A DNA stretch of 64,000 nt. It comes from a virus (Duplodnaviria; Heunggongvirae; Uroviricota; Caudoviricetes). A program made the position numbers and the translations under genes. A model generated the notes under the pieces. It saw only the letters and a list, made by a program, of their open reading frames with translations. It did not search any database and was not told where the DNA came from. The stretch lies in the IMG/VR virus record IMGVR_UViG_3300032245_001714. One strand, 5' to 3'. Below are positions 1-64,000 of the stretch, piece after piece (positions within the stretch are counted from its first letter, which is position 1; the number at the start of each line of letters is the position of its first letter).

Positions 1-239
1 GCGTGAAGTGATGGTGAAAGAATCGGATGTCTCTATAGAGCTCCTCCGTTCTCGGGGGTTTGATCTCCTTTAGGTTCCAGCTGAGCATCAGACCTCTGGC
101 TATGGCTTCCTTCTGATCCCTAATGGCTTTCATCCGGGCTTTGCGCTCGAGACCCCTTTGCTCTCTTCCACCTCTGGCCTTGATGGCTTTCTCCAGCCAT
201 CTACTTCTGAGCCATCTGCGCAATGTCATCTTTAGGGCT

Positions 240-458
240 TTAAACATTCTGCTGCGGATTCTGCTGCGGAGAATCGGGAACCGCTGGTCTGGTAAGCAAG
301 CCGATAACATTTAGCAGGATGTTGGCCTTGTCCTCGGGATTAATTCTTGACGAGTCCACCTCTCTGCGGATGGCTAACGTCTGGATATACATTGCTCGGG
401 CTAGTTTTTCCACTTCCTTCTTGTAGCTCTGAAGGAGTGCTTCTGATCTTGGATCCAT
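240..458 (-). CDS. hypothetical protein (72 aa)
   Basis: ORF track entry with protein-like composition. Its ATG follows TAATATATGG and sits 3 nt after the stop of the upstream gene, consistent with a minus-strand operon. Confidence 0.45.
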   Translation of the reverse strand: MDPRSEALLQSYKKEVEKLARAMYIQTLAIRREVDSSRINPEDKANILLNVIGLLTRPAVPDSPQQNPQQNV

Positions 459-461
459 ATA

Positions 462-641
462 TTACTCTTTTTTCTTGTTATTGTCCCTCTTGTCGAAATT
501 GCCGACTCTCTTGTTGACGCACCTCCAGCAAACAACGGACACCGTGTTGATGTCAACGCTGACCTTCTCGGGACAGTGGGTGCAAGCAAGCATCTTATTG
601 CTTCGTGCAAATTTGGGATCTCTTGATTTAACTAATTTCAT
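462..641 (-). CDS. small Cys4 zinc-ribbon protein (59 aa, read by hand)
   Basis: Manual translation: MKLVKSRDPKFARSNKMLACTHCPEKVSVDINTVSVVCWRCVNKRVGNFDKRDNNKKKE. It has a CxxC...CxxC pattern. Its ATG overlaps the stop of 641..961 as TAATG. Confidence 0.4.
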   Translation of the reverse strand: MKLVKSRDPKFARSNKMLACTHCPEKVSVDINTVSVVCWRCVNKRVGNFDKRDNNKKKE

Positions 642-961
642 TACTCTGTGGCTTTAAGTTCTTTTTCCACTTCCCAGTCGGGATTAATCACGAATCCGGG
701 CATGTGTTTCTCTGTGTATCTCTTTAGGAAATCGCAGCGTTCGTACTCCTCCTTCGTGATGAAGAAAGCGGTCATCCGGTTGATGGCTCTTTGAACCGCG
801 GGAATCTCCGCACCCTCTAGGGCTTGCTCACCCCTGGTGGCCAGTAGATCGTAGGCCTCATAACAACCCTCAATGAACTCCTTGCGGGCTCTGAGCCTAA
901 TCATGTGCTGCAACTCATCAGGATCTGGGAAATTGTCGTCGTAGTCTTCTTCGTCGTACAT
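641..961 (-). CDS. hypothetical acidic protein (106 aa)
   Basis: ORF track entry; tightly packed in a minus-strand operon with its neighbours. Confidence 0.5.
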   Translation of the reverse strand: MYDEEDYDDNFPDPDELQHMIRLRARKEFIEGCYEAYDLLATRGEQALEGAEIPAVQRAINRMTAFFITKEEYERCDFLKRYTEKHMPGFVINPDWEVEKELKATE

Positions 962-965
962 AAGA

Positions 966-1190
966 TTATTGGGTTATGATGTTAATAGATGTACAGAGGC
1001 CAAGCTCCTTGACCTCCCTATAAAGGGTGCCTCCCTCCGAGACGATCTCGTACTCGGCTTCGAAAACCGTTGACGTGTCCCTTTTCACCATCTCCCTCAC
1101 TATGGCTCCTCCAGCCATGTAGGTGCGGCGTCTGATCTCCTCGTGTGAGGCCTTGCTGTCAGTTGTGCATGTGAATCTTAGTGCTGCCAT
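966..1190 (-). CDS. hypothetical protein (74 aa)
   Basis: ORF track entry; its start abuts the stop of the upstream small ORF. Confidence 0.45.
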   Translation of the reverse strand: MAALRFTCTTDSKASHEEIRRRTYMAGGAIVREMVKRDTSTVFEAEYEIVSEGGTLYREVKELGLCTSINIITQ

Positions 1191-1192
1191 CT

Positions 1193-1348
1193 CTAAGGGG
1201 TTTTTGGTTTTGGTGCTCTCATGTCTTGAAGCCAGCCTTTAAAGGCTTTCTTCTCTTTGGTGGTCATTTCTCTGTGGAATGATCCGAAGTTCCCGGCCTT
1301 AGCCTCGAACTCCTCGATTAATTGTCTAAGTGATCTTTCTTTGCTCAT
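1193..1348 (-). CDS. small basic protein (51 aa, read by hand)
   Basis: Manual translation: MSKERSLRQLIEEFEAKAGNFGSFHREMTTKEKKAFKGWLQDMRAPKPKTP. Confidence 0.3.
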   Translation of the reverse strand: MSKERSLRQLIEEFEAKAGNFGSFHREMTTKEKKAFKGWLQDMRAPKPKTP

Positions 1349-1413
1349 TGTTCTCTAGTTTACGGAGTTACACCACAAAGGTAATGAATCCCCGTCAGAT
1401 AAAAAAATATTTC

Positions 1414-1635
1414 TCACTTTTTTTTCCCAAACTCTTTTAACTTTTCAGAGATCCACTGGCCTCGTGAACCGTGGATGAAGCTGAAGAGCAGCAGAGCTAT
1501 GATGAAAAACAGTGGGCGACAGAAGTGGGGCCATCCGAAGGGACTAGCAATCTGAGTGAACAGGGCTAAGATCCCGCCGCTAATCCCTAGAGATAGGCCT
1601 AGATTCTTTAGCACTTGGAATGTTGTCTTTTTCAT
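1414..1635 (-). CDS. small membrane protein (73 aa)
   Basis: Two hydrophobic segments; preceded by TATAATAGAT immediately before the ATG. Confidence 0.45.
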   Translation of the reverse strand: MKKTTFQVLKNLGLSLGISGGILALFTQIASPFGWPHFCRPLFFIIALLLFSFIHGSRGQWISEKLKEFGKKK

Positions 1636-1698
1636 ATCTATTATAGATCAAGTCCGCACGTTTGTATCGGGGGCACGGGTGAGTATCTTAATAACATA

Positions 1699-2238
1699 CT
1701 ATACATCTATCCCGGGGAAGGCCCTGAGGATAGCATCCACCATGACCTTCTTCTCCATCCTGTTGGCCTTAGCCGCAGATGCGCTGATCTTGGGGTTAGC
1801 CCTATAGGCAGGGCTGATTAGGTCCTCTAGGATAAACTCCCCTAAGGCCTGATCAAGCTTAATGAGGCTACATCCGGCGTCCCAGTCCTCCATGCCTACT
1901 CCCATCTCCGGTTTAGCCATCTTGTCGTGACGACCCGTAAAGATTTCAGTGGCCAGGTCCTCGCAGGCATCAGGGTCTATGTCTTCATATTCACCGTCGT
2001 AACCGTAGAGGTAGTCCGTGATGAGATCTTCCACCGCTCCGTCCTCTAGATTCAGCATCCAGAGCTCCCTGGCGTTGGGATTCTTAAAGAGCAGTGCCAT
2101 CCACCCGTTCATCCCGAGGGTGGTGAAGAGCTTGTCATTCTCCTCGAGCCCTCGGGCCTTCGTTGGCTCATAGTCCTCTGGGTACTTTGGACCACGGTGA
2201 TACTCGTTGATCTCTCTAAAGGTTTTAATGCGTCTCAT
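1699..2238 (-). CDS. hypothetical acidic protein (179 aa)
   Basis: Long ORF with a D/E-rich, coherent protein-like sequence. Confidence 0.55.
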   Translation of the reverse strand: MRRIKTFREINEYHRGPKYPEDYEPTKARGLEENDKLFTTLGMNGWMALLFKNPNARELWMLNLEDGAVEDLITDYLYGYDGEYEDIDPDACEDLATEIFTGRHDKMAKPEMGVGMEDWDAGCSLIKLDQALGEFILEDLISPAYRANPKISASAAKANRMEKKVMVDAILRAFPGIDV

Positions 2239-2248
2239 AGGCTATCGA

Positions 2249-2368
2249 TTAAAAAAACACCCAGACCAAAAAGCAAATGAGCTTGAGCGTCACATAGAGG
2301 ACTACTCCCATGACACCTCCAATGGCACCGCGGGTCAAAAGCATCAACAACTTGGGTAAGGGCTTCAT
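2249..2368 (-). CDS. small hydrophobic membrane protein (39 aa, read by hand)
   Basis: Manual translation: MKPLPKLLMLLTRGAIGGVMGVVLYVTLKLICFLVWVFF. The ATG is preceded by GATATATAGAGC. Confidence 0.4.
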   Translation of the reverse strand: MKPLPKLLMLLTRGAIGGVMGVVLYVTLKLICFLVWVFF

Positions 2369-2469
2369 GCTCTATATATCGAATCCCAGAGGGGGAGGTT
2401 TCGGGGTGGATCTCCCAGGAGGACCCGCCCACCAAATAGATGATACCCATACTGTTCTGTCTCTTATAG

Positions 2470-2537
2470 CTAGAGAGGAAGAGAAGCATAGGCATAGAGA
2501 TCATAGAGAAGAGAGTAGAGCGAGGCGAGGCGGGACT
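2470..2537 (+). repeat. GA polypurine tract
   Basis: About 65 nt of almost pure purines (tagagaggaagagaagcataggcatagagatcatagagaagagagtagagcgaggcgaggcggga) in a gene-free region. Confidence 0.6.
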
Positions 2538-2607
2538 GCTGGCGGATCTAAGAGGCTCTGAACGGGGCGAAAGCCACCCACGGTTCCGAGACCAGATCGG
2601 GGCGAAT

Positions 2608-2690
2608 CGGGAATCCCGGGGTATCTGGGGGAATTTCTGGAAATTTGTGGGAATTTGTGGGATTTCATGGGAACCGTGGGATCTGGTACC
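2608..2690. repeat. ~10-bp periodic array of degenerate TGGGAATTTG repeats (iteron-like)
   Basis: cgggaatcccgggg / ggggaatttctgg / aaatttgtggg / aatttgtggg / atttcatggg / aaccgtggg / atctgg, with a period of about one helical turn. Confidence 0.5.
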
Positions 2691-2940
2691 CCAGAGGGAT
2701 CTTGGGGGAGAAGCCCGGACCGAGGCGGTGGCCCGAATCGGGGAATCCGAGAAATCAGGGATTTTCACCCTGGGTGGAAGCTCATGCCCACAGAGGGGCT
2801 TCCATAAGGGCCTCTAAAACGCGAACCTGTGGAGGCTATCCCCCGGGACCTCTAAGTCTTGGCCGGGGGAACCTGTGGCATACTACCTTAGTAACATACT
2901 ATGTTTGGGGGACGGGGGTAAGGGTGGACCCTGGGTGGGC

Positions 2941-3351
2941 CTAGACCTTGCTCCAGGTGTAGTCCGCATTCAGGATCACGGAGTACAGGTGTGGCTTGCT
3001 CCACTGGGAGGGTGAGATGAGACTCATAAACCTTGAGCCATCCTCGCTCTGGTACAGATGGTAGCACTCTCCCACTATGGGCTCAAAGGAGCACTTGGCC
3101 GAGTAGACCTCCTGGTTGAGCTCGTACTCCTGCTGCAGCTCCTCTATCTGAAGGATGATCTCCTGGGCTCTTCTCTGTAGGGCTTTGTTCACCTTGTGTG
3201 AGGCTGCTCTGATAAATGGTGTGAGATCTGTGGGTTTGATCTGTGGTGCTCCTATGTGATGTGCGTGTGGCAGTAGGTTTGCCTTTAATGCCACTTTGTC
3301 TTTATGTGATGGTGTGCTCATGTGCTTTATGTATGCCTTATCTATCTTCAT
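2941..3351 (-). CDS. hypothetical protein (136 aa)
   Basis: ORF track entry; an ATACATACTAG-type upstream motif. Confidence 0.5.
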   Translation of the reverse strand: MKIDKAYIKHMSTPSHKDKVALKANLLPHAHHIGAPQIKPTDLTPFIRAASHKVNKALQRRAQEIILQIEELQQEYELNQEVYSAKCSFEPIVGECYHLYQSEDGSRFMSLISPSQWSKPHLYSVILNADYTWSKV

Positions 3352-3391
3352 GCCTATGAGGATGGGTATGGCTAGGGTTATAGCTAGTATG

Positions 3392-3432
3392 TATATTGGG
3401 ATAAGCTATTTGGTGGGCGGGCCCTCGTGGGG
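3392..3432. repeat. partial copy of the GC-rich dispersed repeat
   Basis: tatattgggataagctatttggtgggcgggccctcgtgggga shares the TGGTGGGCGGG..TGGGGA core with the copies at 3954, 4909 and 6083. Confidence 0.4.
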
Positions 3433-3556
3433 AGTAAGGCCCGAAAAGGCCCCAGAGGGATGCAGGTGCCATTTTGGAAACCTGGTCCAGGCGCGTAGGT
3501 GACTAGGACCACAAAAAAGCCTGGAGGTCTCCAGGCTGTATGTGATGTCGGTTCTC

Positions 3557-3949
3557 TTAGTGGTGTTTGGAGGCTATCCGATCCATGGCTTGGGCGAGCT
3601 TATAGTCTCTCTCTGTGATCACATCCCCTGCGTCATGGGTTCTGAGCCAGCACTGGACGGTCTTGAAGATGTTGGTCCACTTGGGGTGGTGATTCATTCG
3701 GTTGCACACCTCTGCGACTTCGTTCATAAATGACATAGCAACGTTGAAGTCTTTGAAATCGTATCTCTTATAGAGCGAGTTGTCTCTCTCTGTCCATCCT
3801 GCAGGAGCTTGGACTGGCATCTCCGTTTCTTTAACAGGCACACATCTAGGCACTCTCCTGCCTCCCTTCATCTTGGTGCCAATCTGTTTGTATCCAGACC
3901 AGCATGGGCCTTTGGCCTCGTCTATGTGGTAGGGTTGTATGTGTTTCAT
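3557..3949 (-). CDS. pterin-4a-carbinolamine dehydratase (PCD/DCoH) domain protein with N-terminal extension
   Basis: The C-terminal half, ...FMNEVAEVCNRMNHHPKWTNIFKTVQCWLRTHDAGDVITERDYKLAQAMD, matches the PCD signature (HHPEW..., TH, G-[IL]-[ST]-x-[RK]-D, LA). Starts MKHIQPY with the upstream motif GATATATAGAGC. Confidence 0.65.
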   Translation of the reverse strand: MKHIQPYHIDEAKGPCWSGYKQIGTKMKGGRRVPRCVPVKETEMPVQAPAGWTERDNSLYKRYDFKDFNVAMSFMNEVAEVCNRMNHHPKWTNIFKTVQCWLRTHDAGDVITERDYKLAQAMDRIASKHH

Positions 3950-3961
3950 GCTCTATATATC
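3950..3961 (-). promoter_or_regulatory. GATATATAGAGC start-proximal motif, minus strand, inside the GC-rich block
   Basis: Reverse complement: gatatatagagc followed by ATG (MKHIQPY). Confidence 0.4.
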
Positions 3962-3998
3962 ATTGGTTCTGGTGGGCGGGTCTCCCTGGGGATTCGAT
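3954..3998. repeat. GC-rich dispersed intergenic repeat, copy 1
   Basis: tatatatcattggttctggtgggcgggtctccctggggattcga. Confidence 0.55.
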
Positions 3999-4036
3999 CC
4001 CAAATGACTCCACATATGCTCTGTGATATATAGCTT

Positions 4037-4258
4037 ATGAACATAGATTTTCCAAAGGCCAAATTCTTGTCTAGGTTTGGCAACATCAAGGCCAGCAAGG
4101 AGGAATCCGACCGCATGTTTAGGCAGTTTCTCTGGGAGGAGGAGGAGAGGGAGCGAATGATGTTCACGAGGGAGGCGGAGCAAGCCGGTGGCGCTGGCTT
4201 AACTCAAGACTACATGGAATATGATTATATGATAGATGCAGCAAATTACGTAGACTAA
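4037..4258 (+). CDS. hypothetical protein (73 aa)
   Basis: The ATG is preceded by TGATATATAGCTT. Confidence 0.5.
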   Translation: MNIDFPKAKFLSRFGNIKASKEESDRMFRQFLWEEEERERMMFTREAEQAGGAGLTQDYMEYDYMIDAANYVD

Positions 4259-4274
4259 AAACAAAAAACATAAA

Positions 4275-4832
4275 ATGGGAATAACAACAAGAGAATTTGG
4301 TCCTTATGCTAAAGGCAGCAGGCTAACCACAGCCGAGATGGATGAGAACTTCAACTACCTATTAGAGTTGAATACAACCCTCTATGCTGGAACTTTTTTC
4401 GATACCACCACACAGCCTACCGGTGGCACGGGATCAGCAAACCAAGTGGCAATCAATTCAACACAGGCCAATAATGGTTTCTCACTAGCGAACAATACAA
4501 TAACGGTTACTAATGCTGGAACCTATTGTTTCATTGCCAACATGCAACTTTCATTTACTGGTGGATCCTCAAATCTTAATGTAACTGTATGGTATACTGT
4601 AGACGATGTAATTGTTCCTAACTCAGCATTTACATTCACCACATCATCAGCCCAAAATGACCAGACGCTAGCATCCATAACAGATACAATATCGTTAACA
4701 GCTGGCCAAACCCTAAAATTTTACTGGTGGTCTGGATCTGCAGGAATGAAACTTTTAGCAACCCCTGCAGCCTCCAATCCAACAAGACCCCTATCACCAT
4801 CTGTAAATTTGACTATATTTAACGTGGGGTAA
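4275..4832 (+). CDS. hypothetical Thr/Ser/Asn-rich, beta-rich protein (185 aa), possibly structural or fibre-like
   Basis: Composition resembles phage fibre or adhesin domains; no motif recognised. Confidence 0.5.
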   Translation: MGITTREFGPYAKGSRLTTAEMDENFNYLLELNTTLYAGTFFDTTTQPTGGTGSANQVAINSTQANNGFSLANNTITVTNAGTYCFIANMQLSFTGGSSNLNVTVWYTVDDVIVPNSAFTFTTSSAQNDQTLASITDTISLTAGQTLKFYWWSGSAGMKLLATPAASNPTRPLSPSVNLTIFNVG

Positions 4833-4908
4833 TAAATTAAATCAGGAGGAATAAAAATGTGATACCCACAAAAAAACCTGGGGGTAAGTCCAGGCCTCTC
4901 TATATTCT

Positions 4909-4953
4909 TTTCATGCTCTATATATCATTGGATGTGGTGGGCGGGTCTCCTGG
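4909..4953. repeat. GC-rich dispersed intergenic repeat, copy 2
   Basis: tatatatcattggatgtggtgggcgggtctcctggggaattga. Confidence 0.55.
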
Positions 4954-5045
4954 GGAATTGAGTCCGGGAAGTCACCAGGTGGATGGGCTGGCCTCTCTAG
5001 AGAATCCCACAAAAAATCCCGGTTAGTTGAAGAATATATAAGGGC

Positions 5046-6041
5046 ATGAAACATCTCCTTAATTTTTCGGGTTTCCTCTTTGAGGACAACGGCTCTTCGG
5101 CCGATCAGACACCTTGCACCTACTATCAGGACAAGCAGGGTGACAGTGGTTATAAAAACTTCTGGGCGGAATACAGTAACATGTCACCCGAGGAACAAAA
5201 GACCAAAATGAAGGGGATCACAGCTGGAGTCTTGGATTTGCTTGAGGTCATCAAGGACGAGTACACCAAGTGGTACAGCAATCCTGCCACCATAAAGAAG
5301 TTCACGCAGGAGGAGGATAAGGTTAGAATGAAACTGCTCTCTGAGTACCTGCCTAAAATAACCTGCAAGCTTCACACCAAGCCAGATCCTAATGCCTCTA
5401 AGATGAAGCAGGCATCATGGGGTTGGTTTTCCGCAAAAGCTCCATATATTATAAATGTGGCTCTTTACAACTTCTTCAACGGCAAGTCCACAGGAAACAA
5501 GAGCATAAAGGACACTATCAAACACGAAATGGCCCACGCTATTGACGCCTACTTCTCCGAGAACGGGGTGAGAGCCTATGACGCCACCCACCCTCCAATC
5601 ACAACGCCGGGCGAGTATGAAAGAATCTACCTGATGAATGACAAGGATCAATTTGCAAGACTTAATATTCTCAGAGGCATCATCAAAGCCGGTCCGACTG
5701 ACTCTGGCAAACAGCTGCTGGTTAAGTTTTTAGATGAAGCGAAAAAGGGCAAGATCTCCTCAGAGAGCTTTGATTTTAAAGGCGGTGTTAGTCCCAAAGG
5801 TGACCTTTATCTTTTAAGAATGATCCCCAAGAGGATGGAGGGAGTGAAAGGCAAGGTGCCTTTAGATGTGGCCAAGAAGGTCTACTCCAGCATGATGAAT
5901 AAAGGAGCCATTATGGTGGGAGGCAAAGAAAACTTCAATCTAGAGCAGCTCTTCTCAAATTTTGGTAGGATCATCAACAACGAGATTGTGATCAATATGA
6001 GCGATATAGCCCAATTGAACTACTCATCCAAAAACATGTAA
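5046..6041 (+). CDS. putative zinc metallopeptidase (HExxH) carrying the N-terminal tag (331 aa)
   Basis: HEMAH in IKHEMAHAIDAYF; N-terminus MKHLLNFSGFLFE; ATATATAAGGGC lies immediately upstream of the ATG. Confidence 0.55.
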   Translation: MKHLLNFSGFLFEDNGSSADQTPCTYYQDKQGDSGYKNFWAEYSNMSPEEQKTKMKGITAGVLDLLEVIKDEYTKWYSNPATIKKFTQEEDKVRMKLLSEYLPKITCKLHTKPDPNASKMKQASWGWFSAKAPYIINVALYNFFNGKSTGNKSIKDTIKHEMAHAIDAYFSENGVRAYDATHPPITTPGEYERIYLMNDKDQFARLNILRGIIKAGPTDSGKQLLVKFLDEAKKGKISSESFDFKGGVSPKGDLYLLRMIPKRMEGVKGKVPLDVAKKVYSSMMNKGAIMVGGKENFNLEQLFSNFGRIINNEIVINMSDIAQLNYSSKNM

Positions 6042-6082
6042 AGACTGTCTCAGAACCCCAGATTTATCGTTTCTCGTGTTCT

Positions 6083-6123
6083 GTGTATCATTGGCCGTGG
6101 GTGGGCTGGGCTCCTGAGAATTT
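6083..6123. repeat. GC-rich dispersed intergenic repeat, copy 3 (degenerate)
   Basis: gtgtatcattggccgtgggtgggctgggctcctgagaattt. Confidence 0.45.
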
Positions 6124-6128
6124 AGCGG

Positions 6129-6141
6129 GATATATAGGTCA
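6129..6141 (+). promoter_or_regulatory. GATATATAGG start-proximal motif (representative copy)
   Basis: gatatataggtca followed by ATG. Confidence 0.4.
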
Positions 6142-7392
6142 ATGAAACGTTTACTCACATATCAACTATTTAAAAATCGGTTCGGTCTAAGTCGAGAGCA
6201 GACCAAATGGCTAAACTCTGTTGCTCCTAACCGGTGGAGTTTAAATCCTCAAACCGGTCTCATTGACGTGGACGGAAGTTTTGATTGCAGGAGACAGCTA
6301 CTAACGGATTTCAAGGGATTGCGTTTCGGAGATGTGAGTGGTGATTTCAATTTTCAAGGCAACCAGATCACAAGTCTGGACGGAGCACCTGAGACTGTTG
6401 GTGGGGATTTCCGCTGTCAAGATAATCAGATCACAAGTCTGAAAGGAGCACCGGTGACCGTTAAAGGTAATTTCCTCTGTAGCCATAATCAGATCGCAAG
6501 TCTGGACGGAGCACCGGAGAGTGTTGGTAAGAGTTTCATCTGTAACACTAATAAACTCACAAGTCTGAAAGGAGCACCGCAGACTGTTGGTGGAGAGTTC
6601 GCTTGTTGCTTTAATGAGATCACAAGTCTGGAGGGAGCACCACAGAGTGTTACTTATTTCAATTGTGGCTACAATAAAAAACTCACAAGTCTGAAAGGAG
6701 CACCGGAGAGTGTTGATGGGGATTTCAATTGTGAGCGCTGTGGACTCACAAATCTGGACGGAGCACCCGAGACTGTTGGTGGGGATTTCAAATGTAACCA
6801 TAATCAGCTCACAAGTCTGAAAGGAGCACCAGGGACTGTTAAAGGTGATTTCAAATGTAACCATAATCAGCTCACAAGTCTGGAGGGAGCACCACAGACT
6901 GTTGGTGGGGATAATCCCGACCAGAGTGGGGATTTCGAATGTAACCATAATCAGCTCACAAGTCTAAAGGGAGCACCAGGGACTGTTAAAGGTGATTTCT
7001 TATGTAACGATAATCCACTCACAAGTCTGGAGGGCTCACCAGAAAAAGTTGGAAGATTTTATGCCGGTGAACTGGGAGATTATAATGATCCATTAAATTG
7101 GCCTGAAGGCTGGAACAAAGAGGATAAAGGGTTTACCAAAACTCTCGCATCCAAACTAAAAGAAATTGATGCTCTTGGATCTGATGCAGATAAGAGTAAA
7201 TTAATCTCTATGTTACTGTCACTGACAGAGCCTAATTTACTAGACTATCTGATATCTAATAACCTTTCCCCATCAGATAAGTTCACGATCTATGGAGCAA
7301 TTAAAGCCAATATTCCTGATGTTTGGAATAAGATTAAAGACAAAGTGGATCCTGACGGTGCCACTTCCGATTTGATGGACCTTGGGTTTTAA
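6142..7392 (+). CDS. LRR-like 21-aa repeat protein, family member 1 (about 11 repeats, conserved C-terminal domain ending DLMDLGF)
   Basis: Repeats follow GDFxCxxNxLTSLxGAPxTVx; N-terminus MKRLLTYQLF; GATATATAGG sits 3 nt before the ATG. Confidence 0.8.
   Translation: MKRLLTYQLFKNRFGLSREQTKWLNSVAPNRWSLNPQTGLIDVDGSFDCRRQLLTDFKGLRFGDVSGDFNFQGNQITSLDGAPETVGGDFRCQDNQITSLKGAPVTVKGNFLCSHNQIASLDGAPESVGKSFICNTNKLTSLKGAPQTVGGEFACCFNEITSLEGAPQSVTYFNCGYNKKLTSLKGAPESVDGDFNCERCGLTNLDGAPETVGGDFKCNHNQLTSLKGAPGTVKGDFKCNHNQLTSLEGAPQTVGGDNPDQSGDFECNHNQLTSLKGAPGTVKGDFLCNDNPLTSLEGSPEKVGRFYAGELGDYNDPLNWPEGWNKEDKGFTKTLASKLKEIDALGSDADKSKLISMLLSLTEPNLLDYLISNNLSPSDKFTIYGAIKANIPDVWNKIKDKVDPDGATSDLMDLGF
6340..7040 (+). 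repeat. tandem 63-bp DNA repeats inside the LRR-like gene
   Basis: Near-identical units such as aatcagatcacaagtctgaaaggagcacc...gttggtggggatttc recur about 11 times. Confidence 0.7.
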
Positions 7393-7395
7393 TGC

Positions 7396-7408
7396 GATAT
7401 ATAGCAAT
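7396..7408 (+). promoter_or_regulatory. GATATATAG start-proximal motif
   Basis: taatgcgatatatagcaat followed by ATG; the upstream gene's stop TAA lies inside it. Confidence 0.4.
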
Positions 7409-8695
7409 ATGAAAAATCTTCTACCTTTCTCCCTATTCGAATCCAAGTCCATCACACCCGAGGATTGGGCTGGCAACTGGCAGGATCTGCCTGAGTGGAA
7501 ACTCCTACAACTAATGGGATTTGAAATCCTTGACACCAACCGCAATGGCACGGTCACTATCGGTAGTTCATACTCTGGGGTCAGACCTAGACTCACCTCT
7601 GCTGGCTATGTGAGAACCGCGGATCAGGGTTATGTGTATGATGATAAGGGGAAAGATCCAATGCCTAGAATGTTAGGCTATGTCATTATGAGATTTGCCA
7701 AGAATGGTATTCCTGGAATTCCCACCAAAGAACTAGATGCCATTATGAAGGCCAATCCTGGACTGGTGAAATACCTGCTGGATTTACCTAAGATTAGGGA
7801 GGAGGTTTTAAGCAGGACTGGGATCACTGACACCACTGGGGATATTTATAAAAAATATGGACTGAGTCCATCCGTAGTTAAATGGTTGGATAAATCCACA
7901 AAAAAAACCTGGAAGATCAATGAAACTACCGGAGAGATCGACGTTGAGGGTAGTTTTATCAATAATACTGATAACAAGCTCGGATTTAGAGGGGTTAAGT
8001 TTGGAGTGGTTGATAGGAATTTTGACATTGGAAATTTAGGACTCACCTCCCTAGAGGGAGCTCCTCGTGAGGTTGGAGGGAATTTCTATTGCGTGGGAAA
8101 TAAAGGGCTCACATCACTCGAATGGGCACCGCAGAAAGTGGGAGGAAATTTCGGTGTCAATAGCAACGGTCTCACCTCGCTCAAGTGGTCACCCCTGGTG
8201 GTTAAAGGTGATTTTTCCTGCCCTAGAAATGAGCTTAAAACATTAGAGGGAGCCCCAAAGAAAGTGATAGGCCGTTTTAATTGCTCTGATAATCCTCTGG
8301 TCTCTCTTTTAGGAGCGCCCGAAAGCCTCGGAGAATTTTCGTTATCAACCTGGAGCACTCCCCCTGATATGAGACTATTGGATTTTCGTAATGGCTGGGA
8401 CAAAAAAGGTGATGTTGAATTTTTAAAAACCATTCTTGCAAAGTTAAAAGAGATTGACGATCTCCCTAATGACAGAACAAAGCCTGTTGATAAATCAAAA
8501 TTAAAATTAATGCTTCTCTCGCTGACTGGTGCAGATAGTGTTGCCGATTTTCTTTTATCTGGCAAGATTCCAGTAGGAGACAAATTCGAAATCTACGGAA
8601 TGGTTAAAGACTCGCTCCCAGAGGTATGGGATAAAGTTAAGGACAAAGTAGATCCAGACGGAGCCACTTCGGATTTGCTTGACCTTGGGTTTTAA
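7409..8695 (+). CDS. LRR-like repeat protein, family member 2
   Basis: Start revised to MKNLLPFSLFES; the track ORF ran in-frame through the upstream gene. LRR-like repeats (GAPREVGGNFYCVGNKGLTSLEWAP...) and a C-terminus ...DPDGATSDLLDLGF. Confidence 0.75.
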   Translation: MKNLLPFSLFESKSITPEDWAGNWQDLPEWKLLQLMGFEILDTNRNGTVTIGSSYSGVRPRLTSAGYVRTADQGYVYDDKGKDPMPRMLGYVIMRFAKNGIPGIPTKELDAIMKANPGLVKYLLDLPKIREEVLSRTGITDTTGDIYKKYGLSPSVVKWLDKSTKKTWKINETTGEIDVEGSFINNTDNKLGFRGVKFGVVDRNFDIGNLGLTSLEGAPREVGGNFYCVGNKGLTSLEWAPQKVGGNFGVNSNGLTSLKWSPLVVKGDFSCPRNELKTLEGAPKKVIGRFNCSDNPLVSLLGAPESLGEFSLSTWSTPPDMRLLDFRNGWDKKGDVEFLKTILAKLKEIDDLPNDRTKPVDKSKLKLMLLSLTGADSVADFLLSGKIPVGDKFEIYGMVKDSLPEVWDKVKDKVDPDGATSDLLDLGF

Positions 8696-8698
8696 TGC

Positions 8699-8711
8699 GA
8701 TATATAGGACA
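8699..8711 (+). promoter_or_regulatory. GATATATAGG start-proximal motif
   Basis: gcgatatataggaca followed by ATG. Confidence 0.4.
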
Positions 8712-9620
8712 ATGAAGCATGTAAAATTATTCGAGGATTTTAATATTCCTACATCTCTTACTAAACAACAGATCGATTGGCTGGATAGGTGTACAAAAAA
8801 CTCTAAAGGTTGGAGTCTCAATCCATCAACGGGTCTTGTTGATGTTATGGGGAATTTCAATTGCATTCTTCAAAATCTGGAGGATTTTAAGGGGGTAAAA
8901 TTTGGACGGGTTGAAGGGAATTTCATGTGTCAAAAAAATGAGCTCAAAATTCTGACTGGAGCGCCTCTGAGTGTTGGTGGGAATTTCGATTGTAGCTCTA
9001 ATCCTCTAGAAAGTCTAGATGGATCACCAGAGACTGTTGTGGGAGATTTCAATTGCGATTGGTGTAAACCGCTTAAAAATCTGAAAGGAGCACCTCTGAG
9101 TGTTGGTGGAGATTTCTCCTGTAGCTCTAATAATCTAGAAAGTCTAGATGGAGCACCAGAGACTGTTGGTGGGAATTTCGATTGTCGCTTTAATGATCTT
9201 AAAAATCTGGAAGGAGCACCTCTGACTGTTGGCAAACTATTCAATTGTTCTCATAATATAAAACTTACCTCCTTTGCAGGAGCACCTGAAAGTGTAGGCA
9301 ACTTCGTGGGGGATGAAGGTTTATCCGGGTTATTAAATTGGTCTAAAGGCTGGGACAAAAAAGGTGATGCTGAATTTGCCAAAACCCTCCTTGCAAAGTT
9401 AAAAGAAGTGGACGATTGGAGGAATTTTCAACCTAAATTAAAAGGAATGCTTCTGTCACTGTTAGACGTTGACTGTATACTATCGAATAACTTTTCCCCT
9501 TCGGACAAGTTTGAGATCTATGGAATTATTAAAGAGACCCTGCCGGATGTTTGGTCTAAGGTTAAGGATAAATTAGATCCAGATGGAGCCACTTCCGATT
9601 TGATGGACCTTGGGTTTTAA
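8712..9620 (+). CDS. LRR-like repeat protein, family member 3
   Basis: Start revised to MKHVKLFEDF; repeats GAPLSVGGNFDCSSNPLESLDGSP...; C-terminus ...DPDGATSDLMDLGF. GATATATAGG lies upstream. Confidence 0.75.
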   Translation: MKHVKLFEDFNIPTSLTKQQIDWLDRCTKNSKGWSLNPSTGLVDVMGNFNCILQNLEDFKGVKFGRVEGNFMCQKNELKILTGAPLSVGGNFDCSSNPLESLDGSPETVVGDFNCDWCKPLKNLKGAPLSVGGDFSCSSNNLESLDGAPETVGGNFDCRFNDLKNLEGAPLTVGKLFNCSHNIKLTSFAGAPESVGNFVGDEGLSGLLNWSKGWDKKGDAEFAKTLLAKLKEVDDWRNFQPKLKGMLLSLLDVDCILSNNFSPSDKFEIYGIIKETLPDVWSKVKDKLDPDGATSDLMDLGF

Positions 9621-9660
9621 TGCGATATATAGAAAAATAATATAAAAAAAAACAATAAAA

Positions 9661-9969
9661 ATGGAGAATCTTAAAAAATATGAGAATTTCAACTCAAATC
9701 AACCTCAATCTGAGGTAAATGAGGGACTTTGGGATAGACTTTTCGGTAAACCATCAATACACCAAGCTGCACACGACTCCTATAGAGGCCAAGGTTGGAG
9801 CGCTACGGGTAGAGATAACGTCTCAAGAGACGAACACAACTACGTTATGTTTGACGGAAAAAAATTCTACTCAGAAGACATAGTTTATGATGACTATAAC
9901 TCAACAGAGCCTATTCCAAGAATAGAAGGAGGAAAGCTGATTATTGCTAATCCAGCTTGGTCGGAATAA
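9661..9969 (+). CDS. hypothetical protein (102 aa)
   Basis: ORF track entry; A-rich sequence upstream. Confidence 0.5.
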   Translation: MENLKKYENFNSNQPQSEVNEGLWDRLFGKPSIHQAAHDSYRGQGWSATGRDNVSRDEHNYVMFDGKKFYSEDIVYDDYNSTEPIPRIEGGKLIIANPAWSE

Positions 9970-10005
9970 GCCGAAAAAAATCCTCATATAAAGATAAACA
10001 CGATT

Positions 10006-10698
10006 ATGAAAAAATTTATTTTAAGTGTTGTTGCTGCTACTATGTTATTTGGCTGTGAAACAAGCACAAAAACAGAAACGGTTGAAGATATCAAGGCTGA
10101 GAAAATTGTAAAAGTACATCAAGGTGCTTTTGCTTTTTGTGGAGCATCCGCAGCGGTTCCTACTGGAAGAAAGATTATTGTACAAGGTGTTGAGTATGAT
10201 GAAGGCTGTGCAATATGTCCAGTATTAGACGGACCATCTCTTTCTAATTTAGCAATGGAAGGTGTCAGTGGAACATATGGAAAGTTCAATGTAAACGATA
10301 ACTTCCAAACTCCTGATGGAACGGGTAATACTGTATGGTCTTTGTTTTGGTACTACGATTCCACAACAACAATACCTCAATTTAATCCTGAAACTAAGAA
10401 GTGGGAAATGTTACCCCCTGTAAATAGAGCTTTTGTGATCAATTTGGATTCTCCAAGTACAAGTGAGAGTAACATGTTTGCAATGCCAGGCGTTATCTTC
10501 GACACAACATCTACAGGTATCGTATTGGCAAAAGTGTATGGACCACTTAATGAAGCGGCAGTTCCATTACGTAAAGCAATACCTGTTCAAAATGGTATGA
10601 CTTCAATAACAGCAGCTAAATTGGGATTTCCTTATCCTGTTGGCACACCAGTTCCTGTTGCTGAGTATAGTAAAGAACTTCAGAAGAAAGAAAAGTAA
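10006..10698 (+). CDS. secreted lipoprotein (230 aa)
   Basis: Signal peptide plus lipobox MLFGC in MKKFILSVVAATMLFGCETS. Confidence 0.6.
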   Translation: MKKFILSVVAATMLFGCETSTKTETVEDIKAEKIVKVHQGAFAFCGASAAVPTGRKIIVQGVEYDEGCAICPVLDGPSLSNLAMEGVSGTYGKFNVNDNFQTPDGTGNTVWSLFWYYDSTTTIPQFNPETKKWEMLPPVNRAFVINLDSPSTSESNMFAMPGVIFDTTSTGIVLAKVYGPLNEAAVPLRKAIPVQNGMTSITAAKLGFPYPVGTPVPVAEYSKELQKKEK

Positions 10699-10720
10699 AT
10701 ATAACTAATCATATAGTTTA

Positions 10721-10746
10721 AGCAGGCTTCGGCCTGCTTTTTTATG
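10721..10746 (+). terminator. rho-independent terminator
   Basis: agcaggc ttcg gcctgct hairpin followed by a T run. Confidence 0.55.
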
Positions 10747-10757
10747 ATATATAAGAG

Positions 10758-11510
10758 ATGAAGCACATTAATAGCTATAAGGTTTTCGAGAGCGTAGGTA
10801 TTCTCACTTCAGAGCAGGAGGCTTGGTTAAACAAATTAACATTGAAAAATCGCTGGAACGTTAATGAGGACGGACTCGTAGATGTATATGGTGGGTTTTG
10901 GTGCAATGGTCAGGGTCTAACCGATTTCAAAGGTGTAAAATTCGGCCACATCAAGGGTAATTTCATCTGTAATAACAATCTTCTTGAATCCCTTGAAGGA
11001 GCGCCAATAAATGTTGAGGGAAGTTTTGTTTGTGATGGTAATAGACTCACGTCTTTAATCGGAGCACCTATTAGAGTGGGAGAAAGCTTTTGGTGTGACA
11101 AAAATAGAATAGTTTCTTTAGAAGGGCTTCCTGTACATATTGGTGGTAATTTTTGGGCGGCTGGTAATCCTGTCTCAGAAAAAGTTCTTGAAGCAGTGTG
11201 CCGCGAGATGCTAAAGGTAAGAATAAATTCTGATAAAAAAAGTTCTTATACAGAAGCTTTTCTAGAATGTCTTTCCAGCATTCGCATTCCTGATTCAGAT
11301 TTTGCTCTAATGTTATTCACTCTGCCTAGTGATATTTCTGACCCTATATTAGTAAAAAGAGTTAAATCTTACATCGAGAATAATCCGATTAAAAAGATAG
11401 GCTTGGTTTCGGATATAAAGAAAAAAATGCCAAATCTTTATTCTAAAATTTCTGATGAGTTTTCCTCTGATGCTGAACTAATGTCTGACTTAGGAGAATT
11501 GGGATTCTAG
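10758..11510 (+). CDS. LRR-like repeat protein, family member 4 (C-terminus ...SDLGELGF)
   Basis: MKHINSYKVFES; repeats GAPINVEGSFVCDGNRLTSLIGAP...; GATATATAAG lies upstream. Confidence 0.7.
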   Translation: MKHINSYKVFESVGILTSEQEAWLNKLTLKNRWNVNEDGLVDVYGGFWCNGQGLTDFKGVKFGHIKGNFICNNNLLESLEGAPINVEGSFVCDGNRLTSLIGAPIRVGESFWCDKNRIVSLEGLPVHIGGNFWAAGNPVSEKVLEAVCREMLKVRINSDKKSSYTEAFLECLSSIRIPDSDFALMLFTLPSDISDPILVKRVKSYIENNPIKKIGLVSDIKKKMPNLYSKISDEFSSDAELMSDLGELGF

Positions 11511-11554
11511 GGATCTTTTTTTACGATATATAAGTAGACATAACCTGTAAAAAC

Positions 11555-11704
11555 ATGATAAAAACCGCAATATTTGCTCTTTTAATTTCATTTTCATTTG
11601 GCATTCAATCTTGTTTAATCGTTAAACAGAATAGACATAAGACCTGTTTTAAATGTGTACCCGCAAAAAAGTTAAATCACCACAGACATCATAGATTTCA
11701 CTAA
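11555..11704 (+). CDS. small Cys/His-rich lipoprotein (49 aa, read by hand)
   Basis: Manual translation: MIKTAIFALLISFSFGIQSCLIVKQNRHKTCFKCVPAKKLNHHRHHRFH. Confidence 0.3.
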   Translation: MIKTAIFALLISFSFGIQSCLIVKQNRHKTCFKCVPAKKLNHHRHHRFH

Positions 11705-11713
11705 TTCTTTATA

Positions 11714-12466
11714 ATGAAACACATTAAGACATATAGATTGTTTGAGTCAAATGTAACCTCAGAACTCACCGAGGAACAGATAGATTTTTTGAATATGGGA
11801 TTCAGCGGGAATCCTTGGTCGATGGAGGATGGATTTATAAATTCGGGATATAGCTTTGATGTTAGTGGGAATAACTTAAAGGACTTTATGGGATTAAAAT
11901 TTGGGAAAGTTTCATATTTTAATTGCTCTAAAAATCTTCTAGAATCACTAGAGGGTAGTCCTAGAAAAGTTTCCCATAGTTTTGATTGTAGTTACAATAA
12001 ACTTGAAACACTCGAAGGATCTCCTGATTTTATTGGAGGAAACTTTGATTGTTCAAACAACAATCTTTTAACACTTCAGGGTGGTCCTAGTCAGGTTTTT
12101 GAAAATTATGATTGTTCTCATAATCTTCTTGAAAATTTAGAAGGACTTCCCCAATCAGGAGAAATCGGATCTTTATATTTTAATAATAACAATGTGGTTT
12201 CTCTCAGAGGTCTTAAAGTAAATGTTGTAACCAGTGGGTTTAACGGTCAGAAAAATCCAATATCAGAATCAGCGATTCATTATATTTTACCCGAGATGCG
12301 CAAGGGTAAATCATATAAGGAGGCGTTATTAGACATATGGACTTTTAGACTAGGAGAGGAGGACAAGTCACTACTCTATCCCGATATAAAAGAGGATTTA
12401 TCTTCTGAAGAGGTTAAAAGACTGGAAATGATGGCTAGATATAACAAATCTAGACACATGTTTTAA
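11714..12466 (+). CDS. LRR-like repeat protein, family member 5 (divergent C-terminus)
   Basis: MKHIKTYRLFES; repeats LESLEGSPRKVSHSFDCSYNKLETLEGSP... Confidence 0.7.
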   Translation: MKHIKTYRLFESNVTSELTEEQIDFLNMGFSGNPWSMEDGFINSGYSFDVSGNNLKDFMGLKFGKVSYFNCSKNLLESLEGSPRKVSHSFDCSYNKLETLEGSPDFIGGNFDCSNNNLLTLQGGPSQVFENYDCSHNLLENLEGLPQSGEIGSLYFNNNNVVSLRGLKVNVVTSGFNGQKNPISESAIHYILPEMRKGKSYKEALLDIWTFRLGEEDKSLLYPDIKEDLSSEEVKRLEMMARYNKSRHMF

Positions 12467-12497
12467 ATTAAAGAATATATACAAAAAAGTAATACTA

Positions 12498-13331
12498 ATG
12501 AGCAATATAAAATCATTTTCTGAATTTCTAAACGAAGGAGGGGGAGACTCTCTACTCGCTGCTGCGGGAGCAATGTTTAAAGACCTTATGAGCGATGATG
12601 ACAAAAAATCAGATAGCGAAACCCCAACAACAATAGGTACACATAAACCGGGGGAACAAACATCTATAGATTCAGGCAACGGAACTTCTGGAATAGACGT
12701 TAAGATTGTTCCCGGAAATGATGATTTCACTTTGTATATGCAACATCAACAGGGTATTGCTGGAGCTAAAGGTCTAATTCAGGCTTCTCAAGGAACGGGT
12801 AAGATGGCACCAGATACAATCAAAACAAAAAAAGGAACCAAGTACGCAAATCTGGTAATGAACATCCCTAAGGATAGACCTCAAATCAAAGCTAATCTAA
12901 TAAAAGCTTTAGATGCAGGCGATCAGAAAACTGCTGCTTTGTTATTTTTAAATATGTGGAAAGAGAAATGGGCTTCTAAAGGTAAAGAGGCACTTACCCT
13001 TATCAGTCAGCCAAAGAATGCAGCAGTAAAACAAACTATCCAAAAGTACTGCACAAAATACGGAGTTCCGTTTGAATTTGCAGCAACAGTAGCAAATATA
13101 GAATCTGGATTTAATCCCAATTCGGGCAACAGTAAATACAAAGGGCTATTTGCTCTTAGTCAGAGTGAATTCAGTAAATACGTTCCTGGTGGAAATATTT
13201 ATAATCTGGATAACAATGTAAACGCTGGAATACAATGTCTTAGAAACAACATCAGAGACTTTAAAAAATATTTGGGCCCAGCAACTTTAGCAACATTAAG
13301 ATTAGGATCTTGGGCTAGCTCAATAGCTTAA
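12498..13331 (+). CDS. lytic transglycosylase (SLT-like) domain protein carrying the N-terminal tag
   Basis: ESGFNPNSGNSKYKGLFALSQ fits the E-S...G-L-[MF]-Q SLT motif; N-terminus MSNIKSFSEFLNEG. Confidence 0.6.
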   Translation: MSNIKSFSEFLNEGGGDSLLAAAGAMFKDLMSDDDKKSDSETPTTIGTHKPGEQTSIDSGNGTSGIDVKIVPGNDDFTLYMQHQQGIAGAKGLIQASQGTGKMAPDTIKTKKGTKYANLVMNIPKDRPQIKANLIKALDAGDQKTAALLFLNMWKEKWASKGKEALTLISQPKNAAVKQTIQKYCTKYGVPFEFAATVANIESGFNPNSGNSKYKGLFALSQSEFSKYVPGGNIYNLDNNVNAGIQCLRNNIRDFKKYLGPATLATLRLGSWASSIA

Positions 13332-13340
13332 ATTATCTAT

Positions 13341-13730
13341 ATGGATTTTTCAGATTACAAAAAGAGCAAGTGGAATAACTTAGAGTTTTATCTTCCAACA
13401 GCAGGAGCTAATAATACTTTAACAACCTGGGATGAGATTGAATTAAATCTTAAAAAACTTGGACCTGGTTGGAGACTACCTAGTTTTAAAGAAATTGATT
13501 TTATAATTACAAAAAGTATAGAATATGAACTTGATGTTTTATTGGACGAGTATTGGACTAACGAAAATCCCGATAGGGAAGACGACGCTTTAAGTCATAG
13601 AGTGGTTCACACACTTTCGAATAAGGAAAGAATGGAAACCAGACCTATGTACTACTATTATGAAAACGGACCGGATGATTACGATACCGAGCCAAGCACA
13701 GCAAACGCTGCTTTTGTGAGAGATTTATAA
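13341..13730 (+). CDS. hypothetical protein (129 aa)
   Basis: ORF track entry. Confidence 0.5.
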   Translation: MDFSDYKKSKWNNLEFYLPTAGANNTLTTWDEIELNLKKLGPGWRLPSFKEIDFIITKSIEYELDVLLDEYWTNENPDREDDALSHRVVHTLSNKERMETRPMYYYYENGPDDYDTEPSTANAAFVRDL

Positions 13731-13793
13731 AAATCTCCAATTAATTTTTTATTTTCGAAATCTTTCCCTACATTTGTGATCTAAATTACAATT

Positions 13794-13946
13794 ATGGATA
13801 AGATAGAAGTTCAAAAACAAATCTTCCAAAAACAAAAAGATGGGTCGTTTACCGATGATGCGATTCGTATAGAAGCCTACATCGTCATCTCAGTACTCGT
13901 ACTGTGTTTTATAGGAATTGGTTATATTGCTATCAAGTTCGGATAG
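13794..13946 (+). CDS. small membrane protein (50 aa, read by hand)
   Basis: Manual translation: MDKIEVQKQIFQKQKDGSFTDDAIRIEAYIVISVLVLCFIGIGYIAIKFG. Its first 17 nt duplicate the start of the gene at 14070. Confidence 0.35.
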   Translation: MDKIEVQKQIFQKQKDGSFTDDAIRIEAYIVISVLVLCFIGIGYIAIKFG

Positions 13947-13953
13947 CATTTTT

Positions 13954-14055
13954 GGTCAGGTGGTGTAATGGCAACATGGGGTTCGACCCCCCAATCAACC
14001 CAGTAGTGGGACGATACAGAAAGGCAAGATACAGGTTCGAATCCTGTCCTGACCG
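13954..14055 (+). tRNA. tRNA-like gene, atypical (~102 nt)
   Basis: Acceptor GGTCAGG/CCTGACC, D arm GTGT-AATGGCA-ACAT and T arm ACAGG-TTCGAAT-CCTGT, but about 51 nt lie between the D and T arms. One hairpin there, GGGG-TTCGACC-CCCC, could carry a CGA anticodon, which would make it Ser-like. Confidence 0.5.
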
Positions 14056-14069
14056 CTAAAATAAAAATT

Positions 14070-14378
14070 ATGGATAAGATAGATGCAATTATCGAATACT
14101 GCAATAACATTGTTAAGAGGGATGATGTTATGCTTAAAACCCGATTCGGTGTAACCTCAGAAGAGCTTTCCCACATTGCTCACATTGGATCTTCTATAGT
14201 ACTTAATAGAATAGGTGCTAGACCCGGAGGAGGTTTTGTTGAAGCTGTTTGTGAGAATAACCTTATAGCAGCATCGGGAAGAGCGGATAGCACAATGCAG
14301 AAAGTCCTAGCTTATATGGCGATGACCTTTGCATCAGACTACGATAGAATTTCATACGAAGCAACTAAAAATATTTAA
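14070..14378 (+). CDS. hypothetical protein (102 aa)
   Basis: ORF track entry. Confidence 0.5.
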   Translation: MDKIDAIIEYCNNIVKRDDVMLKTRFGVTSEELSHIAHIGSSIVLNRIGARPGGGFVEAVCENNLIAASGRADSTMQKVLAYMAMTFASDYDRISYEATKNI

Positions 14379-14383
14379 ACGTT

Positions 14384-15196
14384 ATGCCAGAAGGACCAGA
14401 AGTTAGAAGAATGTCTGAGGGTTTAGCCCAGAGAATTGTCGGAAAAGATTTAGCTAAAGCTGAAGTGATCGGAGGTAAATGGTTAAAGAAGCCACCCACG
14501 GGGATTTCGATTATTCAAGAATCTCTGTTAGATTCCCCACAGAGAGTTCATTGGGTAAAGGTGAAAGGAAAATTCATCTATGCAAAAATAGGAGAGATCT
14601 TCATGTGGAACACGTTGGGAATGAGCGGAGGATGGAGAGATCTAAAAGGAAAGCACGCACATTTTGTTCTTGAATTCACCGATGGATCCTCAGTGTACTT
14701 TGATGATGTTAGAAGGTTTGGTAACATTTCATTCTATGATAATTCCAATCAGATTGAAGAGAAACTAAAGGGAGCTGGACCTGATCTACTTAACGAAGAT
14801 GTTGGGTTTGATTTATTTAAAGAAAGACTGGTAAAGAGAGGGAATAAAAACATTTGTCAACTTTTAATGGATCAGAAGGTTGTAAGTGGTATAGGAAATT
14901 ACATTAAAAGCGAATCTTTATATAGGGCAGGGATAAATCCCCATCTCAAGGCTAACGAGATTCCGGATGATGGATTAAAAAAGCTATGGGAGTGGAGCAG
15001 AAAAATTATAAAAAAGAGCTACGATCAGGGAGGTGCAACTCTGGCTACCTACACGGACATGGACGGAAACCACGGGAGTTTTGTTTTCTCTTTCGAAGTT
15101 TATCGGAGGGAAAAAGATCCTCTGGGTAATGAGATTAAACATGAAATAACACCAGACGGGAGAATGACCCACTGGGTACCTCAAATACAAAAATAA
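14384..15196 (+). CDS. Fpg/Nei-family DNA glycosylase (formamidopyrimidine / endonuclease VIII-like), zincless-finger type
   Basis: N-terminal MPEGPEV (catalytic Pro2, Glu3); H2TH motif VVSGIGNYIKSESLYRAGINP; the C-terminus lacks the Cys4 zinc finger. Confidence 0.75.
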   Translation: MPEGPEVRRMSEGLAQRIVGKDLAKAEVIGGKWLKKPPTGISIIQESLLDSPQRVHWVKVKGKFIYAKIGEIFMWNTLGMSGGWRDLKGKHAHFVLEFTDGSSVYFDDVRRFGNISFYDNSNQIEEKLKGAGPDLLNEDVGFDLFKERLVKRGNKNICQLLMDQKVVSGIGNYIKSESLYRAGINPHLKANEIPDDGLKKLWEWSRKIIKKSYDQGGATLATYTDMDGNHGSFVFSFEVYRREKDPLGNEIKHEITPDGRMTHWVPQIQK

Positions 15197-15200
15197 AAAC

Positions 15201-15428
15201 ATGGAATCTTTAACTATTAACTACTCGGAGGGAAGAGTAACCTCCATCAACAAAACATTTAATGGGGAATTTAAAGGCCGTTCTTTTGAAATATACGCTA
15301 ACTGGAATGAATGGGACGAGTGGACAGTTGAAAATATAATGTATTTAGATACTTCTCTTAGTGAGGAGATGAATTCCGAGACCTACGGAGAGATAGAATC
15401 TGCTTTTTTGGACGAAATGTATCAGTAA
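15201..15428 (+). CDS. hypothetical protein (75 aa)
   Basis: ORF track entry. Confidence 0.45.
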   Translation: MESLTINYSEGRVTSINKTFNGEFKGRSFEIYANWNEWDEWTVENIMYLDTSLSEEMNSETYGEIESAFLDEMYQ

Positions 15429-15465
15429 AGACTTTGGATATATACTTTAAATAAAAGAGTATAAA

Positions 15466-15966
15466 ATGCCAATATTTCAACTTACAGCGTCAAGAAGTTA
15501 TAATCCGGTAGATAATCCGGTTAACAGAACAGTCGGAACCGTGGGGGCTACATCAGGAAGCACAACGGTTAGCATCACTTCAGCTGATAGAGGAGCAGTT
15601 AGTGCTATTTCTTCCTCTATTGCAACAAGGACAGTAACTGTTATAGGTTCAACTCTTCCTCTAGGAGGCTCAGTTACCAGTGCTTCTGGCACAACTATCA
15701 CTTTAACTTATCCGTATTCAGTCTCAGTTTCAGCAGGTCCATCAGGAGATTGGATTAACTGGTATTTTAAAGACGCACCAAACGAAAAACAACTCCCTAT
15801 AACTAGTGTTTTAGCTGCATCAGGGTCAACATTAGCTTATCTCGACCTAGATGGAACAAATGCAACATTAACCGGAGTAACCGGACAATTGGGAATATCG
15901 GTTCTAAGAACAGTAGCTGGAACTACAGGATCTGTTTGGGGATACAGCAGAGGTTATTCAAACTAA
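15466..15966 (+). CDS. hypothetical Thr/Ser/Gly-rich protein (166 aa), possibly structural
   Basis: Composition only. Confidence 0.5.
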   Translation: MPIFQLTASRSYNPVDNPVNRTVGTVGATSGSTTVSITSADRGAVSAISSSIATRTVTVIGSTLPLGGSVTSASGTTITLTYPYSVSVSAGPSGDWINWYFKDAPNEKQLPITSVLAASGSTLAYLDLDGTNATLTGVTGQLGISVLRTVAGTTGSVWGYSRGYSN

Positions 15967-16028
15967 TAATAGTCCAAAACCAACACCTATAAGGGGGATT
16001 CAGATAATATTTGAGTCCCTCTTTATTT

Positions 16029-16040
16029 GATATATAGGGT
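16029..16040 (+). promoter_or_regulatory. GATATATAGGG start-proximal motif
   Basis: tgatatatagggt followed by ATG. Confidence 0.4.
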
Positions 16041-17129
16041 ATGCCTAACATTTTAAACTACACTTCTTTTAGCAATCACATAAAAGAATCCAAAATTAAC
16101 GAGGGATTTATCCCCTCTGGAGATCCAAACTGGCCCACAAATTGGAAGGACATGCCAGAATGGAAGACCCTCCAACAACTTGGTTTTAGCGATGTGACAA
16201 CTTCACGTATGGCTTTAAATCAAACTATATTGCTAAAAAACTTTACCCGAGATCTAGGATACAAGGATGGCATAGTTCTACAAAAAAGTGGCTACATTAG
16301 GGATAAATCGGTTTCTAGTGGTTTCATTAAAAGATATAAAGATTTCCCTGTCGATCTAAAGGATATTTTAGACTACCTAATACAAAGATGGGAGAAAGAT
16401 GTCCAGAGAGACATCAGAACTAAAAACCATGGGCCTTTAACTGATGATCAAATTAAAGCAGTTAATAGAGTTACCAAAGGAAAATGGAAGTATAACGATC
16501 AAACTAAAAAAGTTGACTTTTCATCCTCAGTTGAGGTAAATTCAGATAAAGACATCAGTGATCTCTCTGGTGTTCAGTTCGGAAAGGTCGATGGCTCCTT
16601 TGTTATCAGGGTAAAAGTCAAAGATCTAAATATAGCACCAAGATATGTTGGTGGTAATTTTAGGATTGACAGTAGTGATTTCTTAAAAAATCTAATTGGA
16701 TCCCCTGATGAAATCAGAGGGTCTTTCTCTATATACGGATCAAGAGTTCCTAGGGATCTATCTGGACTGACTCTTCCTGGGAATATTAAAGGTGGATTGT
16801 ATGTGAATTCATCAGATGACTTTGGATTTCATTTTTTCCCGAGCAAATATGACTGGACAATCGAAGGTATAATGAAGGCAATTTTAGAATTCAACGGAGG
16901 TTACAACACAGGTCATCTTCCAATAAAGAATAAGGAAAGTTTGGATTCCTTACTTTCTTATCTTGAGGGTGTAGGTTCAGGACATTATCTATATAAATAT
17001 TTTGAAGATAATCCGTTGGACATCTATCTCCTAGATTCTTTACCTGAGTTAAAGGAAAAAGTTTTAAAGAAATTAGGGATCAAAGACATTGGCAGAATAG
17101 GCAAGATGATAAGATCTGGATTATACTAA
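16041..17129 (+). CDS. LRR-like family member 6 (degenerate repeats, divergent C-terminus)
   Basis: MPNILNYTSFS...KINEG; shares the N-terminal region (...DLSGVQFGKVDGSF...APRYVGGNF); GATATATAGGGT lies upstream. Confidence 0.6.
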   Translation: MPNILNYTSFSNHIKESKINEGFIPSGDPNWPTNWKDMPEWKTLQQLGFSDVTTSRMALNQTILLKNFTRDLGYKDGIVLQKSGYIRDKSVSSGFIKRYKDFPVDLKDILDYLIQRWEKDVQRDIRTKNHGPLTDDQIKAVNRVTKGKWKYNDQTKKVDFSSSVEVNSDKDISDLSGVQFGKVDGSFVIRVKVKDLNIAPRYVGGNFRIDSSDFLKNLIGSPDEIRGSFSIYGSRVPRDLSGLTLPGNIKGGLYVNSSDDFGFHFFPSKYDWTIEGIMKAILEFNGGYNTGHLPIKNKESLDSLLSYLEGVGSGHYLYKYFEDNPLDIYLLDSLPELKEKVLKKLGIKDIGRIGKMIRSGLY

Positions 17130-17144
17130 ATCGAATTATATTAG

Positions 17145-17831
17145 ATGAAAAAAATATTAAATTTTAAAGAGCTTTTTGAAGCTGCTACCAATTTTCCTAG
17201 TAACATTTCTGAAATTCCTTCCCACGAGGAGTTAAGTAAACTTCCAAGTTTTTTGATGTTTAAAAATTTTATGCCCGCATCTTGGGTCACAGGTAGTGTT
17301 GCATACAAGAATGGGACAAGAACTTTAGGAATGGGGCCTGTGGTTTCTATTGACGGAAAACCATTTCATGTTTTTAATTTTTATCCTTTAAAAGGTCAGA
17401 TAATAAGAGATGGTTATACAGTTAGAAGGTGCAATCTTGTTACTATGGATGACTGGAATAAAGCCGTTGAGAATATGAGCAACTACTTCATTTCCACTCT
17501 TCTACCAAGAATCGGATTCAGAAATAATTACAACAGCAACATTGCTAAATTAAAAGCTGGAAAAAACCCAGAACTCATGAAAGAGATTCTCACAAATTCA
17601 GCAAAATTAGATCCATTTCCCGGATTGATTGAATATATTCTGGTATCCGCTCTATTAAATTCTGAAGATTCTAGTGAAATTGTAGATTTAATTTATGCGA
17701 GTCCCTATAAATTTAAAATCATGAGCTCTCTTAAAAAGAATAGTCCAGAGGTTTGGAAAATACTTAAAAATAAATTAGGTGATCTTGATTCGGTAGAAGC
17801 CTCTGCTGATTTGGGAGATCTAGGGTTTTAA
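17145..17831 (+). CDS. paralog of the LRR-family C-terminal domain (no repeats), ending ADLGDLGF
   Basis: MKKILNFKELFEA...; C-terminus PEVWKILKNKLGDLDSVEASADLGDLGF. Confidence 0.6.
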   Translation: MKKILNFKELFEAATNFPSNISEIPSHEELSKLPSFLMFKNFMPASWVTGSVAYKNGTRTLGMGPVVSIDGKPFHVFNFYPLKGQIIRDGYTVRRCNLVTMDDWNKAVENMSNYFISTLLPRIGFRNNYNSNIAKLKAGKNPELMKEILTNSAKLDPFPGLIEYILVSALLNSEDSSEIVDLIYASPYKFKIMSSLKKNSPEVWKILKNKLGDLDSVEASADLGDLGF

Positions 17832-17836
17832 TTAAC

Positions 17837-18316
17837 ATGTTTAAATACATTTCAGAAATACTAAAACAGTTTACCCGGGCTCAGAAGACCCTGGCTTTAC
17901 TGATGCTTCTTTTTTCAATTACGATTATAACAATAGCTCCCTCCCTTATATCTGCTTTAACTGTAGACTGCAAGGATCTTAAGGAGGAAAACGCAAGAAA
18001 CAGCTCTAGAATACAAATACTTGAGAATCAGGTTGACACTCTTAATGCTAAAATAAGAAGGGAGAGGAATGATTGCGGAGATAATGCTTACCAGAGGGAG
18101 AAGGAGTTTTATGCTATGCTGGAGGATTTAAGAAAGGATGCAAAGAAATACGAGGAGTCATCCTCTAATAAAATGTTGAGAATGGTTGTAAGAAGGCCAG
18201 CTTCAGACACAACAGAATCCCCTGTTACTGAGATTAGAAATGAAACGAGCATTAAATACCCAAAGATGTCTGATAAGATAAAAGATATCCAGAATAAGCT
18301 CAACCTTAAACACTAA
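17837..18316 (+). CDS. membrane-anchored coiled-coil protein (159 aa)
   Basis: An N-terminal transmembrane segment followed by heptad-like repeats. Confidence 0.5.
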   Translation: MFKYISEILKQFTRAQKTLALLMLLFSITIITIAPSLISALTVDCKDLKEENARNSSRIQILENQVDTLNAKIRRERNDCGDNAYQREKEFYAMLEDLRKDAKKYEESSSNKMLRMVVRRPASDTTESPVTEIRNETSIKYPKMSDKIKDIQNKLNLKH

Positions 18317-18318
18317 AA

Positions 18319-18966
18319 ATGACAGATTTACTAATACTCGTAAATATATTCGTTCTAGAAGTCATTTTAAGCATCGATAACGCAGCTGTTTTAGCTACGA
18401 TGGTAAAACCATTACCAACAGAAAAACGCAAAAAAGCGCTAACCTATGGACTTCTAGGAGCATATCTTTTTAGGTGGTTAGCATTAGTTCTTGCCAGCTG
18501 GCTTATTAAACTCACTTGGCTTAAAGTTCTTGGAGGAGCATACCTCTTTTATATAGCTTGGAAATCCTTATCTAAAAATGAAGGTAGCAAGGAACCCGGA
18601 GCTGTTAAGATTCCATTTTTGAATGCTTTCTGGTCCACTATTTTTATGATCGAGGTTATGGACTTGGTTTTTTCTATAGATAATGTTTTTGCAGCTGTAG
18701 CATTTACACCGAACCTGTGGCTTATCTGTGGAGGGGTTTTCATTGGAATTCTGGCTATGAGATTTGCAACAAACAGCTTTATAGACCTTCTTGAAAAAAC
18801 CCCAATTTTAGAAAAAGTGGCCTATTATGTTATAGGAGCTTTAGGGCTTAAATTGATAGCATCTTATTGGCTAAAAGATTTAACCACTGAACACGTGGAT
18901 CTTCTCTTCTCCGGAGGAGTTTTACTCTCTTTTATAATTCCAATTCTTTTGGGAAAAAAGAAGTGA
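18319..18966 (+). CDS. TerC-family integral membrane protein
   Basis: The duplicated signature ...LSIDNAAV... and ...FSIDNVFAAVA... within multiple transmembrane segments. Confidence 0.7.
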   Translation: MTDLLILVNIFVLEVILSIDNAAVLATMVKPLPTEKRKKALTYGLLGAYLFRWLALVLASWLIKLTWLKVLGGAYLFYIAWKSLSKNEGSKEPGAVKIPFLNAFWSTIFMIEVMDLVFSIDNVFAAVAFTPNLWLICGGVFIGILAMRFATNSFIDLLEKTPILEKVAYYVIGALGLKLIASYWLKDLTTEHVDLLFSGGVLLSFIIPILLGKKK

Positions 18967-19440
18967 TTACTTCTTCTTTAAAGGGTGAATGGTTTGAATC
19001 CAATTAGGAAATTCATCCAGAATATCCGCCTGACTAGGATCATATCCATACTTAGAATACTGCTTAGGCTCTGAAACTTTGAATCTCTCCTTTGGATTTT
19101 GTGAAAACTGCTTATGAGCAAAATCTATAACAAACCCCTGTAGATAAGGAGCCACGTGAGCATCTTTAGCTTTTGATGTCTCCGGGAAATAGATAACTTT
19201 TACAGGAAGCCTTTGATTTTCACACCATCTGAAAAACTCCAGAGTAAACCATGCGCAATTCCCTATTTCTTTATCGAATTTCTTACCCTTCCTTAGGTCG
19301 TATTCTTTGCCTAATTCGTCTAAAAAAACTTCGGCGAGTCTTTCACAACCTGCTTTTATGTGAGGTACTGACGTAACCACTGGCAGGTAATCGCTGTTTA
19401 ATGTTGCCGTATAGGTCTCAAATAGGGATAAGTATTTCAT
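18967..19440 (-). CDS. hypothetical protein; start revised to MKYLSLFETY
   Basis: The internal ATG is preceded by GGATATATACAGGA and yields a tag-like N-terminus. The longer track ORF would begin in a divergent promoter region. Confidence 0.5.
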   Translation of the reverse strand: MKYLSLFETYTATLNSDYLPVVTSVPHIKAGCERLAEVFLDELGKEYDLRKGKKFDKEIGNCAWFTLEFFRWCENQRLPVKVIYFPETSKAKDAHVAPYLQGFVIDFAHKQFSQNPKERFKVSEPKQYSKYGYDPSQADILDEFPNWIQTIHPLKKK

Positions 19441-19491
19441 TCCTGTATATATCCAATATACAATGATACTGAGGAGGATATATAGTCTGTA

Positions 19492-19992
19492 ATGGAGCAT
19501 ATTTTACTTTTTGAGAGCTTTTTAAAAAGGGACGATTTAGGATCTAGATCCAGATTTATAGGAAATTTAGTGTTTGACTTTTGGCATTTCGACACCAATA
19601 TTCAAAAATCTAATCTACCTCCTTCCTTAAACTCAGAAGAGCTTATCGAATTAGCCCCAAGCATTGCTCAGGGATATTTCACTAAAGGTAAAGGACCTGG
19701 AACATACCTAGGATGCGAGGAATCACCGACGGGAGAATTTGTTTCTATCGTTTTAACTGAACCCTCTCCCTTGAAATTTGACTTTGAAGTTTTTGACAGC
19801 GAATACGAAAGAGTGTGCGAGATTAAAAATACAAGCTTTGACACTCTTCTTAGTGATATTTCTAAGCTTGAAAATAGATTTAAAGTTGCTTCAATACTAA
19901 AAAAGACCCCGGATCTCTGGGATATATTAAAAAGAAATAACGATGCTGACTCGGCTTCGGCTTCTGCAGATCTGGGAGAACTTGGATTTTAA
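19492..19992 (+). CDS. paralog of the LRR-family C-terminal domain, ending ADLGELGF
   Basis: MEHILLFESF...; C-terminus DLWDILKRNNDADSASASADLGELGF; GGATATATAGTCTGTA lies upstream. Confidence 0.6.
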   Translation: MEHILLFESFLKRDDLGSRSRFIGNLVFDFWHFDTNIQKSNLPPSLNSEELIELAPSIAQGYFTKGKGPGTYLGCEESPTGEFVSIVLTEPSPLKFDFEVFDSEYERVCEIKNTSFDTLLSDISKLENRFKVASILKKTPDLWDILKRNNDADSASASADLGELGF

Positions 19993-20009
19993 TTTTACAA
20001 CATAAAGAT

Positions 20010-21050
20010 ATGAAAAGAATACTAGATTTTAAAATTTTCGAATCCTCATCAAATTTAACTGAGGAGCAAGAACAATTCCTCGAAGAGGTGGTTGACGGTG
20101 AATGGGAGTACAACTCCTTAACCAGAAGAATAGACATCCAAGGAGACTTGGATTGCTCCGATCACGATCTATCGGATTTTAAAGGAATTCTATTTGGAAC
20201 AGTCTCAGGAAACTTTGATTGTAGCCACAACGACTTAGATGGTCTAAAGGGTGCACCAGAAGAAGTTGGGGGTAGCTTTGATTGCGACTACAATAAATTA
20301 ACAAGTTTAAAGAATGGACCTTTAACAGTTGGAGTTGATTTCAATTGCTCTTATAACAAGAAGCTAAAAAGTTTAGAATTTGCCCCTAGTGAAATCGGAG
20401 GTAAAGTTGATTGCTCACATTGCGGATTAACTTCATTAGAAGGATTACCTAAAAAGATAAACGGCAGTTTAATCTGTAGCTATAATAATTTAGAGGATCT
20501 TTCAGGAGCTCCTAAATCAGTTAGATCTCTTATGGCTCAAAATAATGATCTTGAAACATTGGAAGGATGTCCGGAAGATATTTCTAAGAACATTAATGTC
20601 AGTAACAATAAACTTAAGAATCTAAAAGGACTTAAACCTGGCACGACATCTATTAAAGGAAACATGGATTTTTCTAAAAATCAGATCACAGATATAAGCG
20701 ATATTCCAATCCCTCAAGGAACCGTAAATTTTGAGGAGAATGGAATTGCTCCAAAAATTTATGATTCTCTTGTAAACACGTTTAAGGTAATGAAGCAATA
20801 TAATTTAAGTTTTAAAAATGCTTTACTTAGAAGTTGGGAAGATAGATGGTCCGATAAGTCTAATGTAATCAGAAATCTATTCTCATTAGCCGACGTTTCA
20901 ACTGCTTATGGTGCTATAACCGATCACCCTAAGAAGTTTGAAATAATAGATCATATTAAGAAGGAGCTTCCTGATATCTGGAAAACAATTGAAGATTACG
21001 ATAAAGAAGGTTCGGACGCATCTGCAGATCTTGCAGACTTAGGATTCTAA
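20010..21050 (+). CDS. LRR-like repeat protein, family member (C-terminus ...ADLADLGF)
   Basis: MKRILDFKIFES; repeats GAPEEVGGSFDCDYNKLTSLKNGP... Confidence 0.7.
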   Translation: MKRILDFKIFESSSNLTEEQEQFLEEVVDGEWEYNSLTRRIDIQGDLDCSDHDLSDFKGILFGTVSGNFDCSHNDLDGLKGAPEEVGGSFDCDYNKLTSLKNGPLTVGVDFNCSYNKKLKSLEFAPSEIGGKVDCSHCGLTSLEGLPKKINGSLICSYNNLEDLSGAPKSVRSLMAQNNDLETLEGCPEDISKNINVSNNKLKNLKGLKPGTTSIKGNMDFSKNQITDISDIPIPQGTVNFEENGIAPKIYDSLVNTFKVMKQYNLSFKNALLRSWEDRWSDKSNVIRNLFSLADVSTAYGAITDHPKKFEIIDHIKKELPDIWKTIEDYDKEGSDASADLADLGF

Positions 21051-21070
21051 ATAAACAAAAATATAAAAAA

Positions 21071-21499
21071 ATGAAACATATTCAAATTTTTGAAGCTTAC
21101 ACAGCAAAGGGTGATAAGATTGATAAAGCAAGAGATCTCTTCGCTATGTTAAAAGAGAAGGATTTTAGATCCGTTGAAGTTGAAGACTTTATATTTAGTC
21201 TAAATCAAAAGGAGATTAATGAGTTTAAGAAAAAATTTGCTCAAGGTGGGATAGTAAACAGAAAGAGTTTTAATCTTCTAACAAAATACTTTAAGAATTT
21301 CCTTGATCTTGAATTCCTAGATGAAGTTATAGAATCAACAAAAGATGCTTTTGAAACGCTTGAGTATGCTGCCAACTACGAGAGAAATCCCGAAGATCAG
21401 AAAAAAATGGCAAGAGATCTTCTCCAGAACAAAGACGAGATTATGAGAAGACTAAATAATTTAAAATCTAGAATAGAGAAATATCAGAGCGAAATTTAA
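21071..21499 (+). CDS. hypothetical protein (142 aa), tag-like N-terminus MKHIQIFEAY
   Basis: ORF track entry. Confidence 0.5.
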   Translation: MKHIQIFEAYTAKGDKIDKARDLFAMLKEKDFRSVEVEDFIFSLNQKEINEFKKKFAQGGIVNRKSFNLLTKYFKNFLDLEFLDEVIESTKDAFETLEYAANYERNPEDQKKMARDLLQNKDEIMRRLNNLKSRIEKYQSEI

Positions 21500-21500
21500 C

Positions 21501-22325
21501 ATGCAGAATATACATTCATATAAGGACTTTATAAACGAGGCAATTAAATATCTAAGTACGGATGAACTTTTCAGTTGGCTAGAAAAGAGAAAAAATTGCA
21601 CATTCATAGCTCTAGACACAGAAACAACAGGACTAAGAGGTCCTTGGAAAGAGCAACTAACTCAAATAGCTGCAGTAGCATTCTCTTTCGATTTTGAATC
21701 ATTAAAATTCTCAGAGGTTGATAGCTATAATGAAAAAATTAAGCTAACTCCGGAAACATTAGCTCAGAAAGACACGGAGGGATCCAGAATAAAAGACGTT
21801 TTTAAATACACAAGATATGGAGTAAGTAAAGGTAAATTCAAAGAAGAACAAGAGGTAATTGATAACCTAATAAAATTTGTTAATCAATTTGACAGTACTG
21901 TTCTTTTAATACAGAATGCACCTTTCGATATGCCGATGATTAATATCAGATCAGAGTTCAAAGGGTTAGATACAGAGATTTTTGACACAAAGGATTTCTT
22001 TGCATACTTCATGCTTCCAACTCTTCAGAAACTAGCTGAGACTGATCCAGAGGTTCAAAAAATATTAACCGCAATAGGAACAACATCAGGAGGTAAACTC
22101 CCAACATCTTCTCTACCTAAAGTTGCTGCTGGTCTCGGAATAGATCCTAACGAAGCACATGATGCGCTATTCGATTGCAGATATATGGTTTATGTTTTAG
22201 AGAGAGGTCTTGAAATAGTAAGCCAAAATAGAGAGATAGACAGAAAAGAATTTATTAGACCTAGAATTTCCACAGATCGTTATATTAAGATGAAAAACAA
22301 AATGAATTTAGGTAAATTGAGATAA
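21501..22325 (+). CDS. DnaQ-like (DEDDh) 3'-5' exonuclease
   Basis: Exo I motif FIALDTETTGL; Exo III motif HDALFDCRYMVY. Confidence 0.65.
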   Translation: MQNIHSYKDFINEAIKYLSTDELFSWLEKRKNCTFIALDTETTGLRGPWKEQLTQIAAVAFSFDFESLKFSEVDSYNEKIKLTPETLAQKDTEGSRIKDVFKYTRYGVSKGKFKEEQEVIDNLIKFVNQFDSTVLLIQNAPFDMPMINIRSEFKGLDTEIFDTKDFFAYFMLPTLQKLAETDPEVQKILTAIGTTSGGKLPTSSLPKVAAGLGIDPNEAHDALFDCRYMVYVLERGLEIVSQNREIDRKEFIRPRISTDRYIKMKNKMNLGKLR

Positions 22326-22810
22326 TGAAAAAGGTAAAAACATTTTCTGATTATATTGAAGGCATAAAAAAGCTAGATCCTATTAACTCCGGGAGATCTT
22401 TTCGAATGGAGAATCAGGATGTAACAAAATTGGCTTCAGACATTATCAAATTCATGGATGAGGAAGAAGGCATAAAGTTCAAAGAAATGCCTAAGATTTT
22501 TTTCAGCAGAGCTAAGCAAGAAGAATTCCCTGTTTTCAAAGAGACTGGGAATTATTCACCTGATTTTAATCAAATTATCATCTACACAAAAGGAAGATCA
22601 CTTAAAGACTGTCTAAGATCACTAACCCACGAATTAATTCATGCAGATCAGAAGCTCAATAAAGGCATGGATATAGAAAAGGCCGCAGAGGGTATTTACA
22701 AAAAATCAAAAGGCTCAGAGAAAATAGAGGCTGATGCCTACAAGAGAGGAAATCTCATTTTTAGAAAATGGGAGGAATCTTTAAGAAATAAATCTGAAAG
22801 TTTTTCTTAG
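22325..22810 (+). CDS. small putative HExxH metallopeptidase (161 aa)
   Basis: LTHELIHADQ; N-terminus MKKVKTFSDYIEG. Confidence 0.45.
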   Translation: MKKVKTFSDYIEGIKKLDPINSGRSFRMENQDVTKLASDIIKFMDEEEGIKFKEMPKIFFSRAKQEEFPVFKETGNYSPDFNQIIIYTKGRSLKDCLRSLTHELIHADQKLNKGMDIEKAAEGIYKKSKGSEKIEADAYKRGNLIFRKWEESLRNKSESFS

Positions 22811-22986
22811 TGACTTGATCTGATGATCAGGTACACCATTGAAGCTATAAAGGTAATTAAAAGACCAAGAATAGCTATACCCTGGATTTTATAATTTCCC
22901 TCTACCTGTTTTTTACTTCTCCCCTGATGTTCTTCAGGCTTGTACCAGTCGTCTAATTTTACTGATTTGCTCATTTCTATAAATTT

Positions 22987-23652
22987 TTATATGAGGTTCC
23001 CCTCTTTATCGAATTTATAGTCATTAGCTGTGATAAAGTTCTCGATGTAATCGTCGGAAGTGAAACTTTCGTATTCATCCTCCAGTTTTCTGTAGAATTC
23101 TCTGCATTTAGATCTGAGCCAATCGTTACCCTTCTCCTCGATCTTTCCTGCCTCTTTCTCCATGTCTATTATAATTGAGAAATCGACAGAAACCGGAAAT
23201 TCCAATTCTGTCTCCTCCAAATCAACTTCAACATCAACTGTGTTCTCGTGAACGTATCTAGATTGAGATCTTTTTATCTCTATTGTTAAATTATCATAGA
23301 CCTCTGGTCTTAAATCTCTAATACCCAGAACATCCTCTATGAATTTTTTATTATCCGTGATACTTCCTGTAAAAGAAGCCCCGTCGCCTTGACTGTAGAA
23401 TCCACTAAATTGAAAGTCTACATCTTCTATCCCTATCTCCGCTAGTTCATCCTCAAATTCTTTCACCATTTCCTTGTACCAATCATGGGGGATCAGATCT
23501 TCGTCAGATCTAAAATTATCTATTGCCTTAGCTTGTGCATAGGTATCCAGCTCCTCATAGGAGTATTCAGTTTCGTCCTCTGGTTCTGCCATTTTAAAAG
23601 TTTCTTGAACCTTAGTGCTTCCCAGAAACCCCATATATTTTAGTATCGCCAT
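22987..23652 (-). CDS. hypothetical acidic protein (221 aa)
   Basis: GATATATAGGAC lies immediately 5' of the ATG on the minus strand. Confidence 0.55.
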   Translation of the reverse strand: MAILKYMGFLGSTKVQETFKMAEPEDETEYSYEELDTYAQAKAIDNFRSDEDLIPHDWYKEMVKEFEDELAEIGIEDVDFQFSGFYSQGDGASFTGSITDNKKFIEDVLGIRDLRPEVYDNLTIEIKRSQSRYVHENTVDVEVDLEETELEFPVSVDFSIIIDMEKEAGKIEEKGNDWLRSKCREFYRKLEDEYESFTSDDYIENFITANDYKFDKEGNLI

Positions 23653-23666
23653 GTCCTATATATCTT
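23653..23666 (-). promoter_or_regulatory. GATATATAGG start-proximal motif, minus strand
   Basis: Reverse complement: agatatataggac followed by ATG. Confidence 0.4.
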
Positions 23667-24010
23667 TATTTTCTATAACAGACGGGGTTTCAATATATAC
23701 AAGTGGATAACAAAGAATCCCTGAATTTTTCCATTAAAAGATGTTTTCTTGGAAATATCTCAAGTATTTTCCACGATACGAGTAAATTCAGAAAAAAATT
23801 TCCATTATGGACGACCCTGGTGATACAAAAAACAAAAATAAAAGAAAAATTACCAATATGGTTCTTGATGGCTTCCATGTTTTTTTTTCCGTTAGGATAC
23901 GATGGGCTATTTGCTTACATAATGCGATTAACGGGTAGCTATTGGATCGCAGACATAATATTCTATGTAATATCAGGAATTTTTTTTGTCGCTTACCTTT
24001 TTTCTAAAAA

Positions 24011-24688
24011 ATGGATTACCAAAGACACTACGATAGATTAATAGAAACTAGGTCTAATCTCAATAGAAAGAAAGGATCTGGTGTCTATTACGAGCTTCAT
24101 CATATAAATCCTCTTTGCATGGGAGGGGATAATTCAGAAGGCAATTTAATATTACTAACAGCCAGAGAACATTTTATAGCGCATTTACTTTTATTTAGGG
24201 TTTATCCTAATAGCATAGGTCTTTCTTTCGCTTTCTGGTTAATGTGCAATTCGGACAGTAAATATAAATGCGGATCTAGATTATATTCAGAAATGAGAAG
24301 TGATATATCCGAAAAATTTAAGGGGGTTAGTAAAAGTGAATCAACTAAAAAGAAAATGAGGAAACCAAAAAGCGAATCCCATAAAGTAAATATTTCTTTA
24401 GGACTCCTAGGAATTAAATTTACGGAATCCCATAGAATGAACATTTCTAAATCTGCTAAGGGATTAGTACTTTCGGATACTGTAAAATTAAAGATGTCAG
24501 AATCTAGGAAGGGCGATAAAAATTCTTTTTATGGGAAATCCCACAGTCCTGAGACCAGGGAAAGATTAAAGGAATCTTGGAAAAACAGAGAAGAATCTAG
24601 CTGTCCTCACTGTAATAAGTCCAGTAAAAATATGGGGAATCTTAAAAGATTCCATTTTGACAATTGCAACAAAAAACCCGGAATCTAG
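24011..24688 (+). CDS. freestanding HNH homing endonuclease with NUMOD3-like repeats
   Basis: HNH core YYELHHINPLCMGGDNSEGNLILLTAREHFIAHLL, followed by three SES[RTK]K.... repeats (SESTKKKMRK, TESHRMNISKSAKG, SESRKGDKNSFYGKSHSPETRERLKES). Confidence 0.7.
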   Translation: MDYQRHYDRLIETRSNLNRKKGSGVYYELHHINPLCMGGDNSEGNLILLTAREHFIAHLLLFRVYPNSIGLSFAFWLMCNSDSKYKCGSRLYSEMRSDISEKFKGVSKSESTKKKMRKPKSESHKVNISLGLLGIKFTESHRMNISKSAKGLVLSDTVKLKMSESRKGDKNSFYGKSHSPETRERLKESWKNREESSCPHCNKSSKNMGNLKRFHFDNCNKKPGI

Positions 24689-24815
24689 AAAGATCCCGGG
24701 TTGAACCAAAACAAACACCTATGAAAGCTGCTATTGTGTAACAAATCCTTCGTAGGGTTACTGATATTATAGACTTACTATACTTTTTGTTTCGAATAGA
24801 TTCGTCTATATTGAA

Positions 24816-25130
24816 TTAAAAATTATCGTCTTCTATCAGATCGTTGAAAAGATCGCGGAAGCATCCTCTTAGCTCCTTTTCATTTTCCGGTAGATTATCA
24901 TACACAATACCTGGATGTTCTTTTGAGGCAAGCTCAAAACACTTACCCACTATAGAACTACCGTATTTACCGGTTAATTCCTGCATCTTCTCTTTTTTTA
25001 TAACAAGGTAGTTCATGCTTAGATTTTTGTAAATTACTTCTCTTGCTTTTACGTATATAACCAAACTCACTCCAAAAATAAGAATAACGATAGCTATAGC
25101 TCTCATTACGGCATCTAAATACCAAATCAT
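24816..25130 (-). CDS. hypothetical protein with an N-terminal TM segment (104 aa)
   Basis: ORF track entry. Confidence 0.45.
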   Translation of the reverse strand: MIWYLDAVMRAIAIVILIFGVSLVIYVKAREVIYKNLSMNYLVIKKEKMQELTGKYGSSIVGKCFELASKEHPGIVYDNLPENEKELRGCFRDLFNDLIEDDNF

Positions 25131-25882
25131 GACCTAACTATGGGTATTAAAATTTTAGTGACAAAAGCTTCCATATCGTCTAAAGAGATGAGATCAACAG
25201 AGTCCTCGTCGGTGTGGCACCTTGACCAAGATCTATTATCTAAGAACCCTCTCTGATTAGATATAAAAGAAACACCCTCAGTTAAAAGAGGTAACGGGTT
25301 TAGTACCGTGCTATCTATTCCTGCCATTCTAAAAGCAGTCGTGTCGCTAACAGGTGTCTTGACCACCGTGGGGTTAAACATCTCCAATATTTTATCATTC
25401 AGATTTCCAGGGTTGTCTCCTATTATAAAATTTTCACCGCCCATCCCAGATAGCTCCAAATTTATAACCCCTTCTATTTTTCCATAAACCCCTTGGTTGA
25501 TCTGCTCTGCTAACCTAGTTGCCCCTATGAGCCCAACCTCCTCTCCGTCAGTTAAAACAACGGTTGCCTCTGGCACCAGTGACTTAAGATAAATTGCATT
25601 TATAACAGAAGCTGAATTGTCATTTGCATTGTCAGAATCCGGATTCACTATATCATGGTGAGCTGTGATGATATACTTGGAAGTCCCAGGTAGAATTACA
25701 TTATAGAAGTTGTTTTTTCCTGAAAAACTAAAAGCGTCAATGATCTTTTTTATTCCAAATTTTTCTAGCATTGATAGAATAAAAATAACCCTAGGGGTTG
25801 GCACCCTACCGTTTTCCGTAGCGTTTCCTTTATTCCTAGCTTCTTGGCAGAATGGGTATATTGCCTCTAATATATTATCCAT
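25127..25882 (-). CDS. M28-family zinc peptidase-like protein
   Basis: Metal-binding spacing HHD...D...EE...D...H as in TAHHDIV, LTDGEEVGLIG and CHTDED. Confidence 0.6.
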   Translation of the reverse strand: MDNILEAIYPFCQEARNKGNATENGRVPTPRVIFILSMLEKFGIKKIIDAFSFSGKNNFYNVILPGTSKYIITAHHDIVNPDSDNANDNSASVINAIYLKSLVPEATVVLTDGEEVGLIGATRLAEQINQGVYGKIEGVINLELSGMGGENFIIGDNPGNLNDKILEMFNPTVVKTPVSDTTAFRMAGIDSTVLNPLPLLTEGVSFISNQRGFLDNRSWSRCHTDEDSVDLISLDDMEAFVTKILIPIVRS

Positions 25883-25884
25883 AA

Positions 25885-26307
25885 CTAAATGTTTTTAATT
25901 TCTCTTTCGATCTCTCTTGATCTAATCCTTTCTCTTTTGTCATATTCCTTTCTTCCTTTAGCTAGAGAAATCTTTACCTTTATTAAATTCCTATCTGATA
26001 AAAAAATTAGGGTTGGAACTATAGTGACCCCTTTATCTAAACCCTTTTGAAGTTTTGAAATCTCTTTCTTTTTTAGTAAGAGTTTTTTATTTCGAAGTGG
26101 ATCGTGGTTCCAGTCCTTAGAATCTGCTGAGATGTGCATGCCTTTTAGCCACACCTCGCCATCTTGTATAAAGCAAAAAGCATCCACCAGAGAAACCCTT
26201 GATTCTCTGATGGCCTTAACTTCAGATCCATAGAGGCATATACCTGCGTTAAATTCCTCTATAAAGCTGTAATCAAAATTAGCTTTTCTGTTTTTTATCG
26301 GATTCAT
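25885..26307 (-). CDS. smpB: SsrA-binding protein SmpB homolog
   Basis: Colinear with E. coli SmpB: EEFNAGICLYGSEVKAIR, HDPLRNKKLLLKKKEI, KVKISLAKGRKEYDKRE. Confidence 0.75.
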   Translation of the reverse strand: MNPIKNRKANFDYSFIEEFNAGICLYGSEVKAIRESRVSLVDAFCFIQDGEVWLKGMHISADSKDWNHDPLRNKKLLLKKKEISKLQKGLDKGVTIVPTLIFLSDRNLIKVKISLAKGRKEYDKRERIRSREIEREIKNI

Positions 26308-26313
26308 TCTGAA

Positions 26314-26991
26314 TTATTTTTTCTTCTTCTTAAGAACCACCTCATCGATGATTCCGTATTTAACCGCTTCATCAGCACTCAGCCAAAAATCTCTTGTTGC
26401 GTCCTTCATGACCTGCTCTGGCTTCTTTCCACAGTAACCTCCTAGAAGATCGAAAAGAATTTTGTTAACCTCTTCCCATTCTTTCATGTCAATTTTAGCG
26501 TCTTGAATGTTCCCCCTGAATCCTCCACTTGATTGGTGTAACATCACCTTGCTGAATCTAAGTGAGCTACGCTTTCCTTTAGTACCTGCTCCAAGTAAAA
26601 CTGATCCCATTGAAGCTGCCATTCCGGTGTTAACTGTTCTGATGTCTGCAGAAATGTATTCCATTACATCAACCATAGATAAACCTGATTTTACTGAACC
26701 CCCTGGAGAGTCTATGTGCATGGTGATATCTCTATCATCAACAGAGTCTAAAAACATTAACTGTGCTTGGACAACTGTTGACATGCTATCATCAACCTCA
26801 CCCGCTACCCATAGAATGCGGTCACGCATTAATCGAGAAAAGATGTCCATTTGGGTTACTCTCATTTCTCTTTCTTCTAGGATGTAAGGAGTCATTGAAG
26901 ACTCTATCTTTTTTTCGAAATAGTTGATTCGGGAAGAAGAAATCCCGTATTCACTTCTGGCGTACTTTTCAAATTCTGATCGATAATTCAT
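26314..26991 (-). CDS. clpP: ClpP-family serine protease (S14) with an N-terminal extension
   Basis: IDSPGGSV, catalytic Ser in GMAASMGS, His in MLHQSSGG. Confidence 0.8.
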   Translation of the reverse strand: MNYRSEFEKYARSEYGISSSRINYFEKKIESSMTPYILEEREMRVTQMDIFSRLMRDRILWVAGEVDDSMSTVVQAQLMFLDSVDDRDITMHIDSPGGSVKSGLSMVDVMEYISADIRTVNTGMAASMGSVLLGAGTKGKRSSLRFSKVMLHQSSGGFRGNIQDAKIDMKEWEEVNKILFDLLGGYCGKKPEQVMKDATRDFWLSADEAVKYGIIDEVVLKKKKK

Positions 26992-26995
26992 ATTG

Positions 26996-27379
26996 CTATT
27001 TTATTTTTTCCCATTTCATTTCTTCGAATGCCCAGACAGGTAAACATTTAATTTTAACCTCTGTTGTCCATTCAAGCTCTACTATTATAAGGTCTTTCCA
27101 TTTGGGTGAAAATTCACCCATATTATTAGACATGTTTTTCGTATAAATTTCGCCCTCCCCCTTCCAAATCATAGCGGGTGTTGCCATTATCATTGGACCT
27201 CCTGGAGGGTCTATGAGGAGCAAATTTCCGGCAGGATCCCTTGAAACCTTCACAAATTGGCTGAGCTGACCTCCACTCATAATGAACTCCAGTTCGGAAA
27301 TCCTTGTGAATTTAAGACAATCACCATATCGGTTTACGTATATTTCCTCCTCTTTGATCCATTTGCCATTTAATCTCAT
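26996..27379 (-). CDS. hypothetical protein (127 aa)
   Basis: ORF track entry; a TATATAT-containing motif upstream. Confidence 0.5.
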   Translation of the reverse strand: MRLNGKWIKEEEIYVNRYGDCLKFTRISELEFIMSGGQLSQFVKVSRDPAGNLLLIDPPGGPMIMATPAMIWKGEGEIYTKNMSNNMGEFSPKWKDLIIVELEWTTEVKIKCLPVWAFEEMKWEKIK

Positions 27380-27452
27380 ACGGATGCAAATATATAGAAA
27401 GATTCCGAAATAAAAAAATATTTAGGGATAAATATATCATAAAACACATAAG

Positions 27453-28253
27453 ATGACAAAAATTAAGAGTTTTTTAGATTTTAGATTGGACGAGGTTTCA
27501 ATGGCAATAGCTGATCCATCCACGGCAGGCGATCGTTTTGCTGAGATTCTTGCAAACACCAAGAACGTTAAAGAATCTCCAGTTGGATCTAATTCAGGAC
27601 CAGAAGTTAATAGCTATCTAAAAAGTGTAGGACTAGGTCCCGGCGAACAATGGTGTGCAGCCTACGTTTATGCTATGTTCGATGAACTTTCTAAAAGACT
27701 TGGAGTTCCAAACACCCTTATTAAAACCGGACATTGTCTAACCCACTGGAAATCTGCAGATCCTAGTTTAAAGATCAACATAGCAGATGCAAGGAAGGAC
27801 ATGAACCAAGTTAAACCCGGAATGGTATTTATGATGAAAAGAGGCGGAGGAGATAAAGGACACACCGGAATAGTTGTTTCTGTAGATCCATCTTCAAAAA
27901 CATTTACTTCAATTGAGGGAAATACCAACGATCAGAAATCAGGAGAAGGAGATAGAGTTGGTGTCAATAAAAGAAGTTTTTCTCAGACAAACCTATTAGG
28001 ATTTATAGATTATTTTAAAGGAAGAAGAACACCGGAATTTGATTCCGATATCTCTAAAGCTCTAGGAACTGTTGCTCCTTATATGGAAACGGAACCTGTT
28101 ATTAAACCACAATATGAAACTCCTGGTGAAGCTGTTGCAGGTAAAGAACCTCCGGCAACAATAGCAGGAAAGATATTAGGTGGACTGGCAAAATCTCTTG
28201 GTTACAGCACAGTAACTTCTGATAGCGCTTCTAAATTTTTGGGAGGTAATTAA
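27453..28253 (+). CDS. CHAP-domain peptidoglycan hydrolase carrying the N-terminal tag
   Basis: Catalytic Cys in GEQWCAAYVYAMF and His in DKGHTGIVVSVD; N-terminus MTKIKSFLDFRLDE. Confidence 0.65.
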   Translation: MTKIKSFLDFRLDEVSMAIADPSTAGDRFAEILANTKNVKESPVGSNSGPEVNSYLKSVGLGPGEQWCAAYVYAMFDELSKRLGVPNTLIKTGHCLTHWKSADPSLKINIADARKDMNQVKPGMVFMMKRGGGDKGHTGIVVSVDPSSKTFTSIEGNTNDQKSGEGDRVGVNKRSFSQTNLLGFIDYFKGRRTPEFDSDISKALGTVAPYMETEPVIKPQYETPGEAVAGKEPPATIAGKILGGLAKSLGYSTVTSDSASKFLGGN

Positions 28254-28958
28254 ATGAAACACATAAAAGAATATCAAGAATTTACTCAAGAATATGTTCT
28301 CAATGAGGGCCTTGGTGATATATGGGGTAGATTCGTATCCTTCATAAAAAGAGTTTTTTCTAGTGATAAACCAAAGGTTACAAAAGCACCAACCCCTCCA
28401 CCCCCACAATTAGTTGGACCTCATATGCTTTATCTTCCACATCAGCAGGGACCTAGCGGGGCAGCTAAAATTGTTAAGATTGCTAAGGGTAAAGAAAAAT
28501 TAGATCCAGGATTGAGAGCAAGAATGATTGCAAATCTACCTTCGTCCGATCTTTCTTATAATAAGGTTAAAACCGGAAAGGATAAAGAAGCTGTTTTAGC
28601 TTTTTTGGATTACCAACAAAGAACTTGGAATTCTTATAAAAAAGAAGCACTGAGTAAAATAAATCTACCGGACAACTCTAAAGCTAGAAAGGCTATCGAA
28701 AAAATACCAAACCCTAAGCTGAGTAAAGATTTTCTAACAACGGTTGCTTTCAAAGAGTCTAGGTTTGATCCTAATCCTAAATCCAATAAATCTTATACTG
28801 GTCTTTTTCAGATAGGTAAAGAGGCTTGGTCGCAACTTAAGAAAATAAACCCTTCTGTTTACAAAGGACCAAACCCTCCGTTAAATCCTTTTTTAAATGC
28901 TAGAGCTGGACACGACTACTTAGTTTGGTCGTACAATCAGTTTGAGAAGTCTATTTAA
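28254..28958 (+). CDS. lytic transglycosylase (SLT-like) protein carrying the N-terminal tag
   Basis: AFKESRFDPNPKSNKSYTGLFQIG; N-terminus MKHIKEYQEF. Confidence 0.6.
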   Translation: MKHIKEYQEFTQEYVLNEGLGDIWGRFVSFIKRVFSSDKPKVTKAPTPPPPQLVGPHMLYLPHQQGPSGAAKIVKIAKGKEKLDPGLRARMIANLPSSDLSYNKVKTGKDKEAVLAFLDYQQRTWNSYKKEALSKINLPDNSKARKAIEKIPNPKLSKDFLTTVAFKESRFDPNPKSNKSYTGLFQIGKEAWSQLKKINPSVYKGPNPPLNPFLNARAGHDYLVWSYNQFEKSI

Positions 28959-29047
28959 TCTATCAGAATCCCATTTTTCCACTGTATCCAGTTTAAAAAG
29001 TTTTTAGACATAAAAGATGGATACTTTTCCTATATGTTTGGTATAAA

Positions 29048-29659
29048 GTGTATCAAATAAAAATAATGTCAGAAGGAAAAAAATCCCAGTTAGTTTCAAT
29101 CATAGGTGCTCCGTCTTCAGGGAAGAGCACACTAGCAGCATCAGTTCATCATGGATTAAAAATCAGAAAGAAGAACTCGATATTCGTGGGAGAAGCAGCC
29201 ACCGACTACATAGCAGAATGGGGAGTTCCTGATAGTCCTACTGATCAGTTGGTGATCTTTTATAAACAACTCGGAAGGGAAAGAATGTATGTTGGATCAA
29301 AAGAATGGATTATCTGCGATTCGAGTTCTATCCTTAATTATTTTTACTTTAGATCTCTCTTTAGAGATAATTTATCGCTAAAGGACATAGCAACAATAAA
29401 CCATGTTCAGAAGGAGATATTGAAATCAATAAACCAATGGCATAAGATATATTACGTTCCTCCTGTTTTAGAAGATGAAGAGAACGATGGAATAAGATTT
29501 CATAATAAGAAGGAGATAATTAAACTAGATAACATTATTAAAAACTATCTTGATCTTGAATGTATTCCATATACAGATCTTTCAGATATTCCACTAGACG
29601 AAAGAAGTGATTTTGTATTAAGTGATCTAATTAAATCTAAGAAGGTCGAGAGTAATTAA
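29048..29659 (+). CDS. P-loop NTPase/kinase, AAA_28 (NadR C-terminal domain-like)
   Basis: Walker A motif IIGAPSSGKSTLA. Confidence 0.5.
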   Translation: MYQIKIMSEGKKSQLVSIIGAPSSGKSTLAASVHHGLKIRKKNSIFVGEAATDYIAEWGVPDSPTDQLVIFYKQLGRERMYVGSKEWIICDSSSILNYFYFRSLFRDNLSLKDIATINHVQKEILKSINQWHKIYYVPPVLEDEENDGIRFHNKKEIIKLDNIIKNYLDLECIPYTDLSDIPLDERSDFVLSDLIKSKKVESN

Positions 29660-30068
29660 CATCAGGAATTGCGTCTAAGAAAGGAGCCATTCTTTTCAGA
29701 AGTACCCTTGTATCAGTTTCCTTAACAGTTATAAACCATTTAGGAGTTTTTCCAGTTTTATCATTTAACGCCAGAGAATAATTTTTCATACCCAACACTC
29801 TGGATAGAATTTCCTGATTCATGTCTATTCTATGGGCAGTATAATCAGATCCATCTTTTAAAACTATATAGAAATCCTGGTATAGAGAAGCCATGTTAGC
29901 ACCGTAGGTTGTCTTTGTCATCCATTTAATACGGGATAAGTACATAAAGGGTGGTCTGCCATTTAGCGGCTTACCCTTGATAAAAACCAAGCCCCCATCT
30001 ACCCAGTCCGGTCCGGAATAGCCCTCGTTAATCTCAGTCCATTTTTCAAAATTTAGAAGGTTGATCAT
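29637..30068 (-). CDS. hypothetical protein (143 aa), tag-like N-terminus MINLLNFEKWTEINEG
   Basis: GGGATATATAAGAC lies 5' of the ATG. Confidence 0.5.
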   Translation of the reverse strand: MINLLNFEKWTEINEGYSGPDWVDGGLVFIKGKPLNGRPPFMYLSRIKWMTKTTYGANMASLYQDFYIVLKDGSDYTAHRIDMNQEILSRVLGMKNYSLALNDKTGKTPKWFITVKETDTRVLLKRMAPFLDAIPDVNYSRPS

Positions 30069-30128
30069 GTCTTATATATCCCTTTTTTGTTAAATCCGGG
30101 ATATATATGGTAAAATAACCAAACAAAC

Positions 30129-30386
30129 ATGAAAAAGTTCTTTTCTGACTTAATGTCCGGATCTAGCGATACTTCTAGCAAGAGATTTGCTGCTTTATTC
30201 GCTCTTTTTAACATTATAGCCATAACTTGGGTTGCTACTATTAAAGATGAAAACCACATAACCCCTGAATTTATGTTCGATTCTCTAGCCCTTATAGCTG
30301 GTGGAGGACTAGGGTTAACTGTTATAGAAAAAATATTTACCGCTAAACAGGCGGCTAAAAAGGAAGAAGATCCTACAAATTTATAA
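30129..30386 (+). CDS. small membrane protein (85 aa)
   Basis: Two transmembrane segments. Confidence 0.45.
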   Translation: MKKFFSDLMSGSSDTSSKRFAALFALFNIIAITWVATIKDENHITPEFMFDSLALIAGGGLGLTVIEKIFTAKQAAKKEEDPTNL

Positions 30387-30406
30387 TTTAAAAAGATAAA
30401 TAGCAT

Positions 30407-30646
30407 ATGAAAAACCTAACACCGTTCGAATCTTTTGATTCAGATTTACAAGAAAACTCCAATATGATGGAGAAAGAATACTCTGCTATGAGTGAAGGAG
30501 CAAAAAGTGCCATGAAGCAAATTTGCGAAGACGTTCTTTGCAGAGAAGCTGATGAGTATCACAATGATGCTAATGAGGCTCACACCTACGAAGGATATGT
30601 TAATGAATGCATGGGATACCTTAAAGAAATGATGGGTCAACCATGA
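30407..30646 (+). CDS. hypothetical protein (79 aa)
   Basis: ORF track entry. Confidence 0.4.
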   Translation: MKNLTPFESFDSDLQENSNMMEKEYSAMSEGAKSAMKQICEDVLCREADEYHNDANEAHTYEGYVNECMGYLKEMMGQP

Positions 30647-30695
30647 TACGCTTCATTAATAAAAATTCACGCAGATTAAAAATAAATTATAAAAA

Positions 30696-31166
30696 ATGGA
30701 TAACATTTTAGAATTCCAGTCGTTCCTTCCCGGGACTACTCCAACTCAACCAGATGCTCAACCAGCAGGAATAGAGGTTGCGCCCCCAGTGTTCGGTGAA
30801 ATAGATTTCAGCATGTCTGGAGTTTCAGATGACGCTATGAAATTAATCGCTGGTCTTATGGCTCAATCAGTTATAAACTCTGGCGAGGCTGAGAGAATAG
30901 CTAAAATGGCAGAGACCAACCCAAATTCGGCGGCTTCTTATCTTCAGCAAAAAATAGAGGGTATACTTTCAGCAGTACCTGGTACTAAAATTGAATTTAT
31001 TCAGCAAATGAAATCGCAGGGCTCAAATATAGCTAAAGCTATGGTTCAAGCTATACCTGGGACTCTTGGAACTCTTACTGATAAGCACATCGATGCAAAC
31101 GAATTAAAACAAGATCCTTCTAAAGTTTCTTTTCTTGACAGATTGGAAGGATTCTTCGCTAAATAA
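30696..31166 (+). CDS. hypothetical protein (156 aa), N-terminus MDNILEFQSF
   Basis: ORF track entry. Confidence 0.5.
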   Translation: MDNILEFQSFLPGTTPTQPDAQPAGIEVAPPVFGEIDFSMSGVSDDAMKLIAGLMAQSVINSGEAERIAKMAETNPNSAASYLQQKIEGILSAVPGTKIEFIQQMKSQGSNIAKAMVQAIPGTLGTLTDKHIDANELKQDPSKVSFLDRLEGFFAK

Positions 31167-31182
31167 TTTTTCTAAACCCCAC

Positions 31183-31217
31183 AAAAAAGCTCAGAATTAA
31201 TTCTGAGCTTTTTTTGT
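31183..31217. terminator. bidirectional terminator hairpin between convergent genes
   Basis: aaaaaagctcagaattaattctgagcttttttt. Confidence 0.55.
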
Positions 31218-31218
31218 T

Positions 31219-31632
31219 TTAGTAGTTTATTACGTGTACTGTTAATTTCCTTTCGTTAGCTAAATCAATCATATGCTTAGTCCCTCTGCTTTCTCCATCC
31301 CAGAAAGCTATTAACATATCAGCATACTCTGCCATGTCTTTATTCCTGAGATATCCAGCAGCTTTACCGTGTTTGTTCCAGTCAGCAGGAAATTGCTTAA
31401 CTGAAAATCCTCTGAGACTTGCATAGTGCTCTCCCATTTTATCGGCTCCTTTAGCAGTTCCGCTTACGATCTCAGCTTCTTTTACGTTTGCGAGTATTTC
31501 TTCGCACTTTGCATAAAGAAGTTGAAGATCTGAAAAACCTCTACTGCCTGCTATGATTACTTTCATCTTTATTAATTTACTGGCTTGTATAAAACTGGAG
31601 ATGTTCCATAAACTGGTAATTTCCCGTCCCAT
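31219..31632 (-). CDS. SLOG/DprA-like Rossmann-fold protein (DUF2493-like)
   Basis: VIIAGSRGFSD...IVSGTAKGADK...AFWDGESRGT pattern. Confidence 0.45.
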   Translation of the reverse strand: MGREITSLWNISSFIQASKLIKMKVIIAGSRGFSDLQLLYAKCEEILANVKEAEIVSGTAKGADKMGEHYASLRGFSVKQFPADWNKHGKAAGYLRNKDMAEYADMLIAFWDGESRGTKHMIDLANERKLTVHVINY

Positions 31633-32414
31633 TTATTGATCCACTCAAGTTGCAATAGCATTGGTGTAATGGTTTGTTGTTTTAGTCTATTCGCTTCAGC
31701 TTCAGCTTTTGCAGCGGTTAACATTGCTTCAGCTTTACCTTGAGCCTGTGCAACCTGTATCTTAGCCTGAGCTTCTGCTGTTTTAACTTGATTCTCTGCA
31801 GTAAGTGCAGTCTGAACTGCATTGTTCTTAGCCTCAATAGCTTTCTTAAAAGTTTCAGGATACCCTAAATTGGAGGTCAGCTGGCTAATTATAAATCCCT
31901 CTTTAAGAAGATTTGCATCTAATGTTGATCTAACTTTTGTTTCAAATTCTTGACGGTTAGAAATCAATTCTTCGGCAGTGTAAGCATTTGCTGTCATACG
32001 GAATGCGTCATAGATAGTTGTCTTTAAGAATCCCTCTTCTATTGACTCTAAAGTTCTACGATACTTCCCAAAGATGAAAGGTACCTTATCCCTTTGTACT
32101 GAATAGTTAATAATCGGGGATACGTGAAATTCGCTACCGTCTTTCGAGTTAACCACAAAAGAATTATCGATATCTTCTGTTTTTGTGTATTCCTTGTGTT
32201 GAATAAAGGTTGGGAATTCGTAGATTTTTGTTGAGATTGGGTTATAAAATACCCATCCTGTACACTCGGTGACGTCACCTACTCCTTTACCTGTTCCATA
32301 AAGATTAACTCTTACTCCGACATGTCCAGCGTCAATTCGCTCACATGAGTTGAATAAAAAAGTCATTAAAAAGATTCCGAGGATTACTCCTAATACTAAT
32401 TTTACTTTGTTCAT
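31572..32414 (-). CDS. SPFH/band-7 (prohibitin/HflC-like) lipoprotein
   Basis: A signal peptide with a Cys in FNSC, the SPFH core, and an Ala/Gln-rich coiled coil AEAQAKIQVAQAQGKAEA. Confidence 0.65.
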   Translation of the reverse strand: MNKVKLVLGVILGIFLMTFLFNSCERIDAGHVGVRVNLYGTGKGVGDVTECTGWVFYNPISTKIYEFPTFIQHKEYTKTEDIDNSFVVNSKDGSEFHVSPIINYSVQRDKVPFIFGKYRRTLESIEEGFLKTTIYDAFRMTANAYTAEELISNRQEFETKVRSTLDANLLKEGFIISQLTSNLGYPETFKKAIEAKNNAVQTALTAENQVKTAEAQAKIQVAQAQGKAEAMLTAAKAEAEANRLKQQTITPMLLQLEWINKWDGKLPVYGTSPVLYKPVN

Positions 32415-32433
32415 ATTTACTTGTTTTTAATTT

Positions 32434-32658
32434 TTACTTGTTTTTAATTTTTTCTTCTTTTATTGTTTTTACTATTTTGTGTAATTCTTTACCTATTTGG
32501 TATCCCCCAGCAAACCCCAAAACACCGATTATAAAAAGTCCGATAAAGAAAGTGTAATCGTCGCTGGTATTCATTAGCTTGAATCCTAATTCAATTAGCT
32601 CTATTATAGCTACTGTAACTATGAATATGATTAAGAAAGATTTTAATTTTGGCCCCAT
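32434..32658 (-). CDS. small two-TM membrane protein (74 aa)
   Basis: Hydrophobicity only. Confidence 0.4.
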   Translation of the reverse strand: MGPKLKSFLIIFIVTVAIIELIELGFKLMNTSDDYTFFIGLFIIGVLGFAGGYQIGKELHKIVKTIKEEKIKNK

Positions 32659-32667
32659 ATTGATTTT

Positions 32668-33174
32668 TTAATTGTTTGAAATGTTATTATTTTTAATTCC
32701 TAAGTATTCTAAAATTGATTCCCATCCGGGGAATTTCTCTGTTGCAAAATGCAGATGTTCTCCTTCGAAGTCTGCTACTCCGTTAGCAATCCGATCGTCT
32801 ATAAGATAATCACCTTTAACTAGACCTTTATTGTGACACAGTATTAATTTCTTTTTTGCAGAATCCCCAAGATACTTCTGAACCCATATTCTCTTTTCTG
32901 ACCATCCTTCAGGATTGCTCCAGGGTGGTGTACTTAAAATATAAGTCTCATACTTATCCTGTAGAGCAGCCCATGCATCAATAGCTCCTTCTATAGGTTC
33001 AAGATCCTTATAAGCATCGGGGTGTTTAAACAGACTGCTACCTTTTATCCCCTGAGCTTCTAATTCTTTAGCCCTCTTATCAAAGTCGCAGATAACCCCA
33101 TCCATGTCTATTAGAACAATAGGTTTTGTGATTTTGATGCTTCCTCTTAACCAGGGTTTTGATTCGCTGCTCAT
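32668..33174 (-). CDS. HAD-family 5'(3')-deoxyribonucleotidase-like protein
   Basis: Motif I DMDGVICDF. Confidence 0.6.
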   Translation of the reverse strand: MSSESKPWLRGSIKITKPIVLIDMDGVICDFDKRAKELEAQGIKGSSLFKHPDAYKDLEPIEGAIDAWAALQDKYETYILSTPPWSNPEGWSEKRIWVQKYLGDSAKKKLILCHNKGLVKGDYLIDDRIANGVADFEGEHLHFATEKFPGWESILEYLGIKNNNISNN

Positions 33175-33196
33175 AATTTTCTTTATCTTTGATTTG

Positions 33197-33721
33197 CTAT
33201 TTTTTCCAATCTATTTTAGGACAGTATTTATTATATTTTGATTTAATAAATTCTTTTATTATACTTGGAGATTTTTCTTCCACCGGCCTCCATATTCTGC
33301 GGCCATTCTCGTCATATTTTATTTTAGACTCTTTGTATTTTTCTTTTATCCATAATATTCCCTGATATGCAACAAGAACGACTGCAACTAACCAAAGAAC
33401 AACCCCTAAAATTTGCATTTGTTGTAAAAATGAATCTTTAGGAAAAACAGTCCAAAAAAGGGAGAATGAAAAAAGCATTGCTGCAACCATACCTAGTGCT
33501 ACCCAAATCATCAATCCGGATCCTGGTTTTTCCGCAACTGAATTCCCCTTATCTTTTTTATAAGCAATTAAATACGGAAGGGACAATATCACATAGGGAA
33601 CTATTAAGATCCACATTAAAACAAGTTTCCAGAAATATGGACACAGATTTTGTGGCATCTGGTCTGTTGCATAAAACCATCTATATGTCTTGGAGATCGG
33701 TGAGTTGAAATTTAGCTTCAT
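33197..33721 (-). CDS. multi-TM membrane protein (174 aa)
   Basis: ORF track entry. Confidence 0.5.
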   Translation of the reverse strand: MKLNFNSPISKTYRWFYATDQMPQNLCPYFWKLVLMWILIVPYVILSLPYLIAYKKDKGNSVAEKPGSGLMIWVALGMVAAMLFSFSLFWTVFPKDSFLQQMQILGVVLWLVAVVLVAYQGILWIKEKYKESKIKYDENGRRIWRPVEEKSPSIIKEFIKSKYNKYCPKIDWKK

Positions 33722-33773
33722 CTTTTAATTTATTGTTTTATTGTTTTTTTATCTTGTGTTTCGATCTAATATT

Positions 33774-34349
33774 TTATACCTCAGGTTTTTGGTTTTCAAG
33801 TCTATCCAATTCCTCCCTAAGTGTTTCTGATAAGTATCCTTTGTGGTATTTTGTATTGGGATCCAGAGCTTTAATCTTACTTGCTAAATCCTCTCTTATT
33901 CCGTTGTTATAGAACTTCTCTTCAATCGAATCAGCTAAATCTTGCATCTGTTCTGTTCCCGCAATTGATATTCTTAAGTCATACCACTCCCATTTTGTTT
34001 TATAATCCCAAAGCATCACACCTTTAGTTATTTTACGCTTTAAATTGCTCAAGCTTCTATTTCTAACTCGAACGATTGAATTATCATCACCAAATAAATG
34101 CAGGAATCTTAGAAACCATCTTGGACACCACCAGGGCTTGGCCTTGTTGTCCATAAATATTACCAAGGGTTCCATAGCTTTAAATATTTTTCCACTTTCC
34201 CGATAAGGAACACTTCCAAGATATCTGTACTTCTCACAAAAATTCTTGGGAAAAAACACGGCTCGAACATCATCCAATATGATATCCCTGGTGTGAATAT
34301 ACTTGTACTTCTTACCCTTAAATAATATCATAAACCTTATTTTTAACAA
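33774..34349 (-). CDS. hypothetical protein (191 aa)
   Basis: ORF track entry. Confidence 0.5.
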   Translation of the reverse strand: MLKIRFMILFKGKKYKYIHTRDIILDDVRAVFFPKNFCEKYRYLGSVPYRESGKIFKAMEPLVIFMDNKAKPWWCPRWFLRFLHLFGDDNSIVRVRNRSLSNLKRKITKGVMLWDYKTKWEWYDLRISIAGTEQMQDLADSIEEKFYNNGIREDLASKIKALDPNTKYHKGYLSETLREELDRLENQKPEV

Positions 34350-34395
34350 AGGTAATGATTATTTACGAAATAAAAAAAATTTTAAGTGGATTTTT

Positions 34396-34998
34396 TTACA
34401 CTCTCCAGGCTTTGTAGTGTAACTCTATCTTATCTGTTGGGTAAACTATAATCTCCTCTGATTCGTCCCCTATCTCATAGAGATTTGCAAAACATTTAAC
34501 TTTTTTAACGTTTGTTGAGAATACAACTTTAATATCACCTTCTCTTTCCTCCGCATAGCTTTGAGCTATGAACGGGTCTAGACTCCAAGAGGTGTAGTCG
34601 TTAAATTGGTAGTTTATTTTTTCCCTAGCAATGGAAGCTGGGAAGTGTGTAGTTTCTTTTCTTTCGCCTAATACCCCGTCCCAGAATTTGTATTTTGGAT
34701 CTTTCTTTGATATTGATATCCCTCTGTAGATCGGAAAGTCCGAATCCTGTACGGTTTCCACGTTCGGCCATTTTTTCTTTATGACGGATTTCATTTTTTC
34801 AACTCTTGAATCCTGCATGTATTTGAAAATATCAAGAATTAGAGGGTCTTTAAATCTATTACGCTTAAATCTGTCTAGAAGATCTCCCGGTCTAAGAATT
34901 ATTCTTTCATTTCCTTCTGTTATGAACATGGAAAAATGAATCGTCGAGGAATCATTTTCTTCAACAATCCATTCGTCATATTTTTTAAGAAATTTCAT
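34396..34998 (-). CDS. hypothetical protein (200 aa), N-terminus MKFLKKYDEWIVEE
   Basis: AATATATAAGAT lies 5' of the ATG. Confidence 0.5.
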   Translation of the reverse strand: MKFLKKYDEWIVEENDSSTIHFSMFITEGNERIILRPGDLLDRFKRNRFKDPLILDIFKYMQDSRVEKMKSVIKKKWPNVETVQDSDFPIYRGISISKKDPKYKFWDGVLGERKETTHFPASIAREKINYQFNDYTSWSLDPFIAQSYAEEREGDIKVVFSTNVKKVKCFANLYEIGDESEEIIVYPTDKIELHYKAWRV

Positions 34999-35008
34999 AT
35001 CTTATATA

Positions 35009-35395
35009 TTAGGAATACTTCATTATTTTCTTAGCCTTTATAAATTTAGGATCTATTTCTCCGTCTAATGTGAATGTTAGTGTTCCCACTCCCTGAAATC
35101 CTGCTCCGAAACTCCATTCCACATCAGTTCCTATCATTTCGCTTAAAAGCTCTTTTAGATCGTCAATGTAATATGAGATTCTTTGGGGTATAAATTCTCC
35201 CATCGGACTATATCTTATGAAGAATTGGTCGAAATCGACACATTCCATTTCATCTAGATTCATACCTCTACCTCTTAGGAATCTATACACAAAATCATTA
35301 GTTTCTCTGTCTGCTATAAATTCCTCTAACATCTCTTTTTGAATTTCCTCCGGAGACGCATCTTCAAAATCCTCGTATATCTTTATTGCTTTCAA
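35009..35395 (-). CDS. hypothetical protein (128 aa), N-terminus MKAIKIYEDFED
   Basis: ORF track entry. Confidence 0.5.
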   Translation of the reverse strand: MKAIKIYEDFEDASPEEIQKEMLEEFIADRETNDFVYRFLRGRGMNLDEMECVDFDQFFIRYSPMGEFIPQRISYYIDDLKELLSEMIGTDVEWSFGAGFQGVGTLTFTLDGEIDPKFIKAKKIMKYS

Positions 35396-35403
35396 TCTAA
35401 AAA

Positions 35404-36279
35404 TTAGTTATATTTTAATATCTTATTGAGCTTCTGCATTTTCTTTAGCCCGATAATGAAATCTGAAGGATATGACTCCGACTCTGCTTTTTCTATAACA
35501 TCATCTGCTAAATCCTCAGGAACACTTTTAAATGTTGAGAATAGACTTGGCGTCTCCTCGTAGATGTCAAGAATAATTTGGCTTATTGAGATGTCTTTGC
35601 TCTCAACCTCACCTGTTTCAAAAAAACTAACCACTGATTTTTGATATAGATCCTTTATGCTCTCTTTTATTTTAGAATTAAGCTCAAGCGGAATGTTTTT
35701 TTCCTCTTCTTTCTCTTTTAGGTATATGATCTTAACGTCGCACAATTCTTTTACTATATCAGAAATCCCGTTTTCAAAAATATCAATAAACTGATCTTCA
35801 GACTCACAATTGTATTCTATTACCATTTCTTTGGGTCTTTCCGATCTTTTTCCGCCGTATCCAGGCCAAAGAGTGGATTTAGAATCTAGATAAGTTCTGT
35901 ATTTTGTGCTCCACGTGGAGTCCAATTCATAAGAACCTATTTTTAAATCGGTGTTTTGATTAAATATGAAATATATTAAATTACCATAATCCTTAGAATC
36001 AGAGTTAAACCAATCGGGTGAAATATTATATCTCTCTTCACTCAATGATTCTACCAATGATGCTAACCCTTTTGCTTTCACCTTAATCTTTACACCATTC
36101 AGTAAACCTTTTGCTTTAGAGTGCGTCTTGATAGCAAACATTTCATAAGCAATACCCTTTCTTAGTAAGCCAAATGTCTGTTCTAGTACGGATACGAATT
36201 CATCAGTAACTATAAACCCTCCCTCGTTAGGGACTTCGTTTTCGTTGATAAAGTTTTTGAATTTTAATAGCTGGGACAT
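35404..36279 (-). CDS. hypothetical protein (291 aa), N-terminus MSQLLKFKNFINENE
   Basis: GGATATATAGATAAA lies upstream. Confidence 0.5.
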   Translation of the reverse strand: MSQLLKFKNFINENEVPNEGGFIVTDEFVSVLEQTFGLLRKGIAYEMFAIKTHSKAKGLLNGVKIKVKAKGLASLVESLSEERYNISPDWFNSDSKDYGNLIYFIFNQNTDLKIGSYELDSTWSTKYRTYLDSKSTLWPGYGGKRSERPKEMVIEYNCESEDQFIDIFENGISDIVKELCDVKIIYLKEKEEEKNIPLELNSKIKESIKDLYQKSVVSFFETGEVESKDISISQIILDIYEETPSLFSTFKSVPEDLADDVIEKAESESYPSDFIIGLKKMQKLNKILKYN

Positions 36280-36314
36280 TGATAAAAACCTAAGATTTTA
36301 TCTATATATCCTTT

Positions 36315-36773
36315 CTAATCTTCCTGCGGACCAGTAACGCCCGGTTCTGCGAGTTTTGATGTTTTTTCGTCAGGAACGGTGGTTTCCACACGATTTTTAG
36401 TAGAAACGAGCTTTTTATATAGGCATTCTATCTCCTCAATTGAAAGATTGCTTTTCTTACCATTTATATCAACAGTGCAAGCTACGACGTTTCCGTCAAT
36501 ATACCCTTTAGAAGAATCTATGCGGTCAAAGCTTCTAGCGTAGTTTCCTTCCTCCTCAAATTTTCGGTTTGTGTAATAGCAAGTTGGGTAGGATAGAAGT
36601 TTTCTAACAGTTTCTAACGTGAGGTTAAATTCGAGTTTTCTGTCTACTGCACTCTGATATATTTTTAGCATTTTTTTAGCTATCTCCAGATCGCTAACCT
36701 CTACGAGTGATTTTTCCTTTTGTGTTTCTTTCGGAGTCTTAATTCCTTTCCTCTTAACGTTTTTTCTTTCCAT
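36315..36773 (-). CDS. hypothetical protein; weak HNH_3/AP2-like motif
   Basis: SFDRIDSSKGYIDGNVVACTVDIN resembles the HNH_3 core, but the histidines are absent. Confidence 0.4.
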   Translation of the reverse strand: MERKNVKRKGIKTPKETQKEKSLVEVSDLEIAKKMLKIYQSAVDRKLEFNLTLETVRKLLSYPTCYYTNRKFEEEGNYARSFDRIDSSKGYIDGNVVACTVDINGKKSNLSIEEIECLYKKLVSTKNRVETTVPDEKTSKLAEPGVTGPQED

Positions 36774-36783
36774 ATATACTTTT

Positions 36784-37245
36784 ATGATTAGATTTATAGT
36801 TTTATTTTTTGTTTTTATTCCGTCTATAGCTTATTCCCAGATAAAAATAGACAAGGGAGGCAATTTTTGGGATCTTAGAGTTTCTGAGGCACTCCAGAAA
36901 ATCAAATCCATAGACAGCAACTACTATAAAACTGTAAATGATTACTGTCAGGAGATCTCATTTTGGAACGGACCATACTCAACAAACTCTGGTGATTCTC
37001 TAATAAGAGGAACCATCATAATTTCGGCCAAAGACATGAACATTGAAGACTTGGATAACATCTGTGCTGTGATAGTTCACGAGTCTCTCCATCTTAAACT
37101 TAGATCTTTAAGGATGTCATGTAGTGAGAATGAAGAGGAAGTCTTTTGTTATCAGTACGAAAGAGATTTTCTTCTTAAAGTTCCAGGGGTTAAAAGCTAT
37201 CTAATCAGACACGCTGAACTCCAGATTAAATACAGGTCTAATTAA
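36784..37245 (+). CDS. secreted small protein with an HExxH motif (153 aa)
   Basis: Signal peptide MIRFIVLFFVFIPSIAYS; VIVHESLHLK. Confidence 0.45.
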   Translation: MIRFIVLFFVFIPSIAYSQIKIDKGGNFWDLRVSEALQKIKSIDSNYYKTVNDYCQEISFWNGPYSTNSGDSLIRGTIIISAKDMNIEDLDNICAVIVHESLHLKLRSLRMSCSENEEEVFCYQYERDFLLKVPGVKSYLIRHAELQIKYRSN

Positions 37246-38272
37246 AACCAATACCTCTAATCCTCTGTTCCCATTCCCATGCACTCTTTAATATATCTAA
37301 AGTTGTTAGCTTAGCCTCCCAACCTAGAGTAGATTTAGCCTTCGATGGATCACACCAAACTTCTGCAGTATCTCCTGGTCTTCTGTCTGCTTGTTCACAG
37401 ACGATTAGATCAGGTTCAACATCTAAAACAAAGGTATCGATCATTTCATAAACAGATGTTCCCTTTCCTGTCCCGATATTAAAAACATCATAGGTGTGAA
37501 GTTCCTGTTTGTTCAGCCATTCCAATGAAGCTAAATGCGCTTGAGCCAGATCAGTTACATGAATATAATCGCGGATAGCCGATCCGTCTGGAGTTGGATA
37601 GTCAACCCCTGTAACTTTTATTGGCTGCTCATAGATACCTGCAGCTGCCTGAGTTATGATAGGAACGAGATTTCCTGGTTTACCTATTGGCATTTCACCA
37701 ATCCATCCAGAAGCATCCGCTCCAGCGGGATTGAAGTATCTGAGGGCTACTGATTTTAATTTTTTGATAGCTGTGCAATCTTCCAATATCCATTCACCAA
37801 CAACTTTTGAAGATCCGTAAGGAGTTGTACCCTTTGATATCGGATGTGATTCATTTATAGGCAGATACTGGGGTTGCCCATAAACGGTGCATGAACTTGA
37901 GAATATAAAATTCTTGATACATAGGATCTCGCACAGTCTGATGGAAGTGAGCAAGGAATCTATATTGTTTCGATAATAAGTCAAAGGATTTCCCACTGAC
38001 TCTGGAGAAGATTTGAGTGCAGCAAAATGAATAAGAGCGTCAGCCCTTATTGAATCTTCTCCTATGGTATCGTAGATATCTAGTGGAGAATCCAGTAGAG
38101 ATACCTTGTGAAATATAGGAGCTTTTCCTGCTGCTTTTTCTATCCTCTCAATCGATTCGTATGACGAATTAATTAAAGAATCCAATATGATTACTTCATG
38201 CCCTGCACGGAGAGCTTCTACTGCTGTATGAGAACCAATATACCCTGCTCCTCCTGTTATAATTATTTTCAT
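37238..38272 (-). CDS. galE: UDP-glucose 4-epimerase
   Basis: TGGAGYIGSH, catalytic YGSSK, FNPAGA; about 344 aa, colinear with GalE. Confidence 0.8.
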   Translation of the reverse strand: MKIIITGGAGYIGSHTAVEALRAGHEVIILDSLINSSYESIERIEKAAGKAPIFHKVSLLDSPLDIYDTIGEDSIRADALIHFAALKSSPESVGNPLTYYRNNIDSLLTSIRLCEILCIKNFIFSSSCTVYGQPQYLPINESHPISKGTTPYGSSKVVGEWILEDCTAIKKLKSVALRYFNPAGADASGWIGEMPIGKPGNLVPIITQAAAGIYEQPIKVTGVDYPTPDGSAIRDYIHVTDLAQAHLASLEWLNKQELHTYDVFNIGTGKGTSVYEMIDTFVLDVEPDLIVCEQADRRPGDTAEVWCDPSKAKSTLGWEAKLTTLDILKSAWEWEQRIRGIGFN

Positions 38273-38302
38273 TCTGCTTGTGTTTTAACAAATTAAAGCT
38301 CC

Positions 38303-38632
38303 TTAATACTGATCGCCGTCATTATTCGTCCGTGATTTTTTTTGTTTCTCTGTGCTGTCATTTCTTTGCTCCATCTTGTGAATTGGATTTTTACAATTTC
38401 CTTTATGTGATCCCCAGGTAAAATGACTATTCCCGGGAGATACTACAATATACTCACATCCCTCTAAGGTGTAAATTTGGTAGTACCTATCATAGCTTTC
38501 ATCAAAGGTATCGAGTTCTTCAATCCCGATTGATCGTAACTCATTATAGGGCTCCTGTTTTTCGTTCATCTCCTCCCTGCAGCTTGCCAATCCAAGAATT
38601 GATATCAGAAGTATAATAATTTTATTTTTCAT
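38303..38632 (-). CDS. small lipoprotein (109 aa)
   Basis: LISILGLASC lipobox. Confidence 0.5.
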   Translation of the reverse strand: MKNKIIILLISILGLASCREEMNEKQEPYNELRSIGIEELDTFDESYDRYYQIYTLEGCEYIVVSPGNSHFTWGSHKGNCKNPIHKMEQRNDSTEKQKKSRTNNDGDQY

Positions 38633-38683
38633 AATTAATCGTTTTTAGTTTTTAATTGTTCTCTATTATTCTATATGGTTTTT

Positions 38684-40747
38684 TTATTTTATAAAAGTTA
38701 TAGATCTTCCATACGTTGATGCAAAATAGGTCCCAGAAGGTAACGTGCTAACGTTTATAAAATATCCGTTTGCATTATAGCTTACTGTTCTGGTGATATT
38801 TCCGGAAACATTTGTGATGACCATCACGCCAGGAACATTACATTTAATATAAATACGCTTATTGGTTGAACTGTAGTAAAAAGATGAAATAACCACGTTG
38901 TTATTGCACGTTCTTTGAATGCTGTCTAAAGGAGGCGTTCCGTTACATCCTGAGGGAGATGATGTGTAAGATCTGGATTGGAAACTTCCATTACATGTTG
39001 ACCACTGACCATAGGTGAATGTACAATTTGGAGTGCTCACTATATTGTATTTTTCATACAGTCCGATGCTAGGTGTAGAAGAGATAGGCATTCCTCCGAA
39101 ATCCTTAGTTAATCCCGGTATGATAAGTCCATGAGATACCCCATAACTGGTGTCTACCAAATGTAAATCCCAATCTTCTGGAAAGGCTGCAGTTGTATCT
39201 GAAAATAATTTGGTGCTAATAATCCTCTCTCCTGATTCTAAAGTTCCTCCAAGAGATGTTGGATTTATCAATCCACCGTTTATGTAATAGATGTTGTTAG
39301 AGTGCTTGTATTTTATTCTAGAATGACCATAGATCATTTGATCACCCACAGTTGAATAGAATATGTTATTTCTGCTATCAACAAGCGTATCAGCATTTCC
39401 TCTAATATTGTCAGATGAGTATTGGACGGTAGCCCTATGTCCTCCGTAATTACAAACGGATGGATGAATCGGGTTACTCCATGTATTGTCTGTTACAGGT
39501 AAAGTATTGTTAGGACACTTATATCTATTCCTAAAGAACCACCATTGCATAAAAGACTGTCCATCACCGTAAATGTCGCTTCCGAAATTAGGACCATTCA
39601 TTCTTGAACTGTTGTTATTGATGGAAACGTTGTTGTATATTCCTATGTTTCTACTGTTACCAACAAAAGATCCTGTTGAAGCATGGATATACCCCATCTG
39701 TCCACAATTAATTACTTTATTATATGCGAATGTAACATACTTGCAACCAGCTGTCGTGTCTAAATTATCAATATTACCCATTTCGAATACACCACTGCAA
39801 TCTATAAAAGTGTTATAAACTACTCGTGTGTTATTGCAGTTAAACATGTCAAGACCAACCCCGCCTAATCCAAATGTTGAACTAACTCTACCTGATTTTG
39901 CCCAAGCACCTTTTATGTAATTATAGCTGATCTCGCAGTTGTCACAATTCATTCCTTCAAATGCTCCTGCCATGACATCGTAAGTTCCAGACGTATCCGT
40001 TGTGGATTTTAGATTTGTAATTCTGTTATTCGTTAAAGTGGCTCTTTCAGCAGCTATTCCTTGAAAAGCATAACTTATATTACTAAATGCACAATTCCTA
40101 ATTACAAAATCCTTAACATAGTATTTTCTATTTGCTGTGTCACTTGCTGAGCCTGGGATGATAACACCATTAACTAATTTAGATTTAGTGTATTCCCCTA
40201 ATATGATTGCTCCGGTTGTGTAGGCCGGGTTTGTTTTGTCTGCTACTGGGAATCTGGTGTCATTGAATTGAATACCGTCTATTATTATCCATCTTACTCC
40301 AGCAAACCCAATTACATTCTTATCCGATGTACTTGGGACTGTGTTATTGGGATGTATCCAATTGGGAAGTGGTAGAGCAGGATCACCGTAGTTTGTTATT
40401 ACTATCGGAGATGTCGATGTTCCGCTAGGAGCTGTAAAATACTGTGGGAGACTAGACTGTGATGGATTGTTTGGAACGTTCCACCAGAACACGCTAACGT
40501 AAGCATTATTACCGTTTGAAAAAACATCTCCCCTTTTAAATAACAGGGTGTCTCCGGGTTGAAATAAAACTCTTCCGGATGTGGTGTAATACTGGATTTT
40601 TTTAAGACTCTGCCATGGAGTCGATTGATTTTGAGCCTGATCGCTGGTGTAGTTATCGTTTCCCGTTGAACTACTGAAATAGAATTTTCTTGCATTTGCA
40701 AAAATAGATAGAATCATAAAGATCCCCAATAAAGATAGTCGTTTCAT
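38684..40747 (-). CDS. secreted right-handed beta-helix (pectate-lyase-fold) protein with a T9SS-type C-terminal sorting domain
   Basis: Signal peptide MKRLSLLGIFMILSIFANA; NxxxN beta-helix rungs; C-terminus ...ITNVSGNITRTVSYNANGYFINVSTLPSGTYFASTYGRSITFIK fits the Por/T9SS CTD. Confidence 0.65.
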   Translation of the reverse strand: MKRLSLLGIFMILSIFANARKFYFSSSTGNDNYTSDQAQNQSTPWQSLKKIQYYTTSGRVLFQPGDTLLFKRGDVFSNGNNAYVSVFWWNVPNNPSQSSLPQYFTAPSGTSTSPIVITNYGDPALPLPNWIHPNNTVPSTSDKNVIGFAGVRWIIIDGIQFNDTRFPVADKTNPAYTTGAIILGEYTKSKLVNGVIIPGSASDTANRKYYVKDFVIRNCAFSNISYAFQGIAAERATLTNNRITNLKSTTDTSGTYDVMAGAFEGMNCDNCEISYNYIKGAWAKSGRVSSTFGLGGVGLDMFNCNNTRVVYNTFIDCSGVFEMGNIDNLDTTAGCKYVTFAYNKVINCGQMGYIHASTGSFVGNSRNIGIYNNVSINNNSSRMNGPNFGSDIYGDGQSFMQWWFFRNRYKCPNNTLPVTDNTWSNPIHPSVCNYGGHRATVQYSSDNIRGNADTLVDSRNNIFYSTVGDQMIYGHSRIKYKHSNNIYYINGGLINPTSLGGTLESGERIISTKLFSDTTAAFPEDWDLHLVDTSYGVSHGLIIPGLTKDFGGMPISSTPSIGLYEKYNIVSTPNCTFTYGQWSTCNGSFQSRSYTSSPSGCNGTPPLDSIQRTCNNNVVISSFYYSSTNKRIYIKCNVPGVMVITNVSGNITRTVSYNANGYFINVSTLPSGTYFASTYGRSITFIK

Positions 40748-40812
40748 GTTTTTATTCTTTAGTTTAAAATTAATTCGTCTGTAGTTCTTTGTCCTGTCTT
40801 TGCCTTTTATCT

Positions 40813-41907
40813 TTATCCTGCTTTAAGTAAAAAGTTATTAGAAATGGCTTTAAAAGATATTGATTTATCTTTATTCCTAATAACCAATCCTTCTCTTTCT
40901 GTCTGTTCGTTCAACCTAGATTTACCCTCTGCTTGAATTAAAACCTCCTCTATGGTCGAAGGAAGTTTATAATCGTAATAAATCACCGGAACGAGCTCTA
41001 ATGGCTTATCGTCAACATTTATCTTTTCTAGTATTCTAATCATATCATCAAGTCCCAAATACTCCCGGGTGTCTATGTTGAACATGTTGAATATTTTAAC
41101 CGTTTGACCTTTAATCTTATATGGATTTCCCTGTATCCCTTCGCCGATGAGTTCTCCCTGAATCGCGTAGTTACCTTCAAGAGTTCCCAATTTCTCTTCG
41201 ATGAAAAGTTCTCTGGCAACTTTCCAAAACGTATTTTCCTCTGTTTCTAATAGCTCTAAATTTCTTGAACAAACTCCAAACACACCATTATTAAAATAAT
41301 ATGTTGCAGAGCTTCCGTCAAGTTTTTCTGTTACGTAATAGTGCTTATCACGCATGCTATCGAATTCTTTAGTCATGTTCTGGATTCTCTCCTCGTCGGT
41401 CTTTCTGATAAATCCTGGGAAATAGCCTTTTACCTTTCCTGCTAATGAAGCTGGGATCGGAGGTTCATATTTTAATATCCCAAGATAGTCAGTAAGATCC
41501 ATCCCCTCCTCTATAATCATTGCATCATCATAAGGACCTAATTGTAACTGATTTCCCCAAGGCTGCTCTGAAATCCCTACTACCATTTCTTCAAACTCTT
41601 TACTGTTTAAAACTGAAAGAGGAAGACAAAGTCCCTGAGAGATTTGTCCTCGGAGTTTTATTGTCTTTAATCTAAATCCCTCTTTATCTCCCATTTTTTT
41701 AAACGAAGATTTTCTTAGAAATTCAAACTCTTCCCTCACAGGTAAGAAAGAATCTATCTCGAAATAGACACAAAGGTCTCCTTCGTTAAACTCCCCTTTC
41801 TTTGAGACAACCTTCCATGAATTCACGGTTACTATTTCTATTGCGTCCGCTCCCCCGATAGGAAGAATTTTTCCAATTCTCTGTATCGAAGCTAATTTTC
41901 TTTCCAT
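40813..41907 (-). CDS. ATP-dependent RNA ligase, DRB0094/Rnl5-like
   Basis: KxDG adenylation motif TEKLDGSS; N-terminus RKLASIQRIGKILPIGGADAIEIVTVNSWKVVSKKGEFNEGDLCVYFEIDSFLP, typical of this ligase family. Confidence 0.55.
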   Translation of the reverse strand: MERKLASIQRIGKILPIGGADAIEIVTVNSWKVVSKKGEFNEGDLCVYFEIDSFLPVREEFEFLRKSSFKKMGDKEGFRLKTIKLRGQISQGLCLPLSVLNSKEFEEMVVGISEQPWGNQLQLGPYDDAMIIEEGMDLTDYLGILKYEPPIPASLAGKVKGYFPGFIRKTDEERIQNMTKEFDSMRDKHYYVTEKLDGSSATYYFNNGVFGVCSRNLELLETEENTFWKVARELFIEEKLGTLEGNYAIQGELIGEGIQGNPYKIKGQTVKIFNMFNIDTREYLGLDDMIRILEKINVDDKPLELVPVIYYDYKLPSTIEEVLIQAEGKSRLNEQTEREGLVIRNKDKSISFKAISNNFLLKAG

Positions 41908-41937
41908 TATATTTTAATTTTTTAATTTATTAGATAC

Positions 41938-42543
41938 TTATTCTCCGTATATTTTATCGATAGTTTTTACTATTATTTCATTATAGGGAATCCATGATTT
42001 AATCATGGATTCTTTGTCGTACTTTTTATCCGGGAAATAGCACTTTAGATCCTCGGACGGTTTAAGAGCTTTACACTGAGCAGGTCTCTGATCAAATTCT
42101 TTTGAGCATCCCGATTCGGTCAAAAAAACGCATTCACCTCCCCAAGAGGCATCTACTATTCTGCCAACAGATTTCTTAGTCTGCGGTCTTAGATAATAGA
42201 AAGTAAGATCATCGTGTTCTGGGTTACCTGTTAGATTACCTTCCCAGTAATCAAACTGGTATCCGTTCTTGAACATCTCAGATAAAGATTCAACCGTTAT
42301 TTCTTTTAGATCCTCAGGAGAGACTATTCCTGGGAATGCCTTACAGCATTTTCCTTGACAGGATGAACAAACGCTCTTGTTTTCGTTATTTTTCATAGCC
42401 CAAAGGTATGGAATTCTTTCGGAAATAAAAAAAATATTTTTATCCAGTTCCTCGTGAATATATAGATAATCATGAAATACCCTAAAAAATACCTGACAAC
42501 CAATCCCAATATAATGAAGAGGGAGATCAAAAAACATGGGCAC
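41938..42543 (-). CDS. YkgJ-like cysteine-cluster protein
   Basis: CSSCQGKCCKAFPG, a CxxCxxCC motif. Confidence 0.45.
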   Translation of the reverse strand: MPMFFDLPLHYIGIGCQVFFRVFHDYLYIHEELDKNIFFISERIPYLWAMKNNENKSVCSSCQGKCCKAFPGIVSPEDLKEITVESLSEMFKNGYQFDYWEGNLTGNPEHDDLTFYYLRPQTKKSVGRIVDASWGGECVFLTESGCSKEFDQRPAQCKALKPSEDLKCYFPDKKYDKESMIKSWIPYNEIIVKTIDKIYGE

Positions 42544-43053
42544 AAGGCTGATGATGATTCTTCAGCATATGGACCATGGGATGCCGACTATAAAAGCGGC
42601 AAAGCAGGCAAGGGCAAACCAGTCCCAACTAAGACCAGCAAATACACTAAAAAATACAAGGAGATGTTTGGTGAGTCAGAGGACTTCGAGATCGACAATA
42701 TAGTGAGTTTTAATGACTATAGCGAGCCTCAAAACGTTTTTGAAGAGATTGTCTTGGAAGACGAGAGTATCACAGCAGACGTGCTAGAAGAAGCGTCTAA
42801 GATGGGTAAGAACAGTCCCGTTTATAAAGCTCTTAAAAAGAAATCGGATAAAACAGGATTTCCTCTAGGGATTCTAAGACAAGTTTGGGGTAGGGGGTAC
42901 GCAGCTTGGAAAGTTGGTCATATTCCCGGAACTACCCCTCAGCAGTGGGCTATGGCTAGGGTTAACTCTTTTTTAACGGGAGGTAAAACAACAAAGATGG
43001 GAGATAAAGCTCTTTATAAGAGAGCTAAGGCTAACAGAAAAGATAAGAATTAG
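42472..43053 (+). CDS. hypothetical Lys-rich protein (193 aa)
   Basis: Overlaps the convergent upstream gene by 72 nt on the opposite strand; protein-like sequence. Confidence 0.4.
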   Translation: MKYPKKYLTTNPNIMKREIKKHGHKADDDSSAYGPWDADYKSGKAGKGKPVPTKTSKYTKKYKEMFGESEDFEIDNIVSFNDYSEPQNVFEEIVLEDESITADVLEEASKMGKNSPVYKALKKKSDKTGFPLGILRQVWGRGYAAWKVGHIPGTTPQQWAMARVNSFLTGGKTTKMGDKALYKRAKANRKDKN

Positions 43054-44474
43054 GTAATTTTTTTCTGGTAATCTATAACGGAATATCCATCCGGCTCATG
43101 TACAAGAGGTGCTGTTGTAGCAAATATAGGAACTCTCATATCGTAATTCCAATAAAGCCAAATATCCCATGCATGCCATCCGGTATTAGCTAATTTATTC
43201 TGAATGTTTTCTTTTTCTGATTTAAAGACCATATAACAGTGAGCACAGAGAAAATGGTCTATCTGTTTGTAATCACCCATATAGATTGCAGTGTCACTAA
43301 CCGAAGCTCTCGATGCCATGCCGTAGCTAACAGCTCCGAATGTAAACATAGCTCCAGATCTAGCTAACCCGAATTCATAAGCATCGTATATCTTCTTGGT
43401 AAATTCTTCTGGCCTTAGATCATATACAACGTCGCTTTCAACAATAATCAGTGCATCATAATTTCCAAAATCCTCTACAGCTGATCTGTGAGCAACGTAA
43501 GCACCATAATGCCCATATGAAAGCACAGGAGGATTGTTAATAAAATCTTTGGATCGATCTATTATTTCTGGCTGTGCACAATTCTCTGATGGTAATTCCG
43601 TTCTATTAACAACGGAATACCTCTGGGAGTAGCAAGCAAAGTTACTTGCTATTTTTTCGAATGCAGAAACCGAAGCTTTCTGTTTAGCCATAACAGAATC
43701 CCATTTATCAGAAGGGATATCCTGTGGCTGACTTGGATCCAGTAACAGATGACAAATCTTTATCCTAGGTTTCTTTTTATTCATCCATTTATCATCGAAA
43801 ACTTTTTTCATACCTAGAGTCATCCCTAATTCATCATCCAAAAGATCTTTACTGCTTTCAGTTAGGTGGTGAACGATTGAAGATTTTATGAGAGCATGTT
43901 TAATCCCGTGATGTTTAAGATTCTCTGCATAATCATTATCCTGATACCAGTGTAAAAATCTTTCGTCCCATTTACCTATTCTATCAATAACAGATTTTTT
44001 CATCAGAATACACCATCCACAAACACCAAATCCAACTTCATAACTTTCATTAATCTCTGAACTAGCCCATCCTGTATAATATTTATTATGGAAATCTGGT
44101 TCAAATGGACTGAAAGAATCTATATCGGGTCTAGATCTAGAAGCCTCCAATATTCTATCAAACCACCCTGTTTCGAATATAAGATCGTTATTTATGATTA
44201 ATAACCAGTCTGAATTTTCGGTGTGTGTCATTCCTATATTAAGAAATCTATTATACGCAAACTTCTCATTAGGGGTTATGTATTTTATCGAATTATTAAC
44301 ATTTCCCGCTTTAATCTCTGAGTATTCCCACCTTGGTGAATTTGACGATTCAACTAAAACTAAATTGAATTCAGTTTGAGGCTGAGATTCAAATAGAGTC
44401 GATATTGTTTTTGAACACATGTCAAAATAACGGACATCATCAGTTTTGGTTAAACATATAACATCAATCTTCAT
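43050..44474 (-). CDS. glycosyltransferase-like protein (474 aa)
   Basis: GT-A-like N-terminal region LVLVESSNSP...LIINNDLIFE. Confidence 0.45.
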   Translation of the reverse strand: MKIDVICLTKTDDVRYFDMCSKTISTLFESQPQTEFNLVLVESSNSPRWEYSEIKAGNVNNSIKYITPNEKFAYNRFLNIGMTHTENSDWLLIINNDLIFETGWFDRILEASRSRPDIDSFSPFEPDFHNKYYTGWASSEINESYEVGFGVCGWCILMKKSVIDRIGKWDERFLHWYQDNDYAENLKHHGIKHALIKSSIVHHLTESSKDLLDDELGMTLGMKKVFDDKWMNKKKPRIKICHLLLDPSQPQDIPSDKWDSVMAKQKASVSAFEKIASNFACYSQRYSVVNRTELPSENCAQPEIIDRSKDFINNPPVLSYGHYGAYVAHRSAVEDFGNYDALIIVESDVVYDLRPEEFTKKIYDAYEFGLARSGAMFTFGAVSYGMASRASVSDTAIYMGDYKQIDHFLCAHCYMVFKSEKENIQNKLANTGWHAWDIWLYWNYDMRVPIFATTAPLVHEPDGYSVIDYQKKIT

Positions 44475-44479
44475 TGTAA

Positions 44480-45025
44480 CTATTTTTTTATGCCCCAGAA
44501 ATATAGATCTCTAGTTTCTTCGCCTATCTCGAATCCGAATTCTGAAAATGTATTATTAATATCAATTGCTGATCTAATGTCATCCTCAGTTAAATTCTTA
44601 TAGTAATTAGCCCACTTCTCATCTATGCTTAATAAAAATGGAGCATCCTCTGGACTAGTTCTTAAAGTTCCGTGCTCGTGTCTACCCTCTGTTGCGCAGG
44701 TAAAAGCCATAAGACCCCCAGATCTTAGTAGTCTTACCATATTGTTTATAGTCCTTACGTAATACATGTCATGTTCAAAACATTCTGAAGATGTCACCAC
44801 GTCAAAGAGAAATCCTGAATCGTACAGGTGTCCTGGACAAATAACGTCTACGTTTTTCCCCGCAGCAAGATCTATTCCGATGTAATAGAAAGGATGCTCA
44901 AAGAGATCTTTGGTTGATCCGTTGATATCTAGTGATCCGACATCAAGGACTTTAACATCGCTAAAAAATCTAGGATGTTTATCTTTAATCCCTTTATAAA
45001 AATTTTTCTGTTGCTGGTGTGCCAT
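44480..45025 (-). CDS. class I SAM-dependent methyltransferase
   Basis: Motif I VLDVGSLDINGS. Confidence 0.55.
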   Translation of the reverse strand: MAHQQQKNFYKGIKDKHPRFFSDVKVLDVGSLDINGSTKDLFEHPFYYIGIDLAAGKNVDVICPGHLYDSGFLFDVVTSSECFEHDMYYVRTINNMVRLLRSGGLMAFTCATEGRHEHGTLRTSPEDAPFLLSIDEKWANYYKNLTEDDIRSAIDINNTFSEFGFEIGEETRDLYFWGIKK

Positions 45026-45030
45026 ATTAT

Positions 45031-46080
45031 TTACTTTTTAAATCTATTTAACGAATTGGTTGTTATCATATTCCATTTTGCATATCCGATAAATTCGTTT
45101 AGATTCATTGCGTCACTGTAGCTCATAGCAGAGCTAAGATAACTTTTGAAGTTATCGACCCATCCATTCAAAGTATACTCAACAGGCTGCATTCTAGTTA
45201 CCCCCTCACTTGTTTTTAGAATCTCTTTTCCCATAGCTCTCTGAGCTTCCTTGGTGCTCATTCCTCTAAATTTCTTAAACATACGGGTTCCGTATGAGAA
45301 GAGTTTTTCAGTTTCTTGCGAGTATTGATTAATCCTATCCCCAGGTTCTGTCCAGCCTTCTTTTTTATTATTAGCTAGATATGTTTCCCCTGCGCTCTCT
45401 AGAGCTTTGTTTAGAATGGAACCAAGCATAACATAGTCAGCTCCAAGAGCAAGAGCTTTAATGATATCAGAGTAGCTTTTGAATCCCCCATCTGCCACGA
45501 TCTTAGCAGGGGTTTCTAAAGCCAGACTCACATCATAGCACTCATTAATCAATGAAGCCATCGGATAACCAACACCTGTTTGTACTGTTGTTAAACACCC
45601 TCCGCCGTTTCCTATACCAACCCTGATGTAATCTGCACCAGCCACAGAAAATGCTCTGTATGTTTCAGGATGTGCAACGTTGCCCACCATAAGAACTAGA
45701 TGACTTCCGTACATCTCCTTAGCTCTTCTAGTTATATCTAGAAGTCTTTGCATATGTCCATTAGCGATGTCTATCAGAATATGATGATATCCATCTCTTT
45801 TGTTGTTAATAAAAAGATCTTCAAATTGATCCATGCCTAAAGATCTAAAAAAATCTGGAAATGTGTTGTCTATACTTTCTAAAGATTCCGTTCTTGGCAT
45901 TATAACATTGATACCAGCTTTGAGAAATAGATCTTTATTCTCTCCGCTAACAACGGTGTCCATTGGAGCGGTAAAAAGAGGCAATCTACCATATTCATAA
46001 AAAACATCCACTTGTTTTCTTGAATGAATTCTAGAAATTGGAGCAGGCTGAATTAGGATATCGTCGAAGTCGAATTTCAT
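45031..46080 (-). CDS. GMP reductase / IMP dehydrogenase-family protein
   Basis: FDDILIQP...APMDTV...GIGNGGGCLTTVQTGVGYP, catalytic Cys loop; 349 aa, matching GuaC in length. Confidence 0.7.
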   Translation of the reverse strand: MKFDFDDILIQPAPISRIHSRKQVDVFYEYGRLPLFTAPMDTVVSGENKDLFLKAGINVIMPRTESLESIDNTFPDFFRSLGMDQFEDLFINNKRDGYHHILIDIANGHMQRLLDITRRAKEMYGSHLVLMVGNVAHPETYRAFSVAGADYIRVGIGNGGGCLTTVQTGVGYPMASLINECYDVSLALETPAKIVADGGFKSYSDIIKALALGADYVMLGSILNKALESAGETYLANNKKEGWTEPGDRINQYSQETEKLFSYGTRMFKKFRGMSTKEAQRAMGKEILKTSEGVTRMQPVEYTLNGWVDNFKSYLSSAMSYSDAMNLNEFIGYAKWNMITTNSLNRFKK

Positions 46081-46117
46081 TTTTGATCGGTTTAAGTAGT
46101 ATAAGTGAGTTTGATTT

Positions 46118-46387
46118 TTATTCTTCGTAATGGTTCAAAGATTTTACGAAATCTCTTCCGATAAAACATTTATAGGAATACCAAGATCCCTCTAGTAAAT
46201 ATGTGTAGTAGCCGTCAGGATCATCGAATTCATTAACGATGTTTATATGGAATTTTTCATCCACATCATCCTCCATAAAATTTCCAATAAAGTCTTTTAG
46301 CTTTATTTGGTCTTCCGGGTTTATCCCGACATAAAATAGGATCTTTTTATTTTGCATTTTTTTTCTCTCTTCTTTTTTTATACTCAA
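46118..46387 (-). CDS. hypothetical protein (89 aa)
   Basis: ORF track entry. Confidence 0.4.
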   Translation of the reverse strand: MSIKKEERKKMQNKKILFYVGINPEDQIKLKDFIGNFMEDDVDEKFHINIVNEFDDPDGYYTYLLEGSWYSYKCFIGRDFVKSLNHYEE

Positions 46388-46613
46388 CGGTTGCAGAAGT
46401 TCCTATAAATGATCCTATAATTGCAGCTGCTATTAGTCTTTTATCCTCGACGTAAGAGGTAACGGTGAAAGCTCCAAAGATATAAATCAGAGAAGCCCAG
46501 ATTCCTGAAGCTATTGATTTTCTCTCTTCGATTTTAATGAAATAGTAGGCCCAGCAGATATCAGCAAGAATCATACATCCCATTACTAAGAAAAACTTTT
46601 CGGTAAAACTCAT
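46347..46613 (-). CDS. small membrane protein (88 aa)
   Basis: Two transmembrane segments. Confidence 0.4.
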   Translation of the reverse strand: MSFTEKFFLVMGCMILADICWAYYFIKIEERKSIASGIWASLIYIFGAFTVTSYVEDKRLIAAAIIGSFIGTSATVEYKKRREKKNAK

Positions 46614-46625
46614 TTTAATTTGGAT

Positions 46626-47030
46626 TTAATAGTGAAGGTCTAAATATAAATTTTCAGTGTCATCTTTGTACTTTACTGCGCACCATGCAGGATGATATTG
46701 GTCTTTAGCTTGATTAAGTTCATCCTCCGTAAAAAGCTTTAAGTTGTCTTTTTTCATATTGGGATATTCTTCTAAATTATCATACTTTCCTGATTTTATA
46801 TCCTCATTAAACTGCAATCCCCAGTGATAATGTTCTCCCTCTTTCAGTACGACTCCCCATCCATTATTTTCAAAATAAGTGTCCTCGATTCTCTGGATAA
46901 GAACTAGGCCTTCATCCGGCATATCTAGGATAGATTTCTTTAACTCGCCTACTGTTAGATAACCGTTTTTCTTATACGAGGGAAGATCTTCTTTTTTAAT
47001 CTCTCTTGGAATTTTTCTAACCTTATCCAT
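46626..47030 (-). CDS. hypothetical protein (134 aa)
   Basis: ORF track entry. Confidence 0.5.
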   Translation of the reverse strand: MDKVRKIPREIKKEDLPSYKKNGYLTVGELKKSILDMPDEGLVLIQRIEDTYFENNGWGVVLKEGEHYHWGLQFNEDIKSGKYDNLEEYPNMKKDNLKLFTEDELNQAKDQYHPAWCAVKYKDDTENLYLDLHY

Positions 47031-47031
47031 T

Positions 47032-47436
47032 TTAACTTGAGAATTTTTCGTATGATTGTAGATATTCTGAAATGTTTCTTCCTCCTGCTGGATTCATCGA
47101 ATGAACTCTATATTTAGGAAGTTTTATCCCTTTATCCGTACAATAATCAACTAACCATTTTGCACAATCTAAACCTGTCTTCTCTTTAAAAGACTCGTAG
47201 TTTTTATTATACTCCTCCATCCCCTTGTACATGTCCTGTGAGTAGTGTTCGTCTGCAAGATCATGATCGAAAGAAATAAACTCAGGAAGTCCTTGAGCAT
47301 TAATAATTTCTACGAATTCGTCATAGCTTCTTGCAATCGTCCATTCCCAGTTTGTATACATTGCTCCGTCTAACATGTACCTCTGGCAATCCGCCGGGTA
47401 TCTAAAATCGTCTAAAAAAAGATTATATTGTGTCAT
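47032..47436 (-). CDS. hypothetical protein (134 aa)
   Basis: ORF track entry. Confidence 0.5.
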   Translation of the reverse strand: MTQYNLFLDDFRYPADCQRYMLDGAMYTNWEWTIARSYDEFVEIINAQGLPEFISFDHDLADEHYSQDMYKGMEEYNKNYESFKEKTGLDCAKWLVDYCTDKGIKLPKYRVHSMNPAGGRNISEYLQSYEKFSS

Positions 47437-47813
47437 TTTATTATTATGAATGCTTTTTGTGATTTGATCACGGTTAGGTGAAAGAGATAGTCCACGAGTC
47501 GGTATTTTTCTTTCTGGTGTTTTATATCCATCGAACCCAGTATAGTTCCCACCTGAAGTAGGTTGCTTTTGATCTTTTTATTAAAAACCACCTCGGCTTT
47601 ATTAACCCCTGTGAGAAGAGTTTCGTTAACATAATCAAGCATGAGTTTTAGATTTTTTTCTGTTCTGTGCTCGAAAGCGTATTTGCAATAAAGATGCACA
47701 GTCAACCTTTCAACCTCTTTTGATAGCAGCTCGAGAATATGCGAAACCTCACTCTCGGTTAGTCCGTAGTGTTTATACAGATCCTTTTCTATCTCAATGT
47801 TGATTCTCACCAA
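47433..47813 (-). CDS. hypothetical protein (126 aa)
   Basis: ORF track entry. Confidence 0.45.
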   Translation of the reverse strand: MVRINIEIEKDLYKHYGLTESEVSHILELLSKEVERLTVHLYCKYAFEHRTEKNLKLMLDYVNETLLTGVNKAEVVFNKKIKSNLLQVGTILGSMDIKHQKEKYRLVDYLFHLTVIKSQKAFIIIK

Positions 47814-47814
47814 T

Positions 47815-48264
47815 TTAAAGTTTAACCTCGAACCTCTGTCTCATTTTTTCTAGAGTCTCTGCTGGAACGTTGTGTACATTGTTGTTTCCATGACGGTTTT
47901 CAACGATCAGAGAAACCACCTGATATTGATATTTCTTAGCAAGGTCTAAATAAGCCTGCATCTCCCATTCCTGAGTGAACGTGTTTGACACTACGATCTC
48001 CGGGTAATACTGGGGATTAACTTGGTGATCTTTCATTCTGGTCTCAACTTCGTTTCTGCACCATTCGTGAGCTTCTTTCAACCTTGATGCTTCAAAGTTG
48101 TATTCACCAGTTTCCTTGTTGTGAAAAAACTTATCAGCCTCGCAGATTGCATAGTCATTCCAGATGTGCTTTGCAAAAGTTGATTTACCAGATCCAGGTA
48201 TTCCTCTCACAAGAAATAGTGTTGGATTTAATGTGCTGTATCCTTCGTTTCTTACGTTTTCCAT
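47815..48264 (-). CDS. polynucleotide 5'-kinase-like P-loop kinase (AAA_33 / T4 Pnk kinase-domain-like)
   Basis: GIPGSGKSTFAK Walker A; CEADKFF; VVSNTF, compared with T4 Pnk GCPGSGKST...RDDYR...SDTNL. Confidence 0.6.
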   Translation of the reverse strand: MENVRNEGYSTLNPTLFLVRGIPGSGKSTFAKHIWNDYAICEADKFFHNKETGEYNFEASRLKEAHEWCRNEVETRMKDHQVNPQYYPEIVVSNTFTQEWEMQAYLDLAKKYQYQVVSLIVENRHGNNNVHNVPAETLEKMRQRFEVKL

Positions 48265-48422
48265 ATTATTCTTTTATTCTTTTGGTTCTCCAGAACCAAT
48301 TACCTCTTAAATGTTTTCTGCCCTCTGGATAAAATTGGGGTTGATCAAAAGCGATCCACCACAATTCCAATTTCCAAATAAAAAATCTTCTTTCTGAAAC
48401 ATTGTATTCTAGCATCTTATTT

Positions 48423-49115
48423 CTATTTAGGCGTTGTAAAATAATAAAAATCAGTCACGTTACCACAAAAATCTATGACACTGAAAGTGCTCCTTATCTT
48501 CCCGTGAAGCTGTAGATTTTTTTTTCGATCATCGGGGTCATGTGTTTCACACGCGATCTTATCAATCCTAGAAAGGATGGATGGACTTAATGAATCAAAG
48601 ACATCATACTCAAATCCCTCGATGTCTATTTTTAAAAAATCTATTTTTTCTAGCTGATAAATCTCCATTATTTTTTTAATAGTAAACTCGATTGGATTTT
48701 TTCTGTCTGTCCATACTCTTCCCGATGGAATATAGGTATCCGCTGGGATTTCACCGGTGACTATGGAGTTACAAAAATAAACGTTATCTCTGTCCGAGTT
48801 ATTTTCAACCAGACAAGAATAATGTTCAGGACTACCTTCGATAGAGATAACTTTCTTAGCAATTCTAGAAGCTCCATGTGTAAATAATCCTATGTTTGCA
48901 CCCAAATCAACAACCACCGATCCCGGTTCGATCACGCAGTCCCACATTTGGTAACAGCAATTTTTTGGTGAATAACTAAAATAATAATTCTCCTTGTAGA
49001 AAAAATCATATTCCCAGCAGGAATCCAATTCTTTAACATGATCAAAAGTTTTATATCCATAGGTATTTGTAGCACGATCCCAATATTTCCACTTTTTACC
49101 TTCTATGTGTTCCAT
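48423..49115 (-). CDS. FkbM-family methyltransferase
   Basis: VVDLGANIGLFT, SIEGSPEHYSCLVEN, IDFLKIDIEGFEYDVF, IACETH. Confidence 0.7.
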   Translation of the reverse strand: MEHIEGKKWKYWDRATNTYGYKTFDHVKELDSCWEYDFFYKENYYFSYSPKNCCYQMWDCVIEPGSVVVDLGANIGLFTHGASRIAKKVISIEGSPEHYSCLVENNSDRDNVYFCNSIVTGEIPADTYIPSGRVWTDRKNPIEFTIKKIMEIYQLEKIDFLKIDIEGFEYDVFDSLSPSILSRIDKIACETHDPDDRKKNLQLHGKIRSTFSVIDFCGNVTDFYYFTTPK

Positions 49116-49137
49116 TTTCTATTTTTTTATTTTTTTT

Positions 49138-49779
49138 TTATTCTTCCGTGTGATGATCTTTAGGTAGAACCAGGTGCCTAACAGGTCTACCCTTCATTAT
49201 TTTCAATATCTCATTTAAGCTATAAGGCTCCAGATTGTTTCCGTCTACTCCAACGTCCATTGCTTGTCCTTCGTGGATCTTTAATCTGGGCGGTAGATGA
49301 ACATGTCCATGTAAATGAGGAACCCCTTTATTCATTCCATCCCAACTTGCTATTGGGAAGTGACAGCATACGAATTGGTACTTACCCGTCTCTTTACCCT
49401 CTGGCCTACGGATATCTATAATATCATAGCTACTAACGTGCTTGAAGTACCCCTGTACCCCCTCCTTATTATTTCTAATGTGATGATCGTGATTTCCTAA
49501 AAATAGAATAATGTTTTTGCATACTATTTTATTTCTGAACTCGATAATAGATTCGAATCCACCAAAGCTCCAGTCTCCCATATGAACCAAATAATCGTCC
49601 GGTCCAACGACCGAGTTTATTCCTGCTACTATAGCATCATTCATTTCACCTAGAGAGTGAAAATCCCGTGTACCTCTTCCTTTAGGCCAGTTTGAAACTC
49701 CACGACAAATATTTTGGTGCGAAAAATGCGAATCGGAGGTGAAAAATATGTTCTGATTTTTTTCTAATATAATTTTCAT
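49138..49779 (-). CDS. calcineurin-like metallophosphoesterase
   Basis: TSDSHF (DxH), GDWSFGG, GNHDHH, GHVH. Confidence 0.75.
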   Translation of the reverse strand: MKIILEKNQNIFFTSDSHFSHQNICRGVSNWPKGRGTRDFHSLGEMNDAIVAGINSVVGPDDYLVHMGDWSFGGFESIIEFRNKIVCKNIILFLGNHDHHIRNNKEGVQGYFKHVSSYDIIDIRRPEGKETGKYQFVCCHFPIASWDGMNKGVPHLHGHVHLPPRLKIHEGQAMDVGVDGNNLEPYSLNEILKIMKGRPVRHLVLPKDHHTEE

Positions 49780-49782
49780 TTT

Positions 49783-50922
49783 TTAATCTTTTTTAATCCA
49801 TTTTGAATCCACTGGTATTTCTTCCTCTCTATTCCAAAATGGCTTTTGATACTTTGGTTTTACTATCTTCCAGATTATATGATCGTATTTCTTTCCGTCC
49901 CACATAGCAAAACATATGGATCTTATGCTGGGCTCAACATTACAAAATTCTAGATGTTCAGCAAATTCTTTCTTAGTAGGCTCATTCTCTCGATCCCAAT
50001 ATCTTCCATATCTAAAATACTCATAGATCTTTTCCGCTCTTTCCTCGACTTTACATCGGTGATATTCTAGACTGTGTATTGTTTTCTTAACCCACTTGTC
50101 AAATTCGTCAGGAACTCTTTCTAGAAATTCTTCAATGTTTCTTCCTTCTTTTAAAAGCTCCCAGATGTCGACATTCGAGAAATTGGTCAATAGTCGATGC
50201 AATCTAACATAATCTTCGCCTTTGATCTTCATTCTAAGTCCGGATTTGAATTTAACAACAAATCCCTCAGATTCTCCGTCTATCATTTTCTTAAGCTTCT
50301 TATAATCGTCTATCCCATCGTACTTCTTAACCATCTTAAATCCCAAGTTGTTATATAAATTTACGAATCTAATACCCTCTAAATGTATGCTATTATGGTG
50401 GATTCTAAGTTCATAACCATCTTTGTTATCAATTACCCCAAGAAGTATTAAGTCCTCATAGTCATAGTTGCACACGATCCTGTTTTCGGGATAGATGATC
50501 TCGAACAGATAGGTAAATCCTGGGATCAGTCTCTCATATCTGTATTTTTTTAGGATTTCTCTACCCCTAATTGCCTGCTCAGATGCAAAAGATCCTCTGG
50601 TCGCTAAGTGCCACTCATCGGCATAATGGAAAAGTATGCCTAGAGACCCGTCCAATTTTTCGAAAACCTCGAATTCCTCATTAGGTATTTCCTCTGGCTT
50701 ATGCTCCTCCATGTTAAAAAACTTGGGGAATGGTTTAGCAATAACATTTCCCTCCCGGTCTAAAACAGTGCCTCTCATATTTAAAGTGATCTCGTCCCAA
50801 GACTCCGTGAACTGACATTCCCTTGAATAATTATAGATATCAAGCGGTAATGTCGGGTGTGGATTCCTTTCTAAAAGACCCCTCTGGATATAGGCGTTAA
50901 GAGTGTTTAAATCGTATTTCAT
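49783..50922 (-). CDS. RNA ligase, T4 Rnl1-like
   Basis: Motif I EKLDGSL, compared with T4 RnlA KEDGSL; 379 aa against T4 Rnl1 at 374 aa. Confidence 0.6.
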   Translation of the reverse strand: MKYDLNTLNAYIQRGLLERNPHPTLPLDIYNYSRECQFTESWDEITLNMRGTVLDREGNVIAKPFPKFFNMEEHKPEEIPNEEFEVFEKLDGSLGILFHYADEWHLATRGSFASEQAIRGREILKKYRYERLIPGFTYLFEIIYPENRIVCNYDYEDLILLGVIDNKDGYELRIHHNSIHLEGIRFVNLYNNLGFKMVKKYDGIDDYKKLKKMIDGESEGFVVKFKSGLRMKIKGEDYVRLHRLLTNFSNVDIWELLKEGRNIEEFLERVPDEFDKWVKKTIHSLEYHRCKVEERAEKIYEYFRYGRYWDRENEPTKKEFAEHLEFCNVEPSIRSICFAMWDGKKYDHIIWKIVKPKYQKPFWNREEEIPVDSKWIKKD

Positions 50923-51088
50923 CTCGCATTTTTCATTGTATCCTAAAATTAATCAATATTCCCGTGTTAAAAAAACAAATTGGCCATTTTTTTTGATATA
51001 TAGGGCATAAAATTAAGACTTTCCTCAGAAACATCTTAATTTTTAATTCTAAAAACAACGATATATAAAACAAACAAAAAATAAAAAA

Positions 51089-52639
51089 ATGGGTAAGAAA
51101 ATTTACAACTTTGATGACTTCGTTAACGAGTCATATGTTAGCGAGGGATTATTTTCCTGGTTCAAGAAAAACGTAATGGACCGACTAACTGGATGGACAA
51201 AAAGCTTTTATCAGGCTTTAGAAAATGGCCTAATCAAAACAATTCCAAGTGGACCTAAAAAAGGTAAGCCTGTAGCTATGCTATTTGTTCCTGAAAATGG
51301 ACCTATAGATAAGCAAATAGCAGAATTCTACGGAACAAAAGCTAATGAATCCCAGGAGATTGAAGAAGCTGTGGTTCCCTTAGAATACACTGAAGAAGAT
51401 CAAAGCGTTAGAAATATCAATGCTGAAGATCTTATGGAAGAGATAATGGAGCTTTACGAAGCTAAAGTTTCCGGTGGAAGAGCAAAACCCATATTTATAT
51501 ACGGAGCACCTGGTATCGGTAAAACCCAGATAGTTGGACAAGCCGCTACATCTTTAGGCGTTCCTCTTTTAAATCTTGACCTACAATTTATGGGACCTGA
51601 AGATTTCATCGGGGTTCCTGTTCAAGTGGACATAAAAAAACCGGAATTCTCTGAAGTAGAGGATGAAACAACTGGTGAGAAAACGATGGTGGTAAAAGAT
51701 TACGGTGCTGGTTTTACAAGATCAAATCCTCCTTCTATTTTGCCTAGGGATAATGGAGCTAATGGTAAAGGTGGTATTATATTCATGGACGAAGCAAATA
51801 GAGCAAACCCTATTGTTTTAAGATCTCTAATGCAATTCGTTCAAATGGGTAGAATTGGAGATTATCAGCTTCCTACAAAATGGATTATAGTAGCTGCTGG
51901 TAATAGACCTGCAGAAGCAGAAGTTGCAGAATTTGACTTTGCGTTTGCTGATCGTTTCACAATTGTGAATTACGTTCCTGAATTGGGAATAGATCCAAGC
52001 GGAGCAATCACGGGGGGTTGGGCTAAATGGGCTTCTTCATCAGGAAAGATCCTTCCTGAATTAATTTACTTCCTTGCTGATAACAGAGAGTTATTCCACA
52101 GATTGGACACAGAAAAGAAAGTGCTAAACTACCCAACTCCTAGATCTTGGGCAGATGGAGCATTAGTTCTGAATGACTATATGAGAAACAAGGGACTTAG
52201 CTCTTGGAGAGACGTTCCGGCTCAAAAGATTAAGAACATCTTCTTCGATCAGGTTGGACCTCAAGCAGCTGGAAAATTTGCTGACTTCCTAGACATTCTA
52301 AGAAAAGCATCTGATTCTGATATCGAAGAAATGCTTACTGATCCAGATGGTGCTAGAATTATTCCTGAATTCAAGAAGGAGAAAAGATTCTTATTTGGTC
52401 TTATCCAAACACTTATAAATAAAGTACCAGACGGTGATGCACAGAAGCTATTGAGCATAGTTAAGTACATTAGCAGATATGGTCAATATGAAGTTCTTAC
52501 GTGGCTTCTAAAGAGAATTTACGACAAATTCCCAGAATTCGGAAAATTTGAGGCTTCTTACAAGGATGAGCCAGGATGGGAATACAGAAAAGAGGCAGTT
52601 GAGATAGTTAGACAAGGAAAGAAAGAACAAGGACTATAA
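51089..52639 (+). CDS. MoxR/CbbQ-like AAA+ ATPase
   Basis: GAPGIGKTQ Walker A, IIFMDEANRA Walker B, AAGNRP sensor; N-terminus MGKKIYNFDDFVNES. Confidence 0.75.
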   Translation: MGKKIYNFDDFVNESYVSEGLFSWFKKNVMDRLTGWTKSFYQALENGLIKTIPSGPKKGKPVAMLFVPENGPIDKQIAEFYGTKANESQEIEEAVVPLEYTEEDQSVRNINAEDLMEEIMELYEAKVSGGRAKPIFIYGAPGIGKTQIVGQAATSLGVPLLNLDLQFMGPEDFIGVPVQVDIKKPEFSEVEDETTGEKTMVVKDYGAGFTRSNPPSILPRDNGANGKGGIIFMDEANRANPIVLRSLMQFVQMGRIGDYQLPTKWIIVAAGNRPAEAEVAEFDFAFADRFTIVNYVPELGIDPSGAITGGWAKWASSSGKILPELIYFLADNRELFHRLDTEKKVLNYPTPRSWADGALVLNDYMRNKGLSSWRDVPAQKIKNIFFDQVGPQAAGKFADFLDILRKASDSDIEEMLTDPDGARIIPEFKKEKRFLFGLIQTLINKVPDGDAQKLLSIVKYISRYGQYEVLTWLLKRIYDKFPEFGKFEASYKDEPGWEYRKEAVEIVRQGKKEQGL

Positions 52640-52660
52640 AACACTAAAATCACTAAACTG

Positions 52661-53611
52661 ATGGAAAGATCATTTAAAAATAAATCCCTCATCGAGAGAG
52701 CAATAACGAACTTTGACGAGTTCGTAAGAATTAAGGTGGTAGAATCAGTGGATAACCCCGAAGATTACGCTCAGGAAGATTACACCGAGGTGAACAGAAA
52801 AATCAGAAAGATTATAATCTGGCTTAGTATCAATAAAGGATTTTATGCTGAACTAATGGCAAACCTAGATATTTATGGATCTGATGAAATTAATCCTAAA
52901 ACAATGTGCACAAACGGGATAGAAATTATATTCCATCCTGAATTTGTGACTAAGCAGAAAGAGGAGGCTTTAAGACTTGTTCTTGCACACGAGCTTCTAC
53001 ACTGTATAGGTAAGCACCAAGAAAGAAGAGGGACTAGAGACCCTAAAGGTTGGAATATAGCATGTGATTATGCTATCAATCCTATACTTGAGGGAGAGCC
53101 GGGGTTCGAATGGCCAGTTGACGAGACGGGTCAGAAAATGGGACTTTACGAGGAAAAATACGAAGGCATGTCAGCAGAAGATATTTACGATCTTCTAATA
53201 GAGGAAGGAGTTTTAAACCCTGACGGAAAGCCTAAATCTTCAAAAATGGCAAAAAGTGCAGAACTTGGTGAAGTTGTTGACGAGGATTCTGAAGTACCTG
53301 GACCTGGTCAGGGTATGGATATTCAGGTTTCAGACGACGATGAACCAAACGGCGGACAAAACGGTAGCGGAGACGATGGCGATGAAGGTGATGAAGAAGG
53401 AGATAAACCAGGAAACGGTAGCGGTGATGAGGGAGACGAAGAAGGAGAGGGAGATGGACCGGGAAATAGTCCAGGAAATAAACCTTCGGATAAGCCTGGC
53501 AATAACCAACAACAATCCCAACTCCCTAGGGTGGGACAAAAGGTTAGGTTAAGTGACGGAAGAGAAGCTGTTATCAAAAAGGTTTATCCTAACGGAGATA
53601 TAGACGTTTAA
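52661..53611 (+). CDS. DUF2201_N-like putative metallopeptidase (HExxH) with an acidic Gly/Asp/Glu-rich repetitive tail
   Basis: LAHELLHCIGKH; tail NGSGDDGDEGDEEGDKPGNGSGDEGDEEGEGDGPGN. Confidence 0.55.
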   Translation: MERSFKNKSLIERAITNFDEFVRIKVVESVDNPEDYAQEDYTEVNRKIRKIIIWLSINKGFYAELMANLDIYGSDEINPKTMCTNGIEIIFHPEFVTKQKEEALRLVLAHELLHCIGKHQERRGTRDPKGWNIACDYAINPILEGEPGFEWPVDETGQKMGLYEEKYEGMSAEDIYDLLIEEGVLNPDGKPKSSKMAKSAELGEVVDEDSEVPGPGQGMDIQVSDDDEPNGGQNGSGDDGDEGDEEGDKPGNGSGDEGDEEGEGDGPGNSPGNKPSDKPGNNQQQSQLPRVGQKVRLSDGREAVIKKVYPNGDIDV

Positions 53612-53628
53612 AATTTAAAACTCAAAAC

Positions 53629-54567
53629 ATGTTTGTAAAAAAAGGAGAATATGCTGTAATAGCTCAAGCCCAAGATTTATCTGGAGGCCAGAAATCACCA
53701 GATGACGGTAAAAAAGGTGGAAATGTTGCTATATCTAAAAAAACAATACAGATGGAGGATATTCCTCTAGTTGGACAGGAAACACCCGGAGCTAAAACAA
53801 CTTCTGATTTAGGTGGTAAACAAATAAAAACTAAGGTTTCTGAGTATACCGGTAAAAAGAAAAGCAGAATACATAAAGGTAAAATAGATTGGGATTCTGC
53901 AGCAATGAGAGCTTTAGGTAGAGCCACATCTTCTGTTTCTTCAAAGATTAAAAGATTGATCGATACTCTATCGTCTACGAAACCTTTGGTTAACTGGAAA
54001 ATGGAGCTTAAGAAATTTTTCGATAGCACATTTAATAAACAAGATTGGGTTCTTCCGAATAAAAGATTTGTTGCTAGAGGAGAATATCTATACGGAAGAA
54101 AGAATATAGGATCTGACACATTAAAAACGATAGTGGCAGCAGTGGATACGTCTGGCTCAATATCTCAGGAACAATCAAGAACATTCGTAACTGAAGTTAT
54201 GCACTTGGTTAAAATGTTTGATGCTGATAAAACCTACATCATTTACTGTAGTGATGATATAGATAATGTTGATATCATTAAGAAAGGAGGTCAGCCGGAT
54301 TTCTCTTTATGGGCAACAACAGGTGGTAATGCTAAAGGGTTTATCCCTCCTTTTCAATACGTTGAAAAGAACAATATCAAACCATCAGTTTTCATATATC
54401 TAACAGATACTGGCGGTGAAATGCCAGATCCTAAAAAATATGGAATTCCTAAGTACATTAAAAAAGTGATTTGGTTTATATGTTCTCCAACTATGTATAA
54501 TCCTCCATCATTCGGTAAAATACTATTCGCTCCGGCGTCAGCAATTGCACCATGGAAAAAGAAATAA
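53629..54567 (+). CDS. VWA-domain protein
   Basis: MIDAS motif VAAVDTSGSIS. Confidence 0.6.
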   Translation: MFVKKGEYAVIAQAQDLSGGQKSPDDGKKGGNVAISKKTIQMEDIPLVGQETPGAKTTSDLGGKQIKTKVSEYTGKKKSRIHKGKIDWDSAAMRALGRATSSVSSKIKRLIDTLSSTKPLVNWKMELKKFFDSTFNKQDWVLPNKRFVARGEYLYGRKNIGSDTLKTIVAAVDTSGSISQEQSRTFVTEVMHLVKMFDADKTYIIYCSDDIDNVDIIKKGGQPDFSLWATTGGNAKGFIPPFQYVEKNNIKPSVFIYLTDTGGEMPDPKKYGIPKYIKKVIWFICSPTMYNPPSFGKILFAPASAIAPWKKK

Positions 54568-54573
54568 AAAAAA

Positions 54574-54597
54574 CCCCAGATAATATCTGGGGTTTTT
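54574..54597. terminator. bidirectional terminator hairpin
   Basis: ccccagataatatctgggg, flanked by an A run and a T run. Confidence 0.55.
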
Positions 54598-54613
54598 AGT
54601 TTTATTTGTAAGA

Positions 54614-54940
54614 TTAAGAAACGGTCACTTGGACCAAACATCTTATACCATCCTCACTCTCGAATAACCAATCCACACACTTAAAAGAATAATCCGCATC
54701 GTTCTCTAGAGAATCTACTTCTTGTATATCATAGAGATATTCTATTTCCTTTACAAAAGTAAACCTTCTAAATCCCTTAGTTTTTTTGTTAACAATATAA
54801 AATTGCTTCTTGTCACTAGGAAATGGATATGGATATTTACTATCTATGTCATAAAGACTCCATGCATCCGCACTGAATGTTCTTGTCAATTCGTTCCAAA
54901 CAAAAGAAGAAATACTATACTGAAAATCGTTTTTACTCAT
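54614..54940 (-). CDS. hypothetical protein (108 aa)
   Basis: ORF track entry. Confidence 0.45.
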   Translation of the reverse strand: MSKNDFQYSISSFVWNELTRTFSADAWSLYDIDSKYPYPFPSDKKQFYIVNKKTKGFRRFTFVKEIEYLYDIQEVDSLENDADYSFKCVDWLFESEDGIRCLVQVTVS

Positions 54941-55047
54941 GATATTTTATTTAAGGTGGGTTTAAAGAATTTTAATTATATTATACCATAAAATAATGGT
55001 GATAAAAATTATTGCTAAATACGTTATGATTCTTATATACTTCCAAC

Positions 55048-55239
55048 TCATATGTTTTCTTCTAGATAGTTAACAATTTCTGTTTCTAAGTCTCCGTCAA
55101 CTTCTTCACCCTCCATGTCATACACGTCGTAGTTTGTATAGCCTAGACTTACGCTATCCTCCAAGACTGTAACCTGGTATGATTCTTCCTTATAGACAAC
55201 CTCGAAGGTTGTTTCTTTCTGTAGTATCTTTACACTCAT
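55048..55239 (-). CDS. hypothetical protein (63 aa)
   Basis: ORF track entry. Confidence 0.35.
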   Translation of the reverse strand: MSVKILQKETTFEVVYKEESYQVTVLEDSVSLGYTNYDVYDMEGEEVDGDLETEIVNYLEENI

Positions 55240-55442
55240 ACTTCTTGATTGTATGTTTTATCGTAATACTCTTTTGTATTCATCATCTCTTCCTGATAAT
55301 AGCCATCGTAGCAAGCTTTGTTTATTTGTTCTTTTTCCATCTCTTTGGCTTTTTCAAATATATTATTTACTGAAGATGAAAACTTAAATTTCTCCCATAA
55401 TTCTTGTCTTAACCATTCTACTGCTGTCTGTTTGTTTTTCAT
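55236..55442 (-). CDS. hypothetical protein (68 aa)
   Basis: Overlapping start and stop codons with its neighbours. Confidence 0.4.
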   Translation of the reverse strand: MKNKQTAVEWLRQELWEKFKFSSSVNNIFEKAKEMEKEQINKACYDGYYQEEMMNTKEYYDKTYNQEV

Positions 55443-56200
55443 TTTAAAAATATTTTAAGTGTTTTATTGTCATCTTGTAATTGTATTTCAACATCTTTAG
55501 CATTATAATTTGTGTATGCCCTACCATTATAAGGTTCGGAATGTTGTATTACTTCTACTCTTGTAACTTTTGATGTGTCAAGAATTTTTTGTTTATTAGT
55601 ATTATCTAAAAACTCATTAACAGTTGGACCAACATTATCATATTCCACACTCTTAGCCCAATCTTCCAATACTTTTTCCATAGGTGTTTCCTCAAAATAT
55701 TGTTTTAATTTTTCTGAAAAGTCAAAACTTAGAGCAGCATAAAAGTTACTTTCTTGTTTAGGTTTACCAACGTGAGTAATAGTAATACCTCTTTTAGGAA
55801 TAATGATTTTATAAATTGAAGTTAGTTTTTCTTCATCCCATATTAATCTTTGGTCTACGTATCCACAATTTGGATTCTTTACAAACCATTCAAGAAAGTC
55901 ATCATCAATAGCTTGTACACCATCTTCGATTAAGTCTTCGTCTGTGGTTAGTATGATTTTCCTCCAATCATCAGGTAACATTTCAGTTCCATTATGTTTA
56001 GATATTATACCACTTGGACTGCAATACCAATCTCCTTCTTTAACTTCTTCATCGGAAGTGATGTAGATGTTTTGACATTTCTCTTTAGGAAACACTTCTT
56101 GAAGTGTGTATTGATTATTTAATAAAAGAGTAGTTTCTTTTAAAAATAACCTACTTGGTTTATCTGTTGGTATTAAGTGTATGTTTTTCATATCTATCAA
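55439..56200 (-). CDS. hypothetical protein (253 aa)
   Basis: ORF track entry. Confidence 0.5.
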   Translation of the reverse strand: MIDMKNIHLIPTDKPSRLFLKETTLLLNNQYTLQEVFPKEKCQNIYITSDEEVKEGDWYCSPSGIISKHNGTEMLPDDWRKIILTTDEDLIEDGVQAIDDDFLEWFVKNPNCGYVDQRLIWDEEKLTSIYKIIIPKRGITITHVGKPKQESNFYAALSFDFSEKLKQYFEETPMEKVLEDWAKSVEYDNVGPTVNEFLDNTNKQKILDTSKVTRVEVIQHSEPYNGRAYTNYNAKDVEIQLQDDNKTLKIFLK

Positions 56201-56354
56201 GTTTTATTGTGAGTTCTGCAAGTTTCATGTACAAAAAGGTATTTGTAGCATCTTGATAGCTAACACTGGAGGTAGCTAATATAGATTCAGTAAACTTATG
56301 ACATTCATCTTGAATTTTCTCAGTAACATCTTTAAGTTTTTCTTTATTTTCCAT
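56160..56354 (-). CDS. hypothetical protein (64 aa)
   Basis: ORF track entry. Confidence 0.35.
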   Translation of the reverse strand: MENKEKLKDVTEKIQDECHKFTESILATSSVSYQDATNTFLYMKLAELTIKLDRYEKHTLNTNR

Positions 56355-56366
56355 ATCTATTTAGTT

Positions 56367-56651
56367 TTAAAATCTTTTAGAGAGTTCTATAATATATTCC
56401 TCCTGTTCTTTAGTTAGCTTCCATCCGTTTCCGAATAATTTTTGGAGAGCTTTATTGAAATCGTCATTGCTTTCATCCAATGTTCTTCTCTCTTCTAATT
56501 TAGATGCTTTAACCTCTCCATCGTCCGTGATGAAGCAGCTCTTGGAAATATACCCGGACTCTTGCATAGATTTAAAAAATTCTTTCCTGTCGTATCTTCC
56601 CATGTCGGAAATAATATCGTCTATATCGATATCAACGCTAATGTAACTCAT
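56367..56651 (-). CDS. hypothetical acidic protein (94 aa)
   Basis: ORF track entry. Confidence 0.45.
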   Translation of the reverse strand: MSYISVDIDIDDIISDMGRYDRKEFFKSMQESGYISKSCFITDDGEVKASKLEERRTLDESNDDFNKALQKLFGNGWKLTKEQEEYIIELSKRF

Positions 56652-56683
56652 AGTTTATTTTTTTTATCGTTCTTTAGTAAGTG

Positions 56684-56893
56684 TTAAATCAGTATTATGA
56701 ACAAACCCACGCTAATAGCAATTGCGATTGAAGCTGCTTTAATGTTTAATATTGCATTTTCATAGCGTCGAATCTCGCTGGCCTCGATAAGCTTGTCTTG
56801 TAAACCTAATAAAATGATAGACAATATGCTCTTTGATTTATTCATAATATTTAGTTTTAGCAGCTGAGATGGGAATTGAACCCACATTTTCAC
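56684..56893 (-). CDS. small protein with a C-terminal TM segment (69 aa)
   Basis: ORF track entry. Confidence 0.35.
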   Translation of the reverse strand: MKMWVQFPSQLLKLNIMNKSKSILSIILLGLQDKLIEASEIRRYENAILNIKAASIAIAISVGLFIILI

Positions 56894-57016
56894 AATATCA
56901 CATAAGTAAGTATGTTACCCAGCTTTATAAAGAATCTAATTACTTTTATACTTTTGAGTTGCAAATATATGAACATACTTCGAATAAAAAAAAATAATAT
57001 CGGATAATATTTTTAG

Positions 57017-57113
57017 TAGTCAGGGTCGGATTCGAACCGAGTACCGTTCAAGACGGATTAAGCAACCATTTAACTGGATTCGGGAACCATCCCCTCATTA
57101 CGCCCACCTGACT
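57017..57113 (-). tRNA. tRNA-like gene E1, atypical (97 nt)
   Basis: Reverse complement: AGTCAGG-TG-GGCG... with T arm TCGG-TTCGAAT-CCGA, acceptor CCCTGACT and discriminator A. A second degenerate T-arm-like motif lies inside. Adjacent upstream is a further fragment with CGG-TTCGAGT-CCG. Confidence 0.4.
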
Positions 57114-57183
57114 CGGACTCGAACCGTTGAAAACACCACCTTTCGGTGCAACAAAACCCTGACCCCAGAGTTGTTATTGTCAG

Positions 57184-57290
57184 TAGCCAGGACAGGATTC
57201 GAACCTGTGAGCCCTCGTGTATGGGTATCATACATACCACACCCAAGGACTTTATGTATGCTCAGCGTTAAGCCACTCCGCCACCTGACT
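57184..57290 (-). tRNA. tRNA-like gene E2, atypical (107 nt)
   Basis: Reverse complement: AGTCAGG-TG-GCGGAGTGGCTTAACGC (Leu/Ser-type D arm), a 47-nt internally paired insert, T arm ACAGG-TTCGAAT-CCTGT, acceptor CCTGGCT, discriminator A. Confidence 0.5.
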
Positions 57291-57506
57291 ATGTTACCCC
57301 ACCTTGAGATTACTGGTGAGTAGATATATCGGTTTTCTTTCTTTCAATAAACCTGTGGGTCTTATCCTCTTAAAATTAGTCAAACTACTTGGAGCCTCTG
57401 TTACCTAGCTTTAACCCAAAGAGACTGGCGTTTAAGGATGTCCAGTCCAATACCCTACCCATTGTTTAAGTCTTGGATTAAAGACTCTGAGTACCTCTTA
57501 CTCATT

Positions 57507-57621
57507 GTAGTCAGGACCCGATTCGAACGGGTACGATGTACTTCTCTTACATCTCGGAATTAATGGCCTCACGAATTACTTCGTTAGCTTACTTGTTGCG
57601 TCTACCCTTCCGCCACCTGAC
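57507..57621 (-). tRNA. tRNA-like gene E3, atypical (115 nt)
   Basis: Reverse complement: AGTCAGG-TG-GCGGAAGGGTAGACGC (tRNA-Leu-like D arm), about 60 nt with two hairpins, T arm ACCCG-TTCGAAT-CGGGT, acceptor CCTGACT, discriminator A. Confidence 0.5.
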
Positions 57622-57627
57622 TATTTT

Positions 57628-57697
57628 TAAAAACAGACCTTAAAAGACGTATTATTCTTCTCATTATCCTTCTAGATGGGAAGCGTGGGTCTGTTTT
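57628..57697. terminator. long inverted repeat (11-bp stem AAAAACAGACC/GGGTCTGTTTTT) between tRNA-like genes; bidirectional terminator or processing hairpin
   Basis: Seen directly in the sequence. Confidence 0.4.
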
Positions 57698-57721
57698 TAG
57701 TATTATTCAAAGAACTTTTTG

Positions 57722-57814
57722 TAGTCAGGACAGGATTCGAACCTGTGACCTTTGTCTTTTGGTTCCGCCGTAAGCGGATTACTCACCAACACGCTACCAT
57801 TGCGCCACCTGACT
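57722..57814 (-). tRNA. tRNA-like gene E4, atypical (93 nt)
   Basis: Reverse complement: AGTCAGG-TG-GCGC-AATGGTA-GCGT; stem TTGGT/ACCAA encloses 21 nt containing a TCCGC-TTACG-GCGGA hairpin; T arm ACAGG-TTCGAAT-CCTGT; acceptor CCTGACT; discriminator A. Confidence 0.5.
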
Positions 57815-58055
57815 ATTTTATAATCTTATATTCTTCGGTTTTACCTACCCATCCACACCAACAGCTATTCTCATATCTATAAGAAAAAACGTGGCCATTA
57901 CTACACTCTCCTATCGTTGTTCTTGAATTATCATCGTGGTGATGTTGTCTACCTTCTTCATCGTAGTACGTTGCATACCCCATAAGTGTTGTCATAACAC
58001 CTTCAGTTTGTACTTGAGATTTTGATCCTTGTTCTTTACATGCTGGGCATATCAT
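57813..58055 (-). CDS. Cys-rich zinc-ribbon protein (80 aa)
   Basis: CPAC...C..C...C.C pattern. Confidence 0.45.
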   Translation of the reverse strand: MICPACKEQGSKSQVQTEGVMTTLMGYATYYDEEGRQHHHDDNSRTTIGECSNGHVFSYRYENSCWCGWVGKTEEYKIIK

Positions 58056-58110
58056 AATAAAAAATATTTTATCCGATTTTTATACTTATTTGGAGTTGAA
58101 TGTTTCAAAA

Positions 58111-59568
58111 TTAAAACCTTTTTAGAACATATACTTTTCTACTTGCTCTAGTGTATGCAGTGTACTTAATTCGATTTCTCTCAACGATATCCCAATTCAT
58201 GTCGATATCATCTTCAAGTACAAATGTTGTGTTATATGTACTTCCTTGCGATTTGTGGGCGGTTATGCAATAACCATAATTCACATCAGCATATTTTCTA
58301 AGGAAATTGTAGTATATGATCCAACTTTTATTCTTGCCTTTCTTCTCGATAGCTCTTAGTTTAAAAATGTTTGCTAACTTCTTAAATTCTCCCTCGCTAT
58401 CTTCATGAAGGATCTCTATGTTAATCTTTATCTTATCGTCTTCGTCATCTATATACGAAACTACTGCGTCGTAGTATTTGAGAGTTACTGCTAAAGGATC
58501 TGCGTCGGGGTGATCTGACACCTGATAGCGTAGATCGTCGCTCTTGATTGTAAAGCTTTCCACTGTAAACTCCTCGTTGGTGTTCAGAACTACGGTCTCG
58601 CCTTGAATAATCGGACTGTTAGCAATTAGCTTCTCGCCAACCAATATCTTAGAGCCCAAAGCCTCGTCTCCGTAGATAACTCTACGGATAACGTCATTCA
58701 TTGTTGCAACAGTTTTATTTCTCCATGCAATGATCTTGGCGTACTCTGAATCTTTTTTGAAATCCTCGGTCACGAAATACTCCTTCAGTCTTTCTGAAAA
58801 TCCTCTTCTTATCTCCGGATCATTAAGATTCAAAAATTCTATGCCTTCGCCATTAGGATTTAGTTTAGTAACAGGTTCAACCGGATTTTTAGATCCTCCC
58901 AAATCAGATCGGATAGCAACAGAGGATTCTATGATAGCATTACCCTCCTTCTGTCTCATGATCCGTTTAAGATCGAGTGTCTTGATTCTGTATGCTGAGG
59001 CTAATTCCTCCCTAAATGGAATGCAATCAGGTCTTCCGACAGGAGGTATTTGTGCTGGATCACCCATGCAGATGATCTTGATCTTTCCCCTATATTTTAG
59101 GATCTCGTGAAAAAGGTCATCATTTAACATTGACACCTCATCTATAATGAGAAGCTTGATTGAATTGATCTGAGGTTTGAAGTCCCCTTGATTCACAAAT
59201 TCCTGCTTTCCATCGCTGGTGATCTTCTCTGTTAACCCTAGCAATTTGTGTATTGTTTGGAATGTAACCCTGCCGTTCTTAAGACCACTAGTTTTCTTAA
59301 TCACTCTTACTGATTTATTAGTCGGTCCAGTAACTGCTATTTTGTACCAATTATGTGTGGGATGGATAGAATCTAGAACATATCTAACTAAAACGCTTAC
59401 ACAGTAGGTTTTACCTGTTCCTGCCCAACCTTTGAGAACGTAAACGCTATCATCTAATGGATCACAAACAAATCCCACTAACTCATCAAAGGCTTTCCTC
59501 TGATCAGAGTTAAGTGACTCTAAGTCTATTATGGGTTTCTTCTTTTTAGCTTTACTCATTAAGGGCAA
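58111..59568 (-). CDS. SF1B helicase (T4 Dda / RecD / Pif1-like)
   Basis: Walker A GWAGTGKTY; motif II LIIDEVSM; a C-terminal RecD-like domain. Confidence 0.7.
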   Translation of the reverse strand: MPLMSKAKKKKPIIDLESLNSDQRKAFDELVGFVCDPLDDSVYVLKGWAGTGKTYCVSVLVRYVLDSIHPTHNWYKIAVTGPTNKSVRVIKKTSGLKNGRVTFQTIHKLLGLTEKITSDGKQEFVNQGDFKPQINSIKLLIIDEVSMLNDDLFHEILKYRGKIKIICMGDPAQIPPVGRPDCIPFREELASAYRIKTLDLKRIMRQKEGNAIIESSVAIRSDLGGSKNPVEPVTKLNPNGEGIEFLNLNDPEIRRGFSERLKEYFVTEDFKKDSEYAKIIAWRNKTVATMNDVIRRVIYGDEALGSKILVGEKLIANSPIIQGETVVLNTNEEFTVESFTIKSDDLRYQVSDHPDADPLAVTLKYYDAVVSYIDDEDDKIKINIEILHEDSEGEFKKLANIFKLRAIEKKGKNKSWIIYYNFLRKYADVNYGYCITAHKSQGSTYNTTFVLEDDIDMNWDIVERNRIKYTAYTRASRKVYVLKRF

Positions 59569-60188
59569 TATAAAATTGTTGGGTTATCTTTATGTACGTC
59601 AATCTGAGGATAAACCTCTCTGAATTTTTTAAGATTAAAAGGCCTGCTTATTACATGAATTCCGTTTTTTGTTACTAACGTGTAAATGGTATCGTCCTTT
59701 CCGGTTTCAAAAACAAGCTCTTGTATTTTAGCTATGATCTTGTTGAGGTATAAATCGGGGTCCTTTCCTTGTGGGACATCTTTCCAATCCACATCAACTA
59801 TCCAGGTCTTATCTGGATCTGAGTGATATTCACCAGTACAAGACGCAAATGCGTTCTTTACAGCTCGATAATTCTCTGAAGTGATATAGTCCACAGTTCT
59901 CTTCAAAACCTGCATAGCTACCTTCCTAGCATCCCTAACGTTCAATCTAAAGTAAGCTCTTGCGTTCTCAGAGTTACATTGATCTATAATCCTTTGCTTT
60001 AGCCCATCAAATTGTTCAAGACTATAAATGTAGTAATCCGCAATATGAACCATGTCCTTACCCAGATCTGGATTATCCTTTCTCCTTTTTAAAATCTGGA
60101 GAAAGTAGAACGAGTTCTCATTGGGAAATTTAAGAAGAGACCTTATGTTATCGAAATTATTCACCATAGCCCCAAATGTAGAAAACAC
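59559..60188 (-). CDS. hypothetical protein (209 aa)
   Basis: ORF track entry. Confidence 0.5.
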   Translation of the reverse strand: MFSTFGAMVNNFDNIRSLLKFPNENSFYFLQILKRRKDNPDLGKDMVHIADYYIYSLEQFDGLKQRIIDQCNSENARAYFRLNVRDARKVAMQVLKRTVDYITSENYRAVKNAFASCTGEYHSDPDKTWIVDVDWKDVPQGKDPDLYLNKIIAKIQELVFETGKDDTIYTLVTKNGIHVISRPFNLKKFREVYPQIDVHKDNPTILYCP

Positions 60189-60209
60189 ATTCGGAATAAA
60201 AAAATAAAA

Positions 60210-61001
60210 CTAGAGGTATTTTGAAGCGTATTTATGGATGCACTCTAACGGGAATTGCTGAGCGTTATCTCTAATGTAGTTGTAGTAAGGTTTGTAGACA
60301 TTGTCTAGGTTAAACCCTAACTCCAGTGGTCTTTTAGCGTAATCAGTGGATGCTCTTTTATGGTTTTCAAAATTGCTTGGATTGTTGATGTCTCCTGATT
60401 GTTTATGCCCAGCAACCTCGTGGGGATCGCTCCAATTGAAACAGTATGATGGAACGTAGTCCCTATTATGTTCATCTAGATTTCTCTCGTCTCTAAGTTT
60501 TGTGTACCAGCTCAGACCTTCGTACCCTGTTAAATCAGATCTAAATCCTATCTCTCTGATTCTTTCCATCTTAACTATAACCGAAGCCTCTAAAGTATTC
60601 TGACACATCTCAATCTTTCCAGGAGCTGCAAAAAAGCTAGCTGCAGGTTTCCAAGCATCTTTGCCATTTGAGAGTATACCATCGACAGCTTGCTGAATAT
60701 GCCAAGGAAGATATATGTCATCATCATCTGCTAGCATAAAGTAATCGCCAGTCGCATGGGTAACAGCATCTCTGCATATCTGCCCTCTGTTCTCGTACGG
60801 TTTACCCGTTTGATAATCTGTACCATTATTAACCACTATAATTGAGGAGTCCTCAAATCCTAATGAATATGGAAAATCAACATCAGTGTTGAATATAATT
60901 AACTCCTTATTCGCATAAGTTTGTGCGTGATACTGAGTAACTATTCTCTCTACGCATGTGAATCTTCTGTATGTTGTGCAAACAAAGCTTACTTTTTTCA
61001 T
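60210..61001 (-). CDS. GT2-like glycosyltransferase
   Basis: N-terminus VSFVCTTYRR, compared with the GT2 pattern IPTYNR; DDDD region. Confidence 0.45.
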   Translation of the reverse strand: MKKVSFVCTTYRRFTCVERIVTQYHAQTYANKELIIFNTDVDFPYSLGFEDSSIIVVNNGTDYQTGKPYENRGQICRDAVTHATGDYFMLADDDDIYLPWHIQQAVDGILSNGKDAWKPAASFFAAPGKIEMCQNTLEASVIVKMERIREIGFRSDLTGYEGLSWYTKLRDERNLDEHNRDYVPSYCFNWSDPHEVAGHKQSGDINNPSNFENHKRASTDYAKRPLELGFNLDNVYKPYYNYIRDNAQQFPLECIHKYASKYL

Positions 61002-61011
61002 AATTTTTAAA

Positions 61012-62031
61012 TTACCAAATTCCTCCCTCCATAAATTCCCTTATTATTGGATTCTCTAGCGGAATGTTATTGTTATCTATTTGATTTTTAATTTTTTCTC
61101 TTGTGTCTATTTTACTACTTCCCCCATTATCAAGCAAACACGATTCGTCCTTTCCGGTATAAAGAATTCTATCCTGCGGAATACCCTCGTTGATTATATC
61201 AGCAAATCTGAACTCTGTGTCTCCAGCTTGAGGGTTTACCCATTTTCTCCATCCTGCTTTTTGGAGCACTTGACCTAATGTATTTGGTCTGCATCCAAAA
61301 ACTCTGGTTGAATATTCTCCATGCCCGAAGTGGCTTCTATGAAAGGTTAAAACGTCTTTATCCTTCAGGGTTTTATCCAGATCTGAAAGTATATCTTCAC
61401 TCAGTATAGAAACCCCTGTCAATTTTATACAATAATTTTCTTGAGCTTCATTGCTTCCTATCAATGATGCCTGAGCAAGCCCTATAGTGATTAAAGATGC
61501 GTCTCCTTGTGCTTTCTCCAGTCTTGGGGATACTTGTATTACCTTGTAGCTTATTATATTAGGTAGAAGCCTAAGATATTCGTCGAATAAATTCAAGTCC
61601 GAGCAATAGCTTTCCTCTGTGATGTGATTGTATGGTTCTTTATTGTGCATAACAAGTGCATCACCAACAGATAATCCTGGAGTTGAAGAGTCTGCTATTA
61701 TCAGATGGAATTTATCCTTTATGATATATGAGTTTATCGTTATTGCTAGTATAGTCTGTTTTATTCTATTACAACTAGTAACCAGAAGGATTTTATTATT
61801 TTCTAAAGCCTCTTGTTCTGGTATCTCTAATCTAGATCCTTCATAAGCAAAAGATTCATGCAGTTTTCCGTTTAGCTCATACCTTACAACTAGTTTCTTT
61901 ACCTTGAATTGAGCAGGATCACCAAATACATCATTAGAAGCTAAGACTTCTAAGGTGTTCTGCTGAATCAGTGATTTAACTTTATCAGTAACGTCTAATT
62001 TATCATAAAAAGCTGATAAAATTTTTAACAT
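61012..62031 (-). CDS. hypothetical protein (339 aa)
   Basis: ORF track entry. Confidence 0.5.
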   Translation of the reverse strand: MLKILSAFYDKLDVTDKVKSLIQQNTLEVLASNDVFGDPAQFKVKKLVVRYELNGKLHESFAYEGSRLEIPEQEALENNKILLVTSCNRIKQTILAITINSYIIKDKFHLIIADSSTPGLSVGDALVMHNKEPYNHITEESYCSDLNLFDEYLRLLPNIISYKVIQVSPRLEKAQGDASLITIGLAQASLIGSNEAQENYCIKLTGVSILSEDILSDLDKTLKDKDVLTFHRSHFGHGEYSTRVFGCRPNTLGQVLQKAGWRKWVNPQAGDTEFRFADIINEGIPQDRILYTGKDESCLLDNGGSSKIDTREKIKNQIDNNNIPLENPIIREFMEGGIW

Positions 62032-62741
62032 TATTTGTAATTTAATTTATATAGTGTGTCACAGTAGTTTATGTCCCCGTCCTCAAAATACTTTTTGTGT
62101 TTAGAATCCCAAGAGTGTAGGGCAAAGTGTTCGAAATATTTACTAAACTCTCTGTTTATATGTAGATATTTTATATTGTCATCACCCCACTTATTTAATA
62201 ACTGCGAACCGATAGTTATACACTTTTCAGTAAGTACTGGCCAGTATTCGCTCTCCGGTAAATCTTCAACGTTGTAGTATTCCCTAATCCCTTTATTAAA
62301 CCAGTAAGGAAAAAAATGATCTCCCAATTTAGAATCCAACATTAATCTATACAGATGAGCTATATAAGAATTTCTTCTAGAACATCCAAAAAATCCATTT
62401 GGTACGTTGAATTCATCATGGTGGGCTAAGAATCCGTTATATCTTTCCAGCTCCAATTCGTTTAATGAATAGTTCGGACGACAATCTAAGTCTATATAAA
62501 GACCTCCGTATTCATAAACCAAAAATATTCTTAGGACATCTGCAACAAAAGCGTAATCTTTTTTATCTCTGAAATAGTTACACAGCTCTTGTATTTTTTC
62601 CGGTAATTCGGGGAGATTAGAATCTGTCCAAAGAATATGTTTAAAATCTGGATTTAATTCTTTATTCCTCTCTAAGAAATACTTTTCCTTATCGGGTATT
62701 TCATAAGGACCAACCCATATTTGATGCAAGATTTTTTCCAT
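62031..62741 (-). CDS. DXD-motif glycosyltransferase (Gly_transf_sug-like)
   Basis: ILHQIWVGPYEIP N-terminal signature and YIDLDCRP DXD motif. Confidence 0.6.
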   Translation of the reverse strand: MEKILHQIWVGPYEIPDKEKYFLERNKELNPDFKHILWTDSNLPELPEKIQELCNYFRDKKDYAFVADVLRIFLVYEYGGLYIDLDCRPNYSLNELELERYNGFLAHHDEFNVPNGFFGCSRRNSYIAHLYRLMLDSKLGDHFFPYWFNKGIREYYNVEDLPESEYWPVLTEKCITIGSQLLNKWGDDNIKYLHINREFSKYFEHFALHSWDSKHKKYFEDGDINYCDTLYKLNYK

Positions 62742-62845
62742 TCAACAAATTGACATCTATTTTATTATATACCCACTAAAAAATTCCCAGATTTTCGAGA
62801 ATATCCCGGGATTCTCCTTTATATTTGTTTCTTTTTTAGATTTAT

Positions 62846-63379
62846 ATGGAAGAAATATCACAGGAGCTAATATTGGGGTGCATGATTAAAGATCCTAAAT
62901 CCCAGAGGAAGATTTACGAAACTCTCAAGCCCAAGATCATGGCCTACTTGAGAAAATATATTGAATCAAAAGAGGACAGGGAAGAGATAGTAAACATAGC
63001 ATTTACTAAAGCCTTTATAAAAATAGATCTCTACAGCGGTAAAGGCCGATTTGATGGATGGATATCAGTTATAGCAAAAAGAACTGCTTATGATCATCTA
63101 AGAAGCAAAATAAAAAGAAGAGAAAAAATCAACATTGTTTCTATCCCTGAGACGTATGATGCACCTGATGAATCACAAGTTCCTGAATCTAAAGATGTTT
63201 TGAACATGCTCCATAAATCCCTTGAAAAAGTGAGTGAGGTCCAAAGAAAAGCTTTTAACCTTTTCCTCGACGGATATACACATAAAGAGATTGGTGACTC
63301 CTTGGGGATTTCAGAGGGCACCTCAAAATGGCACATATATGATGTTAAGAAAAAAATCTCAGGGAAGCTAAGGACATAA
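62846..63379 (+). CDS. sigma-70-family RNA polymerase sigma factor (ECF-like, regions 2 and 4)
   Basis: Region 2 ...GWISVIAKRTAYDHLR; region 4 SEVQRKAFNLFLDGYTHKEIGDSLGISEGTSKWHIYDVKKKI. Confidence 0.7.
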   Translation: MEEISQELILGCMIKDPKSQRKIYETLKPKIMAYLRKYIESKEDREEIVNIAFTKAFIKIDLYSGKGRFDGWISVIAKRTAYDHLRSKIKRREKINIVSIPETYDAPDESQVPESKDVLNMLHKSLEKVSEVQRKAFNLFLDGYTHKEIGDSLGISEGTSKWHIYDVKKKISGKLRT

Positions 63380-63429
63380 AAAAATTCCAGCAATTAGCTG
63401 GAATTTTAAATTATGGATATTTCTGTAGA

Positions 63430-63987
63430 TTAAGCTTTTGAAGTAGACTTAGCTTCTTTAGAAACTGATTTAATTGTTTGGTTTGCTGCGGTAGCAATTG
63501 CAGCCAAATTCTTAATGGAAGTTGAAGCGTCTCCCGTCATGAAAGTTGCAGGATTCTTCTTAGAATCGTCTAGAAGTTTTTGTAACGTCTTAGTCCAAAC
63601 GTTTCCTACTTTTTGAAGATCTGGGTTTTCTGAAACCGCAGAAGAAAGCTGAGTCTTATCAATTCCCTCTCCTGGTTTAAGTTTAATTTTACTTAGAATT
63701 CCACCTATACCTTGAGTTAGCAATCCTGCTATAGGTCCAAGAGGACCAGCTAGACTTAGACCTAATGTTTTAACTATGGTTCCGAAATTGTTTTTAGCAA
63801 ACCCTAAAGCTTTGTTACCAACTTTTTTAAGAAATTCTTTAAATTTACCCTCGTCCAAACGATCTATTTCATCTAAAGATCCTTCAAAGTATTCCTCGTT
63901 TAGATTTTGATCTTCCTGAAATTCTATACCTTCTTCTAAGCAGATTTGTTCGAATGAACTTAGACCTTTACCTTCAGACTCGTCCAA
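63430..63987 (-). CDS. hypothetical protein (185 aa)
   Basis: ORF track entry. Confidence 0.45.
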   Translation of the reverse strand: MDESEGKGLSSFEQICLEEGIEFQEDQNLNEEYFEGSLDEIDRLDEGKFKEFLKKVGNKALGFAKNNFGTIVKTLGLSLAGPLGPIAGLLTQGIGGILSKIKLKPGEGIDKTQLSSAVSENPDLQKVGNVWTKTLQKLLDDSKKNPATFMTGDASTSIKNLAAIATAANQTIKSVSKEAKSTSKA

Positions 63988-64000
63988 AGTGTAATCGATC

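Follow-up and report, generated by a model that had tools for sequence, protein, structure and literature searches.

A modular protein family in an uncultured jumbo phage

The window that we analyzed, a stretch of 64,000 nucleotides, is part of a jumbo phage, an uncultured large bacteriophage whose best helicase match among GenBank phages shows 29.6% identity. The original prediction had grouped nine open reading frames between positions 6,142 and 21,050 into one family of proteins with leucine-rich repeat (LRR)-like units. All nine are present; our data partly confirm this description of the family and partly support its interpretation. The family is phage-encoded and modular: each protein begins with an 11-13-residue N-terminal tag followed by a flexible linker, and ends with a helical module and a short tail that belongs to one of three classes. 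As judged by BLASTP with the C-terminal 120 aa, paralogy within the family is significant: the three tandem genes match one another at 1e-24 to 1e-36, and the members starting at 10758, 17145, 19492 and 20010 at 1e-4 to 1e-8. An acidic pI of 4.6-5.5 characterizes six of the nine proteins, and none of the nine scores above the curated cut-off of any Pfam family.

All members are encoded on the plus strand. The product of the first tandem gene (6142..7392, 416 aa) carries the tag MKRLLTYQLF and an LRR N-cap ahead of about 11 repeats of 21 aa; its helical C-terminal domain has the tail ..TSDLMDLGF. The second (7409..8695, 428 aa; tag MKNLLPFSLFES) has an N-terminal region of ~170 aa, five LRRs, and the C-terminal domain with the tail ..TSDLLDLGF. 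The third (8712..9620, 302 aa), whose product we modeled, combines the tag and the N-cap with six LRRs; its C-terminal domain consists of six helices and likewise has the tail ..TSDLMDLGF. Further downstream lie two genes for LRR proteins of 250 aa each, one with three to four repeats and the tail ..MSDLGELGF (10758..11510), the other with about five repeats and a tail of another class, ..EEVKRLEMMARYNKSRHMF (11714..12466). A divergent member of 362 aa (16041..17129) has degenerate LRRs, a weak SAM_2 match (E = 0.0018), an N-terminal extension like that of 7409, whose ortholog it matches at E = 5e-17, and a tail of the third class, ..GKMIRSGLY. Two non-LRR proteins carry an unrelated body between the tag and the common C-terminal module: one of 228 aa (17145..17831; tag MKKILNFKELFEA, tail ..SADLGDLGF) and one of 166 aa (19492..19992; tag MEHILLFESF, tail ..SADLGELGF), the latter with only the last ~45 aa of the module. 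The final member (20010..21050, 346 aa) has about eight LRRs and, behind its C-terminal module, ends in ..SADLADLGF.

The surrounding genes are small accessory and metabolic genes, for example Fpg, TerC, SLT and an exonuclease, with no tail module there. A neighboring gene at 5046..6041 (plus strand) encodes a tagged protein with an HExxH motif (HEMAH); it and the tandem array belong to one high-identity mosaic block. Among the sequences that we read, ~85 kb from the contig and 21 kb from the relative, there were no head genes. The sole protease in the stretch that we read is a true ClpP (26314-26991; PF00574 at 3e-57), which adjoins SmpB and an M28 peptidase, not head genes.

Seven members are LRR solenoids of the cysteine-ladder type

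The predicted 21-residue repeat is real. From 605 exact 21-aa units in the window proteins and their homologs, we derived the consensus G1 G2 x F4 (96%) x C6 (95%) x x N9 (99%) x L11 (96%) T S L14 (99%) x G16 A P18 (100%) x x V21 (91%). The number of repeats ranges from about 3 to 11, not from 5 to 11 as first described. Variation is concentrated at positions 3, 5, 7, 8 and 10, and the x positions of the unit are variable (H = 2.7-3.5 bits). These five positions are the x residues of the LxxLxLxxNxL segment, which line the concave binding face in LRR proteins. The N-terminal module ..EQxxWL..W.LNxxTGLVDVxGxF..DFKGxxFG proved to be an LRR N-cap, found in seven proteins; in 7409 and 16041 it is internal, following a common N-terminal extension of ~100 aa (E = 1e-10).

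The seven members with repeats are true LRR solenoids. Their 21-residue units place them in the cysteine-ladder type, in which LRR position 4 is F and position 6 is C. A solenoid was implied in the original prediction, and an AlphaFold2 model, Foldseek and NCBIfam agree on it. In sequence, the 605 units fit the LRR superfamily pattern of tandem 20-30-residue units with the segment LxxLxLxxN/CxL. The 8712 protein was modeled with a pLDDT of 91.3 as a curved solenoid with a parallel beta-sheet on its concave face. Foldseek matched this model to InlJ and IpaH, with InlJ (PDB 3bz5) as the best PDB match. InlJ is also the only named NCBIfam match, for the 6142 protein (E = 2.9e-16); since the curated cut-off is 1700, its score of 59 bits indicates a common repeat type and not orthology.

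The C-terminal module and tails extend beyond the LRR proteins

In the LRR members, the C-terminal domain spans ~85 aa and is predicted to be a helical bundle of six short helices. It has a pLDDT of ~80-90 when packed on the LRR and of 66.5 alone, and the C-terminal 85-120 aa match no Pfam or NCBIfam family. The extreme C-terminus, predicted to be invariant, follows [ST][SA]DLx[DE]LGF in seven of the nine proteins, but 11714 ends in ..ARYNKSRHMF and 16041 in ..MIRSGLY. These two ends match two other tail classes of metagenomic homologs (..TVNRIKNYL and ..LVRSGIM). Outside the window, homologs also conserve the -DLGF tail, as proposed. Since its Leu, Gly, Asp and Phe codons differ among paralogs, the tail is selected as a peptide.

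Proteins 17145 and 19492 had been described as consisting of the C-terminal domain only. Instead, both have an unrelated stretch of 110-140 aa, to which only the final ~45-90 aa of the module are joined. A profile search with the C-terminal module also found proteins P0155-P0164, whose bodies are unrelated; all end in ..ADLGDLGF and most carry the same N-terminal tag as the family. Unrelated bodies that have no LRRs can also stand between the tag and a class-A tail, in the window as well as elsewhere.

An N-terminal tag and a promoter-like box recur across the clade

The tag, with the consensus MKHIKLFExF[IL]NE (M-K-H-[IL]-K-L-F-E-x-F-[IL]-N-E), reaches far wider than the LRR family. It is found on 21 of 103 open reading frames in the window, where 0.34 are expected, and across the clade loci on 221 open reading frames in 82 unrelated families; carriers make up ~14-20% of open reading frames. 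An [LIVM]xE motif ends at residues 7-14 in 65 of the 82 families, compared with 8 of 82 in a control stretch. The pLDDT of the tag is low, and the linker behind it differs in length. Its codons vary, but the peptide is conserved: residues 7 and 10 are aromatic, and residues 8 and 13 are Glu. The census of tagged cargo is effector-like. It includes SLT (three), CHAP (two), lysozyme, HExxH peptidases, nucleases, helicases, ATPases and matches to "internal virion protein with endolysin domain", and is enriched for cell-wall hydrolases. Ordinary enzymes are tagged as well (pterin-4a dehydratase, a P-loop kinase and PolX).

The tag usually begins 3-6 nt after a promoter-like box, GATATATAG. Ahead of the first family gene, the box lies at 6129..6137 (plus strand), 4 nt before the ATG, and further copies precede other family genes (7396-7404, 8699-8707, 10746-10754, 16029-16037 and 19477-19485). 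The box has 21 matches against 5.2 expected, a number reached in none of 100 shuffles. One copy lies directly 3' of a terminator hairpin, and the arrangement of box and tag recurs in L005, L012, L014 and IMG/VR contigs. Because the tag is so tightly tied to a box that lies only 3-6 nt before the start codon, its conservation could be due in part to expression and not to targeting; the tag is also found on genes within operons that have no box.

Gain, loss and divergence between related phages

The family changes fast between related phages, by gain and loss of genes and repeats and with raised dN/dS. In the 333-kb contig of a relative (L001), which served as the comparison genome, the members 10758, 17145 and 19492 are missing and two extra tandem copies are present. 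One exact 21-aa repeat differs between 6142 and its ortholog, and 11714 shares only 55% identity with its own. These differences bear out the predicted variability. For the tandem genes, dN/dS is 0.49-0.97 (about 0.5-1.0), compared with 0.03-0.19 for their neighbors. The highest value is that of 7409 (0.97), where the LRR part accounts for 13 of the 17 replacements (P = 3.5e-5). The original prediction had proposed diversifying selection; dN/dS is raised, but values at or below 1 fall short of showing positive selection. That dN/dS never exceeds 1 counts against an explanation by diversifying effectors.

Slippage and gene conversion, which had been proposed from near-identical repeats, are overstated, since near-identity in the DNA is limited to a single recent duplication and to the extreme 3' ends. 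The 63-bp tandem units show only 66-74% matches, for example 8.7 copies at 71% in the first gene (6364..6912, plus strand) and 4.3 copies at 66% in the third (8958..9232, plus strand). A more recent 147-bp duplication at 6779-7052 (88%) is the sole DNA repeat of such high identity. Of the last ~100 nt of the three tandem genes, described as almost identical, the full 102 nt are 76-81% identical and only the last 27 nt reach 89-100%; TAATGCGATATATAG, just after these, is near-identical too.

Discussion

We favor, with a probability of roughly 0.4, a reading in which the family forms a diversifying set of LRR effectors, modular in build, with ends that direct the proteins to a phage machine, perhaps the capsid. 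Together, the tag and tails look like a system that addresses effectors of the phage to a putative destination. We infer that the family members are protein-binding effectors of a jumbo phage: their LRR face probably grips variable host proteins, such as defense or envelope components, and their constant ends would couple this variable binder to a machine that the phage specifies. The N-terminal tag may act like the capsid-targeting sequence (CTS) of phage T4 internal proteins, directing the protein into the prohead and being clipped after [LIV]-x-Glu. The LRR proteins would then be delivered with the DNA, alongside tagged cell-wall hydrolases, peptidases, nucleases and ATPases, while the C-terminal tail might dock on a second partner. 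The original prediction had spoken of a packaging-like tag. The tag is real, clade-wide and loosely like the T4 CTS; packaging and injection are putative.

Possibly, though we think it unlikely, the proteins are cytoplasmic effectors that stay inside the cell and whose ends are not address labels, expressed from phage-specific promoters on leaderless or near-leaderless mRNAs. The tag would be conserved since it favors both initiation and early elongation on these mRNAs, and the C-terminal helices would just cap the solenoid. The position of the box, which leaves no room for a Shine-Dalgarno sequence, the copy that follows a terminator, and the recurrence of this layout in related contigs all fit such an account, as do the ordinary cytoplasmic enzymes among the tagged proteins and a C-terminal domain that is confidently predicted only when packed on the LRR. 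Conservation of the tag as a peptide despite varying codons argues against it, as do tagged operon-internal genes and the enrichment of cell-wall hydrolases. In addition, bodies without LRRs carry the class-A tail and its helix too, and there is no solenoid there for them to cap.

We consider it improbable that the ends link the family to the Clp system that the phage itself encodes, with the proteins serving as adaptors bringing LRR-bound host proteins to ClpC/ClpP, or with the ends serving as degrons that time the proteins' own destruction. The clade does encode ClpP, which directly adjoins a family gene in L005, and in L014 a 744-aa ClpC-like AAA+ protein with a VGF loop lies 2 kb from four tandem family genes. 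The last three residues of class-A tails, [LIV]-G-[FL], correspond to the tripeptide that Clp ATPases use for docking on ClpP; class-D tails, such as ..ARHKKRLI, are similar to RRKKAI, the ClpX tag of MuA; and a binder followed by an acidic linker and a C-terminal peptide is the layout of the SspB adaptor. However, these putative likenesses are 3-6 residues long, the docking tripeptide of known ATPases lies in an internal loop and not at a C-terminus, charge differs between the tail classes, and ClpP is common in large phages. Very unlikely, in our view, is a receptor-binding or virion-surface set, in which the LRR proteins would sit on the particle, for example on fibers or as decoration, and recognize host surface structures. 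LRR domains are found in fiber-like proteins of phage Goslar (bioRxiv 10.64898/2026.04.21.720040) and an LRR-like protein in a vibriophage tail module (PMC10945359), and the variation is of the kind expected for host-range proteins. Yet the family proteins are small (166-428 aa), with no sign of trimerization and no fiber or baseplate attachment domain. We do not favor this alternative, which the original prediction had also offered, because the genes lie among accessory genes outside any tail module and share their tag with ATP-dependent cytoplasmic enzymes such as ATPases, helicases and kinases.

Several uncharacterized LRR proteins have the same 21-aa unit: CDS0008 of Vibrio phage VB_VaC_SRILMA, proteins of the 735-kb phage LR756501 and of PHROGs 21719 and 7816, and 350-400-aa proteins encoded in ~20 Chlorobiaceae MAGs. 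Their unit is GNFxCSNNNLTSLEGAPQSVQ, with 53% identity over the repeats, but they do not have the N-terminal tag, the LRR N-cap, the helical C-terminal domain or the tails, and no neighboring genes in the Chlorobiaceae loci are tagged. The Listeria internalin InlJ likewise has a 21-residue LRR with Cys in place of the hydrophobic residue of position 6 (LxxLxCxxNxL), matching the cysteine ladder seen here in 95% of units. The phage-encoded proteins are nevertheless not internalins: they have no signal peptide, internalin cap, inter-repeat (Ig-like) domain, or LPXTG or other wall anchor, and instead begin with a hydrophilic tag (MKHIK..) and end in a helical bundle. Nor are they NEL effectors of the IpaH/SspH type, since no NEL E3-ligase domain follows the LRR. 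Any delivery would be through the phage capsid, in contrast to the type III secretion systems used by YopM, IpaH and SspH/SlrP.

The T4 internal proteins are diverse anti-restriction proteins with only the CTS in common (PMC3012670). As in the clade described here, a short N-terminal sequence of about 10 residues is common to otherwise unrelated, fast-evolving proteins, and those of T4 act against host defenses. The T4 CTS, MKTYQEFIAE, is cleaved once after its end (PMC8442874). Both it and the phage tag fit MK..[YF]xxFIxE, ending in [LI]-x-Glu, in an alignment that has a 3-residue gap and is too short for statistics. Other features weigh against capsid targeting: the proteins here are mostly acidic, unlike the basic T4 proteins; the tag occurs on about a fifth of open reading frames, compared with a handful in T4, a very large and strange set to package; and it is linked to the promoter-like box.

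In giant-phage heads, paralog families differ in copy number between phages (PMC5694885). The expanded families A and B of SPN3US and the inner-body proteins of phiKZ vary in number among jumbo phages much as the family here does, and this pattern is all that they have in common with it. Most of their propeptides exceed 100 aa, proteomics has proven that they are located in the virion, and none of the nine proteins has a Pfam match to giant-phage head families such as PF12699. The DarB protein of phage P1 has an N-terminal packaging signal (PMC9024508), and in both the P1 Dar proteins and the giant-phage head paralogs, loading into the head through N-terminal signals or propeptides is followed by ejection.

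LRR domains of the family

All nine ORFs of the family, which we name by their start positions (6142, 7409, 8712, 10758, 11714, 16041, 17145, 19492 and 20010), are present and begin with ATG at those positions. The statistics of 605 exact units, together with an NCBIfam match to InlJ, identify the 21-residue repeat originally described as LRR-like as a true LRR. The consensus of these units is G-G-x-F-x-C-x-x-N-x-L-T-S-L-x-G-A-P-x-x-V, with F4, C6, N9, L11, L14 and P18 conserved at 95-100% and positions 3, 5, 7, 8 and 10 highly variable. The latter are x positions of the LxxLxLxxNxL motif, which in LRR proteins lie on the concave binding face. There are between 3 and 11 units in each of seven of the nine proteins, which bears out the upper end of the predicted range of 5-11 and lowers the other. 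The LRRs of 16041 are degenerate, and this protein is tied to the family by its LRR region (E = 5e-17) and has an N-terminal extension of ~100 aa in common with 7409 (E = 1e-10).

The NCBIfam match is that of 6142 to the cysteine-ladder internalin InlJ, with an E-value of 2.9e-16 and a score that falls far short of the curated full-length cut-off. The repeat type is alike, but the family proteins are without the defining features of internalins; because they also lack those of NEL effectors, we rejected membership in either group. A Pfam scan of the family gave only sub-threshold matches (LRR_9, LRR_4, DUF4893 and SAM_2), and the only BFVD matches were weak LRR hits to giant viruses and uncultured phages.

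A C-terminal module and tail on unrelated proteins

The family proteins end in a helical C-terminal module (~85 aa) and a short tail. An invariant -DLGF end had been predicted for all nine; it is found in seven, as [ST][SA]DLx[DE]LGF. In the other two, 11714 ends in ..EEVKRLEMMARYNKSRHMF, which aligns without gaps to a ..PEEIRRYDALTTVNRIKNYL class of metagenomic homologs, and 16041 ends in ..GKMIRSGLY, resembling a ..LVRSGIM class. The proteins 17145 and 19492 had been proposed to consist of the C-terminal domain only, but each has an unrelated body in front of the module's last 45-90 residues. Modelled alone, the C-terminal domain reached a pLDDT of just 66.5, and a word-indexed homolog search with 17145 returned nothing beyond 17145.

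We searched 1.84 billion representative proteins with a profile of the C-terminal module and obtained only 21 at E <= 0.001. Among them are P0155-P0164, whose bodies are entirely different and unannotated and whose common end consists of K..P.[LIV]W..I, an acidic linker and SADLGDLGF, so that the motif is present outside the window, on these proteins and on metagenomic homologs. Most of P0155-P0164 also have one N-terminal tag in common (MKHIKIFEAFE, MRYLKNFKLFEA, MKNLSSFALFEY or MKHLKTFSLYES). The tail further occurs on another C-terminal domain subtype (..GDLDDVGF, ..SDLGDVGL), and a Pfam scan of the non-LRR tail-bearing proteins found no match. The 120 best homologs of 8712 are all annotated as "hypothetical", with no name on any; 65 end in a class-A tail (..DLGDLGF type), at least 28 in another of three classes, and 92 carry the N-terminal tag. 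A full-text literature search returned no paper with the tail strings. What is conserved in the tail is the peptide: distant paralogs encode its Leu, Gly, Asp and Phe with differing codons, and we therefore rejected gene conversion as the source of its conservation.

A clade-wide N-terminal tag and a promoter-like box

The N-terminal tag predicted for the family is real and extends across the clade. The motif M..[ILVM]..[FY]..[FYW] stands at the head of 21 of the 103 window ORFs, where 0.34 are expected when residues 2-21 are shuffled (none of 2000 shuffles reached 21). Over all clade loci, 221 of 1569 ORFs of >= 80 aa have it, in 82 unrelated families, including ORFs on the related loci L005, L012 and L014 and on the IMG/VR loci L015-L122. 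The consensus is M-K-H-[IL]-K-L-F-E-x-F-[IL]-N-E, about 13 residues, and [LIVM]-x-E ending at residues 7-14 is found in 65 of the 82 families, compared to 8 of 82 for an internal control stretch. The tag has low confidence in the structure model, and in the alignment a linker of variable length follows it.

Tagged window genes include 5046, 21071, 21501, 22325, 30407, 30696 and 51089, with 29637(-), 34396(-) and 35404(-) on the minus strand, as well as three cell-wall hydrolases (SLT at 12498, CHAP at 27453 and SLT at 28254). The tag is also carried by an RNase T exonuclease, by a MoxR-like AAA ATPase and by HExxH proteins. The annotatable tagged proteins comprise three SLT and two CHAP proteins, phage lysozyme, HExxH or DUF2201 metallopeptidases, RNase T, PolX, SNF2 helicase, MoxR and other AAA ATPases, an ATP-grasp protein, a P-loop kinase and Pterin-4a dehydratase. 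For ten IMG/VR proteins with the tag, PHROG annotation gave almost nothing, and tblastn of a 23-aa tag peptide against GenBank phages found no match. The stretch at 1-4000 has a G+C of 0.49-0.53, versus about 0.36 elsewhere in the window, and still holds tagged genes at 1699-2238(-) and, for Pterin_4a, at 3557-3949(-).

Most tagged genes have the sequence GATATATAG 3-6 nt upstream of their ATG. It is the main form of a promoter-like box, RATATATAR, with 21 matches in the window against 5.2 expected, for example at 5033-5041, 6129-6137, 7396-7404, 8699-8707, 10746-10754, 16029-16037, 19477-19485 and 51060-51068, and on the minus strand at 3953-3961(-) and 30072-30080(-). One copy directly follows a terminator hairpin. 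Box and tag are also paired in L005, L012 and L014, and the pattern GATATATAG-N3-5-ATGAAACA has 114 matches in IMG/VR, on contigs of up to 480 kb, 50 of which run on into the rest of the tag. A box this close to the ATG leaves no space for a Shine-Dalgarno sequence and so implies leaderless or nearly leaderless mRNAs; the ECF-type sigma factor that the phage encodes at 62846-63379 may recognise it.

Variation of the tandem genes

Repeat number and sequence vary relative to the related contig L001. Three members (10758, 17145 and 19492) have no ortholog in L001, which has two extra tandem copies of its own; divergence in the region is greatest in 11714 (55% identity) and 16041 (69%), against 80-99% identity in neighbouring genes, except for a 75-aa ORF at 15201 (63%). 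Between 6142 and its ortholog there is a difference of exactly one 21-residue repeat, and the lengths of homologs step by multiples of 21 residues. The near-identity predicted at the DNA level is mostly absent: the 63-bp repeats are 66-74% alike apart from one 147-bp duplication (88%), and the final 102 nt of the tandem genes are 76-81% alike, with near-identity limited to the last 27 nt and the next 15 nt.

Nei-Gojobori dN/dS values against L001 are 0.49, 0.97 and 0.60 for the three tandem genes, 0.17 for 11714, 0.21 for 16041 and 0.03-0.19 for eleven neighbour genes. In 7409, 13 of 17 replacements fall in the 117-residue LRR part (P = 3.5e-5); in 8712 they cluster in the N-cap, the conserved module before the LRRs, and not in the LRR part. 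By these values, which are all below 1, and by this replacement pattern, the tandem genes are under relaxed constraint or diversifying selection. The three genes lie, with a HExxH gene and two small genes, in a block at 5.0-10.7 kb that is 91-96% identical to L001 (dS 0.02-0.09, except 0.69 for 10006-10698 at the block edge). Its flanks are about 76% identical, as are the genes after it (11800-20400; dS 0.6-3), which indicates a recent mosaic exchange of the block that carries the array.

The phage and its relatives

The window comes from a 105,858-nt metagenome contig in ENA, whose upstream extension holds only small unknown ORFs; its relative L001 is a JGI contig of 332,679 nt, Ga0492746_0000002 of 3300045442. 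The gene content is of the large bacteriophage type, with SLT and CHAP cell-wall hydrolases, Fpg, TerC, T4-type RNA ligases, ClpP, SmpB, an ECF-type sigma factor and a Dda-like helicase whose identity to any GenBank phage does not exceed about 30%. At the DNA level, Megablast of the region found no match among GenBank phages. ClpP (PF00574, 3e-57), SmpB (PF01668, 1e-48) and an M28 peptidase form a cluster at 25127-26991(-), and a related contig encodes a ClpC-like AAA+ unfoldase (L014:12941-15175); the clade thus has its own proteolysis and trans-translation genes. An RNA-repair-like set at 40813-41907(-) and 47815-50922(-) comprises an Rnl2-like ligase with a PHA02142 OB domain, a T4 Rnl1-like ligase, a P-loop kinase, a metallophosphatase and a methyltransferase, and Thg1 is present on the related contig L005. 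We also found a homing endonuclease (phrog_655, 7e-52) at 24011-24688(+) and an HNH endonuclease family (phrog_1314) split across two adjacent ORFs at 52661-54567(+).

Three Rfam tRNA matches, at 13954-14055(+), 57184-57290(-) and 57722-57814(-), are longer than usual (93-107 nt), and for this reason we considered a eukaryotic giant virus as the source. We rejected it because SLT, CHAP, ClpP, SmpB, the ECF sigma factor and lipoprotein signal peptides indicate a bacterial host. ARAGORN recovered only one of the three, with an odd anticodon call, and the long matches may be intron-bearing or atypical tRNAs.

Possible roles of the conserved ends

LRR domains are protein-binding scaffolds, and the pattern of variation and gene turnover points to binders that engage changing partners, most simply host proteins. 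A receptor-binding set, as the original prediction offered, is unlikely given the genomic context and an N-terminal tag common to ATP-dependent cytoplasmic enzymes. Conserved ends around interchangeable bodies suggest address signals. We propose, with a probability of about one in four, that uncultured phages of one clade, known from contigs of 120-480 kb, have a single universal N-terminal address for capsid loading, MKHIKLFExF[IL]NE, with tails naming a second partner. By means of the tag, dozens of unrelated proteins would enter the capsid and be injected along with the DNA, among them cell-wall hydrolases, peptidases, nucleases, helicases, ATPases and diversifying LRR binders; a dedicated promoter abutting the start codon would drive the tagged genes, and alternative tails (..DLGDLGF, ..YNxIKxYL, ..VRxGIM, ..RHKKRLI) would specify the second partner. 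Such a programmable system of protein delivery would be far bigger than that of the T4 internal proteins.

Delivery together with the DNA would agree with the surplus of cell-wall hydrolases and other effector-like enzymes in the tagged set. Against it, the family proteins are mostly acidic, and the tagged proteins are very numerous, metabolic enzymes among them. The tag is also closely tied to a promoter-like box next to the ATG, which makes a role in expression a strong competing explanation. As a third possibility, the ends may link the family to the ClpP and ClpC proteins that the clade itself encodes; the tails resemble known Clp docking or recognition peptides, over a few residues only.

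If the ends are address labels, they would give a simple sequence rule for the proteins that a jumbo phage delivers or localises, an open question in most large phages, and would make such proteomes readable straight from metagenomes. The 13-residue tag could then be reused for loading foreign proteins into particles, as the T4 tag already has been. The LRR battery would be a catalogue of binders for host proteins, with the variable concave face as contact sites. Even as an expression signal, an ATG-abutting promoter joined to a conserved nascent peptide at a fifth of genes would be an unusual mode of expression. A fold and a domain map are now available for a family with thousands of unannotated metagenomic relatives.

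Comparison with known systems

Phage LRR proteins and capsid-targeting-like tags are known already. We found no description of the architecture of tag, linker, optional extension, N-cap, LRRs, helical domain and tail class, or of a clade-wide tag with its own promoter, and regard both as new. The 21-residue unit itself occurs in Vibrio phage SRILMA, the 735-kb phage LR756501, Lak phages and two function-unknown PHROGs, as well as in 350-400 aa cysteine-ladder proteins of about 20 Chlorobiaceae MAGs, but all of these are without the tags, N-cap and C-terminal domain. In a scan of the genome collection, the 6142 protein had no relatives, and a consensus query brought up bacterial LRR proteins lacking tags. 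The Chlorobiaceae proteins (L127, L129-L134, L137-L149) have no N-terminal tag, N-cap or tail, and their loci have a G+C of 0.41-0.47 and no tagged neighbour gene; they hint weakly at the host or at where the repeat came from.

P1 DarB has a packaging signal at its N-terminus (PMC9024508), and giant phages of the SPN3US type pack paralog families of variable size in the head (PMC5694885). The closest documented precedent for the tag is the T4 capsid-targeting sequence (CTS), which otherwise diverse internal proteins have in common (PMC3012670) and which, as MKTYQEFIAE, is clipped once by the prohead protease (PMC8442874). The clade tag, in the form MKHIKLFESFINE, would be its counterpart: aligned as MK-HIK-LFESFINE against MK---TYQEFIAE, the two have MK, an aromatic residue, F-I and a terminal Glu in common, at the cost of a 3-residue gap.

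Follow-up and report, generated by a model that had tools for sequence, protein, structure and literature searches.

Three tagged cell-wall hydrolases

The window, the 64,000-nucleotide stretch of an uncultured huge phage that was analysed, encodes three predicted peptidoglycan hydrolases on the plus strand that share a similar N-terminal tag. SLT1 (12498..13331, 277 aa) and SLT2 (28254..28958, 234 aa) are SLT-like lytic transglycosylases (Pfam SLT, E 6.3e-07 at aa 180-257 and E 5.9e-10 at aa 153-231), and the third is a CHAP peptidase/amidase (27453..28253, 266 aa; Pfam CHAP, E 6.4e-09, aa 64-157), with all three matches above the gathering cut-offs. As a preliminary description of this DNA had reported, the ORFs begin MSNIKSFSEF, MKHIKEYQEF and MTKIKSFLDF, respectively. 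The full tags are MSNIKSFSEFLNE in SLT1 (aa 1-13, 12498..12536), which ends in L-N-E, MTKIKSFLDFRLDE in the CHAP enzyme (aa 1-14, 27453..27494) and MKHIKEYQEFTQEYVLNE in SLT2 (aa 1-18, 28254..28307). The start codon of SLT2 directly abuts the stop codon of CHAP, and on the opposite strand genes for ClpP (26314-26991), SmpB and an M28 peptidase directly precede this pair. A 50-aa ORF with a single transmembrane segment (13794-13946) is found about 460 nt downstream of SLT1.

The CHAP domain (27642..27923) contains C68 (27654-27656), H137 (27861-27863) and an E155-G-N motif, and we found C68, H137, E155 and N157 to be invariant in the orthologues. The core of its AF2 model reaches pLDDT values above 90, and the top Foldseek matches are the phage hydrolases PlyPy, LysIME-EF1 and the CHAP domain of the phi812 hub. 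SLT1 and SLT2 are paralogues (28% identity, E 4e-20) whose SLT-like cores (13035..13268 and 28710..28946) cover positions 2-85 and 9-84 of the 117-position Pfam model. The E202-S203 catalytic motif of SLT1 (13101-13106) is kept in at least 98% of orthologues. The SLT2 core aligns with residues 465-542 of E. coli Slt70, placing E168-S169 (28755-28760) opposite the E-S pair of the Slt70 ARQESAWNP segment, whose Glu (E478) is the catalytic residue; E168, S169, G183, L184 and Q186 are invariant in SLT2 orthologues. Because both proteins end at Pfam position 84-85, their domains are C-terminally short. They lack what follows Slt70 residue 542, where the AYNxG motif lies, and with the C-terminal lobe absent the activity of both SLT-like domains is putative. 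PF01464 or PF05257 is the sole domain on record for nearly every listed orthologue of the three enzymes; a single one has PG_binding_1 in addition.

Structure prediction had been proposed in the preliminary description as a check on the catalytic residues; the SLT2 model (mean pLDDT 86) gives weak Foldseek matches to lytic transglycosylases (E of at least 0.2). The same description called the three an unusually redundant set of lysins, which is overstated, since one CHAP peptidase/amidase and two paralogous glycan-strand enzymes cover two bond types.

A conserved tag on about a quarter of the ORFs

The tag has the consensus MK(R/H)IKxFxxF[ILV]xE. Counting ORFs of at least 60 aa with an N-terminal M-x(1-4)-[ILVM]-xx-[FYW]-xx-[FYW], we found 24 matches among the 95 ORFs of the window, compared with about 0.95 expected from the internal frequency (binomial P ~1e-26), although two of them, the ORFs at 22987 and 36784, look like chance. 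The tag is therefore not specific to lysins but common to about one quarter of the ORFs; it starts at Met1, is 10-18 residues long and is shared by otherwise unrelated proteins. These include, all on the plus strand, the ORFs at 16041..17129 (MPNILNYTSF), 17145..17831 (MKKILNFKELFEA), 19492..19992 (MEHILLFESF) and 21071..21499 (MKHIQIFEAY), a leucine-rich-repeat protein (20010..21050, MKRILDFKIFES), an RNase_T-type exonuclease (21501..22325, MQNIHSYKDFINE; Pfam RNase_T, E 3.2e-08) and a 161-aa protein (22325..22810, MKKVKTFSDYIE) with an HELIH (HExxH) motif. Some of the tagged proteins carry a second tag, of the DLGF type, at the C-terminus, namely ADLGDLGF in 17145..17831, ADLGELGF in 19492..19992 and ADLADLGF in 20010..21050. 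In the relative LR756500.1, 55 ORFs are tagged (by regular expression). If the tag marks cargo, tagging of about 6-25% of ORFs would mean far more of it than in any phage known to us.

Furthermore, the tag and its Glu are kept by nearly all of the approximately 260 orthologues of SLT1, CHAP and SLT2, with the Glu invariant or at least 98% conserved in each family. For SLT1 the tag is present in 114 of the 120 orthologues listed, and of 116 orthologues at least 98% keep E13 and at least 90% keep N12. Nearly all of 120 CHAP orthologues read MKRIKxFxxF[ILV]xE, relative to which the CHAP tag of the window has a one-residue insertion; its F10 and E14 are invariant among 30 orthologues, as are F10 and E18 of the SLT2 tag among 26. 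Synonymous codons vary at the conserved positions (TTT/TTC, TAT/TAC, ATT/ATA/CTT), which argues that the constraint acts on the protein. In the AF2 models of SLT2 and CHAP the tag regions are of low confidence and lie outside the folded domains (pLDDT below 50 for SLT2 residues 1-20).

A promoter-like motif upstream of tagged genes

The promoter-like motif ATATATA[AG] has 21 matches in the window; 16 lie at most 60 nt upstream of an ORF, and in 14 of these 16 cases the ORF matches the tag pattern. One copy, ATATATAG (27390..27397, plus strand), precedes the CHAP-SLT2 gene pair by 55 nt. A variant, AATATATAC (12474..12482, plus strand), read from the upstream sequence, lies 15 nt before the SLT1 start, and its assignment as a promoter is weak because the last base deviates from ATATATA[AG]. 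For most tagged genes the motif stands only 3-4 nt before the ATG, as ATATATAG does 3 nt before the ORF at 16041, which implies very short or absent leaders; at 19492 the distance is 6 nt.

Such an arrangement fits an explanation that we consider unlikely, namely that the tag generally marks one expression class instead of serving as a targeting signal, and that the enzymes are ordinary cytoplasmic endolysins released at lysis. Leaderless or near-leaderless late mRNAs might, for instance, favour such an N-terminus, or the tag might make the proteins more stable. In keeping with this, tagged proteins include enzymes usually expected in the cytoplasm (the RNase_T exonuclease, a MoxR-type ATPase, a pterin-4a dehydratase, PNK3P and, in LR756500.1, a RecA/UvsX-like protein). 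However, the conservation is seen at the amino-acid level while codons vary, translation offers no reason for the spacing of the aromatic residues or for the invariant Glu, and the operon-internal genes SLT2, 21501 and 22325 keep the tag without the motif. Conversely, late structural genes have the motif without the tag: in LR756500.1 it precedes the major capsid protein (MCP), protease and sheath genes, and in 72 of 80 relatives the prohead protease gene has it upstream.

With respect to lysis itself, the enzymes belong to the same catalytic families as canonical holin-dependent endolysins (CHAP or SLT), endolysins are found among the nearest PDB folds and among the nearest matches in PHROGs, where the closest CHAP families bear the label 'endolysin', and the single-transmembrane ORF downstream of SLT1 would suit this reading. 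Against it, neither a signal peptide nor a SAR domain was found in SLT1, CHAP or SLT2, no membrane-protein (holin-like) or spanin ORF lies directly beside the CHAP-SLT2 pair, and, unlike canonical endolysins, the three share their N-terminal tag with non-lytic proteins. Late expression, which the preliminary description had listed as contrary evidence, cannot discriminate between virion proteins and endolysins because both are late.

The tag resembles a capsid targeting sequence and a scaffold repeat

The capsid targeting sequence (CTS) of T4 is MKTYQEFIAE (PMC8442874), whose targeting depends on residues 4 and 7 and whose processing depends on residues 8 and 10 (PMC9026906). F7, F10, [ILV]11 and E13 of the tag are spaced as these four positions, so that in both sequences [ILV]-x-E follows aromatic or hydrophobic residues at a spacing of three; with its MKxIKx prefix, the tag extends three residues further at the N-terminus. 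CHAP orthologues in the loci L011-L016 carry the 10-mer MKSF(K/R)(D/E)IL(N/S)E, which is almost the T4 CTS.

No head genes were found in the window or in the examined regions of its 105.9-kb source contig, and the link to a prohead protease therefore rests on relatives. One of these (L002) has genes for Peptidase_S77 (E 2.1e-07) and Gp23 (E 2.1e-38) and, 5 kb downstream, one for a tagged orthologue of the CHAP enzyme (61% identity), and in another case the protease (L057) lies on the same 270-kb contig as an SLT2 orthologue (L017). LR756500.1 has gp20-, gp21-, gp17- and gp18-like genes, the last for the sheath, and a Gp23-type MCP. We found that the protease of the relatives is fused to 7-15 copies of YSEY[LIV]AE (median 13 across 80 relatives), the core of 14-residue repeats, and that this repeat is the same motif as the tag; the L002 protease has 15 strict matches compared with 0.15 expected. 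As in T4, where gp22 contains EWLAEN, LIAEA, SIFES and ELFES, the clade combines gp20-, gp21- and gp23-type head genes with a tag resembling scaffold-protein sequences. A further tie between the tag and the head module comes from the ORF that directly follows the MCP gene: in 35 of 61 relatives it fits the tag pattern, and in many of the others it has a variant with H in place of an aromatic residue, such as MRKISSHKQFLIE.

Collectively, the premise of the preliminary description that the tag targets proteins to the capsid gains substantial support at the sequence level from the match to the T4 CTS positions and to the protease-scaffold repeats, the phi-x-E end, the hundreds of conserved orthologues and the promoter-like motif shared with head genes.

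Packaging and ejection as a possible route of entry

We favour, with modest confidence, the reading that the tag is the counterpart of the T4 CTS and that the enzymes are packaged, relieved of the tag and ejected with the DNA. The tag would be a short propeptide whose aromatic residues at positions 7 and 10 dock the protein on the prohead scaffolding core, itself built in this clade from the prohead protease fused to 7-15 Y-S-E-Y-[LIV]-A-E copies. Once the shell has closed, the S77 (gp21-type) protease would remove the tag at the predicted sites LNE|G in SLT1, LDE|V in CHAP and LNE|G in SLT2, in each case behind the conserved Glu, the residue on whose C-terminal side every gp21-family protease cuts (PMC5694885). 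The mature CHAP and SLT-like enzymes, freed inside the capsid, would leave through the tail together with the DNA and locally degrade the peptidoglycan of the Bacteroidetes-type host, CHAP acting on stem peptides and SLT1 and SLT2 on glycan strands. The three enzymes are thus probably injected with the DNA and help to breach the host wall, whereby we infer docking, cleavage, packaging, ejection and enzymatic activity. The usually cytoplasmic tagged enzymes, the large share of tagged ORFs, the truncated SLT-like domains, the weak SLT2 Foldseek matches and the one-residue insertion in the CHAP tag of the window count against this reading.

Contractile-tailed phages normally have their entry lysin in the baseplate, and T4-like myophages carry a tail lysozyme. 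With a gp18-like sheath in LR756500.1, the true entry lysin might be a baseplate protein encoded elsewhere in the genome, and the tag would target the prohead core without the lysins being entry enzymes; they might belong to the core for a time and then be degraded, much as the T4 core proteins gp22, gp67 and gp68 end up as fragments after cleavage (PMC5694885), or be cargo with some other role, for example against the envelopes of neighbouring cells. The truncated SLT-like domains, which may not be catalytic, would agree with this, but in each family more than 100 orthologues share invariant catalytic residues, which points to a folded, mature protein that has kept its enzymatic function, and we regard this explanation as improbable.

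Even more doubtful is a signal unrelated to the capsid, either a degron or adaptor motif for the phage ClpP or a tail/baseplate assembly signal. It is suggested by the ClpP, SmpB and M28 peptidase genes adjoining CHAP on the opposite strand and by the known tail-hub CHAP domain of phi812 among the Foldseek top matches, but no ClpX, ClpA or adaptor partner was identified, and both the specific match of the tag to the T4 CTS and the protease-scaffold repeats and the tagged gene beside the MCP gene speak against it.

Comparison with known systems

Packaging as proposed here would differ from that of T4 in its extent, with about 25 tagged ORFs in 64 kb compared with a CTS on 3-5 small basic proteins, and in its cargo, which as predicted from sequence alone includes peptidoglycan hydrolases, leucine-rich-repeat proteins, a nuclease and ATPases. 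The fusion of the scaffold to the protease, its construction from tandem CTS-like repeats and the C-terminal DLGF-type tag on a subset of tagged proteins likewise set the clade apart from T4.

An SLT-type domain proposed to be carried in the capsid, ejected and to cut peptidoglycan recalls internal virion proteins of the T7 gp16 type, which have an N-terminal lytic transglycosylase domain. Among cultured phages, SLT1 is most similar to 'internal virion proteins' of podophages (33-35% identity over ~86 aa); matches to PHROG 342 are weak (E ~2e-4), as is the Foldseek match to the T7 ejectosome chain 7k5c_B (31% identity over 96 columns, E 2.0). In contrast to the T7 type, in which the domain is part of a core protein of more than 1000 aa, SLT1 and SLT2 are small (234-277 aa), stand-alone and tagged, and the phage is of the T4-like contractile-tail type, not a podovirus.

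The proposed packaging of many diverse proteins in a giant capsid is also like that of the ejection or inner-body proteins in giant phages of the phiKZ and SPN3US types, where a gp21-family protease removes propeptides by cutting after Glu (PMC5694885, PMC10052503). Their propeptides are mostly long (>100 aa) rather than a shared short tag, and their cleavage motif is A/S/G-x-E, compared with [ILV]-x-E here.

Three cell-wall hydrolases with a common N-terminus

We found the three ORFs that the preliminary description had read as cell-wall hydrolases, each with the N-terminus quoted there, at 12498-13331 (SLT1; 277 aa, MSNIKSFSEF), 27453-28253 (CHAP; 266 aa, MTKIKSFLDF) and 28254-28958 (SLT2; 234 aa, MKHIKEYQEF). 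Their assignments were borne out by Pfam matches to SLT, CHAP and SLT with E values of 6.3e-07, 6.4e-09 and 5.9e-10, respectively, all above the curated cut-offs. SLT1 and SLT2 are paralogues (28% identity over the full length, E 4e-20), and the CHAP stop codon abuts the SLT2 start codon, so this gene pair looks like a single operon. Orthologues of the three enzymes in metagenomes amount to 47, 496 and 218 proteins, on contigs of up to 391 kb.

Structure prediction had been proposed as a check of the catalytic dyads and triads, and it gave a confident fold for CHAP but only weak Foldseek matches for SLT2. In the CHAP orthologue alignments C68, H137, E155 and N157 are invariant, providing the catalytic Cys, the His and a third polar residue, and the AF2 model has the papain-like CHAP fold with a core pLDDT above 90. 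Its best PDB matches are phage CHAP hydrolases, namely PlyPy 5udn (E 7e-4, prob 0.99), LysIME-EF1 (prob 1.00) and the CHAP domain of the phi812 hub (prob 0.99), the last of which is virion-borne. By sequence, a PDB search returned no matches for CHAP and SLT1 and a marginal Slt70 match for SLT2.

In SLT2, the invariant E168-S169 aligns opposite the E-S pair in the ARQESAWNP segment of Slt70, whose Glu we take to be the catalytic residue E478; the corresponding E202-S203 of SLT1 is kept in at least 98% of orthologues. SLT2 also has an invariant G183-L184-x-Q186 (GLFQ), while SLT1 reads GLFAL at this GLxQ/GLMQ site and lacks the Gln. The Pfam SLT matches of both proteins stop at model position 84-85 of 117, where the proteins end, and this end point is identical in all aligned SLT2 orthologues, marking a common C-terminal boundary; the Slt70-SLT2 alignment likewise ends at Slt70 residue 542 of 618. 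Neither protein thus has the complete domain of a family 1 lytic transglycosylase (PF01464) with its C-terminal lobe, the absent part presumably being the AYNxG region. The SLT2 model has a mean pLDDT of 86, and its top Foldseek matches (Slt70, MltF, MltE, phiKZ gp144 and the T7 ejectosome) all have E values of at least 0.2 and TM scores of at most 0.34. We regard SLT1 and SLT2 as conserved SLT-like enzymes that are short at the C-terminus and for which the predicted activity is plausible. The tag regions are of low confidence and lie outside the folded domains in the models (SLT2 residues 1-20, CHAP residues 9-13).

The tag is widespread and constrained at the protein level

The shared N-terminal tag is indeed carried by all three hydrolases, as had been claimed, but it is not specific to lysins, being found on unrelated proteins as well. 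Its core pattern is present on 24 of the 95 window ORFs of at least 60 aa, compared with about 0.95 expected from its internal frequency (P ~1e-26). We rejected an artefact of AT-rich composition, since the internal motif frequency yields about one match rather than 24. Synonymous codons vary at the conserved tag positions, indicating constraint at the protein level; for this reason, and because operon-internal genes keep the tag, we also rejected its being a by-product of the promoter or 5′ region.

The other carriers belong to unrelated Pfam families and include LRR proteins, an RNase_T exonuclease, a MoxR-type ATPase, a pterin-4a dehydratase and an HExxH protein, together with many proteins without known function. 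Two subtypes are found in the window, ending in F[ILV]NE or [LIV]FES. Among orthologues, the tag is found in 114 of the 120 SLT1 proteins listed, mostly as MKRIKSFxEF[ILV]NE, and in 26 of 26 aligned SLT2 proteins, with F10 and E18 invariant, while in nearly all of about 120 CHAP orthologues it is MKRIKxFxxF[ILV]xE, after which comes A, T, G, S or K.

The HExxH protein (22325-22810, + strand; 161 aa) has a zinc-metallopeptidase-like HELIH motif, and a Pfam search with it gave nothing at E ≤ 0.01. The tagged MoxR-type ATPase and its DUF2201 metallopeptidase/vWA partner lie at 51089-52639, 52661-53611 and 53629-54567, the partner being two ORFs in the window. Tag-like ORFs are also seen at the left end (1699-2238 and the pterin-4a dehydratase at 3557-3949), where the GC content of positions 1-4000 is 49-53% compared with about 36% elsewhere. 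A homologue of the LRR family in a cultured Vibrio phage is without the tag.

The tag resembles the T4 capsid targeting sequence

In T4, the capsid targeting sequence (CTS), MKTYQEFIAE, is cut once by the prohead protease and suffices to load foreign proteins into capsids (PMC8442874); according to suppressor analysis its residues 4 and 7 set targeting and residues 8 and 10 set processing (PMC9026906). Gp21-family prohead proteases all cleave C-terminal to Glu (PMC5694885).

We found that tag positions 7, 10, 11 and 13 correspond one-to-one to T4 CTS positions 4, 7, 8 and 10, the tag differing by a three-residue extension. As in the CTS, the tag is a short extreme N-terminus common to unrelated proteins; the T4 targeting pair Y4 and F7, aromatic or hydrophobic and spaced by three, is represented by F/Y7 and F10, near-invariant in the window and in orthologues, and an [ILV]-x-E motif, the putative processing site, directly follows this pair as I8 and E10 do in T4. 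It is the Glu that is best conserved in a segment that otherwise varies. The predicted processing sites (slash) are FLNE/G in SLT1, F(R)LDE/V in CHAP (FIKE/T in most orthologues) and an invariant LNE/G at residue 18 of SLT2. Furthermore, more distant CHAP orthologues have only a 10-mer, MKSF(K/R)(D/E)IL(N/S)E, and this differs little from the T4 CTS.

The core of the tag recurs in repeats fused to the prohead protease of relatives

No S77 (gp21-type) prohead protease, scaffold or head genes were found in the window or in the flanks examined of its source contig, a metagenomic scaffold of 105,858 bp (ENA ERZ28594238 scaffold_43) that carries only small ORFs upstream of the window. This absence is a weakness of a packaging model, and the head genes were examined in relatives. 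Two related loci (L001 and L002) encode a CHAP orthologue 61% identical to the window CHAP, and genes for Peptidase_S77 (E 2.1e-07) and the major capsid protein Gp23 (E 2.1e-38) precede this tagged CHAP gene by about 5 kb. One 270-kb contig holds both an SLT2 orthologue (L017) and the protease (L057). The uncultured phage LR756500.1 has gp20-, gp21-, gp17- and gp18-like genes and a Gp23-type capsid protein; 55 of its ORFs fit the tag pattern, the clear ones mostly starting MKYIKEYEEF[IL]xE. The ORF directly downstream of the capsid protein gene carries the tag by the strict pattern in 35 of 61 relatives, and many of the others have variants with H for the aromatic residue.

In these relatives the S77 protease is fused to tandem 14-residue repeats, xIxY(S/T)(E/K)Y[LIV]AE(N/K)(L/V)Dx (L002 1459-3516; L057 10001-11950; loci L039-L118; LR756500.1 226725-228623). 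The L002 protein has 15 strict motif matches for 0.15 expected, and the copy number in 80 relatives ranges from 7 to 15 (median 13). Probably the protein combines protease and scaffold, and its repeats are cleaved to 14-mers. One and the same motif forms the core of the repeat (YSEY[LIV]AE), of the T4 CTS (YQEFIAE) and of the tag (FxxF[ILV]xE), and the T4 scaffold gp22 contains EWLAEN, LIAEA, SIFES and ELFES, which match the two tag subtypes of the window. This identity of cores points to the tag as a single unit of the scaffold that would co-assemble with the repeats and, by extension, be released at the same cleavage sites. It is unlikely that the tag is instead a signal for ClpP, a protease that the window encodes, or for tail assembly, readings to which the common core with the scaffold repeats gives no support. 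Judged from these sequence likenesses, we consider it probable that the tag is a prohead-targeting propeptide.

The size of the tagged class and the presence in it of usually cytoplasmic enzymes, including a RecA/UvsX-like protein in LR756500.1, are weaknesses of this packaging model. That protein (245619-246956, − strand, which is L030 45619-46953; Pfam RecA E 5.8e-17) has the tag-like N-terminus MAKEKIFTFDDFNDE, resembling the N-terminus MGKKIYNFDDFVNES of the window ATPase, and as a tagged recombinase it complicates a strict reading of the tag as marking capsid cargo only. In the same phage a MoxR/DUF2201 pair (200318-203494) with a late-type motif upstream is part of the structural module, where it has the terminase gene on one side and a neck-protein gene on the other.

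A promoter-like motif accompanies the tag

The motif ATATATA[AG] has 21 copies in the window (for example at 5034, 6130, 7397, 8700, 10747, 16030, 19478, 27390, 30079(−) and 35009(−)). Sixteen are located within 60 nt upstream of an ORF, and 14 of these 16 ORFs fit the tag pattern. The motif mostly ends merely 3-4 nt ahead of the ATG, which implies leaderless or near-leaderless late mRNAs. The copy at 27390-27397 precedes the CHAP-SLT2 pair by 55 nt, and ahead of SLT1 there is a variant only, AATATATAC. In 72 of 80 relatives the motif is found ahead of the protease gene, and in LR756500.1 ahead of the capsid protein, protease, sheath and other structural genes; given this position upstream of head genes it looks like a late or structural promoter. 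It recalls its T4 counterpart, TATAAATA.

With this association, the tag could, less probably, be a feature of an expression class and the enzymes ordinary endolysins. Structural genes with the motif are without the tag, and operon-internal genes without the motif retain it; because each occurs without the other, motif and tag are separate signals that happen to be used together. Furthermore, the three enzymes do not look like holin-dependent endolysins. Signal or SAR sequences are absent from all three, their N-termini being the hydrophilic tags, and no holin or spanin gene was found among the neighbours of CHAP-SLT2 (a 127-aa ORF whose predicted product has no assigned function, ClpP, SmpB and an AAA_28 protein).

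The sole holin-like candidate close to any of the three lysins is a 50-aa ORF with one C-terminal TM helix (13794-13946, + strand), about 460 nt downstream of SLT1. Directly upstream of CHAP and divergent from it, ClpP, SmpB and an M28 peptidase are encoded in a row (25127-26991, − strand).

A possible route for the enzymes into the virion and the cell wall

The preliminary description had supposed that, with the tag as a virion targeting signal, the three hydrolases would be ejected with the DNA to breach peptidoglycan. Under this hypothesis, the tagged enzyme genes would be transcribed late from ATATATA[AG] promoters, the tag would dock each enzyme on the repeat scaffold within the assembling prohead, and the S77 protease would cut it off after the Glu. 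The mature CHAP and SLT-like enzymes would be retained in the capsid, ejected at the next infection, and would then locally cut stem peptides and glycan strands. We favour this whole chain, with its role in entry, by a little. It is less likely that the tag targets the prohead and the enzymes have no role in entry; the truncated SLT domains are a weakness of the entry-lysin model, and in contractile-tailed phages the entry lysin is normally on the baseplate. For a phage with a contractile tail, entry by means of lysins carried in the capsid would be unusual.

A mechanism of the same kind is known for the T4 CTS and gp21 protease, and the one proposed here from sequence differs in scale (roughly 6-25% of ORFs, versus a few small internal proteins in T4), in its cargo of peptidoglycan hydrolases, in the fusion of the protease to tandem CTS-like repeats and in the further tag that some of the proteins have at the C-terminus. 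We know of no natural CTS-borne peptidoglycan hydrolases. The enzymes are functionally like the ejected transglycosylases of the T7 gp16 type, but they are not of that family, because in gp16 the SLT domain is N-terminal in a core protein of more than 1000 aa, whereas here the proteins have 234 and 277 aa and a C-terminal SLT core.

Relatives, host and distribution of the tag

The window is AT-rich (about 36% GC) and encodes a Dda-like helicase, an RNA ligase, the MoxR-type ATPase with its vWA partner, ClpP and SmpB, as well as an ECF-type sigma factor and sugar-modifying enzymes. At the DNA level it has no close cultured relative; megablast of positions 12000-30000 against 50,697 phage records gave no match. 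The L002 capsid protein is nearest to those of LR756500.1 (a complete 462-kb uncultured phage; 44% identity) and the Prevotella Lak megaphages (44%), followed by Tenacibaculum phages PTm1 and PTm5 (38%) and uncultured phages of 630-735 kb (about 30%). A published group of huge phages of freshwater Bacteroidetes has a similar gene content, with ClpP, genes for polysaccharides and one described as "prohead core scaffolding and protease" (PMC9723584). This similarity, and one SLT1 orthologue within a MAG labelled Bacteroidetes, make a Bacteroidetes host likely.

In PTm1, a cultured relative by its capsid protein, we found no tag within 25 kb around the head genes, its scaffold repeats differ and its promoter-like motif is a different one (TACATA), so this phage offers no proteomic shortcut. 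The best match of the Dda helicase, LR756508.1, has no tags within the 41 kb examined. Shorter similar N-termini (MKNFTRFINEN, MDKIVKSYRSFINEG and MIKKFGLFES) are present in a 735-kb uncultured phage (L038; LR756501.1 214179-254691), and with these the tag family seems to extend to the largest known phages.

A targeted full-text search of the literature brought up no paper that describes a tag of this kind for huge phages or megaphages; the work retrieved concerned T4, SPN3US and P1, together with a paper on bS21 phages that makes no mention of a tag. Tentatively, and with somewhat less confidence than for the three enzymes, we propose that a large clade of uncultured huge phages (relatives of the Lak phages and of freshwater Bacteroidetes phages, on contigs of up to 434 kb) uses a T4-CTS-like tag mimicking its own protease-scaffold repeat to load dozens of effectors for injection. 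These would be proteins unrelated to each other: peptidoglycan hydrolases, LRR proteins, nucleases, ATPases and a metallopeptidase.

Almost no huge phage is in culture to show what its capsid contains. Should the tag act as the T4 CTS does, injected proteins could be listed from sequence only, including wall-breaching enzymes and likely counter-defence effectors, and the ejected proteome of uncultivated huge phages would be directly readable. The mechanism, known from a few small internal proteins of T-even phages, would then apply to hundreds of gene families, the T4 CTS would have originated as a detached scaffold repeat, the scaffold repeat would be indicated as the docking partner, and a natural packaging tag would be at hand for engineered protein delivery. 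It is this broader reading of the tag as a capsid "zip-code" that would be of more interest if confirmed.

Rfam tRNA matches of unusual length (93-107 nt) were found at 13954-14055 (+), 57184-57290 (−) and 57722-57814 (−), and may contain introns. Of the three, ARAGORN called only the one at 57721-57814 (tRNA-Asp, anticodon ATC).

A second, C-terminal tag

Seven window ORFs (6142-7392, 7409-8695, 8712-9620, 10758-11510, 17145-17831, 19492-19992 and 20010-21050), all carrying the N-terminal tag, end in (S/A)DLx(D/E)LGF-COOH. This C-terminal tag may serve as a further signal for targeting or processing, as T4 Alt undergoes processing at both termini; a resemblance to C-terminal clamp-binding peptides is also seen. 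In LR756500.1, 13 ORFs end in ADDFGFFDN or ADDFGLI, and 11 of them have the N-terminal tag.

What the first reader, a model, noticed from the sequence alone, without database searches (positions are those of the whole stretch)
25127..26991. Phage-encoded SmpB homolog next to a ClpP-like protease and an M28 peptidase; no tmRNA in the window
25885..26307 is a clear SmpB, conserved throughout its length against bacterial SmpB. SmpB acts only with tmRNA. No tmRNA-like sequence was recognised here, but the window does encode a family of tRNA-like RNAs lacking canonical anticodon arms. In tmRNA, SmpB substitutes for the anticodon stem-loop of the tRNA-like domain. A viral SmpB could reprogramme trans-translation, rescue ribosomes stalled on damaged or leaderless phage mRNAs, or partner with the atypical tRNA-like RNAs. 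The adjacent ClpP could be either the prohead protease or a degrader of tagged peptides.
Basis: partly seen in the sequence, partly recalled or inferred. Interest (0 to 1): 0.7.

Follow-up and report, generated by a model that had tools for sequence, protein, structure and literature searches.

The report
Jumbo-phage SmpB gene beside ClpP
A large phage of Bacteroidota-type bacteria carries an intact, selected copy of the ribosome-rescue protein SmpB in one operon with a true ClpP protease; SmpB genes are already known in huge phages, and nothing ties this one to the odd tRNA-like RNAs nearby.

Summary
25885-26307(-) is a full-length SmpB (Pfam 1e-48). It sits between a genuine ClpP (26314-26991) and an M28-family peptidase (25127-25882), in a five-gene cluster with 2-6 nt gaps or a 4-nt overlap. 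SmpB keeps the DKR motif, the aromatic residue before it and a C-terminal tail of normal bacterial length. dN/dS is 0.03 against a 93%-identical relative.

It belongs to a phage-only SmpB clade nested in Bacteroidota SmpB. At least 91 IMG/VR viral contigs encode relatives. Huge-phage SmpB and tmRNA were reported in 2020.

No tmRNA was found by ARAGORN or Rfam in the window or in 10 kb on each side (82 kb). Related phages do carry canonical tmRNAs, next to SmpB in 4 of 80 loci, so one may lie elsewhere in the ~330-kb genome.

The tRNA-like RNAs are real and belong to a widespread phage family built on a tRNA-Leu-type scaffold with a hypervariable core. They lack the G3:U70 alanine identity pair, keep a normal D stem and are not significantly enriched near SmpB.

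Best reading: canonical trans-translation using host (or distal phage) tmRNA, coupled to ClpP proteolysis. This is a new member of a known kind, of modest interest.

The parts
26996..27379 (-). orf127, first gene of the cluster. A small beta-rich protein of unknown function; the family lies 0-3 kb upstream of ClpP in this phage lineage.
26314..26991 (-). ClpP proteolytic subunit of cellular type, with a ~30-residue N-terminal extension.
   Evidence: PF00574 E 3.2e-57. Residues 34-222 align to 5-194 of H. pylori ClpP; the Ser (GMAASMG), His (MLHQSSGG) and Asp (TRDFW) motifs are kept. dN/dS 0.021 against L009.
25885..26307 (-). SmpB (SsrA-binding protein), 140 aa, complete with its C-terminal tail.
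   Evidence: PF01668 E 1.1e-48. PDB alignments. Invariant residues and the D123-K124-R125 motif. dN/dS 0.030. The exact protein occurs on 19 public contigs.
25127..25882 (-). Divergent M28-family metallopeptidase, probably an aminopeptidase. Present in close relatives but absent in L190-type relatives.
   Evidence: PF04389 E 3.3e-10. 2-nt gap after the SmpB stop. dN/dS 0.043. Absent in L160, L162 and L190. No PDB relative by sequence.
24816..25130 (-). orf104, last gene of the cluster. Its start overlaps the M28 stop by 4 nt, and it has a hydrophobic N-terminal segment.
   Evidence: ORF and translation. No Pfam hit. Conserved in L001-L010. dN/dS 0.14.
27387..27394 (-). Candidate Bacteroidota-type -7 promoter box (TATATTTG), with 7 nt between it and the orf127 ATG, in the 73-nt divergent intergenic region.
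   Evidence: Sequence read and pattern hit. Weak evidence: the pattern TANNTTTG is not enriched in the window (67 observed, 68 expected).

Best explanation
The gene encodes a working SmpB. During infection it takes part in ordinary trans-translation: it binds an alanine-charged canonical tmRNA and enters ribosomes stalled on truncated mRNAs. The tmRNA is most likely the Bacteroidota host's own, or possibly a phage copy elsewhere in the ~330-kb genome. SmpB is co-transcribed, and probably translationally coupled, with a cellular-type ClpP. ClpP, working with a host unfoldase, would degrade the tagged fragments, and the M28 peptidase may trim the peptides. The likely net effect is to keep ribosomes free and recycle amino acids while host or phage mRNA is being cut.

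Shown: gene identity, intactness, purifying selection, the operon layout and its conservation, and origin from Bacteroidota SmpB.

Inferred: the RNA partner, the link between rescue and ClpP proteolysis, and the benefit to the phage.
For: - Full-length SmpB carrying the elements needed for function. The DKR motif and the preceding aromatic residue (KEYDKR here, KQHDKR in E. coli) and the N-terminal aromatic Y13 are kept. Their roles are described in PMC8012679.
- The tail has 15 residues after DKR, within the range of Bacteroidota SmpBs in the same alignment (15-19).
- Strong purifying selection: dN/dS is 0.030 at dS ~1.4 against the 93%-identical relative. ClpP is 0.021 and M28 is 0.043.
- The 140-147 aa SmpBs form one clade nested in Bacteroidota SmpB.
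- The ClpP-SmpB pair is kept in L009 (93% SmpB identity) and L013 (64%). It is also kept in L160, L162 and L190, where ClpP is 92-93% identical but SmpB only 52%. In L190 the ClpP stop and SmpB start overlap.
- Related phages pair SmpB with canonical G3:U70 tmRNAs. A tmRNA is directly adjacent in 4 of 80 loci and within 6 kb in a fifth. Members of the same phage group carry a tmRNA elsewhere (L299 and L520).
- ClpP aligns end to end with cellular ClpP, with the catalytic motifs intact, and does not sit in a head-gene module.
- Jumbo-phage ClpP has been read as host-directed (PMC7824862). The amino-acid recycling idea for phage tmRNA was published in PMC9004378.
Against: - No tmRNA was found in 82 kb of this genome, and the host is unknown, so the RNA partner is inferred.
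- No ClpX or ClpA is encoded in the window; the only AAA+ protein is MoxR-like.
- In more distant relatives SmpB is not next to ClpP: it lies 6-7 kb away in L011 and L014, and there is none within 10 kb in L012 and most IMG/VR loci. The coupling is therefore specific to one lineage.
- M28 is dispensable.
- Sequence alone cannot distinguish boosting rescue from competing with host SmpB.
Confidence: 0.65

Rival explanations
1. The phage brings a complete private system. A canonical phage tmRNA lies outside the 82 kb examined, and phage SmpB works mainly with it, possibly adding a phage-specific tag.
For: - Canonical tmRNAs lie beside or near SmpB in L172, L182, L184, L195 and L187.
- A freshwater phage tmRNA lineage sharing an 18-nt motif occurs in 29 IMG/VR stretches and 105 metagenome stretches, with long unusual tags.
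- Two contigs of the same phage group carry one: L299, and Ga0068876_10000169, which appears to be the same contig as L263 (same length, 51,317 bp). Their endolysins are 72-76% identical to this phage's.
- Only 1 of 132 such tmRNA loci has SmpB nearby, so distance from SmpB is normal.
Against: - None was found in the window plus flanks.
- None was found within 10 kb of SmpB in the nearest relatives: L009, L012, L013, L135, L190.
- None was found within 10 kb of the endolysin in L220-L223.
- The motif scan did not hit the contigs of this phage or of its 93% relative. Whether those samples are in that collection is unknown.
Confidence: 0.25
2. SmpB partners with the phage's anticodon-less tRNA-like RNAs. 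SmpB would fill the space of the missing anticodon arm and deliver them to stalled ribosomes as tag-less mini-tmRNAs.
For: - The RNAs are real and lack an anticodon arm.
- Their variable hairpins sit where tmRNA's body emerges (own knowledge of the tRNA-like domain-SmpB structure, not tested here).
- tRNA-likes lie 1.3-3.8 kb from SmpB on the same strand in one sub-clade, and 2.2 kb away in L011.
- LeuRS needs A73 and the D-loop architecture but not the anticodon arm (PMC2377443), so the scaffold could plausibly be charged.
Against: - The pair is U3:A70, not G3:U70, in all members.
- They have a canonical D stem.
- 119 of 120 tRNA-like loci show no SmpB in the fetched stretch.
- tRNA-likes occur within 10 kb in 11 of 80 SmpB loci against 4 of 80 control loci from the same phage group: one-sided p=0.05, rising to 0.43 when the one sub-clade is collapsed.
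- L182 has a canonical tmRNA beside SmpB and also tRNA-likes.
- The phage SmpB keeps the same conserved surface as bacterial SmpBs.
Confidence: 0.04
3. The phage SmpB is a competitor. It titrates host tmRNA or occupies stalled ribosomes unproductively, shutting down host quality control or a tmRNA-dependent defence.
For: - A tRNA-like-domain-only tmRNA from phage DS6A inhibits tmRNA function, perhaps by titrating SmpB (PMC4131195 and PMC11915505). This shows that phages may interfere with the pathway.
- The phage clade lacks the 8-12 residue N-terminal extension of Bacteroidota SmpB and has a central loop 2 residues shorter.
Against: All elements whose loss makes SmpB inactive are retained, namely the DKR motif and the tail. 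A decoy would be expected to lose them. Co-selection with an active-looking ClpP fits productive tagging better.
Confidence: 0.05
4. The ClpP homolog is the prohead maturation protease, and its adjacency to SmpB is incidental.
For: PHROGs places it in families annotated 'head maturation protease' (phrog_94, E 5e-36).
Against: - Similarity to cellular ClpP is higher and covers the full length (3.9e-47).
- None of the proteins scanned in the 20 kb around it was recognised as a portal, scaffold or capsid protein. The annotated neighbours are SmpB, M28, CHAP, SLT and an AAA_28 protein.
- The stop/start coupling to SmpB is conserved.
Confidence: 0.08

Closest known systems
Bacterial SmpB-tmRNA trans-translation (E. 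coli, T. thermophilus, Bacteroidota)
   Same: - Same protein family over its full length.
- Same DKR tail motif, aromatic decoding-centre residues and central loop.
- About 50% identity to Bacteroidia SmpB.
   Different: - It is encoded by a phage.
- It lacks the 8-12 residue N-terminal extension, and its central loop is 2 residues shorter.
- No cognate tmRNA gene was found in 82 kb.
- The gene sits in an operon with ClpP.
SmpB and tmRNA genes of huge phages (Al-Shayeb et al. 2020, PMC7162821; Lak megaphages of Prevotella)
   Same: - A large phage of a Bacteroidota-type host carrying SmpB among translation-related genes.
- Lak and LR7565xx phages encode SmpB 45-50% identical to this one.
- The paper's supplementary GenBank files list 'SsrA-binding protein' genes whose best hits are Bacteroidetes proteins.
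   Different: - This is a different phage lineage: only a 72% nucleotide match over ClpP to LR745206.1.
- The ClpP-SmpB coupling was not found in the passages of that paper that were searched.
Phage-encoded tmRNAs (mycobacteriophage Bxz1 group, Bacillus phage G, OM43 phage Melnitz; PMC4131195, PMC9004378)
   Same: A phage intervening in ribosome rescue. The proposed purposes are the same: keeping the hijacked translation machinery running, or tagging proteins for amino-acid recycling.
   Different: Those phages carry the RNA component, whereas this window carries the protein component. About 2.3% of isolate phage genomes have a tmRNA.
ClpP of jumbo phages (Iyer et al. 2021, PMC7824862)
   Same: A cellular-type ClpP with a patchy distribution in jumbo phages, interpreted as acting on host proteins rather than in virion maturation.
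   Different: Here it is coupled to SmpB and, in the closest relatives, to an M28 peptidase.

Membership tests
SmpB (PF01668, SsrA-binding protein) | Full-length match to the family profile | tested here: met
   E 1.1e-48, 165 bits against a cut-off of 27, profile positions 2-138 of 143. 15 PDB SmpB sequences at E<=2.6e-14.
SmpB (PF01668, SsrA-binding protein) | C-terminal tail with the DKR motif and a preceding aromatic residue that stacks on the decoding centre | tested here: met
   ...KGRKEYDKRERIRSREIEREIKNI. D123-K124-R125 are invariant across the 19 aligned sequences, and Y stands at the position of E. coli H136. The role of these residues is taken from PMC8012679.
SmpB (PF01668, SsrA-binding protein) | [quoted passage not shown] | tested here: met
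   The loop is present, 2 residues shorter than in Bacteroidia homologs. The criterion is from PMC4131195.
SmpB (PF01668, SsrA-binding protein) | A cognate tmRNA available, encoded in the same genome or by the host | tested here: inconclusive
   None was found in the window or in 10 kb on each side, by ARAGORN and Rfam. The rest of the ~330-kb genome and the host could not be read.
SmpB (PF01668, SsrA-binding protein) | Binds tmRNA and supports peptide tagging | not testable with these tools
   Needs biochemistry or genetics.
ClpP (peptidase S14, PF00574) | Full-length profile match and the Ser-His-Asp catalytic motifs | tested here: met
   E 3.2e-57. GMAASMG, MLHQSSGG and TRDFW align to the catalytic motifs of H. 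pylori ClpP.
ClpP (peptidase S14, PF00574) | A partner AAA+ unfoldase (ClpX, ClpA or ClpC) | tested here: inconclusive
   Only the larger ORFs of the window were scanned, and the only AAA+ protein found among them is MoxR-like (51089-52639). A host unfoldase would have to be used.
Phage head-maturation protease (ClpP-like) | Located in the head module next to portal, scaffold or capsid genes | tested here: not met
   The annotated neighbours are orf127, SmpB, M28, CHAP, SLT and AAA_28. There is a PHROG hit to 'head maturation protease' families, but it is weaker than the match to cellular ClpP.
Peptidase M28 | Profile match above the curated cut-off, plus metal-binding residues | tested here: inconclusive
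   40.4 bits against 21.3. Motifs of the expected type (HHD, NDNS, GEE, CHTDED) are visible in the translation but were not aligned to a solved M28, because there was no PDB hit.
tmRNA or tmRNA-like partner RNA (applied to the tRNA-like RNAs of the window) | G3:U70 pair in the acceptor stem (alanine identity) | tested here: not met
   The acceptor is AGUCAGG/CCUGACU (or GGUCAGG/CCUGACC), so the pair is U3:A70 in the window copies and in the ~150 distinct members collected. True phage tmRNAs in relatives start GGGG... and end ...CUCC.
tmRNA or tmRNA-like partner RNA (applied to the tRNA-like RNAs of the window) | tRNA-like domain without a D stem, body replacing the anticodon arm, tag reading frame | tested here: not met
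   A canonical D stem and loop are present. The insert is only 20-130 nt and hypervariable. ARAGORN calls none of them tmRNA.
tmRNA or tmRNA-like partner RNA (applied to the tRNA-like RNAs of the window) | Consistent co-occurrence with SmpB | tested here: inconclusive
   11 of 80 SmpB loci against 4 of 80 control loci; one-sided p 0.05, or 0.43 after collapsing one sub-clade. 1 of 120 in the reverse direction. Only ~10-kb stretches could be compared.

The most novel reading that the evidence does not exclude
The phage SmpB may have a second client: the phage's own tRNA-Leu-type scaffold RNAs. These have an invariant acceptor with A73, a tRNA-Leu-type D arm and T arm, and a hypervariable 20-130 nt core in place of the anticodon arm. 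Charged by LeuRS, which does not need the anticodon arm, and completed by SmpB, they would enter empty A sites as tag-less rescue RNAs or as ribosome-targeted effectors. This would be a new class of SmpB-dependent RNA in a widespread group of freshwater jumbo phages.
Probability: 0.04. Interest if true: 0.85.

Novelty: new member of a known kind. Interest (0 to 1): 0.3.

Why it matters
Phage-encoded translation factors show which host processes limit phage growth. Here SmpB is selected and is translationally coupled to ClpP across divergent alleles. That argues that ribosome rescue and disposal of the tagged products are handled as one unit during infection by an abundant group of freshwater jumbo phages: 486 IMG/VR contigs share the nearby endolysin at 71% identity or more. 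The case is testable: does the phage SmpB use host tmRNA, and does it raise rescue capacity when mRNA is being destroyed? The gene class itself is already on record for huge phages, so the main value is as a well-documented example and as a pointer to the unexplained RNA genes nearby.

Tried and rejected
- **Walking along the source genome to find a tmRNA.** One step each way worked, reaching window -9.4 kb to +72.7 kb with nothing found. One look-up found no record.
- **An 18-nt motif shared by two phage tmRNAs.** It defined a phage tmRNA lineage but did not hit this phage's contigs or those of its 93% relative. This is weak evidence, because the content of the collection is unknown.
- **Single-sequence IMG/VR scan for SmpB.** It found nothing. 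The alignment-based scan was needed.
- **orf127 as an SspB- or ClpS-like adaptor.** The second was good (pLDDT 82) but had no significant structural match. No Pfam hit across 21 members. Context of a distant member was uninformative. The afdb50 library was unavailable.
- **Bacteroidota promoter motif as evidence for host and operon.** TANNTTTG is not enriched in the window, and the longer -33/-7 pattern occurs at the chance rate.
- **Cultured-phage search for the tRNA-like scaffold.** Only single-end matches to ordinary tRNA-Leu and tRNA-Gln genes were found.
- **Rfam on the GC-rich stretch at 2200-4300.** Nothing credible.
Full report
**Observation.** The minus strand between 27379 and 24816 carries five co-directional ORFs separated by 2-6 nt or overlapping by 4 nt: orf127, ClpP, SmpB, M28 and orf104.
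- SmpB (25885-26307, 140 aa) matches PF01668 at E 1.1e-48 over profile positions 2-138 of 143.
- ClpP (26314-26991) matches PF00574 at 3.2e-57.
- The 251-aa protein matches Peptidase_M28 at 3.3e-10, above the curated cut-off.
- ARAGORN finds no tmRNA in the 64-kb window. Rfam finds none at gathering score or at E<=5.

**Is the SmpB intact?**
- Against solved SmpBs the protein aligns from residue 4-5 to 138, including the tail (7ljp 2.8e-35; A. aeolicus 1p6v; T. thermophilus 1j1h).
They include Y13 and the D123-K124-R125 motif. A tyrosine stands where E. coli has H136.
- The DKR motif and the aromatic residues that stack on G530 and A1493 are the features reported as critical for accommodation of tmRNA-SmpB (PMC8012679).
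- Fifteen residues follow DKR, the same as in one Bacteroidota homolog in the alignment and 2-4 fewer than in others. The tail is not truncated.
- The phage clade differs from its bacterial neighbours only in lacking an 8-12 residue N-terminal extension and in a central loop 2 residues shorter.
- Against the 93%-identical homolog on a 332,679-bp contig (L009), dN/dS is 0.030 at dS ~1.4. ClpP gives 0.021 and M28 gives 0.043.
- The identical protein is on 19 public contigs from several samples.

This rules out a recent pseudogenised capture.

**Origin and distribution.**
- The closest database proteins are 140-147 aa SmpBs on contigs of up to 359 kb. Bacteroidia SmpBs follow at about 50% identity.
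- Neighbour-joining trees place all the short SmpBs in one clade nested among Bacteroidota sequences.
- An alignment-based scan of IMG/VR found at least 91 viral contigs with relatives.
- tblastn finds SmpB in Lak megaphages and other huge phages at 45-50% identity.
- Al-Shayeb et al. 2020 already listed tmRNA and SmpB among huge-phage translation genes. Their supplementary GenBank files contain 'SsrA-binding protein' genes with Bacteroidetes best hits.
- The endolysin just beyond the right edge of the window has relatives at 71-82% identity on 486 IMG/VR contigs, some of 348-373 kb. The window therefore belongs to an abundant jumbo-phage group.

**Context.**
- ClpP-SmpB-M28 is conserved in L009 (93% SmpB identity) and L013 (64%).
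- In L160, L162 and L190, ClpP is 92-93% identical to the window's but the adjacent SmpB is only 52% identical. M28 is absent there. In L190 the ClpP stop overlaps the SmpB start. The pair has thus been kept through an allele replacement, which argues for selection on the pairing.
- In more distant relatives ClpP lies 6-7 kb away (L011, L014) or is not within 10 kb (L012 and most IMG/VR loci).
- The ClpP aligns end to end with cellular ClpPs (3.9e-47 to 2zl0, 2.2e-44 to 1tyf), including the N-terminal region and the Ser, His and Asp motifs.
- Its annotated neighbours are not head genes. PHROGs files it under 'head maturation protease' families, but more weakly than it matches cellular ClpP.
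- Iyer et al. 2021 read jumbo-phage ClpP as host-directed.
- orf127 belongs to a 21-member family that stays within 0-3 kb upstream of ClpP in this lineage. A confident model (pLDDT 82) has no significant structural neighbour, so its role is open.

**Where is the tmRNA?**
- One step of walking each way extended the examined stretch to 82 kb. ARAGORN and Rfam still find no tmRNA.
- Five of 80 IMG/VR SmpB loci have a canonical tmRNA within 10 kb, four of them directly adjacent. All have GGGG...CUCC acceptor strands.
- L299, from the same phage group (endolysin 72% identical), has a canonical tmRNA with the tag ANVDYSTEYYAVAA.
- An 18-nt motif shared by two phage tmRNAs occurs in 29 IMG/VR stretches and 105 metagenome stretches. 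ARAGORN calls a tmRNA in 58 of the 132 distinct loci, with long unusual tags.
- Only one of those 132 loci has SmpB in the fetched stretch, so phage tmRNA and SmpB genes are usually not neighbours.
- None of those hits is on this phage's contigs or those of its 93% relative, but the coverage of the collection is unknown.

I put about 25% on a phage tmRNA elsewhere in this genome. Otherwise the host tmRNA is the partner.

**The tRNA-like RNAs.**
- The window has five copies sharing the acceptor stem AGUCAGG/CCUGACU (GGUCAGG/CCUGACC in the 14-kb copy), the discriminator A (G in the 14-kb copy), a normal D arm and the T arm ACAGGUUCGAAUCCUGU or a close variant. Each has 30-60 nt of hairpins in place of the anticodon arm. 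There is also a shorter sixth element.
- The ~150 distinct members are 70-181 nt long, with a near-invariant scaffold and a hypervariable core.
- The 5' part of the consensus scaffold is identical to annotated enterobacterial tRNA-Leu genes.

For the SmpB hypothesis the relevant tests are negative or inconclusive:
- The pair is U3:A70, not G3:U70, throughout.
- A D stem is present.
- One of 120 tRNA-like loci contains SmpB.
- Eleven of 80 SmpB loci contain a tRNA-like, against 4 of 80 control loci from the same phage group. One-sided p is 0.05. Seven of the 11 belong to one sub-clade, and collapsing it gives p 0.43.
- L182 carries both tRNA-likes and a canonical tmRNA beside SmpB.

The hypothesis is not excluded. 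LeuRS does not need the anticodon arm (PMC2377443), and in L011 and L144 the RNA cluster sits 1.3-2.2 kb from SmpB. I give it about 4%.

**Verdict.** This is a functional phage SmpB of Bacteroidota ancestry, co-expressed with a true ClpP. It most likely acts in ordinary trans-translation with the host's tmRNA, or a distal phage tmRNA, to clear ribosomes and feed truncated products to proteolysis. The class is already known in huge phages. The conserved ClpP-SmpB coupling is a modest new detail. The tRNA-like family and the other RNA genes around it are the more unusual things in this window, but they are a separate matter.

Noticed in passing
window 13954-14055(+), 57722-57814(-), 57508-57622(-), 57184-57290(-), 57017-57113(-); loci L015-L134: A widespread phage family of tRNA-like RNAs. 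The scaffold is near-invariant: acceptor AGUCAGG/CCUGACU with A73, a D arm whose consensus is identical to tRNA-Leu genes, and T arm ACAGGUUCGAAUCCUGU. The core is hypervariable (20-130 nt) and replaces the anticodon arm. There are ~150 distinct members on at least 120 IMG/VR contigs, often several per tRNA cluster. None was found in cultured phages. It looks like a natural tRNA scaffold carrying variable cargo; the function is unknown.
   Followed up: partly
window 57291-57507(-); L011 12400-12636: A conserved ~215-nt non-coding element that ends 0-3 nt before the 5' end of a tRNA or tRNA-like gene in most of the 12 loci where it was found (nhmmer). RNase P cleavage would then define its 3' end. 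It is 75% identical between the window and L011. No Rfam family matches.
   Followed up: partly
L144 8400-10000 (IMGVR_UViG_3300034272_001354): In a relative, SmpB is preceded on the same strand by an RNA gene cluster: a tRNA-like scaffold RNA, a YrlA-like (Y RNA-like) hit at 40 bits (below gathering score), a tRNA, and a GOLLD RNA (RF02032, 306 bits, E 2e-88). Each appears to have its own TAtcTTTG promoter box.
   Followed up: partly
window 2400-2950: A GC-rich stretch (55-59% against ~36% elsewhere) with no convincing ORF and with G-rich direct repeats (gggaatttgtgggaatttgtggga...). No Rfam match. It could be a structured RNA, an origin or a packaging site.
   Followed up: partly
window 24011-24688(+): An HNH/NUMOD3 homing-endonuclease gene just downstream of the operon. 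It is full-length, shortened or absent among otherwise near-identical contigs (L001-L007), as expected of a mobile insertion.
   Followed up: partly
window 40813-41907(-) and 49783-50922(-): Two RNA ligases, one Rnl2/PHA02142-type and one T4 Rnl1-type, in the same window as the tRNA-like cluster. Relatives add 2H-phosphoesterase and HAD genes near SmpB. This suggests an RNA-damage-repair theme alongside ribosome rescue.
   Followed up: no
L160, L162, L190 (e.g. L190 9318-10426): In-place replacement of the SmpB allele: ClpP is 92-93% identical to the window's but the adjacent SmpB only 52%, and M28 is missing.
   Followed up: yes
window 57114-57160(-): Directly upstream of the fourth tRNA-like gene lies a partial copy, GGGGUCAGGG...CGGUUCGAGUCCG. 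It has a 5' acceptor strand and a T-arm-like hairpin but no 3' acceptor strand of its own. It may be a rearranged or permuted unit.
   Followed up: no
L420-L551 (e.g. L299 13103-13448): A lineage of phage tmRNAs in mostly freshwater metagenomes that shares the motif GTTCTTTGAGATGATGCA and encodes long tags such as DVELSTMTFEDAMAFVGADYAVAA and ANVDYSTEYYAVAA.
   Followed up: partly
window 51089-54567(+): A MoxR-like AAA+ ATPase followed by two genes that carry DUF2201_N and DUF2201 in the matching locus L217. This three-gene module is unrelated to the finding.
   Followed up: no
L009 20219-20251(-): A near-threshold hit to the DUF805b RNA motif (34.5 bits against a gathering score of 35.6) in the 93% relative.
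   Followed up: no
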